Shown: positions 1 to 64,000 of the stretch, piece by piece
Numbering within the stretch: position 1 is the first letter of the stretch
How the letters are laid out: every line of letters begins with the position of its first letter
From: an uncultured Spirochaetota bacterium
GTDB taxonomy: Bacteria > Spirochaetota > Spirochaetia > SZUA-6 > Fen-1364
NCBI GenBank assembly: GCA_963845325.1
Contig: CAWJRT010000016.1
Span: 39,780-103,779 of the forward strand
Direction: 5' to 3'
Length of the DNA: 64,000 nucleotides
Program-made: the position numbers and the translations under genes
The notes under the pieces: model-generated
The model's database searches: none
The model's input: the letters and a program-made list of their open reading frames with translations, nothing else
What the model was told of the DNA's origin: nothing

Positions 1-943
1 AGTTCACGCGGCGCTCCCTGGTCGTCGACTTCATCATGGGCATTCTGCCCGTTCCTTCTCCTGTACCCCTTTCGAGCCCTGGGGAACGTGCTGGTGTTCA
101 GAAGATCAAGGCGCGCCTCGGCGGACGGTTCCGCTTCACCGTTTCCGGCGGGCGGCGCTCTCCGCCCTACGTGGACAAGTTCTTCCAGGCGGCCGGCGTG
201 CTCCTCCTGGAAGGCTACGGCCTGACCGAGACCACACCGGTCGTGTCGGTGCGGCTCCAGCACCACCCGGTGCCCGGGACCATCGGGCCGCTGCTCGCCG
301 AGCAGCAGATGAGGCTCCTCGACCCCGAGACGGGCAGCGGAGGTCGGCCCCGGGCAGCAAGGGGGTCATCCACCTCAAGGGTCCGAACGTGATGAAGGGC
401 TACTACAAGCGGCCCGACAAGACCGCGGAAGTGCTCACGCCGGACGGCTGGCTGGACACGGGTGACCTGGGGATGGTGACCTACAAGGGAGAGATCCGCA
501 TCCTCGGCAGGACCAAGGAGACCATCGTGCTCCTGGGCGGGGAGAACGTGGAGCCGGTGCCCATCGAGGACACGATCCTGGAAAGCGAATACATCGACCA
601 GGTGATGGTGGTGGGCCAGGACCAGAAGTTCCTCGCCGCCCTCGTCGTGGCCAACCAGGAGGCCCTGGAGAAGTACGCCGGCGACGCAGGAGATCATCTA
701 CATGAACAAGGAGGACCTGCTGGAGAACCCGCAGATCATCGAGCTCATCTCCGACGAGATCCAGTCACGGGTGTGCGCGAAGCGCGGGTTCCGCGAGTTC
801 GAGCGGGTGTTCCGGTTCAAGCTGCTCCCGAAGCACTTCGAAGCCGGCGTCGAGCTGAGCGCAAAGCAGTCGGTGAAGCGCCACGTCGTCGCACGCGATG
901 TACGCAAAGGAGATCGCGTCACTTGTTCGGGACAACGAAGTAG
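1..943 (+). CDS. Long-chain fatty-acid--CoA ligase (AMP-binding family). The N-terminus lies outside the window and the in-window part is split across three frames by two frameshifts.
   Basis: ORFs 36..392, 389..943 and 702..1073 carry the AMP-binding C-terminal motifs EGYGLTETTPV and DGWLDTGDLG..GEIRILGRTKE and an FadD-like tail. The frame changes at ~390 and ~700. Confidence 0.75.
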   Translation, partial: VHAALPGRRLHHGHSARSFSCTPFEPWGTCWCSEDQGAPRRTVPLHRFRRAALSALRGQVLPGGRRAPPGRLRPDRDHTGRVGAAPAPPGARDHRAAARRAADEAPRPRDGQRRSAPGSKGVIHLKGPNVMKGYYKRPDKTAEVLTPDGWLDTGDLGMVTYKGEIRILGRTKETIVLLGGENVEPVPIEDTILESEYIDQVMVVGQDQKFLAALVVANQEALEKYAGDAGDHLHEQGGPAGEPADHRAHLRRDPVTGVREARVPRVRAGVPVQAAPEALRSRRRAERKAVGEAPRRRTRCTQRRSRHLFGTTK

Positions 944-970
944 GCAGGCCGCCCGCCGGCTCACCGCGCC

Positions 971-1954
971 CTATCCGTTCCTTTTCTTTTCCTTCAGGTC
1001 GTCCTTGTTGAGGATGAGGATGCTGCCCGTGCCGTCCTGCACGAAAACCTCCGTGCCCGAAACGAGGATGTAGGTGAACGGGTCGACCGCCGTTTCCGAC
1101 TGCGCCTGCAGCGCCAGTGCCTCGTCGAAGCGCCCCAGGAAAACGCCCGTCGGGGTGCTCACCACAGCGTAGGCCGAGGTTCCCGAAGCAGCAAGGAAGC
1201 TGGCGGCGTGATGTCGTCTTTCCCCTGCTGTCTGGACCGCGAGGGTTGACGGGTCCACCGACACCAGGCGGACAGCGGCGTTGCCCCCGGTTGTTCCCGC
1301 AACAACGACGATCGACGAGCCGATGGTCACGTACATGCGCCCGCGCACCGAGTTCAGGTCCGACTGGGACAGGAGCTTTCCGGAGACCCGGTCGATGAGC
1401 ACGAGCTTCCCGAGCTTGTCGGGTGAGGCGGCAACCGCTAGATGAAGAGCAGCTGGCCCGGGCGCTGCGGGTGCGCCGCACGGCGGTTGTCGGGGCCTGC
1501 GGCTGCGCGGCCTGCTGCTTGATGATCGCCTGCTCATCGGCGGCGATCGCGGCCCTCTGCTGCTGGGCGGACTTCTGGTCCGCGGCGACCTGTGCCTGTG
1601 TCTGGGCGGCCGCCTGCTGTTCCTGCTGGACCTTCTGCGCCTGCTGGGCAACTGCCTGTTCCTGCTGCTTGACCTCGCCGGCGGCCTGCGCCGCCGCCTG
1701 CTTCTGCTGCTCGGTCGCCCCGGGGGCAGCGGCAGCGGCCTTCTGCCTGTCCGGCCGCCTGCTGTGCCTGCTGGAGTGACTGCTGTCTGCGCGGCGAGCT
1801 TCTGCTGGTCCTGCTGGAGCTGCTGCTGCTGTTCCTGCGCTTTCTGCTGGTTCTGCTCGATCCCGCGCTGCTGCAGCTCGGTGAGGTCCTTGCGCTCGGG
1901 AAGCGCCTTGCCCGGTTGGGTCCTGGAGGTTCTCGATGACGGGCGGTGCGGCAA
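971..1954 (-). CDS. Hypothetical protein with an N-terminal Gln/Ala-rich coiled-coil-like low-complexity region and a C-terminal globular domain. It is probably frameshifted.
   Basis: The minus-strand ORF opens with QQRGIEQNQQKAQEQQQQLQQDQQKLAAQ. An alternative frame continues the Q/A-rich sequence, and the C-terminal ~150 aa (LVLIDRVSGKLL...ILILNKDDLKEKKRNG) looks like a genuine domain. Confidence 0.4.
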   Translation of the reverse strand: MPHRPSSRTSRTQPGKALPERKDLTELQQRGIEQNQQKAQEQQQQLQQDQQKLAAQTAVTPAGTAGGRTGRRPLPLPPGRPSSRSRRRRRPPARSSSRNRQLPSRRRRSSRNSRRPPRHRHRSPRTRSPPSSRGPRSPPMSRRSSSSRPRSRRPRQPPCGAPAAPGPAALHLAVAASPDKLGKLVLIDRVSGKLLSQSDLNSVRGRMYVTIGSSIVVVAGTTGGNAAVRLVSVDPSTLAVQTAGERRHHAASFLAASGTSAYAVVSTPTGVFLGRFDEALALQAQSETAVDPFTYILVSGTEVFVQDGTGSILILNKDDLKEKKRNG

Positions 1955-1975
1955 GCTGTCCGGCCGGGACCGCGG

Positions 1976-2557
1976 TCAGGCTCCCCTTCTGCGCCCCGGG
2001 GAAAGGGGGACCAGCATTCGGGTCTTGCCCGGCCAGTCCGTGTACGTCGTGGCGATGCCCGCGTTGTCTGCCGTGACGTTGCTCATGACGATGGTCTTGT
2101 AGACCCCGCCCAGGTACTGCATGTTTCCGCGGAAGACGGCGTTGTAGTAGACAACGAACCGCGCAAGAATCTGCGCGTCCGCCGGCGCGTAGCTGTACGC
2201 CGCCTGAAGGTACCCGCTGACCATGCGGATGATATTGGCCACATCGTCCACCTCGGAGCCCGCTTCGAGGATGAAGATGTCGGCATCCAGCTTGTTGCCC
2301 TCTGCAGGGCCGACCGCGTGGATGAGCCTGTACTTGCCGGCGAAAGTGAACTGGCCGGGCGCCGCGGTGACGCCGCGGCCAAGGCCCTGCCCGATGCCCA
2401 CGATCTGCTCCACGGTGTCGATTCGGTTGTGGGGGCCGACGTAGTTGGTGAACGTAACGGAGGTTCCCTGGCCCTTGCTCAGCTCGTCCCTGTCCACCTG
2501 GCCGAACGCCAGCACGCCGACGAGGAGAAGCGGCAGCGCCGCCAGTATCCTGTTCAT
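1976..2557 (-). CDS. Secreted hypothetical protein with a signal peptide.
   Basis: 193-aa ORF with an N-terminal MNRILAALPLLLVGVLAFGQ signal-like segment. It has no recognisable catalytic motif. Confidence 0.5.
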   Translation of the reverse strand: MNRILAALPLLLVGVLAFGQVDRDELSKGQGTSVTFTNYVGPHNRIDTVEQIVGIGQGLGRGVTAAPGQFTFAGKYRLIHAVGPAEGNKLDADIFILEAGSEVDDVANIIRMVSGYLQAAYSYAPADAQILARFVVYYNAVFRGNMQYLGGVYKTIVMSNVTADNAGIATTYTDWPGKTRMLVPLSPGRRRGA

Positions 2558-2560
2558 GGG

Positions 2561-4296
2561 TTACTCCTCCTGATTGAGTATATCTGTTTTCAGGGCACCC
2601 TGCAGGATGGACAGCGCGGCTGTCCTGACCACCGGATCGAAGCCGCCGCGCGAGATGGACAGCAGGACGGAGATCGCCGAGGGTTCGGCGATGGTCCCTT
2701 CGTAGACGCTGATGCGGGCAATCGCTTCCACCACGGCGGAGGCCAGGCGGCTGTCGGGGGCGAGCGATGCGCGGCTGGCGAACGCCTGGAGGACCGAGCG
2801 CAGGGAGAGGCCGTCGCCGTCGCTTGCAATTGCGCCGAGGGCCCGAATTTCCGCGGCAAGGGCGACACCGTCCGTTTCTGCACCGAGGGCGCGCAGCAGG
2901 GCCGTGCGGGAGCCGGTCGATCCCACGCGTCCGAGCAGGCCGTCGGCCTCCGCCCGGAGATCCGGGAAATCGTTGACGAGCCTCTGGTTCAGCCTGGCCT
3001 GGGAAACAAGCCCGAGGCCCGCGACGCCCTCCAGCATCCTCACCGCGTACCAGGTGCTCTTGCCGAGGGAACGGGAGGCAATGCGGCTGCCGACATCCGA
3101 GAGAAAGAGCCGGATGCCTTCGCGGCCGGAAACGCTCAGCAGCCCCTGGAGGTAGAGATAGTCAGGATTGCCGTCAAGGAGCGCCCCGTTGTCCGAGCGG
3201 AGAGCGGCGTCTGTCCGCCCCGAATGCATGATGTCGTGGCCCTGCTGCGGCCAGGGCGCGGAACCGGAACCGCGCGGGAGGGTCAGGCTCTGCGGCGCAA
3301 TAACGGCGGAAACGATCCAATCCCGCCCCCCGACAAGGATCACGCCGTCGGCGGAGAGGCTCGCTCCTCCCTCGGCTCCCTGCGTGAGGCTCGTGACCGC
3401 GCCGCGGACCGGCTCCATGGCGACGAGGGATCCGTCCTGCGCCCCAAGGACCACGACGTCGTGGACCATCAATGGCGGTGCGCTCAGGGGCCTCCCAGCG
3501 TCTCTCTGCCAGAGCTGCCCGGCCTTCAAGAGAGAATCCGGTGACACGGCCGCCGCCGGTTGCAGCGACGATCTGCAGGGCATCCACGGCCACGCCCCGG
3601 ACGGGCGCGTCCAGGGTCTTCCTCCACCGGACGTTGCCCGCCGGACTCACAGCGGCAATTTCTCCCGCTTCCGTGCCGAGCAGAAGAGTTCCGTCTGCCG
3701 CGATGGAAGGCGGGCTGGGAGCAGCACTGAAAGGGATCGACCACTTGAACTCACCCCATGGCGTGAGCGCGTACAGCCGCCGATCGGCTGCAACCACGTA
3801 GATCGAGCCGGAACCGTCGATTGCCGGCTGGCCGGTCACCGCGCCGGGAAATGTGACCGACCATTCGCGCCTGCCAAGGTGTGAAAGCGCAACGAGGGTT
3901 CCGGCCGACGTCCCGACCAGCACGGTGCCGTCCTCCGCGATCGCCGGATCGCCGGCCGGAAGCCCGTCGAGACGGATGGTCCAGAGCCTGCCGCCGTGCG
4001 GGTTCACTGCAATGAAATCGGCGTTCTTCAGGCCGGCATAGATTGTTCCGTCAGGACTGACGGCAAGACAGTCCCATGGGATCCACCCCAGGTCATGCTT
4101 CCAGAGGAGACTGCCCCCATGAACCCAGGCGTACAGGAAGCTGTCCTCCGACAGCGCATAGGACGCGCCGCCGGGTCCCATCGCGGGCCTGCTGCGGATC
4201 TGTCCGCCGGTTGCCGCGCGCCAAAGGTATGGCGTCTGGGCCCACGCAGGCACCAGAGAGCAGAGAGCGATGACCGCCGCCAGCAGGGGCCCTTGT
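2561..4296 (-). CDS. Secreted PQQ-like beta-propeller repeat protein with C-terminal HEAT/PBS-lyase-like repeats. There is one frameshift at ~3560.
   Basis: ORF 3174..4502 has a signal peptide (KQGPLLAAVIALCSLVPAWA) followed by repeated DGT[IVL]Y.G..DG.L.A...G propeller blades. This continues into ORF 2561..3583 with further blades and then alpha-helical repeats (LLRALGAETDGVALAAEIRALGAIAS...). The start is a probable GTG at ~4296. Confidence 0.6.
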
Positions 4297-4386
4297 TTCA
4301 CCACCCGGGAGCGTACTGCACCGGGCTGCGATTGGCAAAGACCGGAAGACCGCCCCGCATTGCCTCGGCGCAGAGGATTGAGTACC

Positions 4387-6024
4387 ATGCGGCCATGGTC
4401 TACAGCTTCGCGCTCGGCTCGCTCCCCTCCACCACCCGGCTCGTTCGCAGACTTCTGGGAGGCAAAGGCGGCAATCCGCAAGATGATCCCCCGGGATTTC
4501 ATGGAGCCGCACGCGCTGGCCGAGCAGGCACGCCTGGTCGACGCGCGGACCTATGACCGCGACGTGCTGTGCGAGGTCCTCAGGGAACAGAACGAGAGGT
4601 TCGGTGCGGGGCCTGCGGCGCTGGGCACTATTGCCCGCCTCCAGAACACCGCTGCGCTCGTCGTCATCGGCGGACAGCAGGCGGGGCTGTTCGGCGGCCC
4701 TCTCTACACCGTGCACAAGGCATTGACCATCCTGGCCGTTGCGCGCCACGCAGAGGTGACGCTGCAGAGGCCCGTCGTCCCGATTTTCTGGATCGCCTCG
4801 GAGGACAGCGACCTCGCGGAGGTGGACCATACCTACACCACGGACAGGGAAGGAAGGCTGGTCTCGCTGAGAATGCCCGGCGCGGCACCCGTAAAGGTTC
4901 CCGTCTCTCGGATCCGCCTGGGCGAGGCCATCGGACCGCTGCTCGACGAGCTGGCCGGGTTGCTCCCCGAAGGCGACATCGCTCGGGAGGTGATGGCTGA
5001 GCTGCGGGCTGCATATACGTCCGGGCGCACGTACCCCCAGGCCTTCGGCGCGTGGATGGCGCACCTGTTCGGACCCCTCGGACTTGGGCTGGTAGATCCG
5101 TCGGACGTGCGCTTGAAGCGGCTGGCGCACGACCTCTTCCAGAGGGAGATAACGGAAAAAAGCCCGGTGAGCGCCGCCGTCATCGAGCAGACGGCCCGCC
5201 TCACCGCGGCCGGCGACGAACCCCAGCTCGACCTGCGCGAAGGTTTCCTGACCTTGTTCCACCAGGACCCGTCGCGGGACTCCATCACGGTGACGGCACG
5301 GGGTTTCCAGCTGAAGTCTTCCGGCAGACGGTTCACGCCGGGTGAGCTATCGTCCCTCCTGGGGAGCAGCCCCGGGTCCTTCACACCCAACGCGGCCATG
5401 CGGCCGCTGTTCCAGGACACCATTTTTCCCACGCTCTCCATCGTGCTGGGCCCCGCGGAGATAGCCTATTTCTGCCAGCTGACTCTCGCGTACGAGCGCC
5501 TCGACATCCCGATGCCCGTCATTGTTCCCCGTGCCTCTCTGACGCTCCTCGAGCCGAAGGTTGACCGGCTTCGCATCAAGCTCGGGGTGGACCTCCCGCA
5601 GCTCCTTGAACGTGGAGAACGGGTCATCGATGATATCCTGCGAAAGAAGGTCCCCGCGTCTCTTGGACAGCGCATCGCCGACGGACGGCAGGCCGTTACG
5701 GGGCTCTGGGACGGAATCCTTGCGGAAATAGACTCGCTTGATCCGACGCTCCACCGGACCGCGCTGGTCGGGTCGGCGCGCATGCTGCGTCAATTCGACT
5801 TCATGGAAAAGAAGATTGCCCAGGCTGCACGGAAGAAGAACGAGATCCTGCGGGGACAGGTCGGGCGCCTGACCGCGGCGCTGGCGCCGCACGGCGCCCT
5901 TCAGGAGAGGACCCTCTGCGTTGTACCCTTCCTCGCCCGGCACGGCAGCAGTGTGCTGTCGGCCGCGGCCGCGGCGATTGATCCGTTCGCACCGGAACAC
6001 CGGGTCCTCGTGGTAGAAGCATGA
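4387..6024 (+). CDS. bshC: Bacillithiol biosynthesis cysteine-adding enzyme BshC.
   Basis: The motif VVIGGQQAGLFGGPLYTVHKALTILAVARH...RPVVPIFWIASEDSDLAEVDH matches the BshC (YllA) signature VVGGQQAGLLTGPLYTIHK...PVIPIFWVAGEDHDLDE. The gene is ~545 aa and the start is chosen at ATG 4387. Confidence 0.8.
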   Translation: MRPWSTASRSARSPPPPGSFADFWEAKAAIRKMIPRDFMEPHALAEQARLVDARTYDRDVLCEVLREQNERFGAGPAALGTIARLQNTAALVVIGGQQAGLFGGPLYTVHKALTILAVARHAEVTLQRPVVPIFWIASEDSDLAEVDHTYTTDREGRLVSLRMPGAAPVKVPVSRIRLGEAIGPLLDELAGLLPEGDIAREVMAELRAAYTSGRTYPQAFGAWMAHLFGPLGLGLVDPSDVRLKRLAHDLFQREITEKSPVSAAVIEQTARLTAAGDEPQLDLREGFLTLFHQDPSRDSITVTARGFQLKSSGRRFTPGELSSLLGSSPGSFTPNAAMRPLFQDTIFPTLSIVLGPAEIAYFCQLTLAYERLDIPMPVIVPRASLTLLEPKVDRLRIKLGVDLPQLLERGERVIDDILRKKVPASLGQRIADGRQAVTGLWDGILAEIDSLDPTLHRTALVGSARMLRQFDFMEKKIAQAARKKNEILRGQVGRLTAALAPHGALQERTLCVVPFLARHGSSVLSAAAAAIDPFAPEHRVLVVEA

Positions 6025-6767
6025 CGCCGGCCCCGTCACACTCGGCGCACGTGGACATTCTTGCCTTCGGCGCACACCCGGACGACGTCGAGCTCGCGGC
6101 GTCCGGCACCCTCATCCGTGCGGCGCGCGCGGGATCGAGGACTGGCGTTATCACGCTCACCAGGGGTGAAATGGGAACCCGCGGCACTCCCGCCGCGCGC
6201 GCCGCCGAGTTCGACGCCGCAAGCGCGGCCATGGGCCTGTCGCACCACGAGATGCTCTCCCTTCCCGATGGGAGGCTGCAGGCGGACGAGGCCGCGCGGG
6301 ACGCGGTCATCCGGGAGATCAGGGAACACCGGCCGCGGATCGTTCTGCTGCCGCACAGGGAAGACCGTCACCCCGATCACCCCGCCGCCTCCCGCATTGT
6401 GGAGGAGGCCGCATTCCTCGCAGGCCTGGCAAAGCGCGACACAGGCCAGGAACCTCACCGGCCGTCCCAGCTCGTGTACTACATGAGCACCTGGGAGTTC
6501 GAGCCCAGCTTCATCGTTGACATTTCGGGAGTGATCGAGGAAAAGCGCCGCGTGCTGGAGGCCTACGGGAGCCAGGTATACAGCGCGGGCAGGCCAGGCG
6601 GTGAGCCGCCGACGTTCATCGCAAGTGAGCATTACCATGAGCTGCTGTTTTCGCGCATGTCGCATTACGGCCACCTGATCGGGAAAAAGTACGGCGAGCC
6701 GTTCAAGATCAGGGGTTTCATCGAGATCGGGGACCTCCTGGAGGCCTTCGGCAGCCGCACATACTGA
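6021..6767 (+). CDS. bshB: Bacillithiol biosynthesis deacetylase BshB (LmbE/PIG-L family).
   Basis: It has the PIG-L/LmbE hallmarks ILAFGAHPDDVELAASGT and HPDHPAA. It overlaps bshC by 4 nt (ATGA), which suggests an operon. Confidence 0.8.
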   Translation: MTPAPSHSAHVDILAFGAHPDDVELAASGTLIRAARAGSRTGVITLTRGEMGTRGTPAARAAEFDAASAAMGLSHHEMLSLPDGRLQADEAARDAVIREIREHRPRIVLLPHREDRHPDHPAASRIVEEAAFLAGLAKRDTGQEPHRPSQLVYYMSTWEFEPSFIVDISGVIEEKRRVLEAYGSQVYSAGRPGGEPPTFIASEHYHELLFSRMSHYGHLIGKKYGEPFKIRGFIEIGDLLEAFGSRTY

Positions 6768-6837
6768 GTACGGGAGACCGTACCGCATTGGCAAGAGCGG
6801 ACGGCAAAGCGTTTCGCGCCGGTGAGGAAATCGAAAG

Positions 6838-6862
6838 GACGACGAAATGTACATTTCGTCGT
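6838..6862. other. Near-perfect 25-bp palindrome in the convergent intergenic region between bshB and the beta-glucosidase gene.
   Basis: gacgacgaaatgt|acatttcgtcgt(g). There is no following T-run. A second short hairpin, gtacgg-gaga-ccgtac, lies at 6768-6783 directly after the bshB stop. Confidence 0.4.
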
Positions 6863-6922
6863 GATGGCAGATCGTTCCGCCGGCGGAAGTGCTCTCGGAA
6901 ACCCGTCCTCGCCTCTGACCTC

Positions 6923-8283
6923 CTACAGCGATCCGCCGTTGGTGGCGATGACGCGCTGGTACCAGCCGGCGCTCTTCTTCCACGTGCGCGCCTGCGTACG
7001 GTAATCCACGTGCGTGATGCCGAACCGCTTGCTGTATCCCCAGGACCATTCGAAATTGTCCATGAGCGACCAGAGGAAGTAGCCCTCGAGCTTCACCCCG
7101 TGCTGGATGGCGCGCCGAGCCTCGCGGAGGTGGGAGGCGAGGTATTCGATCCTGTCGTCGTCCTGCACTTGTCCCTTTTCGATGCGGCGGTCAGGAAAAG
7201 CAGCACCGTTCTCGGTGATCACGAGGGGCATTCCCGGCCGTTCGTCCCTCAGCCTCATCAGCAGGTCGAACAGGCCCTCCGGATGCACCTCCCAGCCCAT
7301 GTCGGTCAAAGGCTTGTGCTCGACGGCGGCCTGCTGGTAGCCGAGCACACCGCCGGCATCGCTCGCATAGATCCTCTGCGGGAAATAGTAGTTGACGCCG
7401 AGGAAGTCCACGGGATTCGCGGCAAGAAGCGGAAGATCATCCGGGATAAACGCGCGGGGCGATTCCGTGTTTCGTGAATGCGGCCAGCACGTCCGCCGGG
7501 TACGACCCCTTGAGAACGGGATCGAGGAACCACCGATTGGCAAGCCCGTCCGCCCGGTGTGCCGCCTCGACGTCCGACATGCCGTCCGTCCACGGATACA
7601 TGGTGTGCAGGTCGAGGGCGATGCCGATGCGACCGGCCTCAGCGCTGCTCAGCTCGCGGAATGCGCCGACGGCCAGGGCGTGCGCATGGAGCAGCACGTG
7701 CGAGGCCTGCACCGCCGTGCCGAAGTCCTTCAGCCCGGCGCGTGGATTCCCTCCGAATGACCCGAGGAACGCGGCGACCTGGGGCTCGTTGATCGTCATC
7801 CAGGTCTTCACGCGGTCCCCGAGATGGGTGAACAGGCATGCGGCGTAGTCGGCGAACCAGGAGGCGGTGTCGCGGTTGGTCCATCCCCCCGCGTCCTGCA
7901 GCGCCTGCGGCAGGTCCCAGTGGTACAGGGTGAGCGCGGGATGGATCCGGGCTGCCAGCAGCGCGTCGACGAGCGATTCGTAGAAATCCAGTCCCTTGCG
8001 GTTGAGCCTTCCGTGTCCCTCGGGGAACAGGCGGGGCCAGGCGATGGAGAATCGGTAGGACGCGAGGCCCAGATCCCGCATGTTCTCCACGTCGTCCTTC
8101 CACCGGTGATAGTGATCGCAGGCCACGTCGCCCGTGTCTCCCCCGTGGATCGCTCCCGGGCGTCGCGCAGAAGCGGTCCCAGATCGACTCGCCCCTGCCG
8201 TCCTCCTTCACGGCGCCTTCGACCTGGTACGCGGCGGTGGCCGCTCCCCAGAGAAATCCCGGGGGAAATTCGCTCGACGACAT
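6923..8283 (-). CDS. GH1 beta-glucosidase, with two frameshifts.
   Basis: ORFs 7639..8628 (N-terminal [19 protein letters not shown]), 7437..8126 ([19 protein letters not shown]...TINEP) and 6923..7543 (ITENGAA...[15 protein letters not shown]) are consecutive parts of one GH1 enzyme. The frame changes at ~8150 (GGG/CCC run) and ~7440-7540. Confidence 0.85.
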
Positions 8284-8334
8284 TCCTTGCTCCTCGGCCC
8301 AGTATAGAAGGCGGCGGCCGGGGCTGTCAAACTT

Positions 8335-8363
8335 CATTGACCGGCCGGATTCCGTTCCGTATC
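8335..8363 (+). promoter_or_regulatory. Putative sigma70-type promoter upstream of clpB.
   Basis: TTGACC (8335-8340), a 17-nt spacer, then TATCTT (8358-8363), about 30 nt upstream of the clpB ATG at 8394. Confidence 0.35.
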
Positions 8364-8393
8364 TTAGCAACAAAAGAACTTTCCGGAGAAAAC

Positions 8394-10966
<2,573 letters not shown>

Positions 10967-11267
10967 GAAGAAGTAGCAAGCCTCCCCACGGCGGCGGCTG
11001 CCGCCAGAGGAACCTGGAAGACCTTGTGCGGCGAGCTGCCGCCGCTTTTCAGCACGACGCTTTCGCGGGACAGGCCGAGTGCCTGCGCGAGGACCGGATG
11101 ATTTCCTCGTTCGCCTTTCCCTTTTCCGCCGGCGCCCGACGGACACCGAGAGCTCGCCCGGCCCTGACACCCAGGACGCCGTCCGCGCGCGCGTGCGCCC
11201 TGGCCTTCACGCGCAGAAGCAGAGTTGTGTCTTTCACCGCGTAGAAGGCTGCCCGGTTCCATGAGCA

Positions 11268-13527
11268 TCACCTCACCTCGAAGCGCACCCGGTCCCGTCC
11301 GGCGGGACTGGCCGCAATGATCTCGTGGGTCCCCCGGGGCAACGGTACCTGGAGGCCGGAAAGTCCCTGCCCGGGGGAGGCGCGCTTTCCATCGATGACC
11401 ACCTCCACCTCCCGCGCATCCCGAGCCGCAATGGACACGGGAATGCCCTGGGCGCCGCTCCGCAGGGTCTCGTCCCGGTACATGACCTGGTCGTTCACTG
11501 GAAAGAGAATCCGCACCGACTCGCCGCTCGCAAGAAGGCTGTTCAACAGGAGGTCTCCCCGCTGAAAGGGGTTCGCATGCCAGCCGCAGGGAGGCGGAAC
11601 TTCCGCCGCGCTCCTGAAGTACTCCGTGCGCGTCGAGTCACAGGCGGGCGTGGCCCCCAGTCCGGTAACCGTGCAGATCCGGGCGGCCGCGACGCGCGCG
11701 GGAGGCTGGAAGTCGCGCGCGGCCCGCGGCTGCGGATGCTCCTCGGAGAGCCGGGTGAGGATGTCGGAGACGATCTGCGTGGGCACGATGCTGCCCGTCT
11801 TGTTGATCACCGCCCTGCCGTCGAAGTTCCCCGCCCAGGCCCCCACGGTGAAGCGCGGCGTTGCGCCGACGCACCAGAGGTTGGTGAACTCGCTGGAGGT
11901 CCCGGATTTGAACATCGAGGGAATGCCGTCCTGAAATAGGTGCGGGTTCCGAATCCCGTGGCCCGGGCCGAGGGGTCCGAGAGGATGCTGCAGATCATCC
12001 AGGCGGAGAACGGATCGAACACCCTTCGCAGCGCCGGGCGCTGCTCCTTCGGTAAGCGCGAGGTCAGCCAGGGTGCCCCCGCGGGGGAAAACGCTGAATG
12101 CGTGGACGAGCTCCACCAGTGAGACCTCCGCGTTTCCGATCGCAGTGCCCAGGCCGAACCGCGCCGCGGCGTCCGCCGGCAGGGTGAAGCCCAGGTCGCG
12201 AAGGGTTGCCAGGAAGACCGGCAGGCCCAGGCGCGAGGCCGTGTACACGGCGGGCACGTTCAGAGAGCTGGCCAGCGCGGTGCGCAGCCGCACCACGCCG
12301 TGGCTGCGCTTGTCGAAGTTCTCGGGGCTGTAGGATTCCTCGTCGGCCGGCCCGAAAACGACCGGCACGTCCGGCAGAAGCGTTGCGGCGGTCCAGCCCT
12401 TCTCGATTGCGCGCGCGTACAGAAACGGCTTCAGCGTCGAAGCGCTCTGACGGCGGATGAGCGCCCCGTCGATCTGGCCCGAATGAGCCGCGTCGTTGAA
12501 ATCGCGGGAGCCGACCCACCCGATGACCGCCCCCGTTGAATTGTCAATGGCTACCACGGCCGCATTGGTGACGCGCGCTTCAGAATAGCGGGAGAGGATG
12601 AAGCGGACGCGCGCCTCGATGTCGTGGTTGAGCCCGAGGTCCAGCGTCGTGCGAACGACGCCTCCGGATGAGCGCAGGCGCCCCGCCGCGAGCTCGGCCT
12701 GGACGTAGCGGACAAAATGCGGGGCATCGCCCGCGGGACGCGCCCGTGCGCGCGCGCCATTGACCGCCGCCTCGATTTCGCCCGGGCCTATCCCGAGGCG
12801 CTTCCGCTCATCCAGGTCGCGCGCCGCTGCGATGAGCCGCGGTGCATGATCAAAGGGATCATAGACCGTGGGGTTGCGCGGAATGATGGCCAGCACGAGG
12901 AGCTGCGCGCGGGTCAGGTGAGAAAGATCCGTGGCGAAATAGGTCCATGCCGCCGCCCCCGACGCCCAGCGTGTTCCTGCCGAAGGGCACGTGGTCCAGG
13001 TACTCGGTGAGGATCTGGTCTTTTGTCAGCCGGGACTCGATCCGCAGTGCCCACCATGCCTCGACGATCTTTCCGGCCATGCTTCGGGCGCGGGGCTCGA
13101 CCAGCCGGGCAAGCTGCATCGTGATGGTGGAAGCACCTGACCGCGCGCCGGGTGACAGGGCCCTGTCCGCGATGGCGCGCAGCGTTGCCAGCGGGTCGAC
13201 ACCGGGGTGGCGGCGGAACCGGGAATCCTCGAGGGTGACGAACATCTGCGCGCATTCCGCGGGAATTCCCGAGCCTCCCTCGCGGAGCTGGAACGCACCG
13301 CCGGGGCCCGACATGGCGGAAAGAAAGGTCCCCGAGCTGTCCGTGATGCGTGATCCGGAAGGGTCTGCCAGGAAAGCATCGAGCTCCGGCATCGGCATGA
13401 GCAAGAGCACAGCTGTCAGGAGCGCGGGGATGCCGATGAGCAGCAAAGCCCGGATGGCAGCGAGCCGCGCGCCCGGAAGCGCGGGGCCCGGCTTCAGTCC
13501 GGCGTCCGTGCCTTCGAGCGCAGCCAC
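11268..13527 (-). CDS. pbpC: Penicillin-binding protein 1C (transglycosylase + transpeptidase + C-terminal PBP1C domain), with one frameshift at ~12900.
   Basis: ORF 12859..13527 carries the GT51 motifs (FRRHPGVDP...GASTITMQLARL). ORF 11268..12896 carries the transpeptidase motifs (STLKPF, KSGTS) and a BiPBP_C-like tail. Confidence 0.85.
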
Positions 13528-14416
13528 GCGAAAAGCCTTTCGCCGTAGAGCATGAACGCCAGCCCGACTATTGCAATGGGCACGCCAAGGGCGAGGAACG
13601 GAGTCGGTGTCTCGGCTGCCAGCAGAAGGCCGAGCACCAGCGCAATGATCGGGTTCACCAGGGCGTAGCTCACCAGCCGCTCGGCCGGCTCCACCCCACG
13701 AGATAGGTGTACGCGCTGAAAGCGGCGGATCCGATCACGCCGAGGTACAGCACGCCCACGATGGACAGCAGGGACGCCGAGGCCAGCACGGGACCCGGCG
13801 CAGGTCCGATGACGGCGCACACCAGGAGGCTCACGATGCCCACAAACAGCATCTGTATCCCGCTGTTCAGGGTGGTGTCCCCGCTCACCGGGAATCGGTG
13901 GCCAAGGCTCGTTGCCAGCCCCCAGGACAGGACCCCTCCCGCGCCGATGAGCACGGAGGCGTTCAAAGTCGTCCGCAGCGAGTGGCCGTTGTAGAGAAGC
14001 ACGGCCACCCCGGCCAGCCCGAAGACAACTCCCAGGATCCGCGCGGCGGTGAGGCTCTTGCGCAGCAGCAGGGAATCGAAAACCGCCACCACGAGGGGTG
14101 TGGACGATGCGAGCAGCGCGGCCAGGTAGCTGTCGACATTGCGTTCGGCGATGGTTATCCCGCCGTTGCCCAGGAGAATGAGCAGGATTCCGAGGACGAT
14201 GGAAGAGAGGACGCTGCGCAGGGAAGGAAGCTTCTTCAGGCTCCCCCTGCCGGCAGCCACGGCCAGGAGGAGACCGCCGCCGATCAGCCAGCGGAAGGCC
14301 ATGACCCACATCGGCGGGATTGTCAGCACGGACTGGCGGATGAAGAAATACGTGGATCCCCAGACGACGTAGATGGTGGCGTAGCTTGCGATGACAAGAC
14401 CCGGCTGGCGCTTCAT
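13497..14416 (-). CDS. EamA/DMT-family transporter, with one frameshift at ~13680.
   Basis: It has ten predicted TM helices and two EamA-like halves. The parts are in ORFs 13670..14608 (start MKRQPGLVIAS) and 13494..14309. Confidence 0.7.
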
Positions 14417-14495
14417 CGGTGAATCACCGACCCACTTTCTACCATTTTTCCTCCGCCCATTGACATCCCCTCCCCCTCCCCGTACCTTGGGGGGC

Positions 14496-16283
14496 ATGAC
14501 GGGCAGCGAGCTGAGGCGCAAATACATCGATTTCTTCAAGGGAAAAGGGCATGCCGAGATCTCCGGCAAGTCCCTGATCCCCGAGAACGATCCGACGGTT
14601 CTCTTCACGACAGCGGGAATGCATCCCCTCGTCCCCTATATCCTCGGCGAGCCGCACCCGGCGGGAAGGCGGCTGGTGGACTGCCAGAAATGCGTCCGTA
14701 CGGACGACATCGACGAGGTGGGCGACACGGCGCACCTCACGTTTTTCGAGATGCTCGGCAACTGGTCGCTCGGAGACTATTTCAAGGAAGACGCCATTGC
14801 CTTCAGCTACGAGTTTCTCACGTCTCCGAGGTGGCTCGGTTTTTCCCCGGATCTCCTCTCCGTCACCGTGTTCGCCGGGGACGCCGAAGTCCCGCCCGAC
14901 AACGAGGCGGCGGCGGCCTGGAAATCAGTGGGCATCCCGGACAGCCGCATTCACTTCCTCGGCCGCAAGGACAACTGGTGGGGACCCGCCGGGCAGACCG
15001 GGCCGTGCGGTCCGGACACCGAAATGTTCATCGACACCCGTCTTCCCCCCTGCGGGCCTGACTGCAAGCCCGGATGCCACTGCGGGAAGTACATCGAGGT
15101 GTGGAACGACGTGTTCATGCAGTACAACAAGACGGCGGAGGGAAGCTACCTGCCGCTTGCCCAGAAGACGGTGGACACGGGCATGGGCGTGGACAGGACG
15201 CTGGCGATGTTCCAGGGGAAGAAAAGCGTTTTCGAGACGGAGCTGTTCTGGCCCGTCATCGAGCGGCTCCAGGAAATTTCCGGCAGGCGCTACTCCGCGG
15301 AGCCGGCCGTCGACATCTCGTTCAGGATCATCTCCGATCACCTTCGCTCCTCGGTGTTCATCATCGGTGATGACCGAGGGGTGAAGCCATCCAACCTCGG
15401 CCAGGGTTATATCCTGCGCCGGCTCATTCGACGGGCGATCCGGCATGCGCGGAAGATCGGCCTGGACGGCGACTTCCTCGGGCCGCTGTCGGGGAAGGTC
15501 GTCGCCATCTACGAGGACTTCTACCCGGAGCTCCGAGAGCGCGCGGAAATGATTGCCACGGAGCTTACGCAGGAAGAGGCACGGTTCTCCGACACTCTCC
15601 AGAAAGGCGAGCACGAGTTCGAGAAACTGCTTCCCAACCTCATGAAGAATCCCCAGAAAGTGATCCCGGGCCGCGTTGCATTCCGCTTGTACGACACCTA
15701 CGGCTTTCCCATCGAGATCACGGAAGAGCTTGCCCGCGAGCACGGCATGAGCGTGGACAGGAAAGGTTTCGAGGAGGCCTTCGAGAAGCACCAGGAGCTG
15801 TCCAAGGCGGGAGCCGAGAAGACTTTCAAGGGGGGGCTGGCGGACCATTCCGAAATGACCACGCGGCTGCACACGGCAACGCACCTCCTTCACCAGGCGC
15901 TTCGCACCGTCCTCGGCCCCCATGTCGCCCAGAAGGGCTCAAACATCACCGTGGAACGGCTGCGGTTCGATTTCGTGCATCCGAAGCCGATGTCGGAAGA
16001 GGAAGTCCGGAAAGTCGAGGCCATCGTCAACGAGCAGATCGGGCGGAACCTTCCCGTGAGCATGGAAATCCTGACCCTCGAGCAGGCGCGGGCCGCGGGC
16101 GCCATTGCCCTGTTCGGCGAGAAGTACCAGGAAAAAGTGAAGGTCTACACCATCGGAGATTTTTCGAAGGAAGTCTGCGGGGGCCCCCACGTGGAGAACA
16201 CCGGGGTGCTGGGAAAGTTCGTCATCCAGAAGGAGCAATCGTCTTCTGCGGGCGTGAGGCGGATCAGGGCGGTGCTGGAATAG
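14496..16283 (+). CDS. alaS: Alanine--tRNA ligase, short form. It ends just after the editing domain and lacks the C-Ala domain.
   Basis: It has the class II catalytic core (FTTAGMHPLVPY, QKCVRTDDIDEVGDTAHLTFFEMLGNWS), editing-domain HxxxH (HTATHLLH) and CGGPHV motifs, and terminates at GVRRIRAVLE*. The length is 595 aa against ~870 aa for canonical AlaRS. Confidence 0.9.
   Translation: MTGSELRRKYIDFFKGKGHAEISGKSLIPENDPTVLFTTAGMHPLVPYILGEPHPAGRRLVDCQKCVRTDDIDEVGDTAHLTFFEMLGNWSLGDYFKEDAIAFSYEFLTSPRWLGFSPDLLSVTVFAGDAEVPPDNEAAAAWKSVGIPDSRIHFLGRKDNWWGPAGQTGPCGPDTEMFIDTRLPPCGPDCKPGCHCGKYIEVWNDVFMQYNKTAEGSYLPLAQKTVDTGMGVDRTLAMFQGKKSVFETELFWPVIERLQEISGRRYSAEPAVDISFRIISDHLRSSVFIIGDDRGVKPSNLGQGYILRRLIRRAIRHARKIGLDGDFLGPLSGKVVAIYEDFYPELRERAEMIATELTQEEARFSDTLQKGEHEFEKLLPNLMKNPQKVIPGRVAFRLYDTYGFPIEITEELAREHGMSVDRKGFEEAFEKHQELSKAGAEKTFKGGLADHSEMTTRLHTATHLLHQALRTVLGPHVAQKGSNITVERLRFDFVHPKPMSEEEVRKVEAIVNEQIGRNLPVSMEILTLEQARAAGAIALFGEKYQEKVKVYTIGDFSKEVCGGPHVENTGVLGKFVIQKEQSSSAGVRRIRAVLE
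16218..16283. repeat. Direct repeat DR-L. This is the functional 3' end of alaS and the left boundary of the defence island.
   Basis: ttcgtcatccagaaggagcaatcgtcttctgcgggcgtgaggcggatcagggcggtgctggaatag aligns at ~80% identity, with an exact 23-mer ggcgtgaggcggatcagggcggt, to positions 24863-24930. Confidence 0.8.
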
Positions 16284-16325
16284 ATTGCGGTCGCCTTAGT
16301 CAGGCTGGAGCTTGACCGGGGATAC

Positions 16326-18443
16326 TTGTATAGTAGCTCTGTGAATCACAGTGAGGTAGTAAGTTTCATCTGGGGAGTCGCGGACCTCATCCGCGACACC
16401 TTCAAACGCGGCAAATACCAGGACGTGATTCTTCCCCTCACCGTGCTTCGCCGGCTTGACTGCGTGCTTGCGCCGACAAAGCAGAAGGTGCTCGCCAGAC
16501 AGGCGGAGCTGAAAAACAAGAAGCTCGAGAACCTCGACGGGATTCTCCGGACGGTGTCAGGCTTCGCCTTCTACAACACCTCCCGCTACGACTTCGAGAG
16601 ACTTCTTCAAGACGCTCAGCATCTTGCGGCCAATATTCGAAACAACATCGCCGGCTTCAGCCAGAACATGCGCGAGGTGTTGGAGAAGTTCGACTTCGAC
16701 AACACTATCAGCAAGCTCGATGAGGCGGGACTTCTTTTCCAGGTGCTGGAGAGATTCAAGAACGTCGATCTGCATCCTGATAAGATCGACAACCCGACCA
16801 TGGGCACAATCTTCGAAGAGCTCATCCGCAAGTTCAATGAGGCTCTGAATGAAAATCCCGGTGAGCACTTTACCCCCCGCGACGTCGTTCACCTGATGGT
16901 TGACCTCATGATGGCAGGAGACGAAAAGGAGATTCGCGCGAAGAAAGCCATCCGCTCCGTATACGACCCGTGTTGTGGATCGGGTGGCATGCTCATGATC
17001 GCCAAAGAACACGTGACCATCGGGCTTCGGAAAAACGGCGGCCTCCTTCGTCCCCCGATCAACAGCAGTGCAGAGATCTACCTCTTCGGCCAGGAGGTGA
17101 ACCCGGAGACCTGGGCTGTTTCGAAGTCAGACCTTTTCATGAAGGACCCGACGGGGCGTGATGCTGACAACATCATGTATGGCAGCACACTTTCGAACGA
17201 TCGCCACTCCGGACACCAGTTCGACTACCTGATCGCCAATCCGCCCTACGGCAAGGATTGGAAGCGTGACGAGGAGGCAGTCCGCGCCGAGCACGAACGC
17301 GGCGCCTCCGGGCGTTTCGGGCCGGGACTGCCGCGGATCAGCGACGGTCAGCTTCTCTTTCTCCTTCACATGCTCTCCCATGCAAAGGAACCAAAAGAAG
17401 GCGGCTCCCGAATTGCGATAATCATGAACGGGTCTCCGCTCTTTACGGGGGACGCCGGAAGCGGTGAAAGCGAAATCCGAAGGTTCATTCTGGAGAACGA
17501 TCTTCTGGAAGCAATGATCGCGCTTCCTGAGCAGCTCTTTTATAACACCGGCATCGCCACCTACATCTGGGTGGTCACGAACCGGAAGGCGGCGAAGCGC
17601 CGTGGCATGGTTCAGCTCATTGATGCCTCGTCCTTCTGGGTACAGATGCGAAAGACCCTGGGGGACAAACGCCGCGAAATTCCTTTGGAGCGTGCCCAGG
17701 ACATCCTGAGAATACTTGCCGACTTCAAAGACGGAGATACACGGGAAGATCTTGTCGTCAGCCGGATATTCCCCACCACGCACTTCGGTTTTAGAAAGAT
17801 AACGGTCGAGCGGCCGTTAAGGCTGAGCTTCCAGGCAACCCCGGAGCGGATCGCCCGGCTTGAGGATGAGAAGGCATTCATCGCACTTGCGCAAACGAAA
17901 AAGAAAGGCGCGGCAGGCGTAAAAGAACAGATGGACGGGCGTGCCGAACAGGAAGCAGTCCGCGCGCTTGTCAATTCGATGCCGAGCACACTCTTCAGGG
18001 ACCGCAGTGAGCTCGAACGCGCGCTCGACGACGTGGCCGGCACGCAAGGGATGAAGCCGGCGGCGCCGCTGAAGAAGGCCATCCTTTCCGCGCTCTCCGA
18101 ACGTGATGAGACGGCCGCCATTTGCCTCGACAAGGAGGGCCATCCCGAACCCGACCCGGAGTTGAGGGACACGGAGAGCGTGCCGCTCTCAGAGAGCGTC
18201 GAGGCTTTCTTTGAGCGCGAGGTGACGCCGCACGTACCGGATGCGTGGATCGACAAGAACAAGCGCGATCCGAAGGATGGCGAAGTCGGTCTTGTCGGCT
18301 ACGAGATCAACTTCAACCGCTACTTCTATCGCTATACCCCGCCTCGTCCGCTGGAGGACATCGAGGCCGATATTCGAGGCATCGAGACGGACATTGTGAG
18401 AATGTTGGCCGAGGTCACGGGAAGCGCGACTCGATCAAAATAA
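16326..18443 (+). CDS. hsdM: Type I restriction-modification system N6-adenine DNA methyltransferase subunit HsdM (long form, ~705 aa).
   Basis: It has the HsdM N-terminal domain (VSFIWGVADLIRDTFKRGKYQDVILPLTVLRRLD), the AdoMet motif DPCCGSGGML and the catalytic NPPY (LIANPPYG). The start is a TTG/GTG near 16326. Confidence 0.9.
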   Translation: MYSSSVNHSEVVSFIWGVADLIRDTFKRGKYQDVILPLTVLRRLDCVLAPTKQKVLARQAELKNKKLENLDGILRTVSGFAFYNTSRYDFERLLQDAQHLAANIRNNIAGFSQNMREVLEKFDFDNTISKLDEAGLLFQVLERFKNVDLHPDKIDNPTMGTIFEELIRKFNEALNENPGEHFTPRDVVHLMVDLMMAGDEKEIRAKKAIRSVYDPCCGSGGMLMIAKEHVTIGLRKNGGLLRPPINSSAEIYLFGQEVNPETWAVSKSDLFMKDPTGRDADNIMYGSTLSNDRHSGHQFDYLIANPPYGKDWKRDEEAVRAEHERGASGRFGPGLPRISDGQLLFLLHMLSHAKEPKEGGSRIAIIMNGSPLFTGDAGSGESEIRRFILENDLLEAMIALPEQLFYNTGIATYIWVVTNRKAAKRRGMVQLIDASSFWVQMRKTLGDKRREIPLERAQDILRILADFKDGDTREDLVVSRIFPTTHFGFRKITVERPLRLSFQATPERIARLEDEKAFIALAQTKKKGAAGVKEQMDGRAEQEAVRALVNSMPSTLFRDRSELERALDDVAGTQGMKPAAPLKKAILSALSERDETAAICLDKEGHPEPDPELRDTESVPLSESVEAFFEREVTPHVPDAWIDKNKRDPKDGEVGLVGYEINFNRYFYRYTPPRPLEDIEADIRGIETDIVRMLAEVTGSATRSK

Positions 18444-18453
18444 ATGTCGGCAC

Positions 18454-18482
18454 TTGACAGCAAATGTCAACTTTTATTATAA
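18454..18482 (+). promoter_or_regulatory. Near-consensus sigma70 promoter with an overlapping palindromic operator upstream of abiEi.
   Basis: TTGACA (18454-18459), a 17-nt spacer, then TATAAT (18477-18482). The -35 hexamer belongs to the perfect palindrome TTGACAgcaaaTGTCAA (18454-18470), and aaatgtc is directly repeated at 18442 and 18462. Confidence 0.6.
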
Positions 18483-18502
18483 TCCCGCCGTGAATCCTCA
18501 GG

Positions 18503-19096
18503 ATGACTCCGGCCAAACTGAAGGCGGCCGGAATCGGGGCCTTCTTCCGACCACGTGACCTCGAACCGCTGGAAATAACGTTCGCTGAGCTCCAGCGTCT
18601 TGTTGCAAGCGGCATAGTGGAGAAACTGGGGCGTGGCAGGTACCGGCTTGCGCAGATCGCGCCCAACGAGTTCGAGAGCGTCGCCATGGTGTGTTCGACC
18701 GTCCCTCGCGGCATCGTCTGTCTCCTCTCGGCTCTTCGCATGCATGAAATAGGAACACAATCGCCCCATGAGGTGTGGCTGGCACTCGACCGTAAGGCTC
18801 GAAAGCCAACTCGCTTGCCGGCACAGGTGCGCATCGTCCGCTTTTCCGGACCAATGCTGAGCTATGGCATCCATACCAGGGATATCCTCGGTGTCCCGGT
18901 CCGGCTCACTTCTCCCGCGCGAACGGTGGTCGATTGTTTCCGGTATCGATCGAAGCTCGGAATTGACATTGCGATAGAAGCCCTTCGGGATGCCGTGCGT
19001 TCGCACAAAGCGACCGTCGACGAAATCGTTCGCGCGGCTGAGGTCTGCCGCGCCGGAACGGTTCTCCGCGCATACTTGGAAGCTTTGGAAACATGA
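18503..19096 (+). CDS. abiEi: AbiEi-family antitoxin / transcriptional regulator (type IV TA).
   Basis: A 197-aa protein with an N-terminal wHTH-like region and AbiEi_4-like architecture. It overlaps the downstream nucleotidyltransferase gene by 4 nt. Confidence 0.65.
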   Translation: MTPAKLKAAGIGAFFRPRDLEPLEITFAELQRLVASGIVEKLGRGRYRLAQIAPNEFESVAMVCSTVPRGIVCLLSALRMHEIGTQSPHEVWLALDRKARKPTRLPAQVRIVRFSGPMLSYGIHTRDILGVPVRLTSPARTVVDCFRYRSKLGIDIAIEALRDAVRSHKATVDEIVRAAEVCRAGTVLRAYLEALET

Positions 19097-20040
19097 AGAA
19101 GCGCCCGCCCGTGAATGTCGCGGCATCGGTGAGAGCCCGATTGCAGCAGTACGGGATGAACAAAGGTGAAGACTTCCTGTTCGTGCTTCAGCGCTACGCC
19201 TCCGAACGCTTCCTCTACCGGCTTGGCCGGTCAGCGCACCGAAACAGCTATGTCCTCAAAGGAGCCATGCTCTTCGCGCTTTGGGGCAGCTCCTTCTATC
19301 GTCCGACACGCGATCTCGATTTCACCGGCTACGGCAGCGCCGAGACGGGCGACGTCCTCGCGGAGGTGCGCGACGTGTGCGGCATTCGGGTGCAAGACGA
19401 TGGCCTGTTATTTGACCAAACAAGCCTGACCGCTGAGCCCATTCGCGATGACGCCGAATACCGGGGCCTTCGAATAAAACTACAGGCGACCCTAGGCAGA
19501 GCCCGCATTCAGATGCAGATAGATATCGGATTCGGCAACGCAATCGAACCGCCCGCCATTGATGTCGACTATCCGGCGCTGATTGGCTCGCCCGCCCCGT
19601 CCGTTCGAGCCTATCCTCAGGAAGCTGTTGTGGCAGAGAAGCTTCAAGCGATGGTCGCGCTCGGCGAGCGTAATAGTCGCTACAAGGACTTCTACGACCT
19701 CTGGATCCTGGCAGGACAATTCCCCTTTAATGGAGCACGCCTCAGCGGTGCAATAAATGCCACGTTCACCCGCCGAAGAACCGCGATTTCTGCTGCGCTT
19801 CCTGCCGGCCTCACTCCGCGGTTCTACGTTGATGACGCCCGTGCAGGGCAGTGGCGCGCATACCTGACGCGCAGCAAGGTGCCCGGTGCCCCGCCTGATT
19901 TCGCGGTTGTGGGGGAGTTGCTGCAGTCATTTATAGGCTCAGTGTGGCGGGCGCTGGCGGCGGGCGGCCCGTTCGCAGGCTCGTGGCCACCAGGCGGACC
20001 GTGGTCGCCAGGTCTGATGCACCAGGAGGCGTCGGAGTGA
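19093..20040 (+). CDS. abiEii: AbiEii-family toxin (DUF1814 nucleotidyltransferase).
   Basis: It has the NTase-fold motifs (LKGAMLFALWG...RPTRDLDF; IQMQIDIGFGN) typical of AbiEii/DUF1814. It follows abiEi with an ATGA overlap. Confidence 0.7.
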   Translation: MKKRPPVNVAASVRARLQQYGMNKGEDFLFVLQRYASERFLYRLGRSAHRNSYVLKGAMLFALWGSSFYRPTRDLDFTGYGSAETGDVLAEVRDVCGIRVQDDGLLFDQTSLTAEPIRDDAEYRGLRIKLQATLGRARIQMQIDIGFGNAIEPPAIDVDYPALIGSPAPSVRAYPQEAVVAEKLQAMVALGERNSRYKDFYDLWILAGQFPFNGARLSGAINATFTRRRTAISAALPAGLTPRFYVDDARAGQWRAYLTRSKVPGAPPDFAVVGELLQSFIGSVWRALAAGGPFAGSWPPGGPWSPGLMHQEASE

Positions 20041-21437
20041 GCGAAGTGGGAAGCCCGGGCCTTGCTGGAGCAAAGCGCTACAAGCCGTATCCGGCGTACA
20101 AAGACTCAGGCGTGGAGTGGCTGGGGGAGATACCGGAGCACTGGGAAATGAAGAGGCTGAAAACACGGATCGTCCAATCCGGCAGGTGCACCGCCAGCAA
20201 GGAGAAATTGACTCACTGAAAGGCGAAGTACTTCCGTGCGTATGGCGCAAGGATATGGAGGCACTTGATCTCGATACCAAGGACAAAATAGAGTCAGGAC
20301 AGCTTCGCGACGAGTGCGACCAACCTTGTTTCCGTTGAAGATGATGTTATTGTCGCTAAGATCAGGCATTCTGGTTCATGGCAATCCCGGTTGCAATTGC
20401 GATGGTCTCGAAGTGGGCAGCTGCGAACCATGATCTTGCAGACGTTGATAACGCGAGCACATGGAGCTTGTCCCTGAGTCCTCTTTCTGCTGATCGCATG
20501 AGCGACACGCTGTTCGCTATGGAGAAGGAAGGCGTATGACGTTGCGGGCCTAGAAATGAGTCCAGATTGATTGCAAACACTCGCATGCACCAATACCGCA
20601 GCCACCGGAGCAGCGCGCGATCGTCGCTTTCCTCGATCGAGAGACGGCGAAGATCAGATGCGTTAGTAGCAGCAAACGAAACAGCTGATCGAACTGTTGC
20701 AGGAGAAGCGCGCTCGCCCAAATCACTCAAGCTGTGACCAAGGGTCTCGATCCGGATGCTCCCATGAAGGATTCCGGCGTCGAGTGGCTGGCTGACGATA
20801 CCGGAAAAATGGGAGAGTCAAGCGGTCTTAAGTATCTTTCCACTTTCGTCACCAGCGGCTCGAGAGGATGGGCAGATTACTATTCGGATGATGGCTCAAT
20901 ATTCTTCGCATTGGCAACCTGACAACAGATTCGATAGAAATAGATCTTGCAGACGTCCAGCATGTACACGCTCCTCGCGGCGCCGGAAAACGAAAGAATC
21001 CGCGTCCGAGCGTGTGATATTGTCATTTCCATCACAGCGTTGATAGGAGCAGTTGGTGTGGTGCCCGACGAGCATCGAGGAAGCGTTTCGTGAATCAGCA
21101 TCTGGCACTCGTGCGGCCTGTCACGCGAGCGCGTGAACCCGCGTTGGCTAGGCTATTCCATTCTGTCTGGATTTGGACACGCGCAACTGCACGAGGAGTT
21201 ATATGGCGGAACGAAGGACGGATTCGGACTCGAGGATATCCGAGCACTGACTGATCTTCGTGCCTCCGTCTATCAGTGCAAGAGCAAATTGTCACGAACT
21301 GGACGAAATGAACAGACAACACGACGCTCTTATCGCGGAAGGTCAAAGACGCCATCGAGCGCCTCAAAGAGCTTCGCACCGCCCTCATCTCCGCGGCAGT
21401 CACAGGCAAGATCGACGTGCGGGAGGAGGTTCCATGA
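20036..21437 (+). pseudogene. hsdS: Type I R-M specificity subunit HsdS. It is full length (~1.4 kb) but broken by several frameshifts and in-frame stops in the AT-richer target-recognition domains.
   Basis: TRD1 starts at [23 protein letters not shown] (20036-20219). The central conserved region PPEQRAIVAFLDRETAKI...ELLQEKRA(ALITQAVT)[17 protein letters not shown] is at 20590-20800. The C-terminal conserved LKELRTALISAAVTGKIDVREEV ends at 21437 and overlaps the hsdR ATG. No single frame is open. Confidence 0.6.
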
Positions 21438-24400
21438 GCCCCGAAATCTCCGAGCGCAGCTTCGAAGGGGATATCGAGCGCAGCCTGCTCCGGGCAGGGG
21501 CCTACCGAAGGCATTCCCCAGAAGACTATGACCGCGAGCTCTGTCTCATTCCGGCTGACCTTGTGGATTTCGTGGTGGCAACACAACCGAAGGAGTGGCA
21601 AAAACTCACGCAGCACCACGGCGACAACGTGCGTGAACGCTTTCTCAAGCGCGTCGCGTCTGAGATCGAAAGGCGCGGGGCACTGGATGTGCTTCGAAGC
21701 GGGATCAAGGATTCGGGCTGCAAGTTCAAGCTCGCCTACTTCCCGCCCGCAAGCGGGCTCAATGATGAGATCCGGCGACTTCATGCGGCGAACCTGTTTG
21801 CCGTTGCGCGGCAGGTTCGCTACAGCATCAAGAATGAGAACAGCCTGGACCTTGTGCTGTTTTTGAATGGTATCCCTCTTTTTACGGCGGAGCTGAAAAG
21901 CCCGCTTACGGGCCAGACTGTCGAGGAAGCAATTCGACAGTACAAGACCGATCGCGACACTCGGGAACCGCTCTTTGCCTATGGAAGGTGTCTCGCGCAT
22001 TTCGCCATCGATCCCGACCTGGTATACGTCGCCACGGAGCTCGCGGGAGAGAAGACGCGCTTCCTTCCCTTCAACAAGGGAAAGTTCGGTGGTGCAGGCA
22101 ATCCACCGGTATCTCCAACGCAGGAGGGATACTCAACGAGCTATCTCTGGGAGGACACGTGGTCCCGCGACAGTGTCCTCGACCTGGTGCGTCAGTTCGT
22201 CCATGAGGTGGAAGAAGAAGACGAGAAAGGTCGAAAGACCGGCAGGCGCTTCACGATCTTCCCTCGCTATCAGCAGCTCGATTGCGTGCGAAGGCTCGTC
22301 GCGCATGCGCGTGAAGCAGGCCCAGGGCACCGCTACCTGATCCAGCATTCGGCAGGAAGCGGCAAGAGCTTCACTATCGCTTGGCTTGCTCATCGGTTGG
22401 CCACCCTTCACGATTCCTCGGATCGGAGGGTTTTCGACTCAATCGTGGTCGTTACCGATCGACGCGTTCTCGATCGGCAGCTCCAGACGACAATGCGACA
22501 GTTCGAGCAGACCCTTGGCGTAGTGGAAAACATCGACACGACTTCACGCCAGCTCAAGGACGCCCTTGAAGGTGGAAAGACGATCATTGTTACAACGCTT
22601 CAGAAGTTTCCGGTCATCGTCGATGAGATCGGCGCGCTGCAGGGCAAACGCTTCGCGGTGATCGTCGATGAGGCGCATTCCTCTCAATCGGGAGAAAGCA
22701 CAAAGAGCCTCAAGGCCGTCCTCGCCTCCAAGTCCCTTGAGCAGGCGGAGGCCGAAGAGGCCAGCGCCCAGACGCCAGAAGAGGAGCTTGAAAACGCCGT
22801 CTTGTCAGAAATAGAAAAGCGTGGGCAGCTTCCTAATCTTTCCACTTTCGCGTTTACCGCCACGCCCAAGTCCAAGACGCTCGAGCTCTTCGGGACAAAA
22901 CGCGCGGATGGAAAATTCGAACCTTTCCACCTCTACACCATGCGTCAGGCCATCGAGGAGGGGTTCATCCTCGACGTGCTCGAAAATTACAGCACGTACA
23001 AATCGTACTGGCGACTGCTGAAAAGAATCGAAGCCGACCCGCGCTACGATCGAAAGAAAGCCGAGTACCTGCTCAAATCCTTCGTCGACCTCCATCCGCA
23101 CGCGATCGGGGAGAAAGTACGGATCTGCATGGAACATTTTGCTGCGCAGGCGCAGAATGCAATCGACGGCAAGGCAAAGGCCATGATCGTGACCCGCTCA
23201 CGGCTGCACGCGGTGCGCTTCAAGCTTGCCGCCGACAAGTACATTTCAGAGCACAAACTGCCCTTCAAGGCCCTCGTGGCATTCTCTGGCACCGTCAAGG
23301 ATGGCGGGGAGTCGTACACGGAATCCGGTATGAACGGCTTCCCTGCGGCACAAACGGCCAGGTCTTTCGATCGGCCGGAGTACAGGTTTCTCATAGTGGC
23401 CAACAAGTTTCAGACCGGCTTTGACCAGCCGCTTCTTCTCGCCATGTACGTTGACAAGAAACTCGGGGGCGTCAACGCGGTGCAGACCCTTTCCCGGCTC
23501 AATCGCACGCATTCGGGCAAGAAGGGTACGATAGTCATCGATTTCGCCAATGAAGCCGATCAGATCAAAATAGCCTTCGAACCATATTTCGAGACCACGC
23601 TCCTGTCCGAGGCGACTGATCCGAATCTGCTCTATGAGATTCAAACGCGGCTCGCAGCTTTCCCGGTTTATACGCCTGCCGACATTCACAACTTTGCTAT
23701 CCTCTACTTCAATGCCGCGACGAAACAGGACCGATTGTATTCCGCACTGGCCCCCGCGGTCACTCGCTTCCAGGCGCTATCCCAGGCTGAGCGGGAGGAA
23801 TTCCGCGGGCAGCTGACCGACTATGTGCGGCTCTATGCATTTCTGGCGCAGGTGCTCCCGTTTGCCGATTCGGACCTGGAGAAGTTCTATGCTTTTGCGC
23901 GGTACCTGCGGCGGCTGCTTCCTCCCGATCGCGCCGAGCTTCCGCGGGAGGTGCAGCAGAACATCGACATGGAGTCCTATCGCATCCAACGAACCGGCGG
24001 TGGAAAGATCGCACTGGAGCGGAGGCCAGGCATCCTGGAGCCAGTTGGGACCAAGGACAACCATGGGCCATGGACAGAGGAACTGGAGATGCTTTCGCGT
24101 ATCATTGCGATGCTGAATGAAAGATTCGGGCTCAACCTCGGCCCCGAGCATCGCCTGACCCTGGGTCAGATGATGGAAAAGCTCGACGGTGACGCAGCGC
24201 TTGATGCCGCCGCACGGGTCAACACCCGTGAGAACGTCCGTCTGACGTTCGATCAAAAAGTTGAGCGTGTGATCCAGGAGATCGTCGATTCCAACTTCGA
24301 GCTGTACAAGCGTATCACCGACGACCGCGCTTTTGGAGAAGCAATCAAGAACTTCCTTTTCGATCAGTACCTGCGCGCGCATCGAAACGCGGAAGAGCTA

Positions 24401-24871
24401 ATCAAGCGCGGTGAATCGAAGACGCTCGAGCTGAAGTCGACGCTTCGATGGAACGTGAAAGAGGACCGCCAGGACGACAAGGGGGTCACTCACGCCGCCT
24501 TGAAAAGCATCGCCGCCTTCCTCAACACGGAAGGAGGCGACTTGCTGGTCGGCGTTGCCAACGACGGCGCCATCGTCGGGATTGAGCGCGACCGGCTGGA
24601 AAACGACGACAAGTTCATGCTTCATCTCGCGCAGGTTGTCCGCAACGGCCTTGGCGACCGCGCAGGGACGTGCATCGACCCCAAGACGCAGATTGTGCAA
24701 GGAAAAACTGTCTGCGTGGTGAGCTGCCAACGAAGTCCCGAGCCGGTGTTCCTGAAATGGAAAGGGATGGAATCAAACCCAGACGGAGACTTCTTTGTGA
24801 GAAGCGGTCCAGGGACGGTGAAGCTCTCGCCTGAAAGCGCCAAGGAATACATAAAGACCCGCTTCAAATAA
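21434..24871 (+). CDS. hsdR: Type I restriction enzyme R subunit HsdR with a C-terminal AlbA_2 / Schlafen-like (divergent AAA) DNA-binding domain.
   Basis: It has the HsdR N-terminal nuclease region, the SF2 helicase motifs (LIQHSAGSGKSF Walker A, VIVDEAHSSQSG DEAH box) and HsdR C-domains. The last ~150 aa (KSTLRWNV...LNTEGGDLLVGVANDGAIVGIERD...DKFMLHLAQVV) match the AlbA_2/PF04326 pattern. A strong SD (GGAGGAGG) precedes the ATG. Confidence 0.9.
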   Translation: MSPEISERSFEGDIERSLLRAGAYRRHSPEDYDRELCLIPADLVDFVVATQPKEWQKLTQHHGDNVRERFLKRVASEIERRGALDVLRSGIKDSGCKFKLAYFPPASGLNDEIRRLHAANLFAVARQVRYSIKNENSLDLVLFLNGIPLFTAELKSPLTGQTVEEAIRQYKTDRDTREPLFAYGRCLAHFAIDPDLVYVATELAGEKTRFLPFNKGKFGGAGNPPVSPTQEGYSTSYLWEDTWSRDSVLDLVRQFVHEVEEEDEKGRKTGRRFTIFPRYQQLDCVRRLVAHAREAGPGHRYLIQHSAGSGKSFTIAWLAHRLATLHDSSDRRVFDSIVVVTDRRVLDRQLQTTMRQFEQTLGVVENIDTTSRQLKDALEGGKTIIVTTLQKFPVIVDEIGALQGKRFAVIVDEAHSSQSGESTKSLKAVLASKSLEQAEAEEASAQTPEEELENAVLSEIEKRGQLPNLSTFAFTATPKSKTLELFGTKRADGKFEPFHLYTMRQAIEEGFILDVLENYSTYKSYWRLLKRIEADPRYDRKKAEYLLKSFVDLHPHAIGEKVRICMEHFAAQAQNAIDGKAKAMIVTRSRLHAVRFKLAADKYISEHKLPFKALVAFSGTVKDGGESYTESGMNGFPAAQTARSFDRPEYRFLIVANKFQTGFDQPLLLAMYVDKKLGGVNAVQTLSRLNRTHSGKKGTIVIDFANEADQIKIAFEPYFETTLLSEATDPNLLYEIQTRLAAFPVYTPADIHNFAILYFNAATKQDRLYSALAPAVTRFQALSQAEREEFRGQLTDYVRLYAFLAQVLPFADSDLEKFYAFARYLRRLLPPDRAELPREVQQNIDMESYRIQRTGGGKIALERRPGILEPVGTKDNHGPWTEELEMLSRIIAMLNERFGLNLGPEHRLTLGQMMEKLDGDAALDAAARVNTRENVRLTFDQKVERVIQEIVDSNFELYKRITDDRAFGEAIKNFLFDQYLRAHRNAEELIKRGESKTLELKSTLRWNVKEDRQDDKGVTHAALKSIAAFLNTEGGDLLVGVANDGAIVGIERDRLENDDKFMLHLAQVVRNGLGDRAGTCIDPKTQIVQGKTVCVVSCQRSPEPVFLKWKGMESNPDGDFFVRSGPGTVKLSPESAKEYIKTRFK

Positions 24872-24930
24872 TCGAGAAGGAGCGGTCGTCTTCCGCCGGC
24901 GTGAGGCGGATCAGGGCGGTATTGGAGTAG
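24863..24930. repeat. Direct repeat DR-R. This is a displaced, degenerate copy of the alaS 3' end (it encodes ...EKERSSSAGVRRIRAVLE*) and it contains the hsdR stop codon.
   Basis: ttcaaataatcgagaaggagcggtcgtcttccgccggcgtgaggcggatcagggcggtattggagtag. The identical core is 24898-24920. It has two extra nt relative to DR-L, so it is not in the alaS frame. Confidence 0.8.
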
Positions 24931-25005
24931 CTCCCCAGGGCTTCACGGCGCCGGCTGCGCGGTCGCCCGGCCCTGGGGCCCCTTTCGCGCCGCCTTCGGC
25001 CGTCG

Positions 25006-26106
25006 CTACGGCTTCTGCAGCTTTTCCAGCAGCTCGCCGATCCCGAGGTTCTTGATCCCCATCCGCTGGGCGCGGGTAAGCACTTCCAGCGCCTTGTCCC
25101 TCTTGTCAAGCGCGAGCCAGCTCTGGGCCACCTCGATGTAGAGCCGGGGGTTCTTCGCGTCGTTCACCATGAGCCCCGAAAGACTCTCGATTGCCTCCAG
25201 GTAGTTGCCCTTTTCCTTGTTGATGAGCGCGAGACCCAGCACGGCGTAGCTGTCGAACTCGATGTTCAGTGCCTTGCTGTAATAGTCACGGGCGGTATCG
25301 AGCTGGTTCATCGCCCGATAGGAATCCCCGATCCGCGTGAGGATCACCTTGTTATCTGGGTCAGCGTCCAGGATCTTCTGCCAGTAGAAAAGGGACTCCT
25401 GGGGATCGTTCATGCCCCGGTAGCAGTCCGCAAGGCCGAAGAGCGCGTAGAAATTGTTCGGCTGGATGTCCAGGGCCTTCTTGAAATACGGGATGCCCTT
25501 CTCGTAGGTCTTCAGCTTGCGGTAGCAGTTTCCGATGGACGTGAGCACCCAGATGTTCTTCGGATCCTTTTCGTGCATGCGTTCCCAGTAGGTGAGCGCT
25601 TCACGGTACTCCTTGAGATCGAAGTGGAGGTAGCCCAGCCCGGTCAGGGCGTAGGGGTTGCCGGGATCGATCTCCAGGATTTTATGGTAGATTTCCTTCG
25701 ACCTGCTGAAATCCAGGACCTTGCGATAGGCATCTGCGATCCTCGTCAGGACCGTCACGTCGCTGTCCCCCTGGGCAAGGTACTTTTCCCATATCTCGAT
25801 TGCCCGGTGAAACTGTTTCAGCGATCGATAGCTGTCGGCCAGCCCGACAAGGGCGTACTTGTTGCCCACGTGGTAGCCGAGGCATTCCTCGTAGTAACGG
25901 ATGGCTTCGTGGTAGGACTTGCGCTTGCGCGCCGCGTCTCCCATCCCGACAAGGGCGTAGTTGTTCTGCGGCTCGACCTCCAGGATGCGGCGGAAGTTCT
26001 CCTCCGCCTCTGCAATGTGGTCTTCCTTGAGGAGCTGGTAGCCCCGCTTGGAAAGCTCTGAAATCGAAACCGGAACGGGTCCCGGTACTTTTTCTTCACT
26101 GCTCAT
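25006..26106 (-). CDS. TPR-repeat protein.
   Basis: 366 aa made of consecutive 34-aa TPR units (W-LG-Y-A-F-A-P signature, e.g. YALVGLADSYRSLKQFHRAIEIWEKYL). Confidence 0.8.
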   Translation of the reverse strand: MSSEEKVPGPVPVSISELSKRGYQLLKEDHIAEAEENFRRILEVEPQNNYALVGMGDAARKRKSYHEAIRYYEECLGYHVGNKYALVGLADSYRSLKQFHRAIEIWEKYLAQGDSDVTVLTRIADAYRKVLDFSRSKEIYHKILEIDPGNPYALTGLGYLHFDLKEYREALTYWERMHEKDPKNIWVLTSIGNCYRKLKTYEKGIPYFKKALDIQPNNFYALFGLADCYRGMNDPQESLFYWQKILDADPDNKVILTRIGDSYRAMNQLDTARDYYSKALNIEFDSYAVLGLALINKEKGNYLEAIESLSGLMVNDAKNPRLYIEVAQSWLALDKRDKALEVLTRAQRMGIKNLGIGELLEKLQKP

Positions 26107-26449
26107 GCAATTCCGTTTTCCCTTCTGCCAGCCAGTGTTTCACTACCTGCGCGATCTTCTCTACGACATCGGCAGTCCTGTCCGGAGCAGGCGCGACCCA
26201 GTACAATTTCAGCGCTTCGAGGGGCTTCCCCTCCTTGAGGTACCGGTCTCCGACGCGAATGAGACCATCAGAGTACTTTGTTGTGACAAAAATTCGCTGG
26301 GCGAGAGCCAACTCCCCCCTGTTGTACAGCTCGTTACCCTTCCGGATGAGTGCAGCCCTCTTCTCACGGGGGAGAGGCGCGGCGTGTTCCACACCAATTT
26401 TCAAAAAACCGCCGGAAGGCAACTTTTTCAGGATGTCATGTGCGCTCAT
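26096..26449 (-). CDS. Hypothetical protein, probably co-transcribed with the TPR gene.
   Basis: ~118-aa ORF with an 11-nt overlap with the TPR gene start. No recognisable domain. Confidence 0.4.
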   Translation of the reverse strand: MSAHDILKKLPSGGFLKIGVEHAAPLPREKRAALIRKGNELYNRGELALAQRIFVTTKYSDGLIRVGDRYLKEGKPLEALKLYWVAPAPDRTADVVEKIAQVVKHWLAEGKTELHEQ

Positions 26450-26526
26450 CCCGACCTTCCAGATCAAGATACTTGATCCGATGCAGAGAGTAAATACCTC
26501 CCGAATTGCAGGGCTTTGACAGTGGC

Positions 26527-27108
26527 CTATCCAATCCGGCCTTTCGATGACATCTCCCTGCCGTCCGGGGAGTATGCCTGCCGCAGCGCCCTGCCCAGCG
26601 CCTTGAACGCAGACTCCGCCATGTGGTGGCTGTTCCCGCCCCGCCGAACATCAACGTGAAGGCTGATCCTGGCCTGCGAGGAGAAGCCCGTGAAGAACTC
26701 CCGCAACAGCGAGACGTCGAACGTGCCGGCGTAGGGCTGCGGAAAATCGGCGTTCAGGGAGAGGGTCGGCCTCCCGCAGACATCTATCGTCACCTCCGAC
26801 AGCGCCTCGTCCATCGGGACAACCGCGTGACCGAAGCGGATGACCGACCCTTTCTCGAGAATCGCCGAAAACGCCTGCCCGAGGACGATTCCGACGTCCT
26901 CCACGAGATGGTGAGCATCCACGTCGATGTCTCCCGTGCCGTTCACGGTGAGAAAGAAACGGCCGTGGAAGGCCATGCTCGTCAGCATGTGATCCAGGAA
27001 AGGAAGCCCCGTGCGGACAGCCGGCTGGGCATCACTTTCCGGGTCAAGCGTGACGGAAATGTCCGTCTCGCGCGTTTTCCTCTGTATGGTCACTCTCCGG
27101 GACGTCAC
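26527..27108 (-). CDS. hisB: Imidazoleglycerol-phosphate dehydratase.
   Basis: Full-length IGPD with the conserved motifs RKTRETDISV, HHLVEDVGIVLG and GGNSHHMAESAFKALGRALR. Confidence 0.9.
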   Translation of the reverse strand: MTSRRVTIQRKTRETDISVTLDPESDAQPAVRTGLPFLDHMLTSMAFHGRFFLTVNGTGDIDVDAHHLVEDVGIVLGQAFSAILEKGSVIRFGHAVVPMDEALSEVTIDVCGRPTLSLNADFPQPYAGTFDVSLLREFFTGFSSQARISLHVDVRRGGNSHHMAESAFKALGRALRQAYSPDGREMSSKGRIG

Positions 27109-27172
27109 AAAGCTATTGTATGCGCGGGACGGGGAAAATCAAGGAGAGGGTTGCCGCGCGCAGGGGAGAGCT

Positions 27173-28924
27173 CTACTCCCTCTCGTGGAGGAGAACCTTC
27201 AGCTGCTTGATCTCGTTGACCAGCTTGTCGCGGCTCATTTCCCGGAAGCGCCGCGGCACCATCTCGCGGCTCGTGCACTCGAGGACGGCCACGAGGTTCT
27301 GCAGCTCGATTTCGTGCGGGTACGCGGGGGGCATGAAGTCCTGGATGGTTTCCTCCAGGTCGCCCCTGGTGACAAAGACGTGGTTGTTCATGGCGGAGAG
27401 GAACTTGGCGCGGATGAGCACCGATTCGAGGTCCGCGCCGGAGAACTCGTACTTGTACCGGCGGAACAGCTCCGCGACGTTCGTTTTCTGCATGCGCAGC
27501 GAGAGCTTCTTCACGAGCGTGGAGAACAGGTCCTCCTTTTCATCGATGGTCTCGGGGTAAAACAGGGCCAAGTGCTCCTCGGCCCTTCCCTGCCGCTTGA
27601 GGTCGATCGGGAGGAGGTCGGGCCGGCAGGTGATGAGGAACCAGATGATCTTGCCCCGGTACTCGGTGTTTCCCATGAATGATGCGATCTGGGCAAAGAT
27701 GCGGTTGCTCGTCCCCGAGTCACCGTCCTGGTTTCTGTCCCCCAGAAAGGCGTCTGCCTCGTCGATCATCACACCGACGGGCGCCATGGCCTTGAGGATA
27801 TTCAGGATCTTTTCGAGGTTGCTCTCGGTGACTCCCTGCCACTTGGAACGGAAGTTGCGGAACTTCACAATGGGGATGCCGATCTCCCCCGTGAATGCGG
27901 TCACCATGAAGCTCTTCCCCGTGCCGACCGGACCGGCAATCAGGTAGCCCATTGGCAGGACGTCGAACCGGCTGTCGCGAATTGCCCGGGCGGCGCTGCG
28001 GAAGCGCTTCTTGACGAAATCGTGGCCCGAAACGGCGGAAAGGTCATGCTCGCTTTCGATGAACTCCAGGAGACCGACTGCCTCCGCCTCGATGATCTGC
28101 TTCTTCTTTTCCTTGAGGTACGAGAGGTTGATCTCCCGGTCTTCCTGGAAGCTCTCAGCCGAGAGCTGGTTGAGGTTCACCAGGTTGAGACCGCTGGTGA
28201 TCCCGGCGAACTCGGGAATGGTGAGGGAACCTTCGAGGAGCAGCTTGCCGCTCCTGTCCAGGTAGTGCAGGAAGCTCTCGCGCACCTTCTCATCCGGGAT
28301 GGGGATATTCACCTTGATGGCGCTGGGTGAGCGCACGATGGTGGGGTTGAGATCAGAGAGGTTCTCCGTCAGCAGGATGATCGAGACGTCGCCCTGCGTG
28401 AAAATGGGGTCGTTCGCCCACCGATTGAGAGTGACGAGGCAGTACCGGTCCTCGTCGGTATAGCGCGAGATGTCGGTATTGGGGACAACGGTTTCGGAGT
28501 AGTCGATGATGAGGACGATCCTCTTGCTGAGCGTGATGTTGGCGTAGAAATACCGCTCCAGCTGCGTGAGCGCGCGAACCGGGTTGCGCGAGAGCAGGCT
28601 CCCGGGCGTCGCCTTGGGCGACAACTGCTTCATCTTTGCCAGGTAGTCGTGCTTCATCTCGGGTTTGCAGAAGCTCACCCCCGAGGAACGGTCGTAGAAC
28701 ACGATGATGTCACGGTTGCCGAACAGCACCTCTGCGACATAATCCTGGATCTTGGCGAAGTTGAACTCCCCCTCCTTCATCTTGTGAGGGAGAAAATCGC
28801 GGATGTTGCCGGAGAGCAGGTAGAGGTTCGCGGTTTTCGAGCAGTACTTGTACGAAAGCTCCTGCGCCCAGGCAGGAAGCACCTTGATAAAGGGCAAATT
28901 CTTGACAATGAGCTGTTCGGCCAT
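27173..28924 (-). CDS. AAA+ ATPase with a ~330-aa N-terminal domain of unknown function.
   Basis: The C-terminal AAA module has Walker A GPVGTGKS, Walker B VGVMIDEAD and a sensor-2/arginine-finger region (FSGADLESV). The N-terminal two thirds has no recognisable motif. Confidence 0.75.
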   Translation of the reverse strand: MAEQLIVKNLPFIKVLPAWAQELSYKYCSKTANLYLLSGNIRDFLPHKMKEGEFNFAKIQDYVAEVLFGNRDIIVFYDRSSGVSFCKPEMKHDYLAKMKQLSPKATPGSLLSRNPVRALTQLERYFYANITLSKRIVLIIDYSETVVPNTDISRYTDEDRYCLVTLNRWANDPIFTQGDVSIILLTENLSDLNPTIVRSPSAIKVNIPIPDEKVRESFLHYLDRSGKLLLEGSLTIPEFAGITSGLNLVNLNQLSAESFQEDREINLSYLKEKKKQIIEAEAVGLLEFIESEHDLSAVSGHDFVKKRFRSAARAIRDSRFDVLPMGYLIAGPVGTGKSFMVTAFTGEIGIPIVKFRNFRSKWQGVTESNLEKILNILKAMAPVGVMIDEADAFLGDRNQDGDSGTSNRIFAQIASFMGNTEYRGKIIWFLITCRPDLLPIDLKRQGRAEEHLALFYPETIDEKEDLFSTLVKKLSLRMQKTNVAELFRRYKYEFSGADLESVLIRAKFLSAMNNHVFVTRGDLEETIQDFMPPAYPHEIELQNLVAVLECTSREMVPRRFREMSRDKLVNEIKQLKVLLHERE

Positions 28925-29057
28925 CGTTCCCCTCCCCAGGCGAATGACGAACTGAAGACAAGTATAGGCCCAAGGGAGAGAACCGTCAATTCATGACCGC
29001 GGTATCTGGGGAAAAGGGCACGCAGTGCCGGCCGCGCCATTGCGGTGCGCGAAGTGC

Positions 29058-32000
29058 TCAGACCAGCTTGCGCTCCCGGGCTTCTTCCATGATCATGCGA
29101 TTCCACTTGTTCCGCCAGAGAAACGAGCTTCTCTCGCCGGGTGCGTCGATCCTGCTCGCGCGCTCCTGGAGCGTCTTGAGGCTCTTGCTCAGCACCGTCA
29201 CCTTGTCGTCGACTTCCTCGGAACCCGCCTCGGGAAGCACCTGGGAGTACAGGTAGTTGAACCACGCCGCGCGGGGATCCTCCTCGAGAGATTTCTGCCC
29301 CCGCGTGAGCTGGTGCAGCTCACGGATTGCCTCGTCGCGGACCCCTCGCAGTCCCAGAAGGTACGCGCGCATTCCCAGGAGGCTTCTCTGCAGCAGCGCG
29401 CTTCCGCGGCTGAGCTTGAAGCACCGCCCTTCGACCGGAGAGAAGCCGTCCTGCCACGTCACCCCCTCCGGTGCCGGGAAGCGCGACTCCGTGGTGAGCG
29501 CGAGCGCCCGCTCGATGAACAGGCTCGCGTTTTCCAGCGTGCCCGAGAAGAGGCAGCCCTCGGCCTGGAAGAGGAGGACCTCCCGGGTCTGCTCCGAGAG
29601 GCTTTCGAGGAGACGCGTGCCCGCGGCGATCTCGTCCCGGTGCAGGAATGTCCTTCCCAGCCACGCGCGGAGAACGGGCAACGCCTCGTCCAGTGAATAC
29701 AGTGTTGCCAGGCACAGGCACGACTGGAGGTCCAGGGAGCATTCGTCGTACGCGCCCACCTGGAAGCGGGTGCGGGCCTTCAGGAAAAGAAGGAACAGCT
29801 CAACCTCCCGCCGAAAGAGCTTCCGCGCCGCTCCCAGCCCCTGCTCGATGACGGAGAGGCACTGTGTGTATCGGCCGTCAATGAAGAGGCAGTTGGAGAG
29901 GTAGGCCAGGGTCCAGAGCATTCCCGGGCGCGTCCTGGGCCTCGTGGCAGAGGCGCTGCGAGAGTGCAAGGTACTCGACGGCCTCTCCCAGCCGGCCCTC
30001 GGCGAGCATGGCAGCTCCCAGCCAGAGGTAGCACGCTCTCTCCCCCCTCAGGACGGGTGCATCCCCGTTGTCGTCGCGCGGCTCCTGGTAAAGAAGGAGC
30101 GCCTTCTTGAGCTCGTCCAGGGCCATCGTCGCATTCCCGCCCGAGAGGAAGTATTTCCCCCTCTCGATCAGCACTTCGCCCCGCAGCGACGGGTTGAGAT
30201 CGGCGGAGGCCAGTTTTTTTGCTTCGGTCTGCGCCGTCTCCGCGGCCTCTTCATTGCGCTGGAGAAGCGCCGCCCGCAGCCTGCCCAGAGCGGCAACCGC
30301 CGCGAGGTCCCGGGCCTGCGCCGCGGTGGGAGCCACGGAAAACTCGAGCGTCCGGGGATCGCAGAATGCGGCAGCACCCGCCGGATCGCACTCGTCGAGC
30401 TTGCGCCTGATGATTTCAGGCAGGATGCGGAGGGCGGGCCCGGTCTTCCCGTTGCGGGCAAGAAAAATGAAGAGAAGGACCGGGTGGCGGTATCTTCCCG
30501 TTTCCCAGAGCGCCGTCATGTGCGCGATGAAGCGCTCCCTGAACGCAGTTCCCTCCTTGTCCAGGAGCTCCTCGAGCTTCCGGCGGAGCGTCGGAAACCG
30601 TGGGATGAGGTCGCGGTCGTCGGCTATCAATCCCGCGGCCAGCAGCTCGGAAAGGGAACGCGCCACGGTGGCTGCGTCGAAACCGGCATCCCCGAGGAAC
30701 GAGAGAAACCCCTGTCGGTCGAGCAGCCCGCCCGCAAGGTACAGCGCGTACAGGAGAAGATAGGTGTCATCGTGCAGGTTGCGGATCAGGAACCAGGAGA
30801 CCGAGAGAGGGTTCACCGGGAGCGCCGGTCCGTCTTCACCGCCGCTGCTCCATTCGTGGCCGCTCGGGGTCGAACGGATGCGACCGGTCCGGTCCAGGTA
30901 CTGCAGGTAGGCGACCACGGAAATATACAAGCCCCCCGACCTCCGCCTCAGCCTGCGGGTCAGGGACTCCGGCATGGCAAGGCCGGGATACAGGTGCTGG
31001 GCGAGGGATCGTATCTCCCGTTTTCCCATGGGGTGGACGTAGAGGCGATGCAGGTCGAGCCCGGGCAGGTCACCCGATGTCGGGGGCGAGATGCTGGAAA
31101 CAACCGGCACGAAACCGGGGCTTGCCAGCAGATCATCGAACAGCCGTGCGATGACCTTGCGGGCGGCCGGGTGGTACCCGTCGATTCCGTCGCAGATGAA
31201 GAGGGCCGGGCTGAGCGATTCAGCGGCCATCCTGGTCCAGGCCAGCAGGTACAGCCGGTAGCCGAGATAAAAATCATCCAGGATCCGGTCCGGCAGGGGG
31301 TGCGCCTCTCCTTTTCCGCCGTGAACGGCAGGGTCCTGGAGCCAGGTCAGCAGCGGCCCGACATCTCCCCACGCGGCCAGCTCGGGGCCGTGCAGGAGGG
31401 AAGGGACGCGGCCAAGGAGGGAGGGGATGAGACTGGACAGGAACGGATGCAGCGGTGAACGCCGCTTGAAAATCGTGCGCATCCTCAGGCCCGGCGCTGC
31501 CCCGGTGCGAAGCAGCCGCGCGGCAAGCTCACCGAGCAGAGCGGTTTTCCCCACACCGGATGGCCCGTGCACCCAAAGCACGTCCCGTCCCTCGCCGAGG
31601 TTCAGCCTCGGCGAAACAAGATCCAGCGCACGCGTCACCAGGGTTTCACGGATCCAGGCCCGCGCCGCGCCGGGAGGGGTCCCGCGGCATCCGCAGGGCG
31701 TCGGAGCCCGAGCACCCGGTACAGGGAGCCGGACATCTCGCAATCAAACGAATCGGCAAAAAGAGCCGCGCACTCGGAAGCGATCCACAGCTGGTCATCG
31801 ACCTCGGCGCCCTCGAGGAGCCGCTGGGTGGAGTCGGCGGGGAATCCCCCCGGCCCTTCCTTCAGCGGCGCCACGACGACGGAGAATCCGAAGAGCTCGG
31901 ACCGGCGAGCGGCAAGCGAATCACGGACCCTCCACGCCGCGGCTGCCGCGGCCCCCGCGTCCAGCTCCTCCTCCGGTCCCAGCTCAGCAAGCCACACGCC

Positions 32001-32135
32001 GTTCCCTGACTGTCGGGCCGGGGAAGCGAGGGAGCCGAGAGTTGCCGCGAGCGCCGCCTCCAGCCCGGGAAGGCCGTCGGCCCGCAGGCGCACGAGCTGC
32101 CGGTAATTGCGCAACTCGGCAATAACATATACCAT
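29058..32135 (-). CDS. Large STAND-class P-loop NTPase with C-terminal TPR-like repeats (~1,000 aa), with one or two frameshifts. The N-terminal ~150-aa domain is unidentified.
   Basis: ORF 31635..32585 (N-terminal part MVYVIAELRNYRQ...FGFSVVVAPL), ORF 29878..31743 (Walker A VHGPSGVGKTALLGELAARLL, then helical repeats) and ORF 29058..29969 (further TPR-like helices) are contiguous on the minus strand. The frame changes at ~31700 and ~29930. Confidence 0.6.
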
Positions 32136-32183
32136 GGCCCGCATTATCCACGTTTGCGCCGGAGAGGGAAAGGGACGAGCAGC

Positions 32184-32748
32184 ATGGAGCCTCTGGAGTC
32201 CCTCCAGATGAAAGAAAAGAGAAGCCGGACCATCAGGCTCTCGGTGAATCCCAGGGCGGATTTCCGGGAGGTCATCCGGACCCTTGAATCGATTGTCCTT
32301 CCGCCTGTCCGCGTAAGCAATGAGCACGTCCGGTTCGCCGTCCTCGAGCTCCTGAACAATTCCATCCGCGCGCACAAGGAGAAGGGAGAGCCGAGGGACA
32401 TCTCGGTTGACCTTACGCATACCGACGGCAGGCTCGTGGTGACAATTCGGGACTATGGCGGCGGATTCGACCCGGGGAAGCTCCCCTACGGGCTGGAGGA
32501 AGATCCCGCCGTTCTTGACCTGCACTCCCCAGCGTTCGAGGAGTACCAGAAGACGGAACGGGTTCAAGCGGTTCGGCATGGGCATCTACATTGCGAAAAA
32601 GACCTTCGACGAGTTCCGGCTTCTTTTCCTGGATGAGCGCGACCAGCCCATTGCGTGGACGGCGGGAAAGACAACGGGAACGCTCATCACTCTCTCCGTG
32701 GGCGCGCGGCTGGACCGTTCTGCATCGGAGGCCGCCAGTGGGAAGTGA
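32184..32748 (+). CDS. GHKL-family serine-protein kinase / anti-sigma-factor-like protein (HATPase_c), with one frameshift at ~32560.
   Basis: It has the N-box HVRFAVLELLNNSIRAH, then RDYGGGFDP and the G-box (K)RFGMGIYIAKKTFDEF. Confidence 0.6.
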
Positions 32749-33079
32749 GCAGCGAAAGGACCTCCGCGTCCCCAGCTACGCAAAAGCTGTCCTTGCCGAG
32801 GGGCACATCCCCGGCTACATCCGTGACCTGAGCAGCTCCGGCTGCCAGGTCGCATTCATCCAGCCGGTTGCTGCCGCGGTGGGCGACGTCATAACCGTCC
32901 AGGTGATCGCCGAGCACGATCCGACCATTCCGCTGTTCCACGTCCGGCTTCGAATCAAGCGTGTGGTCGAAGACCCGCCGTGGCACTCGCTGGGCGCCCA
33001 GGTTGAAACGATACGCGATCCGGCGGAAGCGGCAGCTTTCGAGCGGCTGGTCGCGTACTACAGCGCGCCCGCCCAATAG
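32738..33079 (+). CDS. PilZ-domain protein (putative c-di-GMP receptor). Its start overlaps the stop of the upstream kinase gene.
   Basis: It has the RxxxR...(D/N)xSxxG pattern (RKDLRVP ... IRDLSSSGCQV). A GTG start at 32738 overlaps the upstream TGA. Confidence 0.5.
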   Translation: MGSEQRKDLRVPSYAKAVLAEGHIPGYIRDLSSSGCQVAFIQPVAAAVGDVITVQVIAEHDPTIPLFHVRLRIKRVVEDPPWHSLGAQVETIRDPAEAAAFERLVAYYSAPAQ

Positions 33080-33093
33080 GAGAGACTTCCGGC

Positions 33094-33639
33094 CTACCAG
33101 TGATCTTTTCCTGTCACCTGTTTCAGTGTCTTCCGCGACGGCGGCTCGGGGGTCTCATCGGCATGGCCGATGAGGATGAGCAGCACCACACGCATGGAGA
33201 AGGGCACAGTGAGGATCTCGCGCACCTCCTGCTCGTCGAACGTTGTGATGCAGCAGGTTCCCAGCCCTTCGTGGACAGCCTGCAGGACGATATGGGAGGC
33301 GGCGAACGCAAGGTCGACAGGATAGGAAGGCTGCCCGTTCGGCATGCGGTAGTCGATGTTGGTCGTGCACACGGCCACGATCAGGGGGGCCTGTCCCACG
33401 TAGTCCTGGTTGAAGGCGGCGTCCATCATCTTCATCCGCGTTTCTTTTTTCTGGATGACCACGAAACGCCATTCCTGCCGGTTCTTCGCTGACGGCGCAA
33501 GGCGGCCCGCTTCTACGATGCGTTCGACTTGTTCTTTTTCGAGTGGCTGCGAGGTGTATGCCCTGACGCTCCGTCTTTGGAGGATTTCCGGGCAGGACTT
33601 CCATGGTTGATCAGCAGATGATATCGGAAAAAAGAGCAC
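33094..33639 (-). CDS. Nitroreductase-family protein.
   Basis: It has the nitroreductase motifs RRSVRAYT, PSAKNRQEWRFVVI and a C-terminal GY-rich region. Confidence 0.7.
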   Translation of the reverse strand: MLFFPISSADQPWKSCPEILQRRSVRAYTSQPLEKEQVERIVEAGRLAPSAKNRQEWRFVVIQKKETRMKMMDAAFNQDYVGQAPLIVAVCTTNIDYRMPNGQPSYPVDLAFAASHIVLQAVHEGLGTCCITTFDEQEVREILTVPFSMRVVLLILIGHADETPEPPSRKTLKQVTGKDHW

Positions 33640-33682
33640 TATTCAAGTTTGCGCGCTCCGGCTCGGGAACTCGGCGTCGATT

Positions 33683-33711
33683 GACCATTGAATCCCCTTC
33701 TCCTATGCTCT
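33683..33711 (+). promoter_or_regulatory. Putative sigma70 promoter for the 33713 gene. The transcript would be leaderless or have a very short leader.
   Basis: TTGACC (33683-33688), a 17-nt spacer, then TATGCT (33706-33711), with the start codon within ~10 nt. Confidence 0.3.
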
Positions 33712-33712
33712 G

Positions 33713-34324
33713 GTGCACATGACCGCGGCGTTCCTCCTGCTCCTCCTCCTGTTTGCTGCACCGGAAAGGCTCCCGGCGCAGGCAGAGTCCCGGCAGACAG
33801 CCACGCAGGCGGATTCGCTTCTCACGGCGGTCTCCTCCTTCGCTCCCCGGCGTGAAGGCTCACCGGCAGAAGGAGCTCTCCTGGACTGGCTCGGTGTCCG
33901 CCTGGCGGAAATGGGCATGCACGCCGTTCCCTTTGATTTCAGCCGCTCGGATTTCGAGCACTCATTTTCCCGGTGCCTGAGAGTCGACGTCCCGGGCCGT
34001 TCCCGTGACACCGTGATTCTCGCCGTGCCTGTCGACGCGCCCCTGGACGCGGGTCCCGGCCAGGACGGGTCCGTCAACGTGGCACTCGCCCTCGACCTCC
34101 TGGGGCACGTGAGGGGAACCACACCGCCCTTCAGCCTCATCGTGCTTTTCCTCGGAGCCGAGTACGGAAACACGGATTCCTACCCGATGGGGAGTACTCT
34201 CTTTCTCCGGGACTACCAGCCCGACTACCGCGCAGCCGTCGTGTATCTCAATCTCCGCGAGGTGCCGGACAGGATACTCGTCCGGGGGGCGGCCGGGGCA
34301 TCGTCAGCCCGTTCTGGCTCATGA
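33713..34324 (+). CDS. Secreted hypothetical protein with a signal peptide.
   Basis: Signal peptide MTAAFLLLLLLFAAPERLPAQA. The stop overlaps the next gene (ATGA). Confidence 0.5.
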   Translation: MHMTAAFLLLLLLFAAPERLPAQAESRQTATQADSLLTAVSSFAPRREGSPAEGALLDWLGVRLAEMGMHAVPFDFSRSDFEHSFSRCLRVDVPGRSRDTVILAVPVDAPLDAGPGQDGSVNVALALDLLGHVRGTTPPFSLIVLFLGAEYGNTDSYPMGSTLFLRDYQPDYRAAVVYLNLREVPDRILVRGAAGASSARSGS

Positions 34325-35843
34325 GCCGTTGCGTGGATTCACTGCATGCAGCGCAGGTGCCCTACCAGCTGCAGGCGGATGAAGTGCAGGCGTTCCGGCT
34401 CGGGGCGACCGAGGAAAAGACCCTCATTGAGCCGTACCTCCGGGCCGGCTACCCCTCGATCGGCCTCGAAGGGCAGTCCGCCGCACCGGGGGCGCACGCG
34501 CCTCCCGGGATGCTTTCGTCCCTTTCCGCTTTCCTGCTCGCGTTTCTCGACGCCGGCCGCGGCGGAATCCCCGAGGAGTGGGACCGGCACTACCTGCTGG
34601 TGCAGGCTGGTGACATGTCGCTGATCGTCGGGGAGAAAGCCTACGTGGCGGTTCTTGGAGGGGTGCTTGCCGCGGCGCTTTTTTTTGCCCTCGTCTTCGT
34701 ACGGCGGCTGAAAAAGTACGTGCGGACCCTCGCGCGGAACATCGGCGCGATCCTTCCGCTGGCGGCTCTGACATTCCTTTTTCTCGCGGCGGGCACCTAC
34801 GCCCTGCGAGGCATCCTTGCTCTTCGCGCGTTCCCGGGGTTGTGGAGGTATGCGCCCGTCGAGTTTCTCGCGCTGAAGGCGTGCATTGCCCTGTTCCTGT
34901 ACGCGGCGCTCTACAATCCTTTCCGTCGCCTGCCTTTTCCAAGGAAGGGGAGTTTTTACTCCGCCGCGGCGTTGTTCTTCCTCCTCGTGGAGATCGCCGT
35001 TGTCGCCGTGTTCGATATCTCCTTCACGTCCTATTTCCTCTGGGCTTTCCTTCTTGTTTTCTTCTCAACGCTTGCGCGGAACAGGTGGGTCAAGCTCGCC
35101 CTTGTGCTGCCCGCGCCGTTCTGGGGGATCCGGGGCATCATCAGGATTTTCATGGTGCCGGCACTGCCGTTCTGCCGGATCCTCACGCTCTCGCCCGTAC
35201 TTGGCAACCTCGTGGTTGCTGGGGCCGCCCTTCCCTTCATCCTCGTGCTGCTGAGGCTGGGGCTTGCATTCCCCGGGACGGGGCTGCTGCGACGAGGCGT
35301 CCGCGAGGTGCTCCTCGCAGGTCTCCTCCTGGCCGGGGGGGGGTGCTTGCCATCCACCTCGCAATGTTCTCACCATTTTCGCCGGGCAATCCACAGCCCG
35401 TCACCGCAATCCAGACCGTCGTGGTGGGCTCGTCCGGACGCACTTCCTCAACCTCGCTTTCGATTGAAAGCCCTGCGCCCGTGAGCGGCATTTCGGTCTC
35501 GACTCCCGGGGGGTCGCGGCCGGTGCCGTCGCACTGGCAGGGCAGCCCGATCTCACTCATCCGGGCGGCCTCCCCCGTCCAGGTGAGCGTTGAAGCCGGG
35601 CAGTTCCTCCAGCAGCAGAATCTCGTGCTCACGATGAAGATGCCGTCCCGCCCCCGTTCCTTCGCCCTGAGCATCGAGTCCCCGGATGATTTCGTGCTCT
35701 TTGACAGCTCATTCCCCGCGGTCCGACTCGGTCCCCGCACCTACAGGCTCCTCGTGGGGGCCTTCCCGCCGGACCCGCTCTCCGTCCAGGTGTCTCTTCC
35801 CACCGGGCAGGCCTTCCGCTTCACTGCTCACCGCGGAGTTTGA
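34321..35843 (+). CDS. Polytopic membrane protein of unknown function, with a frameshift at ~35300-35400.
   Basis: A soluble N-terminal region is followed by at least eight hydrophobic helices (e.g. YVAVLGGVLAAALFFALVFV). The C-terminal non-membrane domain continues in ORF 34842..35843. Confidence 0.45.
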
Positions 35844-35933
35844 CTCTCCCCTCATCGCGGTTGAAGTAAGGGGGCGGTCCGACGTGCGCATCGCCACGAG
35901 GGTGCGCGTTGTGCGCACGCTGGAGATCAGGAC

Positions 35934-37200
35934 GTGAGCGCGCGGAATGCCACGGGGCCCCGTGGCGGTCAGGAGATCCGTCCTCTCATTTTTCACGTCG
36001 ACCTTGACGCCTTCTACGCCTCGGTGGAGCAGCGCGACGACCCGTCGCTGAAGGGCCGCCCGGTCATCGTCGGCGCCGCGCCGGGGCGCCGCGGCGTCGT
36101 GTCGGCCTGCTCGTACGAGGCGCGGCGCTTCGGCATCCACTCGGCAATGCCGATCTCCCAGGCCTATCGCCGCTGTCCCCAGGGCGCGTACCTCCCCGTG
36201 CGGATGGAGCGCTACCTGGAAGTGTCCCGTAATGTCATGGAGATTCTCTCGACGTTCACGCCGCACATGCAGCAGATCTCGGTGGACGAAGCGTTCCTGG
36301 ACCTCACGGGAACCGAACGGCTGTTCGGCCCCGCGCGGGACACCGGGGCGAGGCTGAAGGCCGAGGTGCTGTCACGCACAGGCCTGGCGATCTCGGTGGG
36401 AATCGGGCCGAACAAGTACCTGGCGAAAATGGCCACAAACTCGGGCAAGCCTGACGGACTGGTGGAAGTGCTCGCGGAGTGACGCAGAGGCGTTTCTTGA
36501 CGGGGTGGCATTGAAGGACCTCTGGGGAATCGGGGAGAAGACGCTGCAGCGCCTGACGGAGCTGAACATCACATCCGTCCGCCAGCTGCGCGGGATTCCC
36601 GCAGCCCGAGCTCTCCCGGCTGCTGGGGCAGGCGGCGTCAGGATTCCTTGCCGCCGTGACACGGGGATCGGACCCGGGCATCTTCTCCGAGGAACCCCGC
36701 AGCCGTTCCCTTTCCACCGAGACGACCTTCGAGCATGACCGCAAGGACCGGACCGGGATCGAGCGGGTGCTCCTGGAGCTTTCCCACCAGGTGATGTTCC
36801 GCATGAGGGAGGGCGGGTGGAAATCAAGGACCGTGGCGCTGAAGCTGCGCTTCCACGATTTCACGACGGTAAGCGCGCAGCGAACGATCAAGCACTGGAT
36901 CACTTCCGCGGACGAGCTGCACGGGGTCGCCGTCGAGCTGCTCGCGTCCCGGTGGATGGGCGGCACGCCGGTGCGGCTGGTGGGAATAGGGCTGTCCAAC
37001 CTTACCGCAGTGGAGGTGCAGGATCAGCTGGAGCTTTTCACAGACGGATCCACCCGCCGGGGAAAGGTGGAGGAAGCGGTGTTCCGCCTGCAGCAGAAGA
37101 TGGGGGACGGTACACTGACAAAAGCCAGCCTCATGCGCCCCGAAACCCGGCACCCCGAGACCAAGCGGCCGGCCTTCAAGAAGAAGCCGCCTCCGCGTCG
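35934..37200 (+). CDS. dinB: DNA polymerase IV (Y-family), with two frameshifts. The 3' end is uncertain.
   Basis: It has IFHVDLDAFYASVEQRDDP, SYEARRFGI and SVDEAFLD, then the little-finger region (RLVGIGLSNL...QLELF). The parts are in ORFs 35934..36482, 36505..36738 and 36656..37378. Confidence 0.85.
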
Positions 37201-37302
37201 TGAGCGCCGCGTCGTCGTGAGCGCCTCCTTGGGAAGCGCCTGTCGCAAGCGATGTGGCGCCTCTTGGAAGCGTCCGCCGCGCGGCGACGCCGAACGAGGA
37301 GC

Positions 37303-38196
37303 CTACCAGGCCTTCAGAACGTTCTTCGCTTTTATCAAGTCTTTCTTGTCCGGGGCAGTCAGGGACGGGGCATTCTGAAGCTCGTTCACGACCCGCTGCA
37401 CCAGCGATTTTGCCTCCTCGCGATCGGACTGGTCCGCCAGGGCTGCTGTTGCCTCGTAGAGGGAACGCCTTGTCGAGCGGCGTGGAGGCCGCGGCAAGCT
37501 GGGCTGACTTGTTCTTCTGCCCGGCCGTGCGCGCAGCCGCCGACCAGTTGCGCTTGTACAGCGTTTTTGCAAGCTCGGTGGAGAAATTGTAGACGAGCTC
37601 CTTTTCCGTGCCATTCTCCACCTGCGCCTGCCGCAGGTCCACAGCTTTGCGGCCAAGGGACACCGCGGCGTCGAGGTTGCCAAAAGAGACTGGCCAGCCC
37701 GGAAGCTCGCGGTACAGCTCACCGAGCACGATAGTAGGGGTCGGAGCGCTCGGGATTCAGCGACAACTCCTTGAGCAGCAGGTCCCTCATGGCGGCTCGC
37801 CTTGAACAGGGCGTTCAGGACTCCTTTCACCTGCCCCCACCGTCCGATGTTCGCCGATTTCCAGTAATAGGCGAAGTCATTCCGCGGATCGGCCTCGATT
37901 GCCTTGTCCGCGTACTTTTCCCCGTCTGTGAAAACAGCAAGAACGTCTTCCGTGGGCTTCCCGGACTTTCTCCGCCTGGTCGCCCAGCTCCATGTCTCGC
38001 GGGCGGCGCGCCAGTACAGCTCCGCCTGCTCTTCTCCCCCCGACGCCGAGGGCACGGCATCAAGGAGAAGCTTCACTGCTTCCGGGTACGCTCCCTGGTT
38101 GTGCAAGCTGTCGGCGTCCGCAAGTACCGAGGCCGCGTCGGCGCCCGCGAAAGCCAGGGGGGAAACAAGAAGCACAGCTGCCGCGACGAGCCTCAT
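37303..38196 (-). CDS. Secreted hypothetical protein (alpha-helical, TPR-like), with a frameshift.
   Basis: It starts with the signal peptide MRLVAAAVLLVSPLAFAGA at 38196. A helical domain follows (AELYWRAARETWSW...FAYYWKSANIGRWG). The C-terminal part LVQRVVNELQNAPSLTAPDKKDLIKAKNVLKAW is in the same long ORF after a garbled stretch. Confidence 0.45.
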   Translation of the reverse strand: MRLVAAAVLLVSPLAFAGADAASVLADADSLHNQGAYPEAVKLLLDAVPSASGGEEQAELYWRAARETWSWATRRRKSGKPTEDVLAVFTDGEKYADKAIEADPRNDFAYYWKSANIGRWGQVKGVLNALFKASRHEGPAAQGVVAESRALRPLLSCSVSCTASFRAGQSLLATSTPRCPLAAKLWTCGRRRWRMARKRSSSTISPPSLQKRCTSATGRRLRARPGRRTSQPSLPRPPRRSTRRSLYEATAALADQSDREEAKSLVQRVVNELQNAPSLTAPDKKDLIKAKNVLKAW

Positions 38197-38198
38197 CT

Positions 38199-39550
38199 CT
38201 ATTGTCCCGACGTGGAGGTGCGCACCCTCAAGTCCATGGACGGCTCGAGAACGTAGCTCTGTCCCGGCTGCACATCGAGATCCCCGGACCTGCATGGAAA
38301 AGGCTCCCGACGTAATGCGCACCGCGTGACGCCCCGGCGCGATGGGGATCCGATCCAGCTCGCGGTTCGGATTCACCAGCTTGTTGTCAACGAATATCCG
38401 CACCTGCGCGCGGGAGTCGCCCTGCCTCATGTCAGGATCCCGGAAGTTGGGCGGGATGAAAAAAGTCAGCGTGGAGACGGCGGGAGTGAGCTGGACCGCG
38501 AGGTTCACCGCCTTGTTCAGCGGGATGTTCGCGGCAAAGTCCGTGTACCCGTCCGCGCTCACCCGAACGGCATACGTGCCCGCAGGGAGATACTCGGAAT
38601 ACGGAACGGGCCCCTTCGGCGCGTTGTTGACGCTCACGGTTGCATCCGCCACGTTCGCGTTCACGGTCAACAGGAAGCCCGCGGACTGGAGAACAACGTC
38701 CAGCGTGAGAGGCCCGTTGACCGTCACCACTGAATTGTAATCCTGGAAGCCGGGCGCGCTCACCCTGATCGTGTGGGAGCCCCTTCCCACCGCGGGGACG
38801 GTGCCCGTCACGTTGGCGCCGTCGACAAAGATGGCGGCCCCCGGCGCGCCCACGCGGATGGCAAGCGGGAAGCCGGCGGGGTTCATCCGCACGGGAAATG
38901 TCATGTTGTACAAGACGTTCACCATTCCGTTCCAGTCGAGGTACCCGTCCACGTGAACCTTCAGGCTGTGCGGGCCCCGGGAAACGAAGGCGACGTTGCC
39001 CTGGATGGGCACGTTGTCGACGGAGATCGATGCGTTGGGCACGTTCACGTTGACCATGAGGCTCAGGCCCGGCTGCATGGCCACGTCAAGGCTCATGGGC
39101 GCGACCACGTTGATCGTCGCGCTGTAGGCAACGAATCCCGGGGCCGAAACCTGGACAAGGTGGGACCCCGCCGCCACCATGGGCACGGTGCCCGTCACCT
39201 CGGTGTTGTCCACGAAGACGCGGGCGCCCGGGCACGGAGACACGGACGGTCAGAGGGTACCCCTGCGGGGAGAGAGTGACGGGAAATGTCGCATCCCCGT
39301 TTACAACCACGGGTCCGTTGAAGTCGAACCAGCCGTCAGCGTGCACTTTGACGTTGTGTGCGCCCCCGGTCACCTTGGTCGTCCCGCCCGGGGCCAGGAC
39401 GTTGTCAACGTAGACATCGGCATCAGGCGCATTCACCGTCACGGTGAGATTCCAGATCTTCTTGGGCGAGAACCCCTGGCTGAAAACCGGGCCGGCAGCA
39501 ACGGCAAAGCACACCACCACCAGCGCGGACATTCTCACGATCGACCTCAT
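38199..39550 (-). CDS. Secreted PEGA-domain tandem-repeat protein (S-layer/cell-surface-like), with at least six PEGA units and at least one frameshift at ~39240.
   Basis: Signal peptide MRSIVRMSALVVVCFAVAAGPVFSQ. It has recurring ~75-aa units: [IV][FY]VD[GN]..V.GT.P....G.H.[IV][RK]VSA.G[FYW].D....V.V.....L.V.L. Confidence 0.7.
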
Positions 39551-39767
39551 GCCATTCTCCTCTTCGGCGCACAGGGTACACCCTCCCCCGCCGCTTTTCA
39601 ATGCATGGCGGCGGCGCAGCCGCGGGAAAGTCGGGCCGGAACGTCCTGCGTCTTGACATCCCGCGAAAAATCGGCTTTCCTTCGCCGCGCGGCAAGCAAC
39701 GGTGCGCCTGCCGGTGCCGAAACTGCCGGAGTGGACTGTTTCACGCCCTGAAAGGAACCCCTGACCA

Positions 39768-40371
39768 ATGAAAATCGCCCGTGTCGCTCGCCGTTGCTGC
39801 GCTCCTGTCCGTCCTTGCCGCGTGCGCTCACCCGCCGCAGGCGGAGATCGATGCCGCGCATGCGGCGCTGGAAGCAGCGTCACGGAACCCGGATATCATC
39901 ACGTACGCCCCTGATGCCCTGCGCCGTGCGCAGGAGAAGATTGAACGCGCTGGACGCAGGAGATCTCCCTGCAGGCAAGACGGTCGGGGCTTTCGCGGAG
40001 CTACGATGCGGCGGCGGCGCTCGCGAGGGAGGCCGCGGACCTTTCCGCCCGGGCCGGGACGGAGGCGGTGGCGGCCAAGCAGCAGGTTGCCGATGACGCG
40101 GCAGGCCTCGTTGACACGGTGGCGGCGGCCATCCCGGCATTCGAGTCGAAGGTATGGGCCGCCAGGCGCGTCCCGCGGATCAAGCTCGACATCATTGCGC
40201 CCCTCCAGCTCGTGCCCGACCAGGCCCGGGCAGCGGTGGACGATGCACGCAAGGACATCGCCTCCGGGCGCCTTTGCGGCGGCCAAGGCGCGGCTCATGG
40301 CGGCAAAGGACCAGCTCTCGTCCAGCGAAGAGACCATCACGGAACAGACGCGGATCGCGCGGGCGCGGTAG
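39768..40371 (+). CDS. Lipoprotein of unknown function, with about three frameshifts.
   Basis: After removing one C from a CCC run at 39779 the start reads MKIA-VSLAVAALLSVLAAC, which is a lipobox (LAAC). The remainder is an Ala/Glu-rich helical sequence ending ...AKARLMAAKDQLSSSEETITEQTRIARAR*. Confidence 0.5.
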
Positions 40372-40390
40372 ACCGGGGCCGATTGACGGC

Positions 40391-41572
40391 TTACCGCTGG
40401 CCGGGCATCCCGAGCCGGGCCAGGAACAGGCGCATCAGCGCAAGCCGCCTCGCGTAGTACGACTTCCAGGCTGGCGTGAGCTTCACCGTGCCGTCGGCAA
40501 GGTCGCCCAGCCGCGCAACCACCATCTGCGAGCGTTCGTTCGTGTAGTTGGCGATGGGAATCGGGTCGGCCCCCGTCACGGTGCAGCCGCCCGCGCCGCA
40601 GGCCAGGTCAACGTCGAGCATGTACGATTCTCCGGTTGCCGCGGCCATGCCCTGCAGCTGCGACGGGCCCAGGCTCCACGTCATTCCCGAGATGAAGTTG
40701 CCCATGGAGTACATGGCGAGTCTCCTCGTCCCGTTCACGTCCACGATGTCGTAGCCCTGGACGACATGGGGATGGTGCCCGACCACGATGTGGCGCCGGC
40801 GCCGAGGAGCTCGCGGAAGAAACGCCCGTTTCAGCGGGGACGGCGTCTGCACGTACTCGCGGTCGCCGTGGTAGGACACGATGAACACGTCGTACAGCGC
40901 CGAGGCCCCCCGCACGAACTCGAGAAACTCCTCCGCCTGGGCCGGGTTCGAATAGTCCACGACATTCACGTAGCGGGACTGGTCCTGCTCGTTGAGGAAC
41001 TGGGCCACGGCAATGAAGCCCACGCGGATGCCGTTGACGAGGAGGGTCTCCGGGCTGAACGGCCGATGCGGGTTTCCCGCGCGTCCCCGACCACGCGAAG
41101 GGGCGCGGTGCTCCCCAGGCGCGCCTTTTCCAGGGCGCGTATGGTCTGGAAAATCCCCTCCTCGCCGCCGTCAAAGGCGTGATTGTTCGCAGTGGACAAC
41201 AGGTTGAACCCGGACTGCACGCGCGGCGGAAAGGTAGTCGCTGGTGCCGTTGAAATACGGATACCCGGATGGCGGGCGGGACGGATCGAGGGGAAACTCG
41301 AGGTTCGCAAAAGCCAGGTCATCTGCCAGGAAGGCGTCATCGCAGGCCGCGATAGATATCGTGGAAGTCCTCCATGTGGTAGTTCACGTCGTGGCCCATG
41401 ATATCGCCGACGAAGGCGATGCGCAGGCGGCGCTCGCCCTGCCCCCGCCCTTCCTCCTGCTGCAGCCTGGCGCCGGCGCCCGCGCCACGGACAACCCGAG
41501 AGAGAGCAGGACGAAAAGCCTGAGCGCCCGCGCTGCCGCCGCATGCAGCGTTCTACACCTGCCGCAGCGCCC
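40391..41572 (-). CDS. CapA-family metallophosphatase (poly-gamma-glutamate synthesis-like), frameshifted.
   Basis: It has LSTANNHAFDGGEEGI and HIVVGHHPHVVQG, the calcineurin-like motifs of CapA/PgsA-type proteins. The parts are in ORFs 40966..41940 and 40391..41023. Confidence 0.7.
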
Positions 41573-41993
41573 ACCAGGCGACGACCGAGAGCCCGCAGCC
41601 CGTGCAGAGGCCCGCGAGGATTTCGGGAAGGGTGTGACCGAGACGGGTATTGATGCTGCCTGCCGGGACGTCGGGGTGCTTCGCCGTGAGCATCGCCAGG
41701 ATCCGCGCGTGATGCTGAACCGCGCCCCGCAGCCGCAGCGCATCGTAGATGGTGATCACTGAGAACACGCACGCTACTGCGAAGACACTCGAGCCGAACC
41801 CTTCCCACAGGCCGACAGAGACCGAGAGCGCGGTCACGAACGCGGAGTGGGCGCTGGGCATGCCCCCGGCGGAAACGAACCATGACAGGGCGGGCCTTTT
41901 TTCCCGGACCGAGTAGAAGACAACCTTGAAGGCCTGGCATGCCACCTGGACCGCAGCGGCCGTGAGCAGGACAAGGGGAAGCTTGGAGACCAT
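41553..41993 (-). CDS. Divergent-PAP2 / acid-phosphatase-related membrane protein.
   Basis: A ~147-aa hydrophobic protein containing GMPSAHSAFVTALSV, a PAP2-like PSxHS motif. Confidence 0.5.
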   Translation of the reverse strand: MVSKLPLVLLTAAAVQVACQAFKVVFYSVREKRPALSWFVSAGGMPSAHSAFVTALSVSVGLWEGFGSSVFAVACVFSVITIYDALRLRGAVQHHARILAMLTAKHPDVPAGSINTRLGHTLPEILAGLCTGCGLSVVAWWALRQV

Positions 41994-42095
41994 GCGCGGA
42001 TTGTACGCGAGAGCGGCAGAGGAAGGCAATTCACGACCGGGATCAGGCGCAGGCAGGAATCGTGCTTTCTGAAATCATGTCCCGCCTTGACAAAT

Positions 42096-43066
42096 GCCGC
42101 GGACAGGGCCACTTTTCACGGTGTGAGCCAGCCGGCATTCGAGCAGCCCCGGAGACACCCTGGACGGCGTCGTGGAGAGCATCCTCGGCTCGTACCGCGA
42201 GCTCGGGGGAATCAACCACATCGAGGGAGCCAACCTGCCCTCGCGCCAGAGCATCGAGCGCATCATCGCGAACCTGGAGTCGCTGATTTTCCCGGGGTTC
42301 CAGGCGGAGGAGACGCTCGCCCTCGACGGGATGCGGTACACCATCGGCGAACGGGTCGTGAGCGTGAGCCGGGCACTGGTGCCGGAAGTGGAGAAGAGCA
42401 TCCAGTACGCCTGCCGCGTGCGCAAGGACTGCCAGCGGCACGAAGACTGCCGGGGCGAGGCGGAGGAAATCGTCCGCGCGCTGCTGGAAGGGATTCCGGA
42501 GATCAGGCGCAAGGTCAACCGGGACGTCATGGCCGCTTTCCGGGGAGACCCGGCCGCGCGTTCGCAGGAAGAGGTGATCCTGTCCTACCCCGGCGTGGAG
42601 GCCATCCTCATCCACCGCATTGCCCACGAGCTGTGGATCCGGGACGTGGCAATGATCCCCCGGATGATGAGCGAGCATATCCACGGCGTGACCGGAATCG
42701 ACATCCACCCGGGGGCCGCAGGTCGGGGATTCATTCTTCATCGATCATGGAACAGGGGTCGTCATCGGGGAGACGGCGGTCATTGGAAACAATGTCAAGC
42801 TGTACCAGGGCGTCACGCTGGGGGCGCTCAGCGTGCAGAAAGAGCTTGCCAACAGGAAACGGCACCCCACAATAGAGGACGAGGTGACCATCTACGCGGG
42901 GGCCACGATCCTCGGCGGAAAAACGGTCGTCGGCCGCGGTTCCATCATCGGCGGCAATGTCTGGCTCACCGACAGCGTTCCCCCGAACAGCAGGATCTAT
43001 CACAATCCCAGCCAGGTCCGACAGGCGCGGGCCGATGATCCGGACGCCTGGGACGGGGGACTGTGA
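42096..43066 (+). CDS. cysE: Serine O-acetyltransferase (long form), with a frameshift at ~42730.
   Basis: It has the SATase N-terminal helical domain (…[20 protein letters not shown]) and a hexapeptide-repeat C-terminus ([25 protein letters not shown]). The parts are in ORFs 42087/42172..43038 and 42833..43066. Confidence 0.8.
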
Positions 43067-43104
43067 GCCACACCCACCATGCCGATCCTGCTTCGGAACG
43101 GCAC

Positions 43105-44274
43105 ATGCGCATCGGCATCTGCTGCTACCCCACCGCGGGCGGCAGCGGCGTCGTGGCCACGGAGCTGGGCAAGCACCTGGCAGAACGCGGGCACTCCGTA
43201 GCGTTCATCAGCTATGCAAATCCGCTGCGGCTCGGCGAGCTGCCCCCGCGGGTGTGCTACCACGAGGTGGACCAGGAGAGCCATGCGCTCCTGAAGCAGT
43301 TCCCGCACAGCCTCACGCTCACCGCGAAAATGGTGGAGGTGGCGCGGACGCACCGCCTGCAGGTCATGCACGTGCACTACGCCATCCCCTTCGCCGCCGC
43401 GGCCATCAATGCGCGCCAGGTGGCCCCCGAGCTGGACTTGAAAGTGGTCACCACCCTGCATGGCACCGACATCACGCTTGTCGGCTCCAGCCCCTCGTTC
43501 AAACCAGTCACCCAGTGGTCCATAGAGCAGTCGGACGCCGTGACCGCCGTGTCCCGGTACCTCCGCGACGAAACCTACCGGCAGATCCCCGTGAACAAGG
43601 AGATCGAGGTCGTTTACAATTTCATTGACCCTGACCGCCACGTGGAGCGCATTCCCACCTGCATTCCGCAGAAGACCTCTGAACGGCAGGTCACCCTCAT
43701 GCACATATCGAACTTCCGCCCGCTGAAACGCACGGATGACGTGGTGAGGATTTTCGCCCGTGTCAGGGAGAGCATGGACGCGCGGCTGGTCCTCGTGGGC
43801 GACGGCCCTGAGTACGGGCGCACGCGTGAGCTGGTTGAGAAGCTCGGGCTGGAGGAGTACGTGCGTTATGTGGGGGTGGTGGACGACGTGGTCCCGCTCC
43901 TGGCCGCGGCCGATGTGCTTCTGCTGCCGTCCGAAACGGAAAGCTTCGGCCTGGTTGCCCTGGAGGCAATGGCCAGCGGGGTGCCCGTCGTGGCAAGCGA
44001 TGTCGGCGGCCTGCCGGAGGTGGTGGAGCACGGCGTGACCGGATTCCTCGCTCCCGTGGGGGACGTGGATGCGATGTCGGGATATTGCCTGAAGCTGCTC
44101 GCGGACTGCGGCGGTGCGCGAACGTTCGCGGCGAACGCTCGCCGAAGAGCGGTGGAAAAGTTTGATTACCGCTCGATCATTCCCCAGTACGAGAGGATCT
44201 ACGAGCGCCTGTTCGCCGGGGGCCGCGCGGGCGCCCCTGCGGTCGGCGCTGCCTCGGGGCGCGCTGTCAGTTGA
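43105..44274 (+). CDS. bshA: Bacillithiol biosynthesis glycosyltransferase BshA (N-acetyl-alpha-D-glucosaminyl L-malate synthase, GT4).
   Basis: The start [30 protein letters not shown] matches BshA's [28 protein letters not shown]. It also has TTLHGTDIT and the EX7E-type GT4 C-terminus ([19 protein letters not shown]). Confidence 0.8.
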
Positions 44275-44983
44275 CGGAGGTCCGGGCTGCCGGGACCATG
44301 GACACGTAGCTCGTCTCCAGTCCCTGGACCTGCTGCACCAGCGCGAGGAACTTGTCCGCTTCTCCCTTGTTGGAATACGGTCCCACGCGCACGCGGAAAA
44401 AGGTCTCGCCCTTCGACGTCCAGGAGAAGACGCGGCTTCCGAGCCCCTTGCCCTGCAGCAGGCTCACCAGCTCTTCAGCCTTTGTCTGGCTCTTGTACGA
44501 GCCCGTCTGGATCCAGTAGTCGGCCGCCTTTTTCGGAACGCGCGCCTGCTGCGTGGTCTTCACCGTCCGCTGTTTCGATGCCTGCGGCAGAACCGGGCGC
44601 GCGGCTGGCGCGGGGGCGGCCGCAGATGGCACTGCCGGGGCCGGCGAGGCGACAGAAGGGGCGGGTGCGTTCGGCGCCGGGGCGGACTGTGTCCCGTTGG
44701 GGGGAGAGGCTGGCTTGGGGCCGGCGCCCTCGCCGATGTAGAAGTGCATGGTCTGCTGGTCACCGCTGGGCGGCGTCCCTGCCTGGGGTCCGCTGGCGGG
44801 CGGCGTCTGTGGAGCCTCGCGCTGGTACTCGTAGAGCTGGGTGCCGGTACCGTTCATCGGGCTGACCGTGGCGTGAGGAGCGGCGCTGGGCTGCTGGCGC
44901 AGGAGGAGCACGCCGGCTACGAGCACCACCACGACGAAAACGCTCACGGAGAGCACGACCCAGAAAACCTTCTGCTTTTCCAT
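44267..44983 (-). CDS. SPOR-domain protein with an N-terminal TM anchor and a Pro/Ala-rich linker.
   Basis: It has the TM helix VFWVVLSVSVFVVVVLVAGVLLL and a low-complexity PA-rich region. The C-terminal SPOR fold is DYWIQTGSYKSQTKAEELVSLL...FFRVRVGPYSNKGEADKF. Confidence 0.75.
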   Translation of the reverse strand: MEKQKVFWVVLSVSVFVVVVLVAGVLLLRQQPSAAPHATVSPMNGTGTQLYEYQREAPQTPPASGPQAGTPPSGDQQTMHFYIGEGAGPKPASPPNGTQSAPAPNAPAPSVASPAPAVPSAAAPAPAARPVLPQASKQRTVKTTQQARVPKKAADYWIQTGSYKSQTKAEELVSLLQGKGLGSRVFSWTSKGETFFRVRVGPYSNKGEADKFLALVQQVQGLETSYVSMVPAARTSVN

Positions 44984-44989
44984 CCGTCC

Positions 44990-45569
44990 CTATCCTCTCA
45001 ACCGCGCCACGATCCGCTCCACCCGGTGTTCCAGGGAGCGCACGGCGCCCCAATTCGGCATACTATAAGTATCGACCCCGGGATCATTGAATTGAGGGCG
45101 CACGTCTTTCTGCGCGTTGATCCGGACCCAGGCATCGCGGAGGGAAAGCCTGTCCCGCCGCATTGCGCGGACAAGTCGGACAACCGCAGGGGCCGTCACG
45201 AACACCACGGCGTCGCACATCTTCTCCAGGCCTGCCCGCTGGAGGAGCGGTGCGTTGATGACCACGTCGCGGTCGTTTTCCGCAACGAAGCGCCGGATCC
45301 TTTCCGTGATGTCGGGATAGAGAATGGCCTCCAGTCTCGATCGCGCCTTCGGATCGGCAAAAACAATCCTTCCCAGTGCGCGCCTGTCCACGCCTCCGCC
45401 GGCGGCCCGTGCGCCTGGTCCGAATTCCCGGATCACCTGCTCAGCCCGCTCGGCGAGCACTTCGTGGCTGAGCTCATCGGCGTCGACGACCCTGAACCCG
45501 CGGGCGGCAAAAGCCCGGGCCGCTGTTCCCTTGCCCGAGCAGTACCTTCCCGTCAGCCCGACGGTCATG
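44990..45569 (-). CDS. coaE: Dephospho-CoA kinase.
   Basis: It starts MTVGLTGRYCSGKGT (P-loop) and has the conserved CoaE layout. It lies immediately downstream of polA, which is the conserved polA-coaE synteny. Confidence 0.8.
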
Positions 45570-48357
45570 TCAGTGAAACTCTCCCCAGCTCTCGCCGGAC
45601 TCGCAGTGAACCGCCAGGGGGATGGGGTGCTCGGTGACGTGTTCCATGACGTCACGGACAATCCCTTCGACAACCGCCACTTCCTCGATCGGCGCTTCAA
45701 GGATGATTTCGTCATGCACCTGCAGGAGCACGCGCGTGGCAAGCTTCCGCTCCGCCAGCCGTTTGTACAGCTGCACCATTGCCAGCTTGACGATATCTGC
45801 CGCGGTTCCCTGGATGGGTGAGTTGACCGCAACCCTCTGCGCCGCTGTCCTCTCCGTGCGGTTGCTGCTGGTGATGGCTGCCACTCTCCGCCGGCGCCCC
45901 ATCAGTGTGCGGACAAATCCGGTTTCTTCGGCGGACCGGATGGTTTCCTTCAGAAACCTGTCAACGCCCTGGAACCTTTCAAAGTAGGTTTTTATGAATC
46001 GGTCCGCATCGGCGCGGGGGATTCTCAGGCCCTGCGCCAGCCCGAACGAGGACATTCCATAGACAACGCCGAAATTGATGGTCTTCCCCACCCGCCGCTG
46101 ATCCGCGGTGACCTGTTCCTCGGTGACCCCGAAAATCAGGGAGGCGGTCTGCCGGTGCACATCCTTCCCCTGGGCGAACGCATCCAGGAGGATCGGGTCC
46201 TTCGAAAGGTACGCCAGGATGGCAAGCTCGATCTGGGCATAGTCGGCGCTCACGAAGCGCATGCCGGGCGCCGGCACGAAAGCGGAGCGGATGCGCCGCC
46301 CCTCTTCTTCACGGATCGGGATGTTCTGGAGGTTGGGGTCCCTGCTCGCCAGGCGTCCCGTTGCCGCGCCTGTCTGCACGTAGTGCGTGTGAAGCCGTCC
46401 GGTTTCTTCGTTTACCAGCAGCGGCAGTGCGTCGACGTAGGTGGACTTCAGCTTGGAAAGCTTGCGATGGACGAGGATTTTTTCCGGGACGGGATCCTGT
46501 GCGGCAAGGATTTCCAGCACATCCACGTCTGTGGAATAGCCCGTCTTGGTCTTCCGAATGGGGGTCAGCTTGCGCCAGGTGAACAGGATTTCCTGCAGCT
46601 GTTTCGTCGAGTTGATGTTGAAGGGCCGCCCGCACAGCGCATAGATCTCCTGCTCGAGCCCCGCAAGGGATGACTCGAGCTCCCTGCTGTACGCCGAGAG
46701 CTCAGCGGAGAGGATGCGGATACCGGTGAGCTCCATCTCTGCCAGCACGCACAGGAGCGGCATCTCGATGTCGCGGAGCACGCCCGCCAGGTCCTCCGCT
46801 TCCAAATCGCGCGAAAGCAGCGCGTGCATGCGCAGCGTGAGGTCGGCGTCCTCCCCGGAGTAGTCGGTCACCTGCTGGATGGGAAGCTGATCCAGCGTCT
46901 GGTCCTTGCCCACGAGCTCCGCGTACGGCCTGGTGCGGAAACTCAGCCGCTTCTCCGCAAGGCGGTCCAGCCCGTAGGCGCCTTCGTCGCTTTCCAGGAC
47001 CCAGGCGGCAACCATGGTATCGAAGTGCACGTTGGCCGGCCTGACTCCCCAGCGCCGCATCACCTTGTAGTCGTACTTTGCATTCTGGCTGACAAGGCGC
47101 AGGGACGGGTCCTCGAGCAGCGCGGACAGCCTTTGCTTGACCGTTTCCTCGGGGATGCAGGTCACCCCGGATGCGTGGACAGGCAAGTAGCAGGCCCTTC
47201 CTTCCTCCATGCTCAGGGAGAACCCGAGAGGGCGGGCCTGCATCTCATCGCTGCGGTCCGTCTCCACGTTGAACGAGTAGAGGCCGGCCCGGCGCGCCCT
47301 GTTCAGCCACAGGTCGAGCTCTGAGACTGACGTGATGGTGGTGTAGGTGCCCGCAGCCGTGCTGTGCAGGATGATGCCGGACGCCTGCTCCGATGGCGCT
47401 GGCCTCCGTCGAGGCGGCCTTCGGGCCTGCCTTCGGTCCGGGATTCCTGGCGTCCGGAGAGTCGGGGGACCCCGAGCTTTTCCGGTGAAGTCCCTTGAGA
47501 TCCGCGGCGAGGGTCTTCATGCCTTCGCGCTCGAACAACGCAACCGCCGTGCGGCTGCCCAGATCCGGCGCGCCCAGGGAATCCACGGCCGGCATTCCCG
47601 GTACCTGCCGATTCAACGTGACGAGCTCACGCGAAAGCATGGCCGCTTCCCGCCCGGATTCCAGCTTTGCGCGCAGGGATGCAGGGGTCACCTCGGAAAG
47701 CTTCCCGTACATCGTGTCCAGGCTGCCGAACTGGGCCAGGAGCTTCTGTGCCGTCTTCCCGCCGATGCCCGGGACGCCGGGGACATTGTCCGACGAGTCG
47801 CCCGTCAGCGCGAGGAAGTCGACGATCTGCTCGGGATATACGCCCTTTGACTCGAACACCTTTTCACGCGAGTACTCCTCGAGGGCGGTGCTGCCGCGCT
47901 CCTGCGAGAGCAGGCGCACGTTGCCGGCGATGAGCTGCAGGATGTCCTTGTCCCCCGAGAGAATCCAGCACGGTGTGCCGGACTTGCGGCAGTCTTCGGC
48001 AATGGTCGCGATCACGTCGTCGGCTTCGAACCCGTCAGCCCTGATGCACGGGACCCGCAGCGCCTCCAGGATCTCCTCGATGACCGGCACCTGTGCGTGG
48101 AGATCCTCGGGGGCTCTCTCCCGCTGGGCCTTGTATTGCTCGTAGCGGAGGTGCCGGAAGGTCGGTACCCGGGAGTCCATGGCCACGAGAATCGATTCCG
48201 GCGCCCTGTCGCGAAGGATCTGGAACAGCGTGCGGAAAAAAACGAATACCGACGAAGAGTTTTTCCCCAGGGGGTTGAGAAGGGGTCGGTTCAGGAATGC
48301 GAAGTACCCGCGATAGATAACGCTGTAGCCGTCGATCAGGTACAGCTCTCGGCTCAT
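45570..48357 (-). CDS. polA: DNA polymerase I, with one frameshift at ~47300.
   Basis: The N-terminal 5'-3' exonuclease is in ORF 47245..49284 (MSRELYLIDGYSVIYRGYFAF...). The 3'-5' exo and polymerase domains are in ORF 45570..47267 (motif A DYSQIELR-like DYAQIELAILA; motif C VHDEIILE). Confidence 0.9.
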
Positions 48358-48800
48358 GTCGTGATGTCGATGAGCCCCGGCGTGACCTCGGCGAAAGGCG
48401 AGGCGGACCGGGGCCACGCCCGCAGGGAGGTGATCTCCCGCCGCATGTCGTCCATGCGCTTGCGCAGCCGCTGGCGGTTCCTGACGTTGTGGGCAAGGAT
48501 CTCGGAGCCCATGGCCTCCAGGGTCGATTTCAGGCGGGGGATCGTTGCCTCCGAGCCGCCGGGGTATGCTGCCTGGTAGAGGGCTTCGAGGGGAGCGATG
48601 ACCTTTTTCACGCTGAAAATTTCGGCGATGATGGCCTGCTCCATCTCCACCTGGGCGAGCAGCTTCTCCGAGTCGCCCTGCTCGATGGACTCCCCTTCGC
48701 ATTCGAGGAGGTGCAGGTACGAGCCGAACTTCTCCCTCTGGCGCGCGAGCATCTCGCGCAGCCTCCTGAGGACGGCGACATTCTGTTCGATGCGGTCCAT
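48354..48800 (-). CDS. FlgN/FliT-like flagellar export chaperone (tentative).
   Basis: A 148-aa helical protein immediately downstream of fliS, with weak resemblance to FlgN. No diagnostic motif. Confidence 0.35.
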   Translation of the reverse strand: MDRIEQNVAVLRRLREMLARQREKFGSYLHLLECEGESIEQGDSEKLLAQVEMEQAIIAEIFSVKKVIAPLEALYQAAYPGGSEATIPRLKSTLEAMGSEILAHNVRNRQRLRKRMDDMRREITSLRAWPRSASPFAEVTPGLIDITT

Positions 48801-48829
48801 GTTTTCCCCTCCCGTTTCTTACCCGGCGA

Positions 48830-49251
48830 TGTTCACCCCGGACGACGGGGTGGTGTTCTCCTCGAGGCCCTTGCGCGTGGAGATCTCGTCCCAGGCGTCC
48901 CGCAGGTCGCCCAGCATCTTTTTCACTTCCGCAAGAGGCGCAGGGTCCTTTTGACAGGTTACCCTCCAGGAGTCGGCGGTTCATGAATGAGTACAGGCTG
49001 AAGAGGTTCTTGGCAAGCACGCCGCCCTTGTCGAAGTCAAGGGACGCCATGAGCTCACTGAGGATGTCCTGGGCGGCAATGATGTGATTGTTGATCTCGT
49101 CGTAGCGGCGATGCCCTTCCTGGAAGGCGTCGACGGCAAGGTTCAGGTGCCGGATGGCCCCGTCGTAGAGCATGACGATGAGCCTGATCTGGTTCGCCGT
49201 CTTGATCTGGATTTCCTTGTAGGCGTTCACCGGATCGTGTGCATTCACCGC
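48830..49251 (-). CDS. fliS: Flagellar export chaperone FliS, with a C-terminal frameshift.
   Basis: NAYKEIQIKTANQIRLIVMLYDGAIRHLNLAVDAF...NIIAAQDILSELMASLDFDKGGVLAKNLFSLYSFMNRRLLEGN matches the FliS family. The ORF then runs on in the wrong frame. Confidence 0.7.
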
Positions 49252-49307
49252 TGCCTCCCCTTCTTCCCCACGGTACCCGTGCAAATCCCGGCACGGGCCA
49301 ACCCATG

Positions 49308-51590
49308 CTATCGCGCATCCTGTATCAGCGTGGAGACGGGCACGATATCGTAGCCGCGACCGACCAGCTCGTTGATCAGGATGTCCAGCTTCTGAAACAG
49401 GTAGTCATCCCGCCTGCCCTCCCCCGCCCCGACCTGCAGGGGAATGATGGAGCCGGGCTTTTTCTGCGCAACGATCCGCTCGACGAGGTCCGCGGCGCGC
49501 AGGTAGATGCCCCGGGACTGGTTGGACTCGCTGGACGTCACCCAGTCGTAGGAATCCAGGTCGCGCCCCGCGTAAGTGTAGTTCATTTCCGCGGCCGCCG
49601 CGATGATTCCCGAGTTCACAATGTAGTACGGAGCGTGCCACAAAAGCGAGAGCTCCCGGCCCGTGGCCGCGTTGTAGTCGTCCTCGTTCCGCGCGAGTCC
49701 CGATTTCACGAAATCGCGGTCCACCGTGAACCGTGCGTCGGTCATGTTGAAGTAGGCATAGAAGAGGGACCCGACCTCATGACCAGAGTCCGCGATTTCC
49801 CGCACCGCGTCCGGGTAGCGGCGAATGAACTCGCCGTTCACGAAGAAAGTCGCCCGCACCCGGTAGGCAGTCAGCGTGTTGAGGATCCGGGTGAGCCCTT
49901 CGGCCGAATCCACAGCGTTGAAAACCAGGGTCACCTCGCGGCGCCGCAGGCGCGAGCCGTGGGACACGTTGGTAAAGTCCACCGGCTCGTCCTTCATGGG
50001 GAATGGCTCATAGATCGCCGTCTCGGGGGGAAAAAGCGGGTTCGTGCCGAAACCCCTGGCTTCCCGCACCATGAGCATATTCGCGTAGCTGCCGCGCGCG
50101 GACGGCTCGAGATACACCCTGTAGTTGTCCGAGGACAGGCTCCTGTCCCTGACGGCGTAGGCATCCGCTGTCTTCCAGCCGCCGGCGGCCTCGTCGAAGG
50201 TGAGCACCCGGCTCTTGATCCGGGTGAGGACCGCATCCCGGTCGGGGGCATGCCCGAACTCGCCCGGCTGTGAAAGCGCAACGAGTGTGGACGTGCCCGA
50301 GCCGATCGAGTAGCGCTCGATGAACCAGGCCCCGGCCACCAGCAGGTCGTCATCGCCTAGCCACAGCACGTGCAGCGGGGTGGGGTGAGACAGCGCCCCC
50401 TTGTCCTGCCAGGTGGCATAGTCCTTCCACGCAACACCGTCCGCGTTCATCAGCGCCGCCCGCGTGCCATCCGGGGAGAGAGTGATATCGAGCACGCCTT
50501 TGTCGTCGGTGCGGACAAAGGTCCCGTACGCGCCCTGCGCATCCTGGGAGAGACGGAACACGGCCGTGCCGCGGACGCCCGCGCTTCGGGTTTCGCAGAG
50601 CATGGTCACGATGTCGCCCACGGACCAGACCACCTTCCGAACCGTCGTGTCGCGGGGAAGGGAGAGGTAGGGCAGCGAGAGCGGGACCCCTGAGGCGTGG
50701 AAGTCATCGAGGGTGAGGTAATACAGGAAGATGTTCCTGCCGCCTTTGTTCAGGAGCAGGTTCTTCCCGTCCGGAGAGACCCAGAACGAATCGAAGTTCG
50801 GATCGAACTGGAACGGGATCTTCGCCACGACCTTGCCGATCTTCAGGAAACCGGTATACAGGGCGCGGGTGAAAAGCTCGTTCGGATCGATCTCGTAGAC
50901 GATGACGCCCGAGATGTAGTCCAGCGTTCCGCCGCCTGCCCAGCGGACATTTGCCATGGAGCCGGACCCTATGTTCCGCAGTTCTTCCGAGAGGACGCGG
51001 TTGTCATGCATCTGGGCAAGGGAGAAGTAATAGATGCCCGAGGTCTTGGCATACACCACAAACCGGGAATCGGGAGACCAGGACGCGGGCAGGGCCTCCA
51101 GCGAGAGCTCGACCTTTGTCGAGATGACCGCCTGCGCGCCCGTGGCCACGTTCAGCAGCGTGAGATCTCCGTAGGCGGGGGAGCGGGAGCGCAGGTACAG
51201 GAGGTATCGTCCATCCGGCGAGGTCTGCATTGGCGCGATGGTTCCCGACTGCACCTGGGTTCCCGCGACGAACGACGGGAACATCGCAATCGGGGCGATA
51301 TTGCGGAACTCGGATTCTGACCTGAAGACTCCGAACCGGTTCTGGATCTGCAGCACGTCCCCGTCCTGGAGCAGCTGCACCTCTTCGGGGTAGAAGGTCA
51401 ACTGGCGCATGTGACGGGTGCGGGGATCCGCGAGAAGCAGGGTGTTGAACGTCCCGGTCCCGCTGGAGGCCGCCGACGCCGCAAACAGGAGCCTGTCCGA
51501 CGGGGACAGGTCCAGGCCGGAGAAACTCACCTGGCCGAACGAGAAAGCCGTGACCAGTGAGAGACATAGGAGGAGTAGTGTTTTCCTCAA
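49308..51590 (-). CDS. Secreted fusion protein with an N-terminal beta-propeller (TolB/WD40-like) and a C-terminal polysaccharide deacetylase (CE4/NodB) domain.
   Basis: Signal peptide (M)RKTLLLLCLSLVTAFSFGQ with a TTG start and a GAAGAGG RBS. There are about 450 aa of propeller repeats (SPDG.. motifs), then the NodB motifs TFDDG-like (LVFNAVDSAEG), ATFFVNGEF and a second His site. Confidence 0.75.
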   Translation of the reverse strand: MRKTLLLLCLSLVTAFSFGQVSFSGLDLSPSDRLLFAASAASSGTGTFNTLLLADPRTRHMRQLTFYPEEVQLLQDGDVLQIQNRFGVFRSESEFRNIAPIAMFPSFVAGTQVQSGTIAPMQTSPDGRYLLYLRSRSPAYGDLTLLNVATGAQAVISTKVELSLEALPASWSPDSRFVVYAKTSGIYYFSLAQMHDNRVLSEELRNIGSGSMANVRWAGGGTLDYISGVIVYEIDPNELFTRALYTGFLKIGKVVAKIPFQFDPNFDSFWVSPDGKNLLLNKGGRNIFLYYLTLDDFHASGVPLSLPYLSLPRDTTVRKVVWSVGDIVTMLCETRSAGVRGTAVFRLSQDAQGAYGTFVRTDDKGVLDITLSPDGTRAALMNADGVAWKDYATWQDKGALSHPTPLHVLWLGDDDLLVAGAWFIERYSIGSGTSTLVALSQPGEFGHAPDRDAVLTRIKSRVLTFDEAAGGWKTADAYAVRDRSLSSDNYRVYLEPSARGSYANMLMVREARGFGTNPLFPPETAIYEPFPMKDEPVDFTNVSHGSRLRRREVTLVFNAVDSAEGLTRILNTLTAYRVRATFFVNGEFIRRYPDAVREIADSGHEVGSLFYAYFNMTDARFTVDRDFVKSGLARNEDDYNAATGRELSLLWHAPYYIVNSGIIAAAAEMNYTYAGRDLDSYDWVTSSESNQSRGIYLRAADLVERIVAQKKPGSIIPLQVGAGEGRRDDYLFQKLDILINELVGRGYDIVPVSTLIQDAR

Positions 51591-51808
51591 GGTCCGTACC
51601 TCTTCTTTTCCTGCTACGTACTATAATCGGCATGGCAAGAGGCAAAGCTATAACAAAAGGTGCGTGGCTTCGGGTGCTTGCGACATTCGGGTCGCTCCTG
51701 GCGACATTCGGGGCGCAGAAGACGCCGAGAGCCGCGGTCCAGCTACATTTCGAGCGCCGGCGGTGCTCTGCCTTGACCCCCTTCCGGGGCGGATGATAGA
51801 GTCAGCCC

Positions 51809-52743
51809 ATGAAAATTCTCGTCACCGGAGGCGCCGGGTTCATCGGCTCTCACGTCGTTGAGGCGTATCTGGCTGCCGGCCACGAGGTTGTGGTGGTCGA
51901 TGATCTGAGCTCCAGCTCGCGTGACAACCTGCCGAAAGGAGTGTCCTTCTACCTCATGAGTATCGGCGCTCCGGAGCTTGCCAAGGTTTTTGAGATCGAA
52001 AAGCCGCAAGTCGTGAACCACCATGCGGCGCAGATCAGCGTGACCGTTTCCGCCCGCGACCCGCTGCGGGACGCCACGGTGAACGGCCTGGGGCTCCTGA
52101 ACGTCCTGGAGCGCAGCCGAGTGGCCGGGGTGAAGAAATTCATCTTCATTTCCTCGGGCGGCGCAGTCTACGGAGAAGCGGGCGACAAGAGGCTCACCGA
52201 GGACAGTCCGACATCGCCGGTATCCCCTTATGCGATCCACAAGCTCCTGGGAGAGCACTACCTGCGATTCTACGGCGTCCAGCACGGCCTGGAGTGGACG
52301 GCACTGCGCTATTCGAATGTGTTCGGCCCGCGCCAGAATCCGCTCGGCGAAGCGGGGGTCGTGGCCATCTTCATCTCGAAAGTGCTTGCCGGCGAGATCC
52401 CCGTTATCAACGCGTTTCCAGAAGAGCCGGAAGGGATGTCCCGTGACTACGTGTACGTGGAGGATGTGGCCCGGGCAAGCGTTTTGGCCCTGAACAAGGG
52501 CGATGGGGAGGCGATCAACATCGCCAGTGCACGCGAGGTGCACACCCGTGAGCTGCTGGCCTCGATCTGCCGGATAACGGCCAAAGAGCTGAAATACACG
52601 CGCGCGGGCCCCGGCCGGGCGACATCCGGCGCAGCTGCCTGGAGAACTCGAAGGCGGCCCGGGTCCTGGGATGGAAGCCTGGATTCAGCCTCGACGAGGG
52701 GCTTGCACGGACAGTGTCCTGGTTCTCCACAACCCATGCCTGA
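51809..52743 (+). CDS. NAD-dependent epimerase/dehydratase (UDP-glucose 4-epimerase-like), with a frameshift at ~52610.
   Basis: It has the Rossmann motif VTGGAGFIGSH and the catalytic YAIHK. The true C-terminus (...RSCLENSKAARVLGWKPGFSLDEGLARTVSWF*) is in the +1 frame and ends at a TGA at 52741-52743. Confidence 0.8.
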
Positions 52744-53974
52744 CGCCAGCCAGTCCGAAATCGGCATCCTCCCCTGCCCCGGGGGAATGGAGTTTGCGCA
52801 GACCATCTACACCCACCTCGAGTCCATCACGGCCGAAAAGATGGAAGAGCGCGCCCGCGCGCTGAGCAGGCTGTACGGCCTCCCGAAATCGGAGATGATC
52901 CGCCAGATCAACCTCGCAAGCGACATCCTCCTTTCCTCCGGGGACCTCGACGAGCCGATCGACCAGCATCGCACCCGCAACTCCCTCGTGCCTGCCAAGT
53001 TCACGCGGTTTCCCAACGGGGAGTTCAAGTCGGAAATCCTCTGCTCGGTCCGCAACACCGACATCTACATCGTGCAGGATGTCGCCAATCGCTACCCTCT
53101 CCGTTTCCAGAAGAACGAGGCGGCGCAGCCCCTTTCCGTGAACGATCACCTCTTCTGCCTCCTGATGACCGTGGACGCGGCGTTGCAGGCGGGAGCGCTG
53201 CAGGTCACGGTGATCCTACCCACTTTCCCGTACGCGCGGCAGCACAAGAAGAAGGGCCGTGAAAGTCTTTCTGCCGCCCGTGTCGGCCAGATCCTGGAAT
53301 ACTTCGGCGTGGCGCGCCTCATTACCCTGGACATCCACTCGAAAGAGATCGAAAACTGCTTCAATCATTTGAGGCTGGAAAATCTGCACGGGGCCTACCA
53401 GATCCTGAAGATGCTCGCCACTGTCATCGACCTCAAGGACGAGAGGCTGATGGTTGTTGCGCCGGATACCGGCGCCGTGGAAAGGAGCAAGTTCTACGCA
53501 TCCATCCTGGGGCGCCCCCTGGGCATGCTGTACAAGGAGCGTGACTACTCGCGGGTGGCGCAGAGCGCGGAGAAGGGCAACATCACCGACATGAAGCTGC
53601 TGGGGTCCGTGAAAGACCGGATAGTGTTTCTCAGCGACGACATGCTCGGCACGGGTGGAACCCTGATCAAGGCAATGCGGGTCCTGAGGGACGCGGGGTC
53701 AGTCCAGAACATATGCGCCGTCAGCCTGCCGTTCTTCACAACGGCCGAGACGATCGACACGTTCCAGAAGGCGTACGAGGAAGGGCTGTTTACCCGTATC
53801 ATCGGGACGAACGCCGTCTTCCACGACGAGTCGCTCCTGAGCAGGGAATGGTACCTCAGCGCGGACATCACGAACCTGTTCGCACGCACCATTTACCGTC
53901 TGCACTACAACAGGAGTCTCAGCTCCCTTCTTGATGACCGCAGCGTGATCAAAGACCTTTTGAAGAGGTCCTAA
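52738..53974 (+). CDS. prs: Ribose-phosphate pyrophosphokinase.
   Basis: It has the PRPP-synthetase N-domain (TRFPNGEFKSEI...DIYIVQ), the PRPP-binding loop (VFLSDDMLGTGGTL) and a flexible loop with HKKKGRES. Its start overlaps the epimerase stop (ATGCCTGA). The six-frame track fuses the two genes because of the upstream frameshift. Confidence 0.85.
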
Positions 53975-53977
53975 GGT

Positions 53978-54077
53978 CGGCCTCTCGGCCATCCTTGGCC
54001 TCGTTGCCGACTTCGCCGTCCATGGCTTGGTCGGCCTCGCCTCCGGCCATCCTTTCGGCCCTTCGCCGTCCATGGCT
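53978..54077. repeat. Imperfect ~50-bp tandem duplication (2 units) at the 3' end of the zinc-ribbon gene.
   Basis: Unit 1 is 53978-54027 and unit 2 is 54028-54077. Both end in the identical 17-mer cttcgccgtccatggct (54011-54027 and 54061-54077), preceded by tcggcctc...ggccatcct in both copies. Confidence 0.6.
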
Positions 54078-54322
54078 ATGATGAGGTCGAGCTCGCGCTC
54101 CATGTCCGTTAGGATTTCCTGGAGCGTGCGCAGGCGGTGCAGGTAGTCTTCTTCGCCCTGCGCAACGCATTCACCCGCCGGCTCATCGATGAGCCCGGGA
54201 AGGTCGCTGCCGAAGAGAGACCTGTCTTCGCTCTGTCCGAACTCGTAGCCGCAGTGCGGACAGTACTCGAAGGCTTCGTCCACGTTTTTCCCGCAAAAAA
54301 GGCAGGATTTCAGCTCCCCCAT
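53980..54322 (-). CDS. Zinc-ribbon hypothetical protein with an acidic/helical C-terminal region. The 3' end is unresolved.
   Basis: It starts MGELKSCLFCGKNVDEAFEYCPHCGYEF, a CxxC...CxxC zinc ribbon. The reading frame becomes ambiguous inside the tandem repeat at 53978-54077. Confidence 0.45.
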
Positions 54323-54446
54323 GGCCTCAAGTATAGTCGGCCCTGCCGGGGGATGCAAGAAAAAGTGCGTCTATTCGAGCTGGACGGTCAGAAAAATGGG
54401 CGCCCGTCCCGGGGCGCCCTGGTGCTGGAACATGATGAGCCGCAAA

Positions 54447-55522
54447 TCAGCGCAGCTTCAGGATCTCCTCGATCGCGCCAAGCAGCTCGTCGATATCGGT
54501 CATCTGCAGGTCGCCCATGTGCGCGATGCGGAACGTCTTTTCCTTGAGCTTTCCGTAGCCGTTGGAGAGGGTGAGGTTGCGCTTGCCAAGCTCCTTGTTG
54601 AGGTCTGCCACGGAGATGCCCTTCGTGTTCTTGATGCAGGTCACCGTCCCGGAGGCGTACTTCTCCACGGGGTAGAGTGCGAAATGCTTCTTCGCCCAGT
54701 CCTGCACGCGCTTGGCCATGGCGGCGTGGCGCGCGAACCGAGCATCGATTCCTTCCTTCATGATCCTGTCCGTCTGCATGTCCAGGGCGAACATGTGTGA
54801 GATGCTCATCGTGGAAGGGTACTGGAAGTTCTTCTCACGGATGAACGCAAGAAGCTGGAGCAGGTCGAAATAGTACCCGCGGTTCGACACCGACTGGGCG
54901 CGCTTCTCCGCCTTGGGCGAGAAGGTGGCCAGGCTGAGTCCCGGCGGGAGGCCGAGGCACTTCTGGCTGGAGGTCACCATCACGTCGACGCCGAGTGCAT
55001 CAACGTCCACTTTCATGCCGCCGAAGGAAGACACGGCATCGATGCACCAGACGATATCCGGGTACTTCCGGAAACCGGCGCCAGCTCCTCCAGGTGGTTC
55101 ATCACGCCGGTGGAGGTCTCGCTGTGCGTGAGCGTCGCGCAGTCGTACTTGCCCGTGGAGAGATACTGGTCGATCATCTGCGGGGTCAGCCCCTCGCCCC
55201 ACTCCACTTCGTGCTTGTCCGCGGCAACCCCGTTCCCCTGGGCGATCTCGAACCAGCGATTGCCGAACGTGCCCACGGAGAACACGATGGCCCGCCTAGC
55301 CGTGCAGCAGCGGATGGCCCCTTCCATGAGCCCGCTCCCCGAGGAGGCGGAAAACAGCACGGGATGAGACGTGAAGGCGAGCTTCTGGATCTTCTCCGTG
55401 ACGCGCTTCTGCAGCTCGGAGTAGTCGCCGCTCCTGTGCCCGATCATGGGAAGGGACATTGCCTTCAGGACATCAGGGTGAACTTCGATTGGACCAGGAA
55501 TGAACAGCTTCTTGTGGGGCAT
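54447..55522 (-). CDS. Class V aminotransferase (serine--pyruvate / alanine--glyoxylate aminotransferase-like), with a frameshift at ~55080.
   Basis: The N-terminal part is MPHKKLFIPGPIEVHPDVLKAM. The PLP-lysine region is VMVTSSQKCLGLPPGLS. The parts are in ORFs 55013..55570 and 54447..55202. Confidence 0.75.
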
Positions 55523-55602
55523 GAGTTCCTCTCTGGAAATCAAATTTGCATAATCATACGGAGATCGCAAAAAGAGTCAAGCTGGATATCGTGAATGAAT
55601 TC

Positions 55603-57095
55603 TCAATCTATTTCAGCCTCCAGCTCTGCCGCGAGCGAATCTGGATAGTGCGCATCGACAAACAATTGAAACTGGCGCGCTGCCTGGGCAACCAGCATCT
55701 GCCGGCCGATATACAACCCTGCAGCCCGCCTCTCAGCCCGGCGCAGAAGCCGGGTCTTCCCGAGGTGAATACACCAGCTCATAAACTGTCTCTGCGCCGC
55801 TGAACGCGAGGCCCGGGGCAGGGTCCACGTCCTCACGGGGGGACATGCCGGCGCTCGTGGTCTGCACGACGAGGTCGGCGTAGTCCTTTCCGCTTTCGAA
55901 TCCCGCCGCGTCCAGTCCCCCGGCGCGAGCGCCGAATGCCTCCGCGAGACTCGCGGGCGTTCTCGACCGTCCTGTTCAGCACGAGCACGCGGGCTCCTGC
56001 GCTGCTGAGGGCGGCGACAACCGAGCGCGCAGCGCCCCCGGCGCCGATGACGGTTGCCCCCAGCCCGGCGGGATTGCGCCGCCGAACATCGCGCGCAGCG
56101 GAGCAAGGAAGCCCTCGCCATCCGTATTGGTCCCGGTCCAGGAGCCGCCCGCCCCCGTGCGAATGAGCGTGTTGCAGGCCCCGACCCGGCCGCACGTGCG
56201 CATCGCCCTGGACCATCGGGCCCAGCACCGCCTGCTTGTGCGGCGACGGTCACGGAAAGCCCCTCACCTGCAGCGCATCGGCGACCTTCCAGAAGCCGTC
56301 GAGGTCCGGAACCTGAGAAACGGAAGATACACGGCGTCGATGCCCAGGGCGCTGAACCCGCGATTGTGGATCAGCGGAGACCGCGAGTGCATCACCGGAT
56401 TGCCAATGACGCCAAAAATCGCCGTGGAGCGGCCGATGGACCTGAATCGATACACATCCTCCAGGCTGACCGGCGTGACCTGCCCGGGCGCCACGGCCCG
56501 GGCCGTGGGTGATGCGTAGCACCATGACGAACCGAGATGCGGGGCGAGAACCCGGGTGGGAAACCCGATGTCGCCCATGCCGAGGAGGACTCTTTCCCGG
56601 TGCGCCGCCGCATGGAACACCTGGAGAAGCTCCGCAAGCTGGGCGCACGTCGTCGGAGTCACGGCGGCCTTCGGAATCTCGTGCGGTCCCCGCGCAAGGG
56701 CGGCAGAACCGGGCGGCAAAGCCCCGGGGGAACGCCGGAGAAGTCATGGAGCGACCTCACGATCCGCGCCCCGCTCCGCCTGATGACTTCCTCCAACGCG
56801 GGGGCCTGCAGGTCCTCCTCGATATCGACGTAGGCGAAGCCCCGGCCGGCGAGCCGCTGCAGAAGCGCCAGGCGGTCCTGCTCCGTCCCGTCGAACTTTC
56901 CCCCGTCCCGCACACGGCGCACGGTGAGAATGACAGGAAGCCCGGCGCGCGCCGGGCAGCCGGCCGGCCGCAGCCAGCTCAGCCTCGAGCAGGTGATCTG
57001 CGCGCAGCTCGACGAGATCCACCCGGCCGCGGAAGGTTTCAAGGCTGCGAAGGTCCGCCTCGAGGGTCTCTGCAAGCGAGGACGAGGCAGATCTT
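55603..57095 (-). CDS. aroDE: Bifunctional 3-dehydroquinate dehydratase (type I) / shikimate dehydrogenase, with at least four frameshifts.
   Basis: AroD motifs (KICLVLA...VDLVELRADHL; LPVILTVR; GFAYVDIE; ARIVRSLHDF) are followed directly by AroE motifs (AIFGVIGNPVMHSRSPLIHN; NTLIRTGAGGSWTGTNTDGEGF; VIGAGGAARSVVAAL). The pieces are scattered over ORFs 56659..57075, 56744..57742, 56264..56719, 55976..56203, 55833..56228 and 55603..56253. Confidence 0.65.
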
Positions 57096-57117
57096 TGCCG
57101 CGATGCCGAATCCGCGC

Positions 57118-57571
57118 TCAGAAGTCGCTCCTGTAGACGTAGATGTCCGACAGGTCGCTCCCGGCGAACGACCAGGCGCACGCGGACCGGGAAGCTTCCG
57201 CGCGAGATCGAAATACAGCGAGTCGCCGTTTGCCACGAGGGGGCGCTCCGTGACACGCCGCCTTCCACCTCCTGGCGGCTCATGCCGAGGGACACCCCGT
57301 GAACCACCGCCGTTGAGCGCCGGTCGCACCGCACCTGCCATACCCTGTCCTTGTACCAGAACAGGTACATGTGGTCGGGATAATAGAAGACGACGTCGTC
57401 GCGGGCCTCCTCCGAGCCGCGGAAGGGGAACATGCTCTGGGGAAGCCCGAACGTCTCGACGGCGGATTTCAGCTCCATGCCGATGGCGCGCGTCGGCTCG
57501 ATGGTGTCCGCGCCGGCAGGCAGGAGCGAGGAGGAGGAGGAAAGCCAGGAGGAAGCAGGGTGCGGCGTCTC
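57118..57571 (-). CDS. Small secreted hypothetical protein (frameshifted).
   Basis: It starts MRRRTLLPPG, followed by a hydrophobic signal-like stretch (frame-corrected FLLLLAPAC), then ...FYYPDHMYLFWYKDRVWQV.... Confidence 0.35.
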
Positions 57572-57653
57572 ATGGCAGGCGACAGAGTAGGATCTTTCTC
57601 CTGCGCGTGCAAGCCTTCCCACCGGCTCGCAAAACCGGTAGATTGCAGCCGCA

Positions 57654-58399
57654 ATGATCGCCACCATCGTGAATGCGCTCGCCGTCATCGCGGGCTCTCT
57701 CATCGGGCTGCTCCTGCACGGGCGCATCAAGGACTCGTTCAAGACCGTCGTCTACGTCGGCGCCGGGATCACCTCGCTCATCATCGGGATCCAGATGGCG
57801 ATGAGCTCATCCAAGATCGTGTACCTCGCGCTGTCGCTCATCATCGGCGGCATCCTCGGCACGTGGTGGCGGATCGAGGACGGGATCCTCTCCCTCGGCG
57901 AAGCCCTGAAGCGCACGTTCGCGCGCCGGGACAACGGCAAGGACTTCGCCTTCGGGTTCCTCAACGCGTCGGTGCTGTTCTGTGTCGGGGCGATGGCGCT
58001 CGTGGGCTCGTTCAAGGCAGGGGCGGAAGGCAACTACGACCTGATCTTCACGAAGTCAGTCATGGACGGGTTCATGTCCATCGTGTTCACCGCGGCAATG
58101 GGGATCGGCGTCATCTTTTCCGCCCTCTCGGTCCTCGTCTACCAGGGCCTGCTGACCATCGCGGCGGTCTGGCTGAAGCCGCTGGTGAGCGCGGAGCTGC
58201 TCAAGGAGCTCACCGGGCGTGGGCGGCGCGCTGGTCATCATGATCGGGATCAACCTGCTGGGACTGGCAAAGCTGAAGACCGCGAACTTCCTGCCCGCGC
58301 TCCTGCTCATCGTGCTGTTCGTGGTCGGCGAAGGATTCGCGCGTCTCACCATCATCTGCTCGGATTGTGAGCGAGCGGGGCCGCACGGAGTGCCGTGAT
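57654..58399 (+). CDS. DUF554-family membrane protein (YdfK/YqgA-like), with a frameshift at ~58215.
   Basis: It starts MIATIVNALAVIAGSLIGLLL, typical of DUF554, and has about six TM helices. The C-terminal region continues in the +1 frame (...GVGGALVIMIGINLLGLAKL...). Confidence 0.6.
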
Positions 58400-60950
58400 C
58401 AGCCCCACTTCACCAGCCCGGGGAGGAACGGATGCACGAGCGCCGGGTGCTTGGGCAGGATGCGCACCGTGAAACCCTGCCGCCCGGTGCGGTCGCAGGT
58501 CACCTCCGCGCAGTACAGGGCCGCCGTTCCCTCTCGTCCCGCAGGGGGTCATCTCCAGCCGCCGCGGCGTGCTCGATTTCTCCCTGTGACGACAGCGGCC
58601 CGTAGTACAGCTCCACGCCCAGCTCTTCCGGTGCGAGGTCGGCCAGGAAGATGCGCGCCTGCACCGAGATCGTGTCTCCGATGGAAAGGATCCTCTCGGA
58701 AGGGGAGGTGATTTCCTCGATCCGCAGCGCATCCCAGCTGTCGCGGAGCTTCGCCAGGTACGCCGGCGGCGTCCCGGCAGAGCGCGCAGCTCTTCGTGCA
58801 TGAGCTTCTGCGCATTCGCCACGGCGGGAGAGTAGAAGGTGCCTGCGTATTCCAGGAGCATGCGGTGGCTGCTGAAGCGCTTCCCGACGTCCCGCATCGA
58901 CTCCTTCATCCTGCGGATCCACTCGCGCGGCAGCCCGTCCATGCCCCTCGCGTAGAACAGGGGGATGATCTCACGCTCCAGGAGGTCGTACAGGGCTTCG
59001 CCCTCCACCTCGTCCTGCAGGGCGTGGTCCTCGTACTCCTCTCCCCTCCCGATGGCCCACCCGATGTGCGTGGAGTACGCCTCGTCCCACCACCCGTCGA
59101 GGATGGAGAGGTTCAGCGTGCCGTTCATCGCCGCCTTCATGCCGCTGGTGCCGCTGGCTTCCAGCGGGCGGCGCGGGCGTGTTCAGCCACAGGTCGCTGC
59201 CCGAGGTCAGGTAGCGCGACATCGTCATGTCGTAGTCTTCGAGGAACACGATCCTGCTGGCCACGCGAGGGTCGCTTGCAAAGTGAACAAGCTTCTTGAT
59301 GATCTCCTTCCCCGCCAGGTCGTGCGGGTGCGCCTTGCCCGGCGAAGATCATCTGGATGGGTCTCTCCTTGTCGGTGAGCAGGCGAATCAGGCGGTCCGG
59401 GTCCGCGAGGAGCAGGTCGGCCCGCTTGTAGGATGCGAACCGGCGGGCAAAGCTGATGGTCAGCGTGTAGGGAGAAAGTGCATCCGCGCCGCGGGCGAGC
59501 TCGGAGTTGGTGACCCCGCGGCGCGCAAGCTGCTGCTGCAGACGCGTGCGGGCGAATGCCACCATCCTCTCGCGCCGCCGCTCGTGCGTGCGCCACAGCT
59601 CCTCGTCGGAAACGCGGTCGATCCTGTCCCAGACGTCAAGGTTCGTCGGCGTGTCGTGGAACTCGGGGCCGAAATACCGGTCCAGGAGGTCGATCATGTC
59701 GTGCGTCACCCACGTCCGCGGGATGTACGCCGTTGGTGATGTGCGAGATCGGGATCTCGTCAATCGGCAGCGACGGCCAGATCCTGTGCCACATCGCGCG
59801 GGAGACAACGCCGTGCAGCCGGCTCACCGCGTTGTTGAACGCGGACATGCGCAGCGCCAGCACGGTGAGGCAGAAATCCTCCCCGTCGTTGTTCGGGTCC
59901 TCGCGCCCGAGGGCCAGGAACTCTTTCCACTGACAGCCCCAGCTCGCGCGCCGCTCCGCCGAAGTACTTCTCCATGAGAGCCGGGCGCAAAGCGTTCGTT
60001 TCCCGCCGGCACCGGCGTGTGCGTGGTGAACACGTTCGTGGACCACACGCACTGCCACGCCTCGGCGAATGTCAGCTTGTTCTTCGAGCATCAGCTCGCG
60101 GATGCGCTCCAGGCCGAGGAAAGCGGAGTGGCCCTCGTTCATGTGCATGCAGGCCGCCGGGATCCCCAGCGCGCGCAGCGCCCGGATTCCGCCGATCCCG
60201 AGGAGGATTTCCTGCTGGATGCGGATCTCGCGGTCTCCCCCGTACAGGGAGGCGGTGATGAGCCGCAGCGGCTCGGGATTTGCCTCGATGTTCGTATCCA
60301 GCAGGTACAGGGAGTTCCTGCCGACCGCCACCCTCCAGATCCACGCAGTCACGCTTGCCGTCCCCAGTTCCACGTGCACGGTCACGGGCGCTCCCTGTGC
60401 ATCGCGGCAGAGGGTGACGGGCATGTTGTACCAGTCGTTCTCCGGGTAGGACTCCTGCTGGAAGCCGTCCACGTTCAGGTACTGCTGGAAGTACCCCTGG
60501 CGGTAGAGCAGGCCGACGCCCACCAGCGGCAGGCCCAGGTCCGACGAGGTCTTCATGTGGTCGCCGGACAGCATCCCGAGCCCGCCCGAATAGACCGGCA
60601 GGGCAACGTCCAGCCCGTACTCCATGGAGAAGTACGCAATCGCCGCATCCGCAGGGCCCTTGTACCAGCGTTCCGCGCCAAGGTAGCGCTGGAACTTGGC
60701 CCAGACGGCGGCCAGCGCGGCAAGGAAGGAATCATCGCGCGCGGCCTGTTCGAGCTTCTCCTGCGCCACCATTCCCAGCATCCGCACCGGGTTCTGCCGC
60801 GAGGCCAGCCACGCGTCGTAGTCCAGCCGCATGAAGAGCATGATCGCCTCGTAGTTCCAGCTGATCCAGATGTTGTGGGCGAGCTCATCGAGCGTCTTCA
60901 GGGGGGCGGGAATGTTCGGTTTGATCGTGAAGGCAAGGGATGCCCATGGA
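58352..60950 (-). CDS. glgP: Alpha-glucan phosphorylase (GlgP-type, TIGR02094-like), with multiple frameshifts. The start is approximate.
   Basis: The N-terminal region FTIKPNIPAPLKTLDELAHNIWISWN is in ORF 59636..61033. The middle region is in ORF 59137..59808. The C-terminal region KAAMNGTLNLSILDGWWDEAY...GWAIG is in ORF 58352..59140. Confidence 0.7.
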
Positions 60951-61016
60951 GCACCATGGTAAGTGAAAATCAGCGCGCGCTGTACAGTGACGTGCGCGCC
61001 CGCGTATACATTCACC

Positions 61017-62450
61017 CCGATGGGAATCTTCAAGTCCTACGACATCCGCGGCGTCTTCAACCGGGAATGGAACGGGGCCACCGCGCGCGCCATCGGCAGG
61101 CACCTCCCCGGACCTGCTGGAGGCCCGGACGGATTGCCGTCGGACGGGACGTGCGCCTTTCATCGGAGGAGGTGTTCACGCGAGCTCACCCGCGGCATCA
61201 CCGAGGCGGGCTGCGACGTCGCGGACATCGGGCTATGCGACACGCCCGGCGGTCTATTTCGCAACCGCCCACTACGGCCTGGACGGGAGCGTGATGATCA
61301 CCGCGTCCCACAACCCTCCGGAGTACAATGGGCTGAAGGTATCGCGGCGAATGGCCGTCCCTGTGGGTTACGACACTGGCCTTGCGGAGCTGGAGCGCAC
61401 GGTTGCTGACGGCGTTCCCGTGTCCCCACCGGCGCGGCCCGGCAGCGTCAGCACCCTGGATATCAGGGCTGACTACCTGGCTCACCTGGCAAAGTTCACG
61501 TCCGACCTCATCCCGCCTGAAAGCGGTCATCGACTGCTCCAACGGGATGGCGGGACTTTTCCTGCGGGACGTGCTGAAGAATACCGGCCTGCGCTACTCG
61601 CTGATGTTCGACGAGCCCGACGGGCAGGTTTCCCAACCATGCCCCCAACCCGCTTGTGGAAGAGAACCTCGCGCAGCTGAAAAAACGCGTGAAGGAGGAA
61701 AGCGCAGACCTGGGGATCTGTTTCGACGGGGACGCCGACCGCGTGATGTTCGTGGACGAAACCGGCGCGTTCATCTCGCCGGACCTGCTCATCGGTTTCC
61801 TGGGCACCTACTATTTCACGCTCCATCCCGAACGGCGCGCCGGATCGAGCAGGGTCATGACATACGACGTGCGCTCATCCCGCGGCGTCGTGGAGTTCCT
61901 GGAGGGGCTCGGCGCGGAGCCGACCATCTGCAAGGTGGGACATTCGTTTGCGAAAAAGCTCCTGCGGGACACGGACGGGATCGCCGGAGGCGAGCTCGCC
62001 GGGACACTACTATTTCCGGGAGAACTTCTTCTGCGACTCGGGAATGATCGCGGCCCTGATCATCATGGAGGTCCTGGCGGCGGACGGCAGGCCCTTCTCC
62101 CGCGCAGTCGCCGAGATCGGCCGCTATCATTTTTCCGGCGAGATGAACTTCACGGTGCCAAACGGCCCGGCGATCCTGCAGCGCGTGAAATCGGACTACC
62201 CCGACGGGCGCGCTCACCGACCTGGACGGAATACGGATCGACTTTCCCGACTGGTGGTTCAACCTGCGCGTCTCCAACACCGAGCCCCTCCTTCGGCTGG
62301 TCGTGGAGGCCAGGACGAAAGAGGGGCTCGAGGAAAAGAAAGCCGAGCTGGTGGAGAAAGATCCGGCGCTACGTCCGTGTAGCCGGAAGCCGCCGCGGCG
62401 CACTGCTTCTGCACTACTCCGGAGGGATCACCAGCTGCCAGCCCGGGTAG
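61017..62450 (+). CDS. Phosphoglucomutase/phosphomannomutase-family protein, with multiple frameshifts. The 3' end is approximate.
   Basis: It starts MGIFKSYDIRGVF. It has the active-site TASHNPPEYNG(LK) at 61294-61340 and the Mg-binding FDGDADR at ~61720. The parts are in ORFs 60963..61409, 61291..61680 and 61656..62450. Confidence 0.75.
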
Positions 62451-64000
62451 ATCAGGTCCGGGTTCTGGATCAGCTTGCGGTTCCTCCGCCAGATATTGGG
62501 CCACTTGTACGGGTCCCCGTAGATGTCCTTGTACTCGGCGATCCGCCAGAGGCAGTCACGCCGATCCGGGATCAGGCGAACGGTGTAGACGCCCTTCACG
62601 GCATATGACTTGTAGATGTCGATGTACCGCTGCGCCTCGTTGAAGTAGTCCAGCGCCTTGCCGTAGTTGCCCGCCTGCTTTTCCTTCAAGCCCTGCGACC
62701 ACAGGTCACGCGCCTGCTGCAGAAGGCTCACGGTGCTCGTCATCCGCCATGACGACGGTGCTCTGGTCCGTCGGAATGGCCATGGACTGGCCGACCGGGG
62801 TCTGCTTCTTCTGCTCCTCCTGCATCATGCGGTCTATTTCCTTGAGGAAATCCTCGTCCTTCCAGTTCTGCGGCTTGACCACGGTGCCGTCTTCCGTGAC
62901 GACCGTGAGGCTGGAGGCATCCACCAGGGCCTTCATGACCTGCTCCTGCATGGCCTCGGCCTTCTTCTTCTGCGCCGCCTGGGAGCCGTCCCGCGCTTCT
63001 CGGGCGATGCGGATGGTGTCCTTTGCCGCCTCGCGGGCCGCCCCGAAGTTCTCCTCCGCGTCGTCCAGCTTGTAGCCTTGGAGCGAATCCACGCCCGCAG
63101 GTACAGTGAGGTCACCTTGTCCTTCTGTTCCGGCGCGTACTGTACAGCTCTTCCGATTCCGCCTGCTTCATGAGCTGCTCGGTCTCATACTTCACGGACT
63201 TCACCGCGGCCAGGCGCGATTCCAGCCGGTTGCCGAGATCCGTCATTTCCTTCAGCGCCTGGTAGGCGCGCGCGCGGGCGCCGGAGTAGTCCTTGTTCTC
63301 GCAGAGAGCAGCCGACTCATCGATGCCCGCCGTGGCCTTCTGGAAGTCGTCGGGAAGGAACTTGTCCGCTTCGAGGGCGAGCAGCCTGTTGCGCGCGGCT
63401 TCGAGGTTCGCGGCCATGACCGCTGCCGACTTCTCCACGGAGTTCGTGAACGCAAGGTCCGCCTTGTCCTTGGAGTCAGACAGCTTCTGGCGCGCCGCTG
63501 CGGGATCGCTCGTCCTCAGGCTGACCCCTTCATCCAGCAGCTGCCGCGCAGAGTCGTAGTTGTCCGGATCGAAGTAGTCCGCGTCCACCTCCCTGGCCCG
63601 GGCCAGCGCGTTGCGCGCGGCATCGATTTCCGCGTCTGTGACCGGAGGTACCTCTGCCTTGATGGTAAACTCCGCGCTTGCCACCGCGGAGTTCGTCATT
63701 GACTGCTTTACACCCACGGCCATGATGGTCTGCGACGTTGTGATGGAGATCGGCCCGGTATACAGGACTCCGCTTGCCGGATCCGGCTGGCTTCCATCCG
63801 TGGTGTAGTAGATCTGCGCGCCCTCGGTGGCGGTAGTCAGGGTGACGGTGGCGGAACGGTCGTACGCGCCGCCGGAGGGTCGAATTGCACCGCCGCGACT
63901 ACGCCGCTGATGGTGAACGTCGCGCTCACAACGGGAGAGTCGGTCCAGCCTGTCTTTGCCGCAATGGCCCGGATGGTCGTCGTGGCTGACACCTGGATGG
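62414..64000 (-). CDS. Large secreted protein (partial, it continues beyond the window end) with CHB_HEX_C-like Ig repeats, a central coiled-coil/helical region and a C-terminal LysM domain. There are two or more frameshifts.
   Basis: ORF 62414..62743 ends with a LysM-like motif (DCLWRIAEYKDIYGDPYKWPNIWRRN...IYPGWQLVIP). ORFs 62706..63092 and 63112..63723 are helical and Lys/Glu/Ala-rich. Upstream of that, the frame-corrected sequence reads IYYTTDGSQPDPASGVLYTGPISITTSQTIMAVGVKQSMTNSAVASAEFTIKA, which is chitobiase/hexosaminidase C-terminal-like. Confidence 0.5.

Follow-up and report, generated by a model that had tools for sequence, protein, structure and literature searches.

Single-base frameshifts across a 64-kb window of a Spirochaetota metagenome contig most likely reflect assembly consensus errors

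Broken and intact genes in the window

The DNA analysed here (the window) spans 64 kb of a metagenome contig 277,804 bp long, which belongs to a member of the Spirochaetota with a high GC content (~65%). About half of the ~55 genes in the window (~30) are broken by shifts in reading frame. Frameshift-aware protein-to-DNA alignment against the intact orthologues of related contigs revealed ~113 one- or two-base indels in these 64 kb, corresponding to ~1.8 per kb or ~177 per 100 kb, and a reference-free Viterbi pass over codon usage gave 61 net intragenic frame switches. Single-frame fragments in alternating frames tiled the NCBIfam profiles contiguously, so that the broken genes are complete apart from the shifts. 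The Viterbi pass, profile tiling and frameshift-aware alignment thus bear out the original prediction that frameshifts are pervasive in this sequence. Among the typed indels, insertions outnumbered deletions 70 to 20 (3.5 to 1), net +1 events being the commonest class alongside 2-nt insertions and deletions (extra bases lie, for example, at 8793, 8811, 10369, 10901, 39786, 61178-62356, and 58526-60083), and only one in-frame stop was found per 66 frameshifts in 7,595 aligned codons. Plain tblastn was dropped for mapping the shifts, because the high-GC frames lack stops and it reads through wrong ones, and was replaced by a purpose-written frameshift-aware aligner. Some events called in polA, a deacetylase, and a GT4 gene by alignment to L085 were left out as errors of that reference contig, since the window itself has an unbroken ORF at these points and the alignment ran through stop codons.

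The most heavily affected genes encode conserved enzymes as well as one specificity subunit. In clpB (8391..10973, + strand), three-way DNA alignment with L001 and L002 placed every one of eight insertion events, which together add nine bases (8793 +1, 8811 +1, ~9077 +1, ~9744 +2 (GC), ~10074 +1, 10218 +1, 10369 +1, and 10901 +1), and its pieces cover residues 1-128, 136-224, 225-444, 448-553, 555-603, 604-651, and 652-831 of the 853 in TIGR03346. An alpha-glucan (glgP-like) phosphorylase (58405..60938, - strand) showed eight net frame switches and at least ten window-private 1-nt insertions; three-way alignment with L083 and L084 found insertions only and no deletions, in agreement with frameshift-aware alignment, and the pieces tile NF041129 (2-282, 285-314, 333-396, 400-520, 521-578, 579-700, and 709-763 of 816) as well as TIGR02094. 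Nine single-base insertions interrupt pgm (phosphoglucomutase/phosphomannomutase; 61020..62373, + strand), and a 2-nt insertion lies just 5' of it at 60991. Compared with the intact 451-aa L083 orthologue (83% amino acid identity), pgm differed by nine one-base insertion events and no stops; its pieces match NF007088 at 84-167, 215-329, 332-397, and 403-449, and the sites were placed by three-way alignment. The bifunctional aroD-aroE gene (55630..57093, - strand) carries ~10 frame-disrupting events relative to the intact 506-aa L084 orthologue, with its TIGR01093, TIGR00507, and NF006802 pieces in different frames. The highest density of all was found in the type I restriction-modification gene hsdS (20061..21434, + strand), where a Viterbi model trained on the codon usage of the island gave 12 or more frame switches within 1.37 kb, alternating between +1 and -1, unlike the insertion excess elsewhere. 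When the eight pieces of its second half were chained (287 aa), tblastn against annotated plasmids returned a protein annotated as 'restriction endonuclease subunit S' (46.5% identity, E = 6e-52), with one HSP covering 97% of the length; neither the single pieces nor the chained protein had a match in Pfam and PDB searches.

Other genes carry fewer lesions. The GH1 beta-glucosidase gene bgl (6926..8284, - strand), aligned to the intact 451-aa L001 orthologue, has two net shifts (~8167 and ~7446) and a compensating insertion/deletion pair (7767 and 7731), its pieces covering 9-38, 40-264, and 277-427 of TIGR03356. In pbpC (PBP1C; 11271..13488, - strand), one net shift at ~12943-12961, a compensating pair at ~12027/~11916, and a possible N-terminal event were seen against the intact 739-aa L001 orthologue, with pieces at 9-144 and 149-583 of TIGR02073. 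A single frameshift at ~47390 separates the 5'-3' exonuclease domain of polA (45573..48360, - strand) from the remainder, leaving TIGR00593 1-291 and NF004397 293-889 in two frames. Two insertions (~36477 and ~36598) were found in dinB (DNA polymerase IV; 35970..37211, + strand), which tiles its NCBIfam profile from 8-168 and then from ~211 to the end and shares 87% amino acid identity with the L085 orthologue. One insertion at ~42718 divides the cysE-like serine O-acetyltransferase gene (42172..43064, + strand) into TIGR01172 2-68 and 69-156; its L085 orthologue is intact and 95% identical. The C-terminal part of a fadD-like AMP-binding enzyme (3..925, + strand; 83% amino acid identity to the L001 orthologue) has three net switches by Viterbi and up to six events, and the STAND NTPase gene has two putative frame switches. 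The counts given in the original prediction held for polA (one), cysE (one), dinB (two), bgl (two net, four in all), pbpC (one net, up to four), and the fadD-like gene (three to six) and fell short elsewhere: about six had been proposed for clpB and one to three each for glgP and pgm, and the proposed minimum of four for aroDE, though correct as a bound, is an undercount.

A run of four broken genes occupies 37424..41467 and consists of an RMD1-like gene (six events), PEGA-domain proteins (three), a lipoprotein (four), and PGA_cap (seven); frameshift-aware alignment of this run to the L085 orthologues showed 79-83% amino acid identity and no in-frame stops. The four events in the 199-aa lipoprotein (39768-40369) include an extra base at GT[C]G, 39786-39787. 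An apparent 721-aa ORF at about 51809..53974 (+ strand) was rejected as a fusion protein: L083 has two separate orthologues (311 aa and 412 aa), and the Viterbi pass and the alignment to them indicate one deletion at ~52606-52615 in an NAD-dependent epimerase gene and, from ~52736, the start of an independent, undamaged ribose-phosphate pyrophosphokinase gene (prs).

Neighbouring genes differed widely in density, which ranged from none to 9 events per kb. The longest error-free stretch (21431..29900, 8.6 kb) encodes hsdR, a TPR protein, hisB, and an AAA ATPase as long intact ORFs with zero Viterbi switches, and a second clean stretch extends from 14450 to 20139 (alaS, hsdM, and an abiE pair). 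At the mean rate of the window, the Poisson probability of zero events is 2.5e-7 for the former and 4.3e-5 for the latter.

Comparison with related contigs and selection on the broken genes

We compared the window with related contigs from three ENA assemblies (ERZ25039477:contig_10153; ERZ25039537:contig_60185 and contig_21339; ERZ25039466:contig_89195), which are themselves error-prone. A GTDB search for a high-accuracy genome of the same species found none, the best ClpB matches reaching ~80% and at most 82% amino acid identity (ClpB fragment), and a 40-mer from the window did not occur in the GTDB representatives or in JGI metagenomes. In three-way DNA alignments, 26 insertions and five deletions of a length not divisible by three were private to the window, and other sites carried indels private to contig_10153 (39 insertions, nine deletions) or to contig_60185 (two and ten, respectively). 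The genes bgl, pbpC, pgm, aroDE, cysE, PGA_cap, DUF554, and an aminotransferase are intact in related contigs, which are broken elsewhere. Conversely, contig_10153 has broken copies of alaS, prs, and the aminotransferase gene, of which the first two are intact in the window and the third has one shift there. None of the four related contigs has an unbroken clpB or glgP, the break sites differing from one to the next, and a single possible coincidence was noted at 61107, common to the window and L084. The distribution of clean and dirty stretches is likewise assembly-specific, because 50263-53973 contains no insertion and one deletion in the window and 14 private indels in the homologous stretch of contig_10153. 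Since the lesions are private to the window and the relatives are broken at other sites and intact where the window is broken, they are best read as artefacts.

Genuine decay, in a lineage that has recently become host-restricted or is degenerating for another reason and in which clpB, polA, pgm, aroDE, and further genes are true pseudogenes, would account for the disruption of about half of the genes and for the fragmentation of clpB and glgP in the related contigs too. Pseudogene-rich genomes such as those of Mycobacterium leprae and Sodalis glossinidius resemble the window in having many interrupted genes, housekeeping genes included. Such genomes accumulate nonsense mutations alongside frameshifts, deletions, and IS insertions, are biased towards deletions, and show relaxed selection and lesions common to the lineage; natural decay of bacterial pseudogenes in general is deletion-biased. 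None of these features was seen in the window: stops are nearly absent, no large deletions or IS elements were observed, and the spectrum is opposite to that of decay, with an excess of insertions. pN/pS was 0.19-0.22 in the broken genes pgm, glgP, and PGA_cap and thus as low as in the clean genes prs, deacetylase, bshB, and epimerase (0.11-0.26), although with pS near saturation a very recent relaxation could escape this comparison. The same reading is also at odds with up to 9-12 events in single genes next to 8.6 kb of untouched neighbours, and with a high-GC, free-living-like composition and a full biosynthetic gene set. Decay is therefore very unlikely.

Programmed recoding, in which ribosomal frameshifting, transcriptional slippage, or quadruplet decoding would read through the +1 shifts in vivo, is in line with the predominance of net +1 events. 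Known cases, such as the poly(A) tracts of insect endosymbionts, prfB, and dnaX, rely on conserved positions that carry a long homopolymer or a conserved slippery motif. They share with the window the occurrence of single-base frame breaks in genes that need to function, but the window sites have no common motif and, with 61107 as the possible exception, none is conserved in orthologues. Neither a conserved slippery motif nor a long homopolymer was present at the shift sites, where the resulting runs are mostly 1-3 nt. The occurrence of deletions and 2-nt insertions and the uneven density between neighbouring genes also argue against such decoding, to which we assign next to no probability. 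That the extra bases are nonetheless real, as widespread, lineage-private +1 frameshifts in housekeeping genes of this spirochaete lineage and its relatives that are either tolerated by recoding or products of a very fast, insertion-biased decay, appears extremely improbable.

Together, the private lesions, the scarcity of stops, pN/pS values that are not raised, the insertion excess, and the intact relatives agree with the original prediction of consensus errors rather than pseudogenes. On these sequence comparisons, the indels are almost certainly errors of the assembly consensus, and the genes of the organism are most likely intact.

Sequence context of the inserted bases

To describe their context, we used the 24 window-private 1-nt insertions that three-way alignment placed exactly. 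Homopolymer indels are the main residual error of nanopore sequencing (PMC9262707), and classical homopolymer-length miscalls by nanopore or other long reads would fit GG to GGG at 10218, 10369, 61624, and 62001, CC to CCC at 59338, and three of the five window-private deletions, which shorten a run. However, only 9 of the 24 insertions extended a run of the same base, compared with 12.7 +/- 2.4 at random placement, and the other 15 made no run. In eight of the nine run-extending cases the resulting run was only 2-3 nt long, the longest runs in the window (G9, T8, and A7) lie away from the shifts, and the same sequence context carries errors in one assembly but none in another. Such miscalls are thus an unlikely main source, and the earlier proposal that the shifts fall at G/C homopolymer runs was not upheld. 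One of its examples, in the ClpB segment GYVGYEEGG, is a genuine extra G (GTC[G]GGC at 10369) and fits the description given. The other, a CCC run at 39779, does concern a real frameshift whose correction restores the lipoprotein start MKIARV..LAAC, but the extra base sits ~7 nt away, at the GT[C]G site.

Instead, the inserted bases showed a marked composition and codon placement. Of the 24 inserted bases, 21 (88%) were G or C, and 13 created a CpG, compared with 6.8 expected (P = 0.006). In 35 of 41 cases the inserted base adjoined a third codon position, which is significant against a null of 2/3 (P = 0.006) but not against a composition-aware null of ~0.75 (P ~0.09; hand calculation). It equalled the adjacent third-position base in only 1 of these 35 (null 0.33, P = 1.5e-5) and formed a C/G pair with it in 22 (null 0.31, P = 1e-4); the synonymous share of the C/G pairs (~77%) lay between the values of the two models. 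The relation between inserted base and third-codon base recurs in contig_10153. No k-mer or motif near the insertion sites survived correction over the 136 to 512 k-mers tested. A methylation-type motif was considered and rejected: the top-ranking k-mer was CCGG (8/25, raw p = 0.0017) for the window but CGCG for contig_10153, two different motifs that are both non-significant after correction.

This signature suggests, but does not establish, a specific form of consensus error, in which a strain polymorphism, typically C/G at a third position, would be written as two bases and so become a 1-nt insertion (for example, CTC/CTG written CTCG), with error density tracking local microdiversity. The G/C bias, the third-position placement, the rarity of identical bases, the C/G pairs, the CpG excess, and the matching pattern in contig_10153 are all consistent with such doublets, as is the island, where hypervariable hsdS is densest and the rest of the strain-specific restriction-modification genes are clean. 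Conversely, the clean core genes beside the island (alaS and hisB) are not obviously accounted for, the third-position adjacency weakens under the composition-aware null, insertion errors specific to a CG-rich context would look similar, and we found no published description of such an artefact. We therefore regard doublets as a possible, still tentative, origin. If they are the cause, frameshift density would provide a cheap flag for collapsed strain mixtures, and a simple repair rule would suggest itself.

Origin of the errors and consequences for annotation

The ~113 small indels, mostly spurious single G or C insertions, would have been introduced at the consensus or polishing step, probably of a noisy long-read assembly of modest or uneven depth. 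For comparison, metaFlye on well-covered R10.4 mock data leaves ~4 indels per 100 kb (PMC13087279), and near-finished nanopore quality is reached only from ~40x coverage (PMC9262707); set against these published figures, the rate in the window fits low or uneven read support. This rate is within the range reported for a poorly supported nanopore consensus (PMC9262707, PMC13087279, bioRxiv 10.1101/2021.08.23.457338). The window resembles long-read genomes and metagenomes with frameshift errors, which IDEEL-type protein-length tests measure and which short-read polishing or frameshift correctors such as proovframe are meant to repair: broken genes fall apart into neighbouring ORFs that differ in frame, the protein is otherwise conserved, and the errors are private to the assembly. 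In contrast to typical long-read errors, those in the window are for the most part insertions and not homopolymer deletions, show no homopolymer enrichment, favour G/C beside a different third-codon base, and cluster strongly in blocks.

The alternation of dirty and clean blocks of 2-9 kb may reflect local read support or local strain mixture rather than sequence context. GC content was rejected as a driver of error density, the overall Spearman rho being only 0.44: the dirtiest gene, hsdS, has a GC content of 0.556, whereas bshC/bshB (0.65-0.66) and 42.7-47.4 kb (0.65) are clean, and, contrary to a GC-driven density, a stretch that is clean in the window has a dirty counterpart in a relative.

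The finding bears on data handling and is a warning for annotation rather than a statement about biology. Gene calls, gene counts, pseudogene calls, and domain architectures taken from this contig are unreliable unless frameshift-aware methods or polishing are applied; clpB, for instance, would be annotated as at least four ORFs. Likewise, hsdS and aroDE look like pseudogenes and are merely the most error-dense genes, so that the caution originally advised for these two was well placed. A modest methodological point is that the errors are clustered G/C insertions beside a different third-codon base and not of the homopolymer type. The same unreliability probably extends to the 278-kb parent contig and to the sister assemblies, the window being likened to the ERZ2503xxxx assemblies by similar behaviour only. 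The sister assemblies carry Flye-style 'contig_N' names, and one of their contigs is palindromic, as is typical of long-read chimeras.

Frame breaks in the window and in its relatives

The 64-kb window lacks tRNA genes and has a G+C content of about 65%, with a drop to 56-60% between 16 and 29 kb. Two database proteins with 100% identity to ORFs of the window lie on a 277,804-bp contig present in both NCBI and ENA, whereas a 40-mer taken from the window had no match in the GTDB representatives or in the JGI metagenomes. Its top ClpB matches among GTDB species representatives were Spirochaetota MAGs (Treponema, Spirochaetaceae, Spirochaetales; ~80% amino acid identity), and the flagellar chaperone genes in the window are consistent with placement in this phylum. 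An ORF listing showed clpB spread across several overlapping ORFs in different frames. Viterbi segmentation with a codon-usage model trained on the window's long ORFs, allowing frame switches at a penalty, revealed 61 net frame switches once true gene boundaries were removed and chained different-frame pieces into plausible full-length proteins. Single-frame translations of the pieces were searched with full-length NCBIfam models, and those from broken genes covered consecutive, non-overlapping profile intervals: ClpB (TIGR03346) 1-128, 136-224, 225-444, 448-553, 555-603, 604-651 and 652-831 of 853; the phosphorylase (NF041129) 2-282, 285-314, 333-396, 400-520, 521-578, 579-700 and 709-763 of 816; Bgl 9-38, 40-264 and 277-427 of 427; Pgm 84-167, 215-329, 332-397 and 403-449 of 456; PolA 1-291 and 293-889; CysE 2-68 and 69-156; PbpC 9-144 and 149-583; and DinB 8-168 and ~211 to the end. 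Profile-matching pieces of aroD and aroE likewise lay in several frames. This consecutive tiling, far above chance, indicates that the frameshifts are truly in the sequence and, together with the Viterbi switches, confirms across many genes the original prediction that they are pervasive.

Protein searches identified relatives on long contigs from three ENA assemblies: ERZ25039477:contig_10153 (loci L001 and L084), ERZ25039466:contig_89195 (L002), and ERZ25039537:contig_60185 (L083) and contig_21339 (L085). They share synteny with the window, with nucleotide identities of 75-87%. Every relative carries intact versions of some genes broken in the window (bgl and pbpC in L001; pgm, DUF554, aminotransferase, prs and epimerase in L083; aroDE in L084; PGA_cap, cysE and fliS in L085) plus breaks of its own elsewhere, such as alaS and prs in contig_10153 and polA and coaE in L085; clpB and glgP are in pieces in all of them.

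Using these intact orthologues as references for our own frameshift-aware protein-to-DNA aligner, and leaving out events evidently due to errors in the reference contigs, we tallied ~113 frame-breaking indels in the window as the sum of aligner events, three-way alignment events and switches seen only by Viterbi. These comprise 70 insertions (66 of one base, 4 of two), 20 deletions (18 of one base, 2 of two) and 23 events known as net switches only. The frameshifts of the original prediction were confirmed, with its per-gene numbers too low for clpB, aroDE, glgP and pgm. We count at least 12 events in hsdS, ~10 in aroDE, at least 10 in the glgP-like gene, 9 in pgm, 8 in clpB, 7 in PGA_cap, at most 6 in the fadD-like and 6 in the RMD1-like gene, 4 each in bgl, pbpC, a 199-aa lipoprotein and a CHB-domain protein, 2 in dinB, and 1 each in polA, cysE, fliS, the epimerase and the aminotransferase. 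The STAND NTPase contains two putative frame switches, and the count at 29-34 kb, a region lacking a close reference, is probably too low. A mechanically called 721-aa ORF (51809-53974) is an artefactual epimerase-prs fusion, arising because past a deletion at ~52606-52615 the wrong frame stays open over the real epimerase stop; open frames at high GC can thus conceal frameshifts.

Probable assembly error and the biological alternatives

In three-way MAFFT alignments of the window with two relatives, indels were polarised by parsimony. Private indels of a length not divisible by three numbered 26 insertions and 5 deletions in the window, 39 and 9 in contig_10153 (L001 and L084 combined), 2 and 10 in contig_60185, and 2 and 2 in L002. 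All eight clpB events in the window are insertions (8793, 8811, ~9077, ~9744 as +2, ~10074, 10218, 10369 and 10901), and the glgP-pgm block holds 17 window-private insertions and no deletion. Across the 3.7 kb at 50263-53973, one deletion is private to the window, versus 14 private indels in the homologous stretch of contig_10153; error location is therefore set by the assembly and not by the sequence. The sole coincident insertion site seen was a pgm Leu codon at 61107, where both the window (CCT[C]CCCGG) and contig_10153 (CCT[G]CCCGG in L084) carry an extra base relative to intact L083; the match may be accidental or may mark a local hot spot of error.

Events were strongly clustered (index of dispersion 3.8 in 2-kb bins), leaving event-free intervals at 21315-29921, 14450-20139, 42718-47390, 3532-7446 and 48955-52606 (Poisson P from 2.5e-7 to 1e-3). 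G+C content as the driver of error density explained little (rho 0.44), with the heavily hit, low-GC hsdS as an exception.

Genuine decay of these genes would not produce 8-10 independent frameshifts per gene without stops, under normal constraint and next to an 8.6-kb neighbour free of lesions. Among 7,595 codons aligned to relatives, we observed 66 frameshifts and one in-frame stop, located in the aroDE alignment to the L084 orthologue (55630-57093; 56% amino acid identity, ~10 shifts), where an alignment-path artefact and a substitution error are both candidate causes. Ranges of pN/pS were alike in heavily hit genes (pgm 0.19, C-terminal part of glgP 0.20, PGA_cap 0.22) and clean ones (prs 0.11, deacetylase 0.12, bshB 0.26, epimerase 0.26). 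Bacterial indel spectra in nature are biased to deletion, the opposite of the 3.5 to 1 insertion excess observed here. Programmed recoding is excluded, since the sites are not kept in orthologues and a k-mer test found no shared motif near the window's insertion sites. Private sites, the scarcity of stops, normal pN/pS and the insertion bias together uphold the original prediction: the frameshifts are very probably uncorrected assembly error and are not a biological feature of the window. Frameshift-truncated proteins are described as the typical symptom of consensus indel errors (PMC13087279, PMC9262707). The rate in the window is ~177 indels per 100 kb, compared with ~4 per 100 kb reported for a well-covered R10.4 mock community assembled with metaFlye (PMC13087279), and consensus becomes near-finished only from ~40x (PMC9262707). 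The value of the finding lies in a warning for annotation and a small methodological lead.

Sequence context of the inserted bases

The original prediction had placed the shifts at G/C homopolymer runs. Among the 24 single-base insertions private to the window that could be placed exactly, 21 added a G or C. Only 9 lengthened a run of the same base, against 12.7 +/- 2.4 expected at random, and 15 yielded no run whatever; a homopolymer mechanism is not supported. One example cited for it, GTC[G]GGC at 10369 in clpB, fits a reading of GG as GGG. For the lipoprotein, repair does restore the signal peptide (MKIARV..LAAC), but in the alignment to L085 the extra base falls at GT[C]G (39786-39787) and not in the CCC run at 39779. 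Three of the five private deletions shortened short runs. Insertions across the window (for example at 58526, 58569, 58771, 10369 and 10901) created a CpG about twice as frequently as expected, at 13 of 24 sites (6.8 expected, P = 0.006), and many come directly after triplet repeats of the GGC/GCC type (GGCGGC[G], GCCGCC[G]). The insertions in contig_10153 have a similar CG-rich context.

Many insertions resemble a second allele of the adjacent third codon position (CTC[G], GTC[G], CC[C]G, CT[G]C). With Viterbi frames for the window and contig_10153, 35 of 41 usable insertions adjoined a third position (P = 0.006 against 2/3; ~0.09 against a composition-aware expectation of ~0.75, calculated by hand). 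The inserted base equalled its third-position neighbour in 1 of these 35 cases (null 0.33, P = 1.5e-5), and a C/G pair was formed in 22 (null 0.31, P = 1e-4). We tentatively propose, as a minority reading, that a consensus step might write unresolved strain polymorphism as two bases, which would account for the block-wise distribution of events and for why they are so extremely dense in hypervariable hsdS. Alternatively, the insertions may stem from a context-specific error in CG-rich sequence, and our literature search found no published description of such a doublet artefact.

The restriction-modification island and other genes

An island of lower GC (0.56-0.60) at 16300-25010 encodes a type I restriction-modification system (hsdM, hsdS, hsdR) in which an inserted AbiEi/AbiEii-like pair separates hsdM from hsdS. 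The entire island is missing from the syntenic region of contig_10153, where 16276 to 25012 of the window corresponds to 19178 to 19252 of L001. HsdS motifs are recognisable between abiE and hsdR, spread over several frames. Single hsdS pieces had no Pfam match and the chained protein matched nothing in Pfam or PDB; its second half, 287 aa chained from 8 pieces with a Viterbi model trained on the island, aligned to an annotated restriction endonuclease subunit S in one HSP over 97% of its length (46.5% identity, E = 6e-52). hsdS is the most error-dense gene of the window, while hsdM, abiE and hsdR beside it have zero errors, and its status as a pseudogene is not demonstrable. At 20061-21434 it toggles between two frames, alternating +1 and -1 about every 100 nt, whereas the rest of the window shows the insertion excess. 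Strain or phase variation in the target-recognition domains might explain this, as might mis-mapped reads.

Bacillithiol-type genes occur at 4432-6767 and 42172-44235 of this spirochaete window: bshC (Pfam Rossmann-like_BshC in the L001 orthologue) adjoins a PIG-L deacetylase (bshB-like), and a GT4 glycosyltransferase (bshA-like) adjoins cysE. The alaS gene (14391-16283) is an intact ORF of just ~600-630 aa, which is short by the standard of bacterial AlaRS proteins; those of spirochaetes are short. Its orthologue in contig_10153 is in pieces (204-aa call). The 7.8-kb contig_89195 is partly palindromic within 1-4000 and holds a clpB segment twice in inverted orientation (window 8673-10337 corresponding to L002 1650-1 and 1647-4199), which suggests a chimeric artefact from a folded-back long read.

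Follow-up and report, generated by a model that had tools for sequence, protein, structure and literature searches.

A type I restriction-modification and AbiE cassette flanked by a duplicated alaS tail in an uncultured spirochaete

At the 3' end of fda in Streptococcus thermophilus, the ICESt1/ICESt3 family comprises islands and cis-mobilizable elements (CIMEs). Accessory defence genes can also be embedded in type I restriction-modification (R-M) operons, as is prrC within the EcoprrI hsd locus. The movement of defence systems without mobility genes is still poorly understood. Nobusato and colleagues are said to have described, in 2000, R-M gene complexes inserted with long target duplication, and to our knowledge the mechanism of such duplication has never been demonstrated experimentally. 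Criteria and precedents for R-M insertions of this type were given by Furuta et al. (2010; PMC2853133), including a type I system of H. influenzae with a 46-bp duplication that overlaps the 3' end of a gene (PMC2853133). Here, we analyzed a 64-kb stretch of DNA from an uncultured spirochaete (the whole stretch is referred to as the window), in which an 8.6-kb defence cassette is inserted at the 3' end of alaS.

Gene content of the cassette

The cassette (16299..24874, + strand) is a single defence operon, with a conserved promoter-like block at its left end and the hsdR stop codon plus TCG at its right end. A total of five genes, hsdM, abiEi, abiEii, hsdS and hsdR, all on the + strand, were found inside it and nothing else. 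The gene assignments and common orientation proposed by a sequence-only reading of the window were borne out by Pfam and PADLOC, which identified HsdM, AbiEi, AbiEii and HsdR. The hsdM gene (16341..18443, + strand; Pfam HsdM_N and N6_Mtase; PADLOC MTase_I, 2.5e-270) starts with GTG and encodes 700 aa, with the same start and length as in the cassettes of L081 and L082. It is followed by abiEi (18503..19096, + strand; PADLOC AbiEi, 9.3e-65; Pfam AbiEi_4), which encodes an antitoxin/transcriptional regulator, and by abiEii (19093..20040, + strand; Pfam AbiEii, 2.4e-43; PADLOC AbiEii, 5.1e-110), which encodes a nucleotidyltransferase toxin. Adjacent AbiEi (wHTH) and AbiEii genes with a 4-nt overlap point to a putative AbiE type IV toxin-antitoxin pair. 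The hsdR gene (21431..24871, + strand) is intact and encodes 1146 aa with HSDR_N, SWI2_SNF2, ResIII, T1R_D3-like and C-terminal Schlafen (SLFN_AlbA_2) domains in Pfam; its product is 94% identical to P0001 over the full length. Of the genes suggested earlier to be translationally coupled, three pairs have start/stop overlaps (abiEi/abiEii at 19093-19096, abiEii/hsdS at 20037-20040 and hsdS/hsdR at 21431-34), and hsdM is followed by a gap of 59 nts.

Although the operon had been described as intact, with both HsdM and HsdR indeed complete, the frame of hsdS (20037..21434, + strand; delimited by peptide blocks shared with HsdS homologues) contains at least 11 breaks in this sequence. The longest ORF in this region does not exceed 91 aa, and the peptide blocks matching HsdS of L081, L082, L163 and L165 alternate between frames, while both termini of the protein are conserved (N-terminus at 20037; C-terminus AAVTGKIDVREEVP, with the stop at 21434). 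These breaks may represent consensus error or real decay, two causes that are inseparable here because similar frame breaks, due to single-base indels, are present in clpB, as well as in PBP1 and polA of the same window. A description of hsdS as a decayed pseudogene was withdrawn in view of the well-conserved blocks between frame changes and the same pattern in these three genes.

The base composition of the cassette also differs from that of its host. GC content is 0.56-0.60 in the island versus ~0.64 in the window, and GC3 is 0.67-0.72 in the island genes versus 0.81-0.86 in the alaS, TPR, AAA and EamA genes. The earlier observation that the island is less GC-rich than its surroundings is clear on the upstream side (0.62-0.68); the downstream flank itself has only 0.59-0.61.

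The alaS repeat and the empty site

The essential gene alaS (14496..16283, + strand; Pfam tRNA-synt_2c, 1.8e-142, and tRNA_SAD) is intact, starts with ATG at 14496 and encodes a short alanyl-tRNA synthetase (AlaRS) of 595 aa, whose amino acid identity is 94% to L084 and L083 and 70-72% to L001 and L002. Its last 19 codons and stop codon constitute the proximal copy of a 60-nt direct repeat (16224-16283 and 24871-24930; 52 of 60 positions identical, gapless, 8647 nts from start to start). The duplicated tail around the hsd/abiE block noticed in the sequence-only reading was thus recovered with slightly shifted limits, together with the exact 23-mer shared by both copies (GGCGTGAGGCGGATCAGGGCGGT, at 16251-16273 and 24898-24920). 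This 23-mer has no third site in the window, even when up to three mismatches are allowed, and no match in 100 dinucleotide-preserving shuffles, so that none is expected by chance. Likewise, the local alignment score of 80 between the two copies lies far above that of shuffled sequences (mean ~19-21, maximum 26-31). The similarity ends on the right at the alaS stop codon and on the left at the hsdR stop codon or 1-4 nts past it. The first 4 nts of the distal copy may be part of the cassette end (L081 and L163 likewise have TAA-TCG), and the duplication is 56 to 60 nts long, in either case above 30 bp, depending on how they are counted. Two copies exist in the window and one at each relative locus.

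The proximal copy (16224..16283, + strand; IQKEQSSSAGVRRIRAVLE followed by the stop codon) is the working alaS tail. When polarised with L084 and L083 as outgroups, it shows three derived changes (CAA, TCT and GTG), all synonymous. The distal copy (24871..24930, + strand) is a displaced, non-coding relic that would read IEKERSSSAGVRRIRAVLE before a stop codon; it shows four changes, two of which are non-synonymous (Q to E and Q to R) at residues invariant across all relatives. Judged by these outgroup tails, both copies appear to trace to one ancestral alaS tail. The hsdR stop codon had been placed inside the displaced fragment, with the last HsdR codons apparently derived from alaS. However, it occupies 24869-24871 and overlaps the repeat by 1 nt only, and HsdR homologues end in the same type of sequence (EYIKTRFGK or EYIRTRFR at the C-terminus, versus EYIKTRFK here), which speaks against an alaS origin; comparison with these homologues identifies the HsdR C-terminus as native and conserved.

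L084 is collinear with both flanks of the cassette (11248-16282 and 24868-30000; 88-89% nucleotide identity) and represents the empty site because its single alaS tail (4972-5033, reverse complement) aligns to both 16221-16282 and 24868-24930. The block is therefore an insertion at the alaS 3' end bounded by the duplicated tail, as had been proposed. The predicted arrangement of an uninterrupted alaS beside the TPR gene was found in L084, L086, L089, L098 and other metagenome relatives (~89% nucleotide identity): in ~20 relatives alaS abuts the TPR gene and both hsd genes and a second tail are lacking, and among ~40 close relatives the cassette, a second tail and any other cargo bounded by the core are absent. 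The nearest relatives with an empty site belong to a different species rather than a different strain (divergence at 4-fold sites 0.30), so that they give only an approximation of the pre-insertion sequence. A scan of GTDB species with AlaRS revealed an ancient synteny of alaS, rlmN and TPR genes; its matches were rejected as empty sites, being too distant (72% amino acid identity at best). Exact-protein look-ups of the TPR protein and AlaRS of the window matched no record.

At the left junction, 15 nts (ATTGCGGTCGCCTTA; 16284..16298, + strand) separate the alaS stop codon from the cassette and are possibly junction filler. They are absent from all 165 fetched loci and dissimilar to the relatives' native sequence downstream of alaS. 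The blastn alignment with the L081 cassette begins at 16299 and leaves them out, although visual comparison suggests a possible match between GCCT at 16293-16296 and L081. At the right junction, the first 22 nts after the distal copy (CTCCCCAGGGCTTCACGGCGCC) are those directly following the alaS stop codon in L083. They belong to the native alaS/TPR intergenic spacer (24931..25005), which contains a GC-rich hairpin resembling a terminator for convergent genes (predicted fold of -45.2 kcal/mol, z = -1.95). The native neighbour, a TPR-repeat gene convergent with alaS (25006..26106, - strand; Pfam TPR families), encodes a protein with 94-99% amino acid identity to its counterparts in metagenome relatives, in which the gene lies directly beside alaS. 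Consensus scans detected neither a sigma-70 promoter nor an intrinsic terminator at either junction.

Possible routes of insertion

Five unrelated genomic contexts elsewhere contain this five-gene cassette with identical limits. Its nucleotide identity is 82-86% to L081 (4943-13432) and 81-84% to L082, with the alignment broken only in the hsdS target-recognition domains, and both its left and right ends are common to L081, L163 and L164. HsdR is ~80% identical across many phyla, and 8000 candidate homologues of the HsdR-Schlafen protein were scored at E <= 1e-50. The five other contexts are free of integrases and flanking repeats, alaS-like sequence is missing from both cassette ends, and long flanking repeats at these copies did not rise above the shuffled background. 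In agreement with the sequence-only reading, no integrase, excisionase or transposase was detected in the island or in 30 other long ORFs of the window. A search for a vehicle yielded only relatives of up to 47% identity in plasmid records and up to 50% in viral contigs, and literature searches returned nothing on integration at the end of alaS and nothing useful on AbiE within hsd operons.

We consider it probable, though far from certain, that the 8.6-kb cassette was inserted with a long target duplication by non-site-specific (illegitimate) recombination. This explanation is preferred because the cassette occurs with the same ends in five contexts that have no integrase, repeat or alaS-like sequence. 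A horizontally acquired defence operon without a recombinase, comprising a type I R-M system with an AbiE pair between hsdM and hsdS and HsdR fused to Schlafen/AlbA_2, would have entered the chromosome within the last 56-60 bp of alaS, with duplication of the target stretch, perhaps when a staggered break was filled in and repaired. The upstream copy keeps the essential AlaRS frame complete, which probably accounts for the survival of the event: without duplication, an insertion at this point would cost the protein 19 conserved residues. The other copy has lost its coding role and is drifting. Transcription of alaS could run into the promoter-like block of the cassette, with no predicted terminator in between, and the former alaS/TPR terminator hairpin now lies 3' of hsdR. 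Recombination across the 23-bp identical core could precisely delete the cassette and leave a wild-type AlaRS protein. Several observations count against this explanation: the empty-site relatives are at species-level distance, the 15 nts at 16284-16298 are left unaccounted for, the other five copies have no long duplication, so that duplication is not constant in cassette movement, and a 23-nt identical core with diverged arms also fits an att-type crossover.

Such a crossover is the basis of a second explanation, essentially that of the sequence-only reading, in which a circular element with its own mimic of the alaS tail (attP) integrated by a site-specific, Campbell-type event in the 23-bp core. 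The integrase would have acted in trans or been lost later, leaving an att-flanked remnant similar to a CIME. Direct repeats whose perfect core lies between diverged arms, a target at the 3' end of a gene whose frame is restored exactly up to the stop codon, and the fact that five of the eight differences between the copies are synonymous in the alaS frame are all consistent with this model, and the 15-nt segment could be sequence from downstream of the donor's alaS. However, a recombinase was seen neither in the island, nor in the other long ORFs scanned in the window, nor in a cognate element at alaS in the ~40 relatives, and the island has no spare space for a decayed integrase. The alaS tail is not part of the element, because five other contexts share the cassette ends without a tail or repeats; att-like sequence is thus missing at either end of all these copies. 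In addition, the core 23-mer had no match in 2.9 million viral contigs, an identical run of at least 23 nts would arise from eight randomly placed differences with p = 0.14, and a single ancestral tail explains the polarised substitutions equally well. We therefore regard site-specific integration as unlikely, and a degraded integrase-driven island carrying a replacement terminus as less likely than target duplication.

A bolder version of the preferred explanation, insertion with target duplication, would treat the hsdM-abiEi-abiEii-hsdS-hsdR(Schlafen) operon as an autonomous, recombinase-free mobile unit that spreads between phyla and inserts at breaks made by the operon or the host. We hold this to be distinctly doubtful. 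The ends proposed for such a unit are a conserved block ~42 nts upstream of hsdM and the hsdR stop codon plus TCG. If the proposal were true, the 56-60-bp alaS duplication would be a preserved footprint of the insertion chemistry, and the cassette could be excised or amplified by way of the direct repeats.

Homology-facilitated illegitimate recombination was also considered. Here, the donor would be a related spirochaete with the cassette already located just after alaS; the left end would have recombined homologously within alaS, and the right end would have joined illegitimately 56-60 nts upstream of the recipient's alaS stop codon, making the proximal tail the donor's and the distal tail the recipient's. 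Mostly synonymous differences between two functional alleles, the non-native 15 nts and the clearly native context of the distal copy and downstream flank would all be accounted for. However, the identity of the alaS 3' region to L084, L083, L089 and L086 shows no drop (0.85-0.92 throughout), no relative has the cassette beside alaS, and the two non-synonymous changes at invariant residues in the supposedly native copy would still require later decay. This route is quite improbable. A foreign alaS 3' segment was looked for in the identity profile along alaS versus relatives, and none was seen.

Finally, an artefact of assembly, through a chimeric contig or a repeat that was collapsed or mis-joined, is hardly credible: the frame breaks in clpB, PBP1, polA and hsdS do suggest an error-prone consensus, but these errors are single-base indels rather than rearrangements, both junctions are unique sequence with each flank collinear with L084 up to the repeat, and a mis-join at the 23-mer cannot create the alaS-like 27 nts left of the core that are joined to the hsdR stop codon.

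Comparison with known systems

Insertion with target duplication makes this locus a fresh and clean example of a known mode of R-M movement, and it reveals no new mechanism. It offers a nucleotide-resolution footprint of one movement of a defence system without mobility genes, with an empty-site control. It is further evidence for the insertion of R-M operons with long target duplications, here for a cassette found at ~80% protein identity across many phyla, and indicates that, given a duplicated target, an essential gene can tolerate an insertion within the end of its own coding sequence. We know of no such event described before in this phylum or in this habitat (uncultured wetland and peat spirochaetes).

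The closest parallels are the R-M insertions of Furuta et al. (PMC2853133). As in those cases, the R-M genes have no linked mobility gene and a foreign composition, and they are flanked by direct repeats of more than 30 bp that match one copy in a related genome with an empty site (here another species, at ~89% nucleotide identity). The insert is short (8.6 kb), no mobility or phage genes were found in or beside it among the ORFs scanned, and native, syntenic sequence lies on both sides. Like the 46-bp repeat of the type I system of H. influenzae, the repeat here covers a gene's 3' end. Unlike the published cases, the host is an uncultured spirochaete represented by metagenomes only, the cargo is a composite of type I R-M, AbiE and an HsdR-Schlafen fusion, at 87% identity the repeats have diverged further than most, the comparator is another species, and 15 extra nts are present at the left junction.

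The locus also resembles islands and CIMEs of the ICESt1/ICESt3 type in its gene-preserving direct repeats at a 3' end, its defence cargo and the possible absence of an integrase from remnants. It differs from them in that no relative of an integrase or relaxase was found, the cassette ends occur elsewhere without the repeat, and the relatives have no cognate full element at alaS. With EcoprrI and prrC it shares an accessory abortive-infection or toxin module that is placed among the hsd genes and moves with them in a single operon; in contrast to that locus, the embedded module is AbiEi/AbiEii, HsdR carries an additional Schlafen/AlbA_2 domain, and any functional coupling between the module and the R-M system is putative.

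Duplicated alaS tail and the empty site in relatives

The last 19 codons and stop of alaS (16224-16283) are repeated without gaps at 24871-24930, with 52 of 60 nt identical, and the two copies share an exact 23-mer (16251-16273 and 24898-24920). The local alignment score was 80, against at most 26-31 for shuffled sequence, and the 23-mer had no third match within the window, even at three mismatches, and no match in 100 dinucleotide-preserving shuffles. A duplicated tail with a shared exact 23-mer, first proposed in a sequence-only reading, was therefore recovered, although the limits given there (16218 and 24863) were a few bases too wide: the right boundary of similarity is exactly the alaS stop codon, and the left one is the hsdR stop. 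The first four bases of the distal copy (A-TCG) may be the cassette's own end, which would explain an apparent Q-to-E change and make the duplication 56 nt long.

Our AlaRS scan of species-representative genomes found at best 70-72% amino acid identity. Two such distant relatives (L001 and L002) have the order alaS, convergent rlmN-like gene, TPR gene and AAA gene, with hsd genes absent. Searching metagenomes with the TPR protein retrieved about 40 much closer relatives (TPR 94-99% amino acid identity). In about 20 of these, an uninterrupted alaS directly adjoins the TPR gene, as had been predicted, and none of the about 40 has hsd genes or a second alaS tail. On either side of the island, one of them, L084, matches the window collinearly at 88-89% nucleotide identity; its positions 2-5033 (reverse complement) correspond to window 11248-16282 and 4972-10021 to 24868-30000, so that its single tail aligns to both repeat copies. 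In L083, CTCCCCAGGGCTTCACGGCGCC lies directly 3' of the alaS stop, and the window has exactly this sequence after its distal copy. It follows from this collinearity and flank match that the distal copy marks the original end of alaS and that 8.6 kb was inserted with a duplicated target, in agreement with the insertion first proposed.

What lies at the convergent alaS/TPR junction varies within this lineage. In more distant relatives (L001, L002, L110, L111, L116, L117 and L124) the position is occupied by an rlmN-like radical-SAM gene; the 64-kb window has no rlmN anywhere. Judged by eye, the junction holds an apparently GH51-like glycoside hydrolase gene (499 aa) in L088 and L115, a short-chain dehydrogenase-like gene (278 aa) in L104 and an ORF resembling an SGNH-type hydrolase fragment (141 aa) in L085, and genes like those of a sugar-transport operon occur in L094 and L097, with no alaS nearby. 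The alaS/TPR spacers of the clade consist of GC-rich hairpin units (GCGCGCCTTCGGCGCGC-like) whose number varies; spacer length is 75 nt in the window (24931-25005) versus about 210 nt in L083.

Gene content and spread of the cassette

The cassette genes were identified with Pfam and PADLOC: hsdM (16341-18443; GTG start, 700 aa, as in homologues), abiEi (18503-19096), abiEii (19093-20040), an hsdS interval (20037-21434) and hsdR with a C-terminal Schlafen/AlbA_2 domain (21431-24871). GC content is 0.56-0.60 in the island versus about 0.64 for the window, and GC3 is 0.67-0.72 versus 0.81-0.86 in native neighbours. HsdR ends in EYIKTRFK, much as in two homologous cassettes (EYIKTRFGK in L081, EYIRTRFR in L082), so its C-terminus is its own; the earlier idea that its last codons derive from alaS did not hold, the stop codon (24869-24871) overlapping the repeat by only one base.

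Nor does hsdS, named among the cassette genes in the earlier reading, have an intact reading frame in this sequence. Its start and end are conserved, each overlapping the adjoining gene, but no ORF within the interval exceeds 91 aa and at least 11 frame changes occur, with blocks matching HsdS of other cassette copies alternating between frames. These breaks may reflect either real decay or indel errors in the consensus, since the blocks are well conserved (e.g., SITALIGAVGVVP and FVNQHLALV) and the same pattern occurs in a clpB-like gene, with PBP1 and polA genes also split. The clpB-like chaperone gene (8400-11100, plus strand) has at least six frame changes with well-conserved peptide blocks in every piece, for which consensus indels are a likelier cause than pseudogenization. 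The PBP1-type gene (11268-13527, minus strand) is split by one extra nucleotide relative to L084, beside a C5 run at about 12961, and another 1-nt difference occurs at 13698, at the end of an EamA gene. polA (45570-49404, minus strand) is divided over two overlapping ORFs, and the stop-to-stop frame of the upstream one includes a FliS domain as well.

HsdR homologues reach 94%, 92%, 89% and 87% identity, and thousands more lie at about 80%, in Alphaproteobacteria, Burkholderiales, Acidobacteriota, Planctomycetota, Gemmatimonadota and others. All five contigs fetched (L081, L082, L163, L164 and L165) have the identical order hsdM-abiEi-abiEii-hsdS-hsdR in surroundings unrelated to one another. 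Nucleotide homology with L081 covers 16299-24865 at 82-86% identity, interrupted only at the hsdS target-recognition domains. On the left, the cassette starts with a conserved block, ACTGGAGC...TTGTATAGT, that lies about 42 nt 5' of the hsdM start; on the right, it closes with TCG after the hsdR stop. Around the five copies there were no repeats above background, no adjacent integrase and no alaS-like sequence, and no close relative was found in plasmid records (at most 47% identity) or viral contigs (at most 50%). The conservation of the five genes as one unit, which shares its ends between unrelated genomes, and an HsdR about 80% identical across many phyla imply that the cassette has spread horizontally very widely and recently, without a visible vehicle. 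Some copies are damaged: L081 has a truncated AbiEii (7736-8296, 186 aa) and L165 an hsdM broken into three ORFs (4745-6873).

In the block upstream of hsdM (16299-16343), TTGTATAGT ends just 6 nt before the GTG start, a spacing that would fit a transcript with a very short leader or none; a consensus promoter scan found nothing there. The cassette begins 15 nt after the alaS stop; this short stretch (16284-16298) matched none of the fetched loci. Transcription could plausibly continue from alaS into hsdM, as no terminator was predicted between the two genes. The GC-rich hairpin native to the locus (within 24931-25005) is now found 3' of the relic.

Age and mode of insertion

Changes in the repeat copies were polarised with the L084 and L083 tails as outgroups. 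Three changes are derived in the working copy, all synonymous (CAG to CAA, TCC to TCT and GTA to GTG), and four in the relic (CAG to GAG, CAG to CGG, GCG to GCC and CTG to TTG), two of which hit residues invariant in every relative; one more differing site is of ambiguous polarity. One ancestral tail, duplicated and then kept under selection in one copy only, would look like this after some time. The 6-7% change in the relic, set against a four-fold-site divergence of 0.30 between the window and L084, suggests an event well after the split from L084, yet not recent.

Taken together, these comparisons make it probable that the type I R-M/AbiE cassette was inserted with duplication of a long target at the alaS 3' end, a known class of R-M movement. 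Such a duplication would keep AlaRS complete; otherwise the protein would lack 19 conserved residues of its tRNA_SAD region, and only duplicating insertions could therefore persist. Recombination in the 23-bp core would delete the cassette and leave a tail with unchanged encoded protein.

Att-type or Campbell integration through that core would also be expected to place a perfect core between diverged arms. It seems unlikely, however: when eight differences are placed at random, 14% of the placements leave an unbroken identical stretch of 23 nt or more, other cassette copies lack the alaS tail, the 23-mer was not found in viral contigs, and no recombinase was detected in the island or in 30 other long ORFs scanned in the window. 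The earlier statement that the window lacks an integrase or excisionase thus holds for the ORFs scanned, whereas the degraded integrative island, one of the two routes suggested there, finds no support. One-sided homologous recombination with DNA of a related donor is rather improbable, as alaS contains no foreign 3' segment, and misassembly, which could not make the junction of the hsdR stop with the left arm of the tail, is scarcely credible.

Furuta et al. gave as criteria for such insertions an R-M unit between repeats, repeat length above 30 bp, an insert of small size that lacks mobility genes, and a single repeat copy at the empty site (PMC2853133). All five were found at the alaS island, with L084 (88-89% nucleotide identity) as the empty-site comparator, and the island would thus be a clean new case of this class. 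Among their examples is a Haemophilus influenzae type I system whose 46-bp duplication overlaps the 3' end of a gene (PMC2853133), as the repeat does at alaS here.

Follow-up and report, generated by a model that had tools for sequence, protein, structure and literature searches.

The region at 18442-18492 of the window, the window being the whole 64,000-nucleotide (64-kb) stretch of DNA from an uncultured Spirochaetota bacterium that was analysed, is quite likely a conserved internal promoter and operator of an abiE cassette, a type IV toxin-antitoxin (TA) and abortive-infection system, nested within a type I restriction-modification (RM) operon, after hsdM and before hsdS. This reading draws on a motif found in homologous loci and its conservation, on the fold homology of the antitoxin and on the overlaps between the genes. 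Under it, AbiEi would bind and repress the promoter, transcription would begin near 18490, and in homologous loci translation would be leaderless. The features are listed here, all on the + strand.

16341-18443, +, hsdM, type I methyltransferase (Pfam HsdM_N and N6_Mtase); the open reading frame as listed starts at 16326
18442-18453, +, putative distal (left) operator half-site AAATGTCGGCAC, the perfect consensus of homologous loci, about -48 to -37 from the predicted start
18454-18459, +, -35 hexamer TTGACA, exact, doubling as the left arm of a 6-bp palindrome
18464-18473, +, putative proximal (right) operator half-site ATGTCAACTT, degenerate; homologous loci have GTGCCGACAT
18478-18483, +, -10 hexamer TATAAT, exact, 18 nt past the -35
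18490-18558, +, predicted transcription start and usual leaderless start-codon position (GTG 18490), opening a 22-codon ORF that ends at TGA 18556-18558
18503-19096, +, abiEi, 197 aa, antitoxin and putative autorepressor with a winged helix-turn-helix and a C-terminal domain (Pfam AbiEi_4)
19093-20040, +, abiEii, predicted DUF1814 nucleotidyltransferase toxin (Pfam AbiEii, PF08843, E 2.4e-43)
20037-21434, +, hsdS remnant, a pseudogene whose homology passes from frame 3 to 1 to 3, with in-frame stops and no long ORF
21434-24871, +, hsdR with a C-terminal SLFN/AlbA_2 domain (Pfam), the last gene of the operon

The two hexamers form the sole 12/12 sigma-70 match within the 64-kb window, and none of 100 dinucleotide shuffles yielded one. 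An earlier note on this DNA had described a perfect consensus with a 17-nt spacer. The hexamers are exact as claimed, but the spacer, read directly, is 18 nt; at 17 nt the downstream hexamer reads TTATAA, and the shorter spacer is ruled out because the exact match needs 18 nt. Across 146 homologous loci the TTG of the -35 is kept in 92-99% of cases, and the T, A and last T of the -10 (TAnnnT) are conserved at fixed spacing. With the TTG, the TAnnnT and the 18-nt spacing all retained in about 146 distinct homologous loci, the prediction that 18442-18492 is the promoter of abiEi-abiEii is supported. The stretch at 18454-18483 has near-consensus hexamers, a spacer within 16-18 nt and a position kept among relatives, as is typical of sigma-70-type promoters. 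Use by the housekeeping sigma-70-type factor is assumed from the cross-phylum conservation; RNA polymerase carrying this factor would read TTGACA-18 nt-TATAAT and start at about 18490.

A search with the window AbiEi as query returned 5720 homologous proteins. The loci examined, at 61-87% identity and from many phyla, comprise about 150 homologous abiEi loci of more than 15 phylum-level lineages, drawn from genomes and metagenomes, and 146 distinct upstream regions were aligned without gaps. They share the element AA-ATGTCGGCAC-TTGnnn-nnnn-GTGCCGACAT-nnnn-TAnnnT, followed by 6 nt and then ATG, in which two inverted half-sites of 10-12 bp straddle the -35. Conservation is near 2 bits at ATGTCGGCAC (positions 1-10), TTG (11-13), GTGCCGACAT (21-30) and TAnnnT (35-40). 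The arms are complementary at 9 or 10 of 10 positions in 95 of the 138 loci outside the clade of the window, and the variable pair L2/R29 shifts mostly symmetrically (TA in 75 loci, CG in 31, CA in 20 and TG in 9), an apparent covariation that is inflated by kinship among the loci. Matches to a half-site that reach 13 bits are nearly restricted to the abiE promoter region: in 876 kb of loci scanned, 131 are distal sites, almost all of a further 129 are proximal sites, 62 lie no more than 170 nt upstream, and about 35 are scattered elsewhere, with no enrichment that would indicate extra operator copies upstream of hsdM or before hsdR. Among plasmid homologues of 40-50% identity, related or altered inverted repeats surround the -35, for example with a GTCGG/CCGAC core, and a Phenylobacterium homologue carries a CTCGGA/TCCGAG inverted repeat around its -35. 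The earlier note had proposed an AbiEi-type inverted-repeat operator overlapping the promoter, to be sought as palindromes conserved among the promoters of AbiEi homologues. At the level of homologous loci this is borne out, in that an inverted-repeat operator overlaps the promoter across about 146 loci, though as a larger and different element.

By sequence and by modelled fold, the AbiEi of the window is a homologue of the Streptococcus agalactiae autorepressor, at about 20% identity. It matches Pfam AbiEi_4 (PF13338) at E 1.3e-5, just above the curated cutoff, and a profile of 32 AbiEi homologues matches PDB entry 6y8q over 145 residues (E 0.0034). The AlphaFold model (pLDDT 84) has its top fold matches in 6y8q (E 6.5e-11, TM 0.63) and 1zel (E 1.2e-4). 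NCBIfam gave no match for AbiEi or AbiEii. Read directly, the junction of the two genes is an ATGA overlap at 19093-19096, and 117 of 154 loci, many of them incomplete contigs, have an AbiEii homologue downstream. The locus combines the marks of an AbiE system: AbiEi homology, a DUF1814 gene immediately downstream and, in homologous loci, inverted repeats in the promoter.

Autoregulation by the antitoxin via inverted repeats in the promoter is already established for AbiE, and the principle is not new. S. agalactiae AbiEi represses its own promoter via inverted repeats (Dy et al. 2014, PMC3985639; Beck et al. 2020, PMC7319586), with one monomer bound to each inverted repeat, and a single repeat, whichever of the two it is, suffices for binding and repression (PMC3985639). 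Binding and repression at the repeats, and neutralisation of AbiEii toxicity by AbiEi, have been shown only for S. agalactiae and the Mycobacterium tuberculosis homologues (PMC3985639, PMC7319586). Because the window protein is a fold-level homologue of the self-repressing S. agalactiae AbiEi, the window promoter is most likely AbiEi-controlled and of this known kind; co-location and these distant homologues point to AbiEi as the reader of the repeat. In homologous loci the -35 lies between two inverted half-sites, AAATGTCGGCAC at about -48/-37 and its complement at about -26/-17. If the antitoxin acts as S. agalactiae AbiEi and M. tuberculosis Rv2827c do, each half-site would be occupied by one winged-helix monomer, and AbiEi would shut off its own promoter.

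As in S. agalactiae AbiE, a gene for a two-domain winged-helix-turn-helix AbiEi lies upstream of, and overlaps, the gene for a DUF1814 toxin, and as in the S. agalactiae PabiE promoter the inverted repeats overlap the promoter of the operon itself, there at the -35/-10. The layouts differ, however. Here a 10-bp gap separates half-sites of 10-12 bp, whose centres lie 20 bp apart and which flank the -35, whereas in S. agalactiae 23-bp repeats lie 3 bp apart and IR1 contains the -35. The two sets of repeats are unrelated in sequence (ATGTCGGCAC here and TGTTGCTTTTA in S. agalactiae), the S. agalactiae mRNA has a ribosome-binding site whereas the mRNA of the homologous loci appears leaderless, and in the window, unlike in S. 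agalactiae, only one half-site is intact. The element also resembles the M. tuberculosis Rv2827c-Rv2826c promoter, in which gapped repeats (13 bp there) straddle the sigma-factor site. The sequence of those repeats tunes affinity from 0.02 to 11 uM, and such unequal repeats are a precedent for the strong and weak sites of the window (PMC7319586). A second tandem repeat pair, carried upstream by 39 relatives and absent from the window, resembles the four-repeat Rv2827c promoter, and 1zel, the next structure matched after 6y8q, bears on the same comparison. Unlike the window AbiEi, Rv2827c is larger (about 295 aa), and repeat length, sequence and spacing differ.

Homologous loci have an in-frame start codon (ATG, GTG or TTG) 5-8 nt past the -10 in 134 of 148 cases, and exactly 6 nt past it in 94. 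From this geometry, the abiE mRNA of homologous loci appears to be leaderless, and its start codon would serve as the +1. The window is an outlier, with the abiEi ATG at 18503 sitting 19 nt past the -10, lacking a Shine-Dalgarno sequence, and with GTG 18490 out of frame with abiEi. Alignment with relatives L161, L165 and L171 places an indel around 18502.

The two half-sites of the window are unequal. The distal half-site, whose flank is overlapped by the hsdM stop codon (TAA, 18441-18443), scores 22.1 bits, which is the maximum possible and the highest value reached by any 12-mer on the two strands of the window. All 12 of its columns are invariant in the nine closest distinct sequences, whereas 26 of the 27 adjacent hsdM columns vary. 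The proximal half-site reaches 4.4 bits, whereas homologous loci average 17.6 bits and have their 5th percentile at 9.8. It has T for C at conserved position 24 and A for G at position 26, each a base found in 5% of loci, and in the clade 7 of the 10 proximal columns are variable; by direct reading, the arms of the window are complementary at 6 of 10 positions. With these scores, two intact half-sites were not found in the window. The drift of the proximal site is clade-wide and includes relatives with an intact hsdS, and it therefore predates any decay in this genome. Wing residue 46 (G-x-G-R-Y-R-L) is Arg in all nine clade sequences, in place of Leu, and in none of the 138 others. In the sub-clade the distal site and the -35 are invariant and the proximal site has drifted, and repression, if retained there, would most likely act via the single distal site that abuts the -35. 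Given that the second half-site in the window is poor, autoregulation at this promoter may be weak or lost, and the proposal in the earlier note that the pair is tightly regulated goes unsupported with one of two half-sites intact.

An alternative is that the element is a vestige of a decaying island, with promoter and operator no longer under selection in this genome and without a present regulatory role; this reading is judged unlikely. It is favoured by the hsdS gene, broken by frame changes and in-frame stops where relatives encode an intact HsdS of 394-454 aa, by the usual start codon being out of frame with abiEi, and by the degenerate proximal half-site. Because the locus shows decay in hsdS and at GTG 18490, the promoter and operator could indeed be partly vestigial in the window. 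However, abiEi, abiEii, hsdM and hsdR have kept their full length and share 80-92% identity with intact relatives; in comparison with relative L163, HsdM is 90% identical over 700 aa, with homology beginning at 16341, and HsdR is 92% identical over 1145 aa, from 21434. Both promoter hexamers and the distal half-site are perfect, and the proximal drift is older than the decay here. The disruptions of hsdS and the indel at 18502 could be sequencing or assembly errors.

The operator proposed in the earlier note was a different one, namely the palindrome TTGACAgcaaaTGTCAA, a perfect inverted repeat with the -35 as one arm, accompanied by a direct repeat of AAATGTC 20 bp upstream. Both repeats are present. 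TTGACA at 18454-18459 and TGTCAA at 18465-18470 form a perfect inverted repeat of 6 bp only, with arms 5 nt apart, and AAATGTC occurs at 18442-18448 and 18462-18468, offset by 20 bp. Of the dinucleotide shuffles of the 62-nt segment, about 12% contain a perfect inverted repeat of 6 bp or more, about 2% a 7-nt direct repeat, and about 0.4% both. At these frequencies the palindrome and direct repeat alone are weak evidence, and they gain meaning only by comparison with relatives. That comparison makes it very unlikely that the AbiEi operator in this lineage is TTGACA-N5-TGTCAA at the -35, which a protein of altered specificity might read. The palindrome is perfect and overlaps the -35, TGTCAA is found in relatives L171 and L168 and, with a single mismatch, in L170, so that it may go back to the ancestor of the clade, and the clade-wide Arg46 for Leu in the wing could mark changed DNA contacts. 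Yet the arm is lost in the other five of the eight distinct closest orthologous islands, a loss that the earlier note had named as refuting its proposal. TGTCTG, TGACTG, TGCCTG, TGTCGG and TGCAAG replace it, which on the protein tree requires three or more independent changes, and the 6-bp palindrome is thereby ruled out as the conserved element, which is instead ATGTCGGCAC-N10-GTGCCGACAT. The left arm doubles as the -35, which accounts for its conservation; the wing substitution happened once in evolution; and a palindromic operator would leave aside the strictly conserved block of the clade, the 12-nt distal half-site just upstream. By alignment, the TGTCAA arm is what mutation has left of the proximal half-site, which also contains most of the second AAATGTC copy, and the palindrome and the AAATGTC repeat are by-products of decay there. 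Given that the half-sites are themselves quasi-palindromic (TGnCGnCA), a few transitions would make the proximal site mimic a direct copy of the distal one. For annotation, this is a caution that a tidy small palindrome over a -35 can be a chance relic of a larger, partly decayed operator.

Also very unlikely is that the repeat acts mainly as RNA, as a hairpin or an intrinsic terminator of the hsdM transcript. The repeat begins at the hsdM stop codon in most loci, the canonical repeat folds as RNA at a mean of -16.8 kcal/mol and is followed by T-rich TTTATTA, and the symmetric L2/R29 changes would keep a stem as well as a protein site. But the sequence of the stem, beyond its pairing, is conserved at near 2 bits over more than 15 phylum-level lineages, which is typical of protein recognition and not of terminators, and at L2/R29 the G-U-compatible T-G occurs in fewer loci (9) than the non-pairing C-A (20). 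The 8 nt past the stem usually hold just 2-4 T in homologous loci. The repeat stays beside abiEi where other genes separate hsdM from abiEi and where the flank is without hsdM, and the second tandem pairs in 39 loci lie further upstream. In the clade of the window pairing is lost and one arm is invariant; the hairpin of the window reaches only -5.4 kcal/mol, and the 57-nt region folds at -8.7 kcal/mol (z = -1.4), no better than shuffles. In the window, a terminator scan made no call and folding gave no support for an intrinsic terminator, and Rfam had no match at E <= 1 within 18300-18650. A boundary of a mobile cassette or a recombination site was set aside, given that the overlap of abiEii with hsdS leaves no space for a matching second end.

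The earlier note put the abiE pair inside the hsd operon, and this is confirmed, with the order hsdM, abiEi, abiEii, hsdS remnants and hsdR; abiEi-abiEii directly follows hsdM in 112 of 147 loci. abiEii and hsdS overlap by 4 nt (GTGA), as they do in 23 relatives, and hsdS and hsdR overlap as well. Because of these overlaps, the abiE promoter probably also feeds hsdS and hsdR. The TA pair would then not be independent, and the description of it as independently regulated is doubtful, given that the 4-nt overlap puts hsdS and hsdR downstream in the same unit. No explicit description of abiE nested between hsdM and hsdS was found in the literature searched. Comparative genomics of defence islands has noted toxin or abortive-infection genes inside type I operons.

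A similar arrangement is that of prrC in the EcoprrI type IC RM locus, where an abortive-infection or toxin gene is nested in a type I hsd operon (PMC12707154). Unlike abiE, PrrC is an anticodon nuclease and not a DUF1814 nucleotidyltransferase, and it has neither an antitoxin nor a repressor of its own (PMC12707154); in this comparison, the link between AbiE and restriction is one of gene position only. AbiEi may also be likened to the controller (C) proteins of type II RM systems, in which a small helix-turn-helix protein is encoded first, binds repeats over its own promoter and sets the level of a co-transcribed restriction gene (PMC12707154). The analogy would hold if PabiE also drove hsdS and hsdR, as the gene overlaps suggest. 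Unlike AbiEi, C proteins are dimeric, of the Xre type, and both activate and repress (PMC12707154), and no homology to AbiEi was seen.

A broader reading is possible but tentative. In it, hsdM / PabiE-abiEi-abiEii-hsdS-hsdR(SLFN/AlbA_2) would be a composite defence module conserved in more than 15 phylum-level lineages of bacteria, in which an antitoxin-controlled leaderless promoter governs both the TA pair and HsdS/HsdR, and the Arg46 sub-clade would have gone over from an operator with two sites to one with a single site. If this is true, the antitoxin would be a controller protein that couples restriction to the state of the TA system, with the set-point changed in the Arg46 sub-clade. For a very widespread and uncharacterised AbiEi subfamily, the comparison provides a precise and testable operator, ATGTCGGCAC-N10-GTGCCGACAT around the -35, together with a predicted leaderless start. 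Given that the cassette almost always lies right after hsdM and is overlapped by hsdS, it also raises the testable possibility that type I subunits are under antitoxin control.

The promoter upstream of abiEi, the antitoxin and putative autorepressor gene, is best read as an AbiEi-type autoregulated promoter with a half-decayed copy of a conserved operator. By direct reading, positions 18440-18505 are ataaATGTCGGCAC TTGACA gcaaATGTCAACTTttat TATAAT cccgcc GTG aatcctcagg ATG, with these elements:

18454-59, -35 hexamer TTGACA, exact consensus
18478-83, -10 hexamer TATAAT, exact consensus
18454-59 and 18465-70, 6-bp inverted repeat TTGACA/TGTCAA
18442-48 and 18462-68, 7-nt direct repeat AAATGTC

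The earlier note described these features largely correctly. The two hexamers are perfect: nowhere else in the 64-kb window does a sigma-70 promoter score 12/12, and 100 dinucleotide shuffles yielded no such match; the inverted repeat over the -35 and the second AAATGTC 20 bp away are also present, but the spacer is 18 nt rather than 17. The repeats taken alone are weak evidence, since about 12% of shuffles of the promoter segment contain a 6-bp inverted repeat, about 2% contain the direct repeat and about 0.4% have the two together.

Stronger evidence comes from relatives. The database holds 5720 AbiEi homologues, the best 120 of which are 69-100% identical to the window AbiEi. Upstream regions were collected from 80 genome loci of more than 15 phylum-level lineages, 80 metagenome loci, the nearest relatives (AbiEi 79-87% identical) and eight distant plasmid homologues (40-50% identical). 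About 146 distinct regions align without gaps to the consensus AA-ATGTCGGCAC(1-10)-TTGnnn(11-16)-nnnn-GTGCCGACAT(21-30)-nnnn-TAnnnT(35-40)-6 nt-ATG, with 1.5-2.0 bits at most core positions and with the -35 TTG, the -10 TAnnnT and the 18-nt spacing conserved. The 10-bp blocks are mutual reverse complements that bracket the -35, as distal (left) and proximal (right) half-sites. Nine or more of the 10 positions are complementary in 95 of the 138 loci that lie outside the window's clade, and the single arm pair that often varies tends to change on both sides together (T/A in 75 loci, C/G in 31). Half-site matches across 876 kb of loci lie nearly all in the abiE promoter region. In the distant plasmid homologues, the -35 is likewise surrounded by repeats, of related or changed sequence: three share a GTCGG/CCGAC core, and the Phenylobacterium one has CTCGGA/TCCGAG.

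In 39 loci, the main repeat is preceded at a distance of 43-78 nt by a second complete inverted-repeat pair, often in the 3' end of hsdM (L010, L013, L020, L025, L048, L058, L066, L132 and about 30 more); no member of the window's clade has one. Four loci, three Latescibacterota and one Phycisphaerales (L036, L039, L041, L062), carry an additional half-site pair just past the toxin gene abiEii, some 1630-1875 nt further downstream than the operator, which suggests that the next gene has its own AbiEi-controlled promoter.

Scored against this model, the distal half-site of the window (18442-53, AAATGTCGGCAC) is a perfect consensus at 22.1 bits and the top 12-mer of the entire window. Its proximal counterpart (18464-73, ATGTCAACTT) reaches only 4.4 bits, against a family mean of 17.6 and a 5th percentile of 9.8. 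Four of its bases depart from GTGCCGACAT; at two of these positions, both highly conserved in the core, the window base occurs in only 5% of loci. The TGTCAA arm of the palindrome falls inside this decayed half-site. Since each half-site is quasi-palindromic (TGnCGnCA), G-to-A and C-to-T changes make the proximal site look like the distal site repeated in direct orientation, hence the AAATGTC repeat. Three further matches in the window, GAATGTCGGCAG (16.9 bits, 23676, minus strand, within hsdR), AGATGTCGGCAT (16.3 bits, 2275, plus strand) and GGATGTCGGCAG (14.0 bits, 3087, minus strand), are probably chance occurrences in a G+C-rich genome.

The degeneracy is not specific to the window. Its clade comprises nine distinct members (AbiEi 79-87% identical to the window's) and is monophyletic in a neighbour-joining tree, and the proximal site is weak in all nine (-8 to 7.8 bits). 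Variable columns among the nine number 0/12 in the distal site, 1/6 in the -35, 7/10 in the proximal site and 26/27 in adjacent hsdM coding sequence. As an exception, in L164 (AbiEi 85% identical to the window's), at 5960-5995, the proximal site has become a strong, near-perfect direct repeat of the distal site (AAATGTCGGCAT, 19.2 bits) rather than an inverted one, a switch that the quasi-palindromic half-site makes possible. Among the eight relatives in the clade, L171 and L168 retain TGTCAA, L170 has it with one base changed, and L161, L163, L164, L165 and L172 carry other bases in its place. Therefore, the palindrome that the earlier note took for the operator is not conserved in orthologous islands, but its broader idea of an operator at the abiE promoter survives in the form of the conserved inverted repeat around the -35; the proposal was right in kind and not in detail.

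The window AbiEi is distantly homologous to S. agalactiae AbiEi and collinear with it (profile match to structure 6y8q at E 0.0034), and the top structural matches of its AlphaFold model are 6y8q (E 6.5e-11) and M. tuberculosis Rv2827c (1zel). Both proteins are monomers that bind one per inverted repeat in their own promoters and repress them (PMC3985639, PMC7319586). In S. agalactiae, a single repeat of either kind suffices for binding and repression (PMC3985639); the M. tuberculosis repeats lie on either side of the sigma-factor site, with affinities that range over 500-fold according to repeat sequence (PMC7319586). The 39 relatives with a second repeat pair resemble the Rv2827c promoter in having four sites. 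Because these homologues bind repeats in their own promoters, the ATGTCGGCAC half-sites around the -35 are inferred to be the binding sites of AbiEi in this family, through which it would repress the abiE promoter; control in the window's clade would come mostly from the distal site, which adjoins the -35. Arg at residue 46 (G-x-G-R-Y-R-L) is exclusive to this clade among the AbiEi compared and opens the second of the two wing strands (39-43 and 46-49 in the AlphaFold model); given that the substitution is a single evolutionary event, its link to the altered operator is no more than a lead.

An in-frame start codon follows the -10 by 5-8 nt in 134 of 148 loci (by exactly 6 nt in 94). This is the expected transcription start, so the abiE mRNA of the family is most likely leaderless. 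In the window, GTG 18490 occupies the family start position but opens a 22-codon ORF (18490-18558) out of frame with abiEi, the frame being shifted by an indel near 18502 that comparison with L161, L165 and L171 shows. The start left to abiEi is ATG 18503, which lacks a Shine-Dalgarno sequence and lies 13 nt downstream of the predicted transcript start. The genes of the type I hsd operon, with the abiE pair nested in it, are:

hsdM, ends 18443
abiEi, 18503-19096, PF13338
abiEii, 19093-20040, PF08843 (DUF1814 toxin)
hsdS remnants, 20037-21434, homology to HsdS of relatives
hsdR with C-terminal SLFN/AlbA_2 domain, 21434-24871, homology start at 21434

The hsdS is a pseudogene, with homology to intact HsdS (394-454 aa in relatives) in frame 3 (20037-20162), frame 1 (20569-21249, in-frame stops near 20920 and 21091) and frame 3 again (21279-21434). 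A type I system without HsdS should be inactive. The hsdS disruptions and the offset at GTG 18490 are either real mutations or assembly indels. Such local decay makes it possible that the promoter element is itself a vestige, but relatives with intact hsdS show the same proximal-site drift, which therefore predates the decay.

It is unlikely that the inverted repeat is an RNA hairpin or terminator for hsdM. Although it directly abuts the hsdM end in 112 of 147 loci, it stays beside abiEi where genes intervene after hsdM or the flank has no hsdM. The sequence itself is conserved across phyla beyond mere pairing, C-A mispairs are commoner than pairs compatible with G-U, and the repeat is followed by only a poor U tract. 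The window's clade keeps one arm invariant without pairing, and the window hairpin is weak (-5.4 kcal/mol; z = -1.4 for the wider region), with no Rfam match at the abiE promoter region.

An operator read by AbiEi would probably control more than the toxin-antitoxin pair. In the window, where the gene order here runs from an alaS-like ORF through hsdM to hsdR, abiEi and abiEii overlap by ATGA, and abiEii and hsdS by GTGA; the latter -4 overlap recurs in 23 relatives, and an hsdS/hsdR overlap in L161, L163, L164, L168 and L170, relatives with called genes. Rather than the independently regulated pair of the earlier note, these overlaps point to abiEi-abiEii-hsdS-hsdR probably being driven as one unit by the abiE promoter. 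The listed GTG start of the hsdR ORF at 21260 is an artefact. The SLFN/AlbA_2 domain spans residues ~1052-1189 of that listed ORF, and the fusion is kept in every close relative whose contig reaches far enough. A typical bacterial AlaRS is about 870 aa long, and the alaS-like ORF (14391-16283) has only 630, ending just past the tRNA_SAD domain and 43 nt ahead of the hsdM ORF; the hsd island may therefore abut or have truncated it.

AbiEi-type autoregulated promoters were already known; what is new, as judged from these alignments, is the operator motif, newly defined and very widely conserved. The most interesting of the possible readings is that the antitoxin controls the restriction genes that lie downstream of it, within a composite module shared by many phyla.

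Follow-up and report, generated by a model that had tools for sequence, protein, structure and literature searches.

Probable functional independence of adjacent tandem AAA+ ATPase and cyclase-like STAND NTPase genes in an uncultured Spirochaetia branch

We describe here two large ATPase genes in a 64,000-nucleotide stretch of DNA (the window) from an uncultured Spirochaetota bacterium, and conclude that they are probably functionally independent and adjoin only through an ancestral gene order kept in one uncultured Spirochaetia branch. One encodes a tandem AAA+ ATPase and the other a STAND NTPase with an N-terminal cyclase-like domain. Because the genes have separate promoters and lie apart in most related genomes, we regard them as ordinary neighbours.

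Results

A tandem AAA+ ATPase with a degenerate first module

Both genes lie on the minus strand, confirming their initial description as co-oriented neighbours. The downstream gene is intact, and its features are as follows.

27173..28924, minus strand: tandem AAA+ ATPase gene, 583 aa, intact (open reading frame; Pfam AAA, E = 3e-22)
27953..28924, minus strand: N-terminal 324 aa, degenerate AAA+ module (pseudo-D1; AF2 and Foldseek)
27173..27952, minus strand: active classical AAA module (D2) and C-terminal lid (Pfam, PDB sequence matches, motifs)
27911-27934, minus strand: Walker A, GPVGTGKS, aa 331-338
27824-27847, minus strand: pore loop, KWQG, aa 361-364
27752-27772, minus strand: Walker B, VMIDEAD, aa 385-391
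27575-27598, minus strand: SRH arginines, Arg-rich KRQGR, aa 443-447
28961..28989, minus strand: sigma-70-like promoter element, TTGACG-N17-TATACT, about 36 nt upstream of the start codon (10/12 matches)

The product was first read as a classical AAA protein with Walker A, Walker B and arginine finger, and this stands: all of the motifs are present and the Pfam AAA match spans aa 328-453, although no curated NCBIfam model matches the protein at its cut-off. In PDB sequence comparisons the proteins most like D2 are VAT, Cdc48 and p97, with E values as low as 7e-33. D2 is an AAA motor of the classical clade and canonical in its equipment: both Walker motifs, an aromatic pore loop and arginine fingers. 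The protein most likely forms a hexamer that would thread and unfold or remodel protein substrates.

The N-terminal domain of about 330 aa had been taken as unknown and novel, but it matches a known fold, being a degenerate AAA+ module lacking a Walker A motif. A Pfam search of this domain gave no match; its AF2 model (pLDDT 85.5) matches TRIP13, which is the top hit, p97 D1 and proteasome Rpt subunits in a Foldseek search of the PDB (E about 1e-8, prob 1.0). The sequence LLSGNIRDF (aa 36-44) occupies the place of Walker A, and motif remnants are present at aa 137-144 (VLIIDYSE) and aa 182-188 (IILLTEN). This first module is presumably inactive, and probably serves as a structural or adaptor ring. 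The whole protein thus resembles the type II classical AAA+ unfoldases, Cdc48/p97/VAT and the actinobacterial Cdc48-like ATPase, in its two stacked AAA+ modules, in its D2 sequence, and in its aromatic pore loop and SRH arginines, but differs in its probably inactive first module, its lack of an N-terminal double-psi-barrel adaptor domain, and its shorter length.

The family is widespread. Homologues form more than 120 clusters at 75-99% identity, almost every one likewise 583 aa long, and among the best 80 Spirochaetota species loci from our scan identity is 71-98% over about equal match lengths. At 50% identity the N-domain family forms 1,222 clusters, of which 561 have E <= 1e-10, and its members occur in Sericytochromatia, Myxococcota, Alphaproteobacteria, Oligoflexia, Elusimicrobiota and Bacteroidia. 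Outside Spirochaetota the gene has housekeeping surroundings; in two phyla rplU-rpmA-obg follows it immediately. Its conservation and gene context suggest a gene of housekeeping type.

A STAND NTPase gene interrupted by two frameshifts

The upstream gene is present in three pieces.

29058..32135, minus strand: cyclase-like + STAND (AAA_16) NTPase + TPR gene, ~1,025 aa once frame-repaired
31701..32135, minus strand: N-terminal cyclase-homology domain, aa 1-145 (AF2 and Foldseek)
31674..31700, minus strand: first frameshift zone, net -1 nt relative to the L001 orthologue, adjoining a GGGAGGGG/CCCCTCCC run
31171..31566, minus strand: STAND P-loop domain core (Pfam AAA_16, 37.7 bits, cut-off 32.6)
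31543-31566, minus strand: Walker A, GPSGVGKT
31171-31203, minus strand: Walker-B-like, LFICDGIDGYH
29923..29927, minus strand: second frameshift, +1 nt (GGG for GG at 29925), restoring the original frame
29058..30400, minus strand: C-terminal helical/TPR-like repeats, about aa 580-1025 (sub-cut-off TPR matches; family profile)

The pieces occupy two reading frames (32135 to about 31690, 31743-29878 and 29969-29058), and the middle one, of 621 aa, bears the P-loop VHGPSGVGKT. The window contains no open reading frame of the ~1,000 aa proposed in the sequence-only reading, which had crossed both frameshifts unremarked. An orthologue in another assembly is intact at 1,024 aa (L001:4855-7929), and the frame-corrected product is 66-91% identical to it and has no internal stops. 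Nine frameshifts interrupt six of the 13 neighbouring orthologous genes, including that for PBP1, and seven of the nine junctions, both of the STAND ones among them, have a homopolymer of 3-9 G or C bases within them or alongside. The stop-free corrected frames, the similar frameshifts in neighbours and the G/C runs at the junctions together indicate that the STAND frameshifts are most likely homopolymer assembly errors.

A genuine pseudogene, recently inactivated by two frameshifts in this organism, is an unlikely alternative reading. It would account for the two frame-breaking indels in the sequence as given, and many relatives do without the gene, which also has truncated homologues of 643-807 aa in other assemblies. 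However, the indels adjoin short G/C runs (GGG/CCC and GGGAGGGG), the seven other frameshifts nearby are likewise mostly at such runs, the two shifts cancel exactly, and the corrected frames show no other decay despite a 23% difference between the window DNA and the nearest long contig.

The domain content of the STAND product bears out its class: four intact homologues and the piece in the window all score above the cut-off for AAA_16. The N-terminal module of ~150 aa, previously left unidentified, can be assigned the fold of class III adenylyl/guanylyl cyclases: its AF2 model has a pLDDT of 90.8, and the best 50 Foldseek matches are such cyclases throughout (E about 1e-5, prob 1.0). The protein had been said to lack an obvious nuclease/protease effector or an HTH output, but a reading without any effector is not right, since its first 145 aa have a nucleotide-cyclase fold. 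A sequence-level search of this domain, Pfam Guanylate_cyc included, gave no match, and the canonical metal-binding and transition-state cyclase motifs are not recognisable; on the evidence of its motifs and its predicted secondary structure, the domain is probably catalytically degenerate.

TPR-like repeats had been described after the P-loop; a helical/TPR-like region is indeed present, with weak sequence support. TPR_MalT and TPR_12 match intact homologues below the cut-off, and the family profile finds TPR proteins in the PDB at E = 4.5e-4, but gives no significant sequence match there to any solved STAND protein. This region is the best-conserved part of the protein, its last 289 aa being 91% identical to the L001 orthologue. 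The family comprises 64 clusters at 44-90% identity, ranges over 27-90% across the clade, and was found exclusively in Spirochaetia assemblies.

The two genes pair in one lineage

Gene neighbourhoods were compared in 62 informative Spirochaetota species. The STAND gene lies directly upstream of the AAA gene in 17, with a gap of 56-162 nt and never an overlap, and 0.8-8.9 kb away in eight, where unrelated genes intervene, namely an opposite-strand MFS transporter gene, an AAA_14/DUF4143 gene or a sugar-binding protein gene; in the remaining 37 it is absent within reach of the AAA gene. Conversely, at three STAND loci (L005, L006 and L008) Yip1 and MacAB-type transporter genes are found downstream where the AAA gene would be. 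The pairing is lineage-specific, and the two ATPases do not co-occur consistently. Their rates of evolution also differ widely: compared within the same genomes, identity is about 77% for the AAA protein and about 30% for the STAND protein.

The promoter element lies inside the STAND-AAA gap. TTGACN-17/18-TATACT recurs 25-36 nt before the AAA ATG irrespective of the upstream gene, at 16/17 adjacent, 7/8 separated and 20/37 STAND-absent loci, compared with 2.9% of random 120-nt windows. A conserved sigma-70-type promoter of its own thus probably drives the AAA gene. The gap showed no terminator-like site, and transcription may also read through from the STAND gene.

The sequence-only reading had raised the possibility that both ATPases belong to a single regulatory or defence module. 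In such a module the STAND protein would sense a signal and the AAA+ unfoldase would serve as its effector or recycling factor. In its favour, the close co-oriented arrangement of the 17 species includes deep lineages, being kept where STAND identity falls to 27-31% (L039-L048, L059), and random neighbours usually part sooner; the AAA protein also weakly matches TRIP13 and IetA in PADLOC, and TRIP13 recurs as the closest fold of the pseudo-AAA domain. But the genomes with this deep adjacency also retain the whole 20-kb block, including dinB, a nitroreductase gene and alaS. Moreover, either gene occurs without the other, the AAA gene has its own promoter, the AAA family spans phyla in which our searches found no homologue of this STAND family, and the PADLOC matches are weak. 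Known housekeeping folds for the N-domains and absence of the pairing in other genomes had been named beforehand as findings that would count against such a module, and both are largely what we observe. The distribution largely refutes the proposal, and we consider it improbable.

Divergent GHKL and PilZ genes, and the question of defence

Two plus-strand genes lie divergently upstream of the STAND gene, as originally noted.

32154..32748, plus strand: GHKL (RsbW-like HATPase_c_2) gene (E = 8e-11), frameshifted between 32476 and 32552
32729..33079, plus strand: PilZ gene, overlapping the GHKL 3' end (Pfam PilZ, E = 2e-6)

The PilZ translation contains the canonical c-di-GMP-binding motifs RxxxR (RKDLR) and DxSxxG (DLSSSG), as in single-domain PilZ c-di-GMP receptors, and the overlap recurs in the L001 and L005 orthologues. 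The pair lies upstream of the STAND gene even where the latter is only about 30% identical, and the STAND gene associates with it more often than with the AAA gene. The HATPase_c_2 domain is like that of RsbW/SpoIIAB-type GHKL serine kinases, but no STAS-domain antagonist or sigma factor gene adjoins it, and the GHKL gene overlaps PilZ and faces the STAND gene across a gap of <50 nt. We know of no described system with this arrangement.

A role in defence was considered for the STAND protein itself: it might be an antiviral sensor of the Avs type, with the N-terminal cyclase domain producing a nucleotide alarm signal for the neighbouring PilZ and GHKL proteins to read. It shares the three-part layout of Avs proteins, in which an effector-like N-terminal module precedes a STAND NTPase and C-terminal repeats act as the sensor. 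It also evolves fast, has a nucleotide-cyclase fold, is encoded beside a nucleotide-binding PilZ protein, and in this strain lies 2-10 kb from a type I R-M/AbiE island. However, its N-module is not a nuclease, protease, SIR2 or TIR domain, and its cyclase motifs are not recognisable. The PADLOC models match none of the STAND pieces, and match the AAA protein at <=35 bits within the generic ATPase domain (aa 327-551) only. The locus is a chromosomally stable synteny block flanked by conserved housekeeping genes (dinB, nitroreductase, hisB and alaS), not a variable defence island, and the R-M/AbiE island is a strain-specific insertion missing from relatives. The PilZ motifs are of the c-di-GMP type, which to our knowledge class III cyclases do not make. 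An Avs-like role is very unlikely.

Discussion

The combination of cyclase-like domain, AAA_16 STAND NTPase and TPR repeats is already known from Rv0386-type proteins. Rv0386 has a published architecture of cyclase, ATPase, TPR and LuxR domains (bioRxiv 10.1101/2024.03.06.583649). The STAND protein shares with Rv0386, Rv1358 and Rv2488c the order of class III cyclase fold, AAA_16 (MalT-like) P-loop NTPase and TPR-like repeats, and is similar in size to Rv0386 (1,085 aa). It differs in lacking the C-terminal LuxR HTH and in a cyclase domain too divergent for the Pfam model; Rv0386 is an active cyclase, whereas the STAND domain is without the canonical motifs, and Rv0386-type proteins are mycobacterial. 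With MalT/AfsR STAND NTPases it shares an AAA_16-type oligomerisation domain followed by a MalT-like TPR sensor (sub-threshold here) and, presumably, a logic of ligand-triggered oligomerisation, but its output module would be the N-terminal cyclase fold and not a DNA-binding domain.

A signal-transducing role, as first proposed, is a reasonable reading. Binding of a ligand or partner protein to the TPR-like repeats would be followed by oligomerisation of the AAA_16 domain, bringing the N-terminal cyclase-homology domains together. Because class III cyclase domains act as dimers, this pairing would be the output step; in a pseudo-enzyme it would instead serve nucleotide binding or dimerisation.

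The functional partner of the STAND protein, if any, would be the divergent GHKL Ser-kinase and PilZ (c-di-GMP receptor) pair and not the AAA protein, and this is the only plausible regulatory link at the locus. The STAND-AAA pair is best regarded not as a new defence or regulatory module, but as ordinary neighbours.

Arrangement of the AAA and STAND genes

An AAA gene and a large STAND gene lie side by side in the window, and the sequence-only reading had suggested that together they form an uncharacterised regulatory or defence module. The genes and their domains are real, but the STAND reading frame is interrupted in the window, probably through an assembly error. The features of this region are as follows.

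25006-26106, minus strand, gene for a 365-aa multi-TPR protein
26099-26449, minus strand, gene for a 117-aa protein, overlapping the 365-aa TPR gene
27173-28924, minus strand, AAA gene, an intact 583-aa open reading frame
28961-28989, minus strand, sigma-70-like element TTGACG-N17-TATACT, within the STAND-AAA gap
29058-32135, minus strand, STAND gene, present as three ORF pieces in two frames and not as a single ORF
32154-32748, plus strand, GHKL gene
32729-33079, plus strand, PilZ gene
33692-35934, plus strand, gene for a ~745-aa protein with no Pfam domain, between a nitroreductase gene and dinB

Comparison with homologous loci in other assemblies shows that the order upstream of STAND is conserved (PEGA, RMD1-3, dinB, the ~745-aa gene and nitroreductase, followed by oppositely oriented PilZ and GHKL), as is the order downstream of AAA (hisB, which is absent in some, the 117-aa gene and the 365-aa TPR gene, followed by an oppositely oriented alaS), and that the STAND/AAA junction is a breakpoint between these two conserved gene blocks. 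Three loci (L005, L006 and L008) have a Yip1 and MacAB/TolC-like cluster downstream of STAND in place of AAA, and in another (L004) a GHMP kinase gene and an MFS transporter gene precede AAA. The ~745-aa protein is encoded in most of the STAND-bearing loci examined, at 32-78% identity, and its gene is frameshifted three times in the window.

We sorted 80 Spirochaetota species loci, the best in a GTDB scan and with AAA proteins 71-98% identical to that of the window, according to where STAND lies with respect to AAA; 62 of these are informative.

Table. Position of STAND relative to AAA in Spirochaetota species loci, and presence of a sigma-70-like element upstream of AAA
STAND immediately upstream of AAA, 56-162 nt away and without overlap in any locus: 17 species loci; element in 16/17
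STAND 0.8-8.9 kb upstream of AAA, with other genes between: 8 species loci; element in 7/8
STAND absent from the upstream sequence at hand (3.6-10 kb): 37 species loci; element in 20/37
Upstream sequence too short to judge STAND: 18 species loci
Random 120-nt windows (control): element in 2.9%

With 17 adjacent, 8 interrupted and 37 lacking STAND among the 62 informative species, consistent co-occurrence of the two genes is not found, and the proposal of a single module is not supported. The genes that intervene in the three interrupted loci examined, an opposite-strand MFS-HEAT gene, an AAA_14/DUF4143 gene and a gene for a periplasmic sugar-binding protein, are unrelated. The two proteins also evolve at very different rates, AAA being ~77% and STAND ~30% identical in loci L039-L048. 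In many relatives a matching sigma-70-like element precedes the AAA start codon by 25-36 nt, and because it is kept upstream of AAA in all three groups of loci the AAA gene appears to carry its own predicted promoter. A functional link between AAA and STAND might be argued from the survival of their adjacency in lineages in which STAND is only ~30% identical; however, a whole 20-kb block of plainly unrelated genes survives in those same genomes. The apparent two-ATPase module is an accident of synteny.

The STAND reading frame is disrupted

In an alignment with an intact 1,024-aa orthologue on contig L001, the window is one nucleotide short (net -1) at ~31674-31700 and has one extra (+1) at 29925, where it reads GGG instead of GG. 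In a tblastn search the entire L001 orthologue is accounted for by the three STAND pieces, whose identities to it are 66%, 79% and 91%; none of them has an internal stop. The two-indel alignment and the stop-free recovery show that the ~1,000-aa protein reported earlier was obtained by translating across two frameshifts: the gene and its domains are genuine, but no single ORF in the window encodes it.

Thirteen proteins encoded on L001 were compared with the window, revealing nine frameshifts in six of the 13 genes, with three in the ~745-aa gene, two in STAND, and one each in GHKL, EamA, PBP1 and PF1765. The seven outside STAND lie, relative to the orthologues, at 11094-11124, 12937-12959, 13694-13697, 32476-32552, 34282-34285, 35310-35337 and 35825-35827. 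Seven of the nine junctions include or adjoin a 3-9-base run of G or C, including short runs at both STAND sites, and five of the seven non-STAND frameshifts are at such runs (G6, G9, C5 and similar). The STAND frameshifts are thus probably homopolymer assembly errors. That STAND is a genuine pseudogene is unlikely, because a gene for a penicillin-binding protein (PBP1) is disrupted in the same manner, which argues for assembly error over decay specific to STAND. Several STAND homologues in other assemblies are also truncated, to 643-807 aa. Programmed frameshifting was considered and rejected, as each orthologue is one uninterrupted ORF and the shifts occur next to short G/C runs. Homopolymer indels appear to be a systematic error of the window assembly, and ORF calls throughout the window therefore need caution.

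The STAND protein has a diverged cyclase-like N-terminal domain

The identification of a STAND-type P-loop NTPase of the AAA_16/MalT-like kind is well supported: the 621-aa middle piece matches AAA_16 at 37.7 bits against a curated cut-off of 32.6, four intact homologues score 35.6-39.4 bits, and both Walker motifs are present. In the frame-repaired protein Walker A (GPSGVGKT) occupies aa 191-198 and the AAA_16-style Walker B is LFICDGIDGYH, of which LFICDGID is aa 312-319; the G, P, G, G and K of Walker A, together with C387, H394 and P395 around Walker B, are near-invariant in the family alignment. The C-terminal 450 aa of intact homologues match TPR_MalT at 23.7-30.2 bits, below its cut-off of 45, with TPR_12 and TPR_2 also below theirs, and the family profile has weak matches to TPR proteins in the PDB (E = 4.5e-4). 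The NTPase class and the domain layout agree with the signal-transducing role suggested from the sequence.

The frame-repaired protein has 64 homologue clusters at 44-90% identity, 57 of which are 973-1,049 aa long. Where the source name gives an organism it is always a Spirochaetia or Spirochaetes MAG, and tblastn finds further orthologues in deeper spirochaete lineages at 27-36% identity.

The N-terminal module of ~150 aa, previously left without an assignment, has a class III cyclase fold according to its model and Foldseek. We modelled the N-terminal 145 aa from a 58-sequence alignment (pLDDT 90.8), and a Foldseek search of the PDB gave 67 matches at E <= 1e-3, the top 50 of which are all class III adenylyl or guanylyl cyclases (probability 1.0, TM-score (TMq) 0.54-0.68, ~12% identity), among them Ma1120, CyaB, CyaC, Rv1625c, Rv1900c and mammalian AC/GC. 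Neither the N-domain of the window protein nor those of three homologues matched any Pfam family, Guanylate_cyc included, at E <= 10, and a profile of the domain found no cyclase among PDB sequences, only chance matches such as a terpene synthase and cytochrome c'. With sequence searches empty, the fold was recognised solely through structure prediction and Foldseek, and on the strength of that model we assign the domain to a diverged class III cyclase-homology fold.

Its most conserved motif, AELRNYRQLxRLR, occupies the place of the cyclase FxDIxGFT (beta1), and 53 of the 58 sequences have a glutamate (E7) at the expected position of the first metal-binding Asp. The turn of the beta2-beta3 hairpin is x-G46, where cyclases carry the "GD" of the second Asp, and for the transition-state Asn/Arg pair the 58-sequence alignment has no conserved Asn ahead of the R102/R104 helix. 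From these motifs and the predicted secondary structure, Glu in place of Asp, the x-G hairpin and the missing Asn suggest that the domain is probably non-catalytic.

The mycobacterial protein Rv0386 consists of cyclase, ATPase, TPR and LuxR HTH regions (bioRxiv 10.1101/2024.03.06.583649). The STAND protein shares with Rv0386-type proteins the order of cyclase-fold domain, AAA_16 NTPase and putative TPR-like repeats, but lacks their LuxR HTH, and is a new, divergent member of an already known architecture.

The AAA protein combines an active and a degenerate AAA+ module

The earlier description of this protein as a classical AAA ATPase with Walker A/B and arginine motifs is borne out. Pfam AAA (PF00004) matches aa 328-453 (E = 3e-22, 79.8 bits against a cut-off of 21.2), and the protein has the full set of classical features, with a Walker A (GPVGTGKS), an aromatic pore loop (KWQG), a Walker B (VMIDEAD) and an arginine-rich SRH. 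VAT, Cdc48 and p97 are its closest solved relatives in a PDB sequence search, and NCBIfam returns generic subfamily matches alone, all far under their cut-offs.

The N-terminal region, taken to be a novel domain, proves to be a degenerate AAA+ module. Its 324 aa have no match in Pfam at E <= 10, but a model built from a 68-sequence alignment (pLDDT 85.5) matches AAA+ modules in the PDB by Foldseek at E ~1e-8 with probability 1.0, including bacterial TRIP13, p97 D1 and proteasome Rpt subunits; here too the fold was recognised by structure prediction and Foldseek only, sequence searches being empty. There is no Walker A: the window protein has LLSGNIRDF at its position, and the family consensus there is FLLHGNVRDL. 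Walker B and sensor 1 can still be recognised as the remnants VLIIDYSE and IILLTEN, respectively. The predicted AAA+ fold and the missing Walker A indicate a tandem AAA+ ATPase with a degenerate first ring and an active second one. The model starts directly with the pseudo-AAA module, with no separate adaptor-binding N-domain. Like type II AAA+ proteins of the Cdc48/p97 kind the protein has a second AAA+ fold, but only one of its two modules has a Walker A and there is no N-terminal adaptor domain, and so it falls outside that kind. We infer that it is a hexameric substrate-threading unfoldase or remodeller.

Distribution and gene contexts of the AAA family

Homologues of the AAA protein form more than 120 clusters at 75-99% identity, nearly all of 583 aa, and the nearest relatives include MAGs from fens, peat and soils. 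An exhaustive HMMER search with the N-domain gave 1,222 clusters at the 50% identity level, including 561 at E <= 1e-10, and many full-length matches are 560-600 aa long with a layout identical to that of the AAA protein. Named members come from Sericytochromatia, Myxococcota, Alpha- and Deltaproteobacteria, Oligoflexia, Elusimicrobiota and Bacteroidia, and all are labelled generically "AAA family ATPase". The name Ycf46, suggested by JGI's generic name, is carried by no named match in the family listings, which include Sericytochromatia and one MAG labelled 'Cyanobacteria bacterium', and the protein is not assigned to Ycf46 here. Some members of ~820 aa have an additional N-terminal extension of 250-280 aa (among P0189, P0197, P0202, P0381-P0393 and P0274), and one 987-aa cluster includes a member source-annotated 'intein/homing endonuclease'.

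In other phyla the contexts of AAA homologues are varied and housekeeping. In an alphaproteobacterial MAG (L090:5001-8534) and a Myxococcota MAG (L091:5001-8401) the gene immediately precedes rplU-rpmA-obg on the same strand, with rsfS next in line, and this adjacency in two phyla hints at a connection of the family with ribosome biogenesis. In one 5.2-Mb genome it follows an isochorismatase-family gene.

In a Sericytochromatia MAG (L092:4286-6701) the AAA homologue begins 10 nt past a gene for PspA/IM30 (PspA_IM30), a bacterial ESCRT-III-like protein, an arrangement reminiscent of ESCRT-III/Vps4 pairs. In the Myxococcota locus the corresponding position holds a gene that is not PspA-like, and the pairing may be a one-off.

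The 117-aa gene and the 365-aa TPR gene trail AAA in most related loci, either directly (L039 and L048) or past hisB. Close relatives share the TPR protein at 87-98% identity and deeper lineages at 53-64%, and because it is about as strongly conserved as the AAA protein we consider it a better candidate partner for this ATPase than STAND.

No support for a defence role of the genes

PADLOC assigned no family at E <= 0.01 to the three STAND pieces and gave weak matches of the AAA protein to TRIP13 and IetA, within the generic ATPase domain. A TRIP13/CBASS system was rejected: the neighbourhood has no HORMA or CD-NTase genes, and members of the AAA family occur in housekeeping contexts across phyla. 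The dinB, ~745-aa and nitroreductase genes recur upstream in most loci with enough sequence, down to ~27% STAND identity. Unlike Avs antiviral STAND systems, STAND has no defence-model match and is not located in variable defence islands. The missing PADLOC match for STAND and the conserved housekeeping flanks speak against the defence interpretation of the pair.

The GC content of the window is 0.56-0.68, and a defence island lies in a lower-GC part of it.

16326-24871, 8.7-kb lower-GC segment (0.56-0.60) between alaS and the 365-aa TPR gene, defence island
16326-18443, HsdM, within the island
19093-20040, AbiEii toxin, within the island
21260-24871, HsdR, 1,203 aa, with a fused C-terminal Schlafen/AlbA_2 domain, within the island

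In four related loci (L001-L003 and L009) alaS directly adjoins the 365-aa TPR gene with no island there, showing that this type I R-M/AbiE island is a strain-specific insertion, unrelated to the AAA/STAND pair.

A possible signalling node

Divergent from STAND and upstream of it are the GHKL gene (RsbW-like HATPase_c_2) and an overlapping gene for a single-domain PilZ protein with canonical RxxxR and DxSxxG c-di-GMP-binding motifs; the divergent start codons of STAND and GHKL are less than 50 nt apart. This arrangement is kept in most STAND-bearing loci, including those with ~30% STAND identity; exceptions are L008, L025 and L059, which lack both genes, and L007/L018 and L020, where no GHKL was detected. 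GHKL and PilZ are more plausible partners for STAND than AAA is, and a signalling node comprising a STAND-controlled cyclase-like domain, a Ser-kinase and a putative c-di-GMP receptor is a reasonable hypothesis. A broader joint reading seems doubtful as a whole: that STAND, by oligomerisation controlling an atypical or pseudo-cyclase domain, would form with the RsbW-like GHKL and PilZ proteins an undescribed second-messenger node of Spirochaetia, and that AAA would separately belong to a bacteria-wide 'pseudo-D1 plus active D2' unfoldase family with a possible link to ribosome biogenesis.

The main outcome of this analysis is the removal of a false lead, in that the apparent two-ATPase module is an accident of synteny and the broken STAND gene probably an assembly artefact. 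The AAA protein represents a tandem AAA+ family that is strongly conserved, occurs very widely and seems not to have been studied; its function would be worth establishing. The STAND family, with its highly diverged and probably non-catalytic cyclase domain, has been found so far only in Spirochaetia assemblies, and its frequent position beside a GHKL kinase and a PilZ protein provides a testable way into the second-messenger signalling of uncultured spirochaetes.
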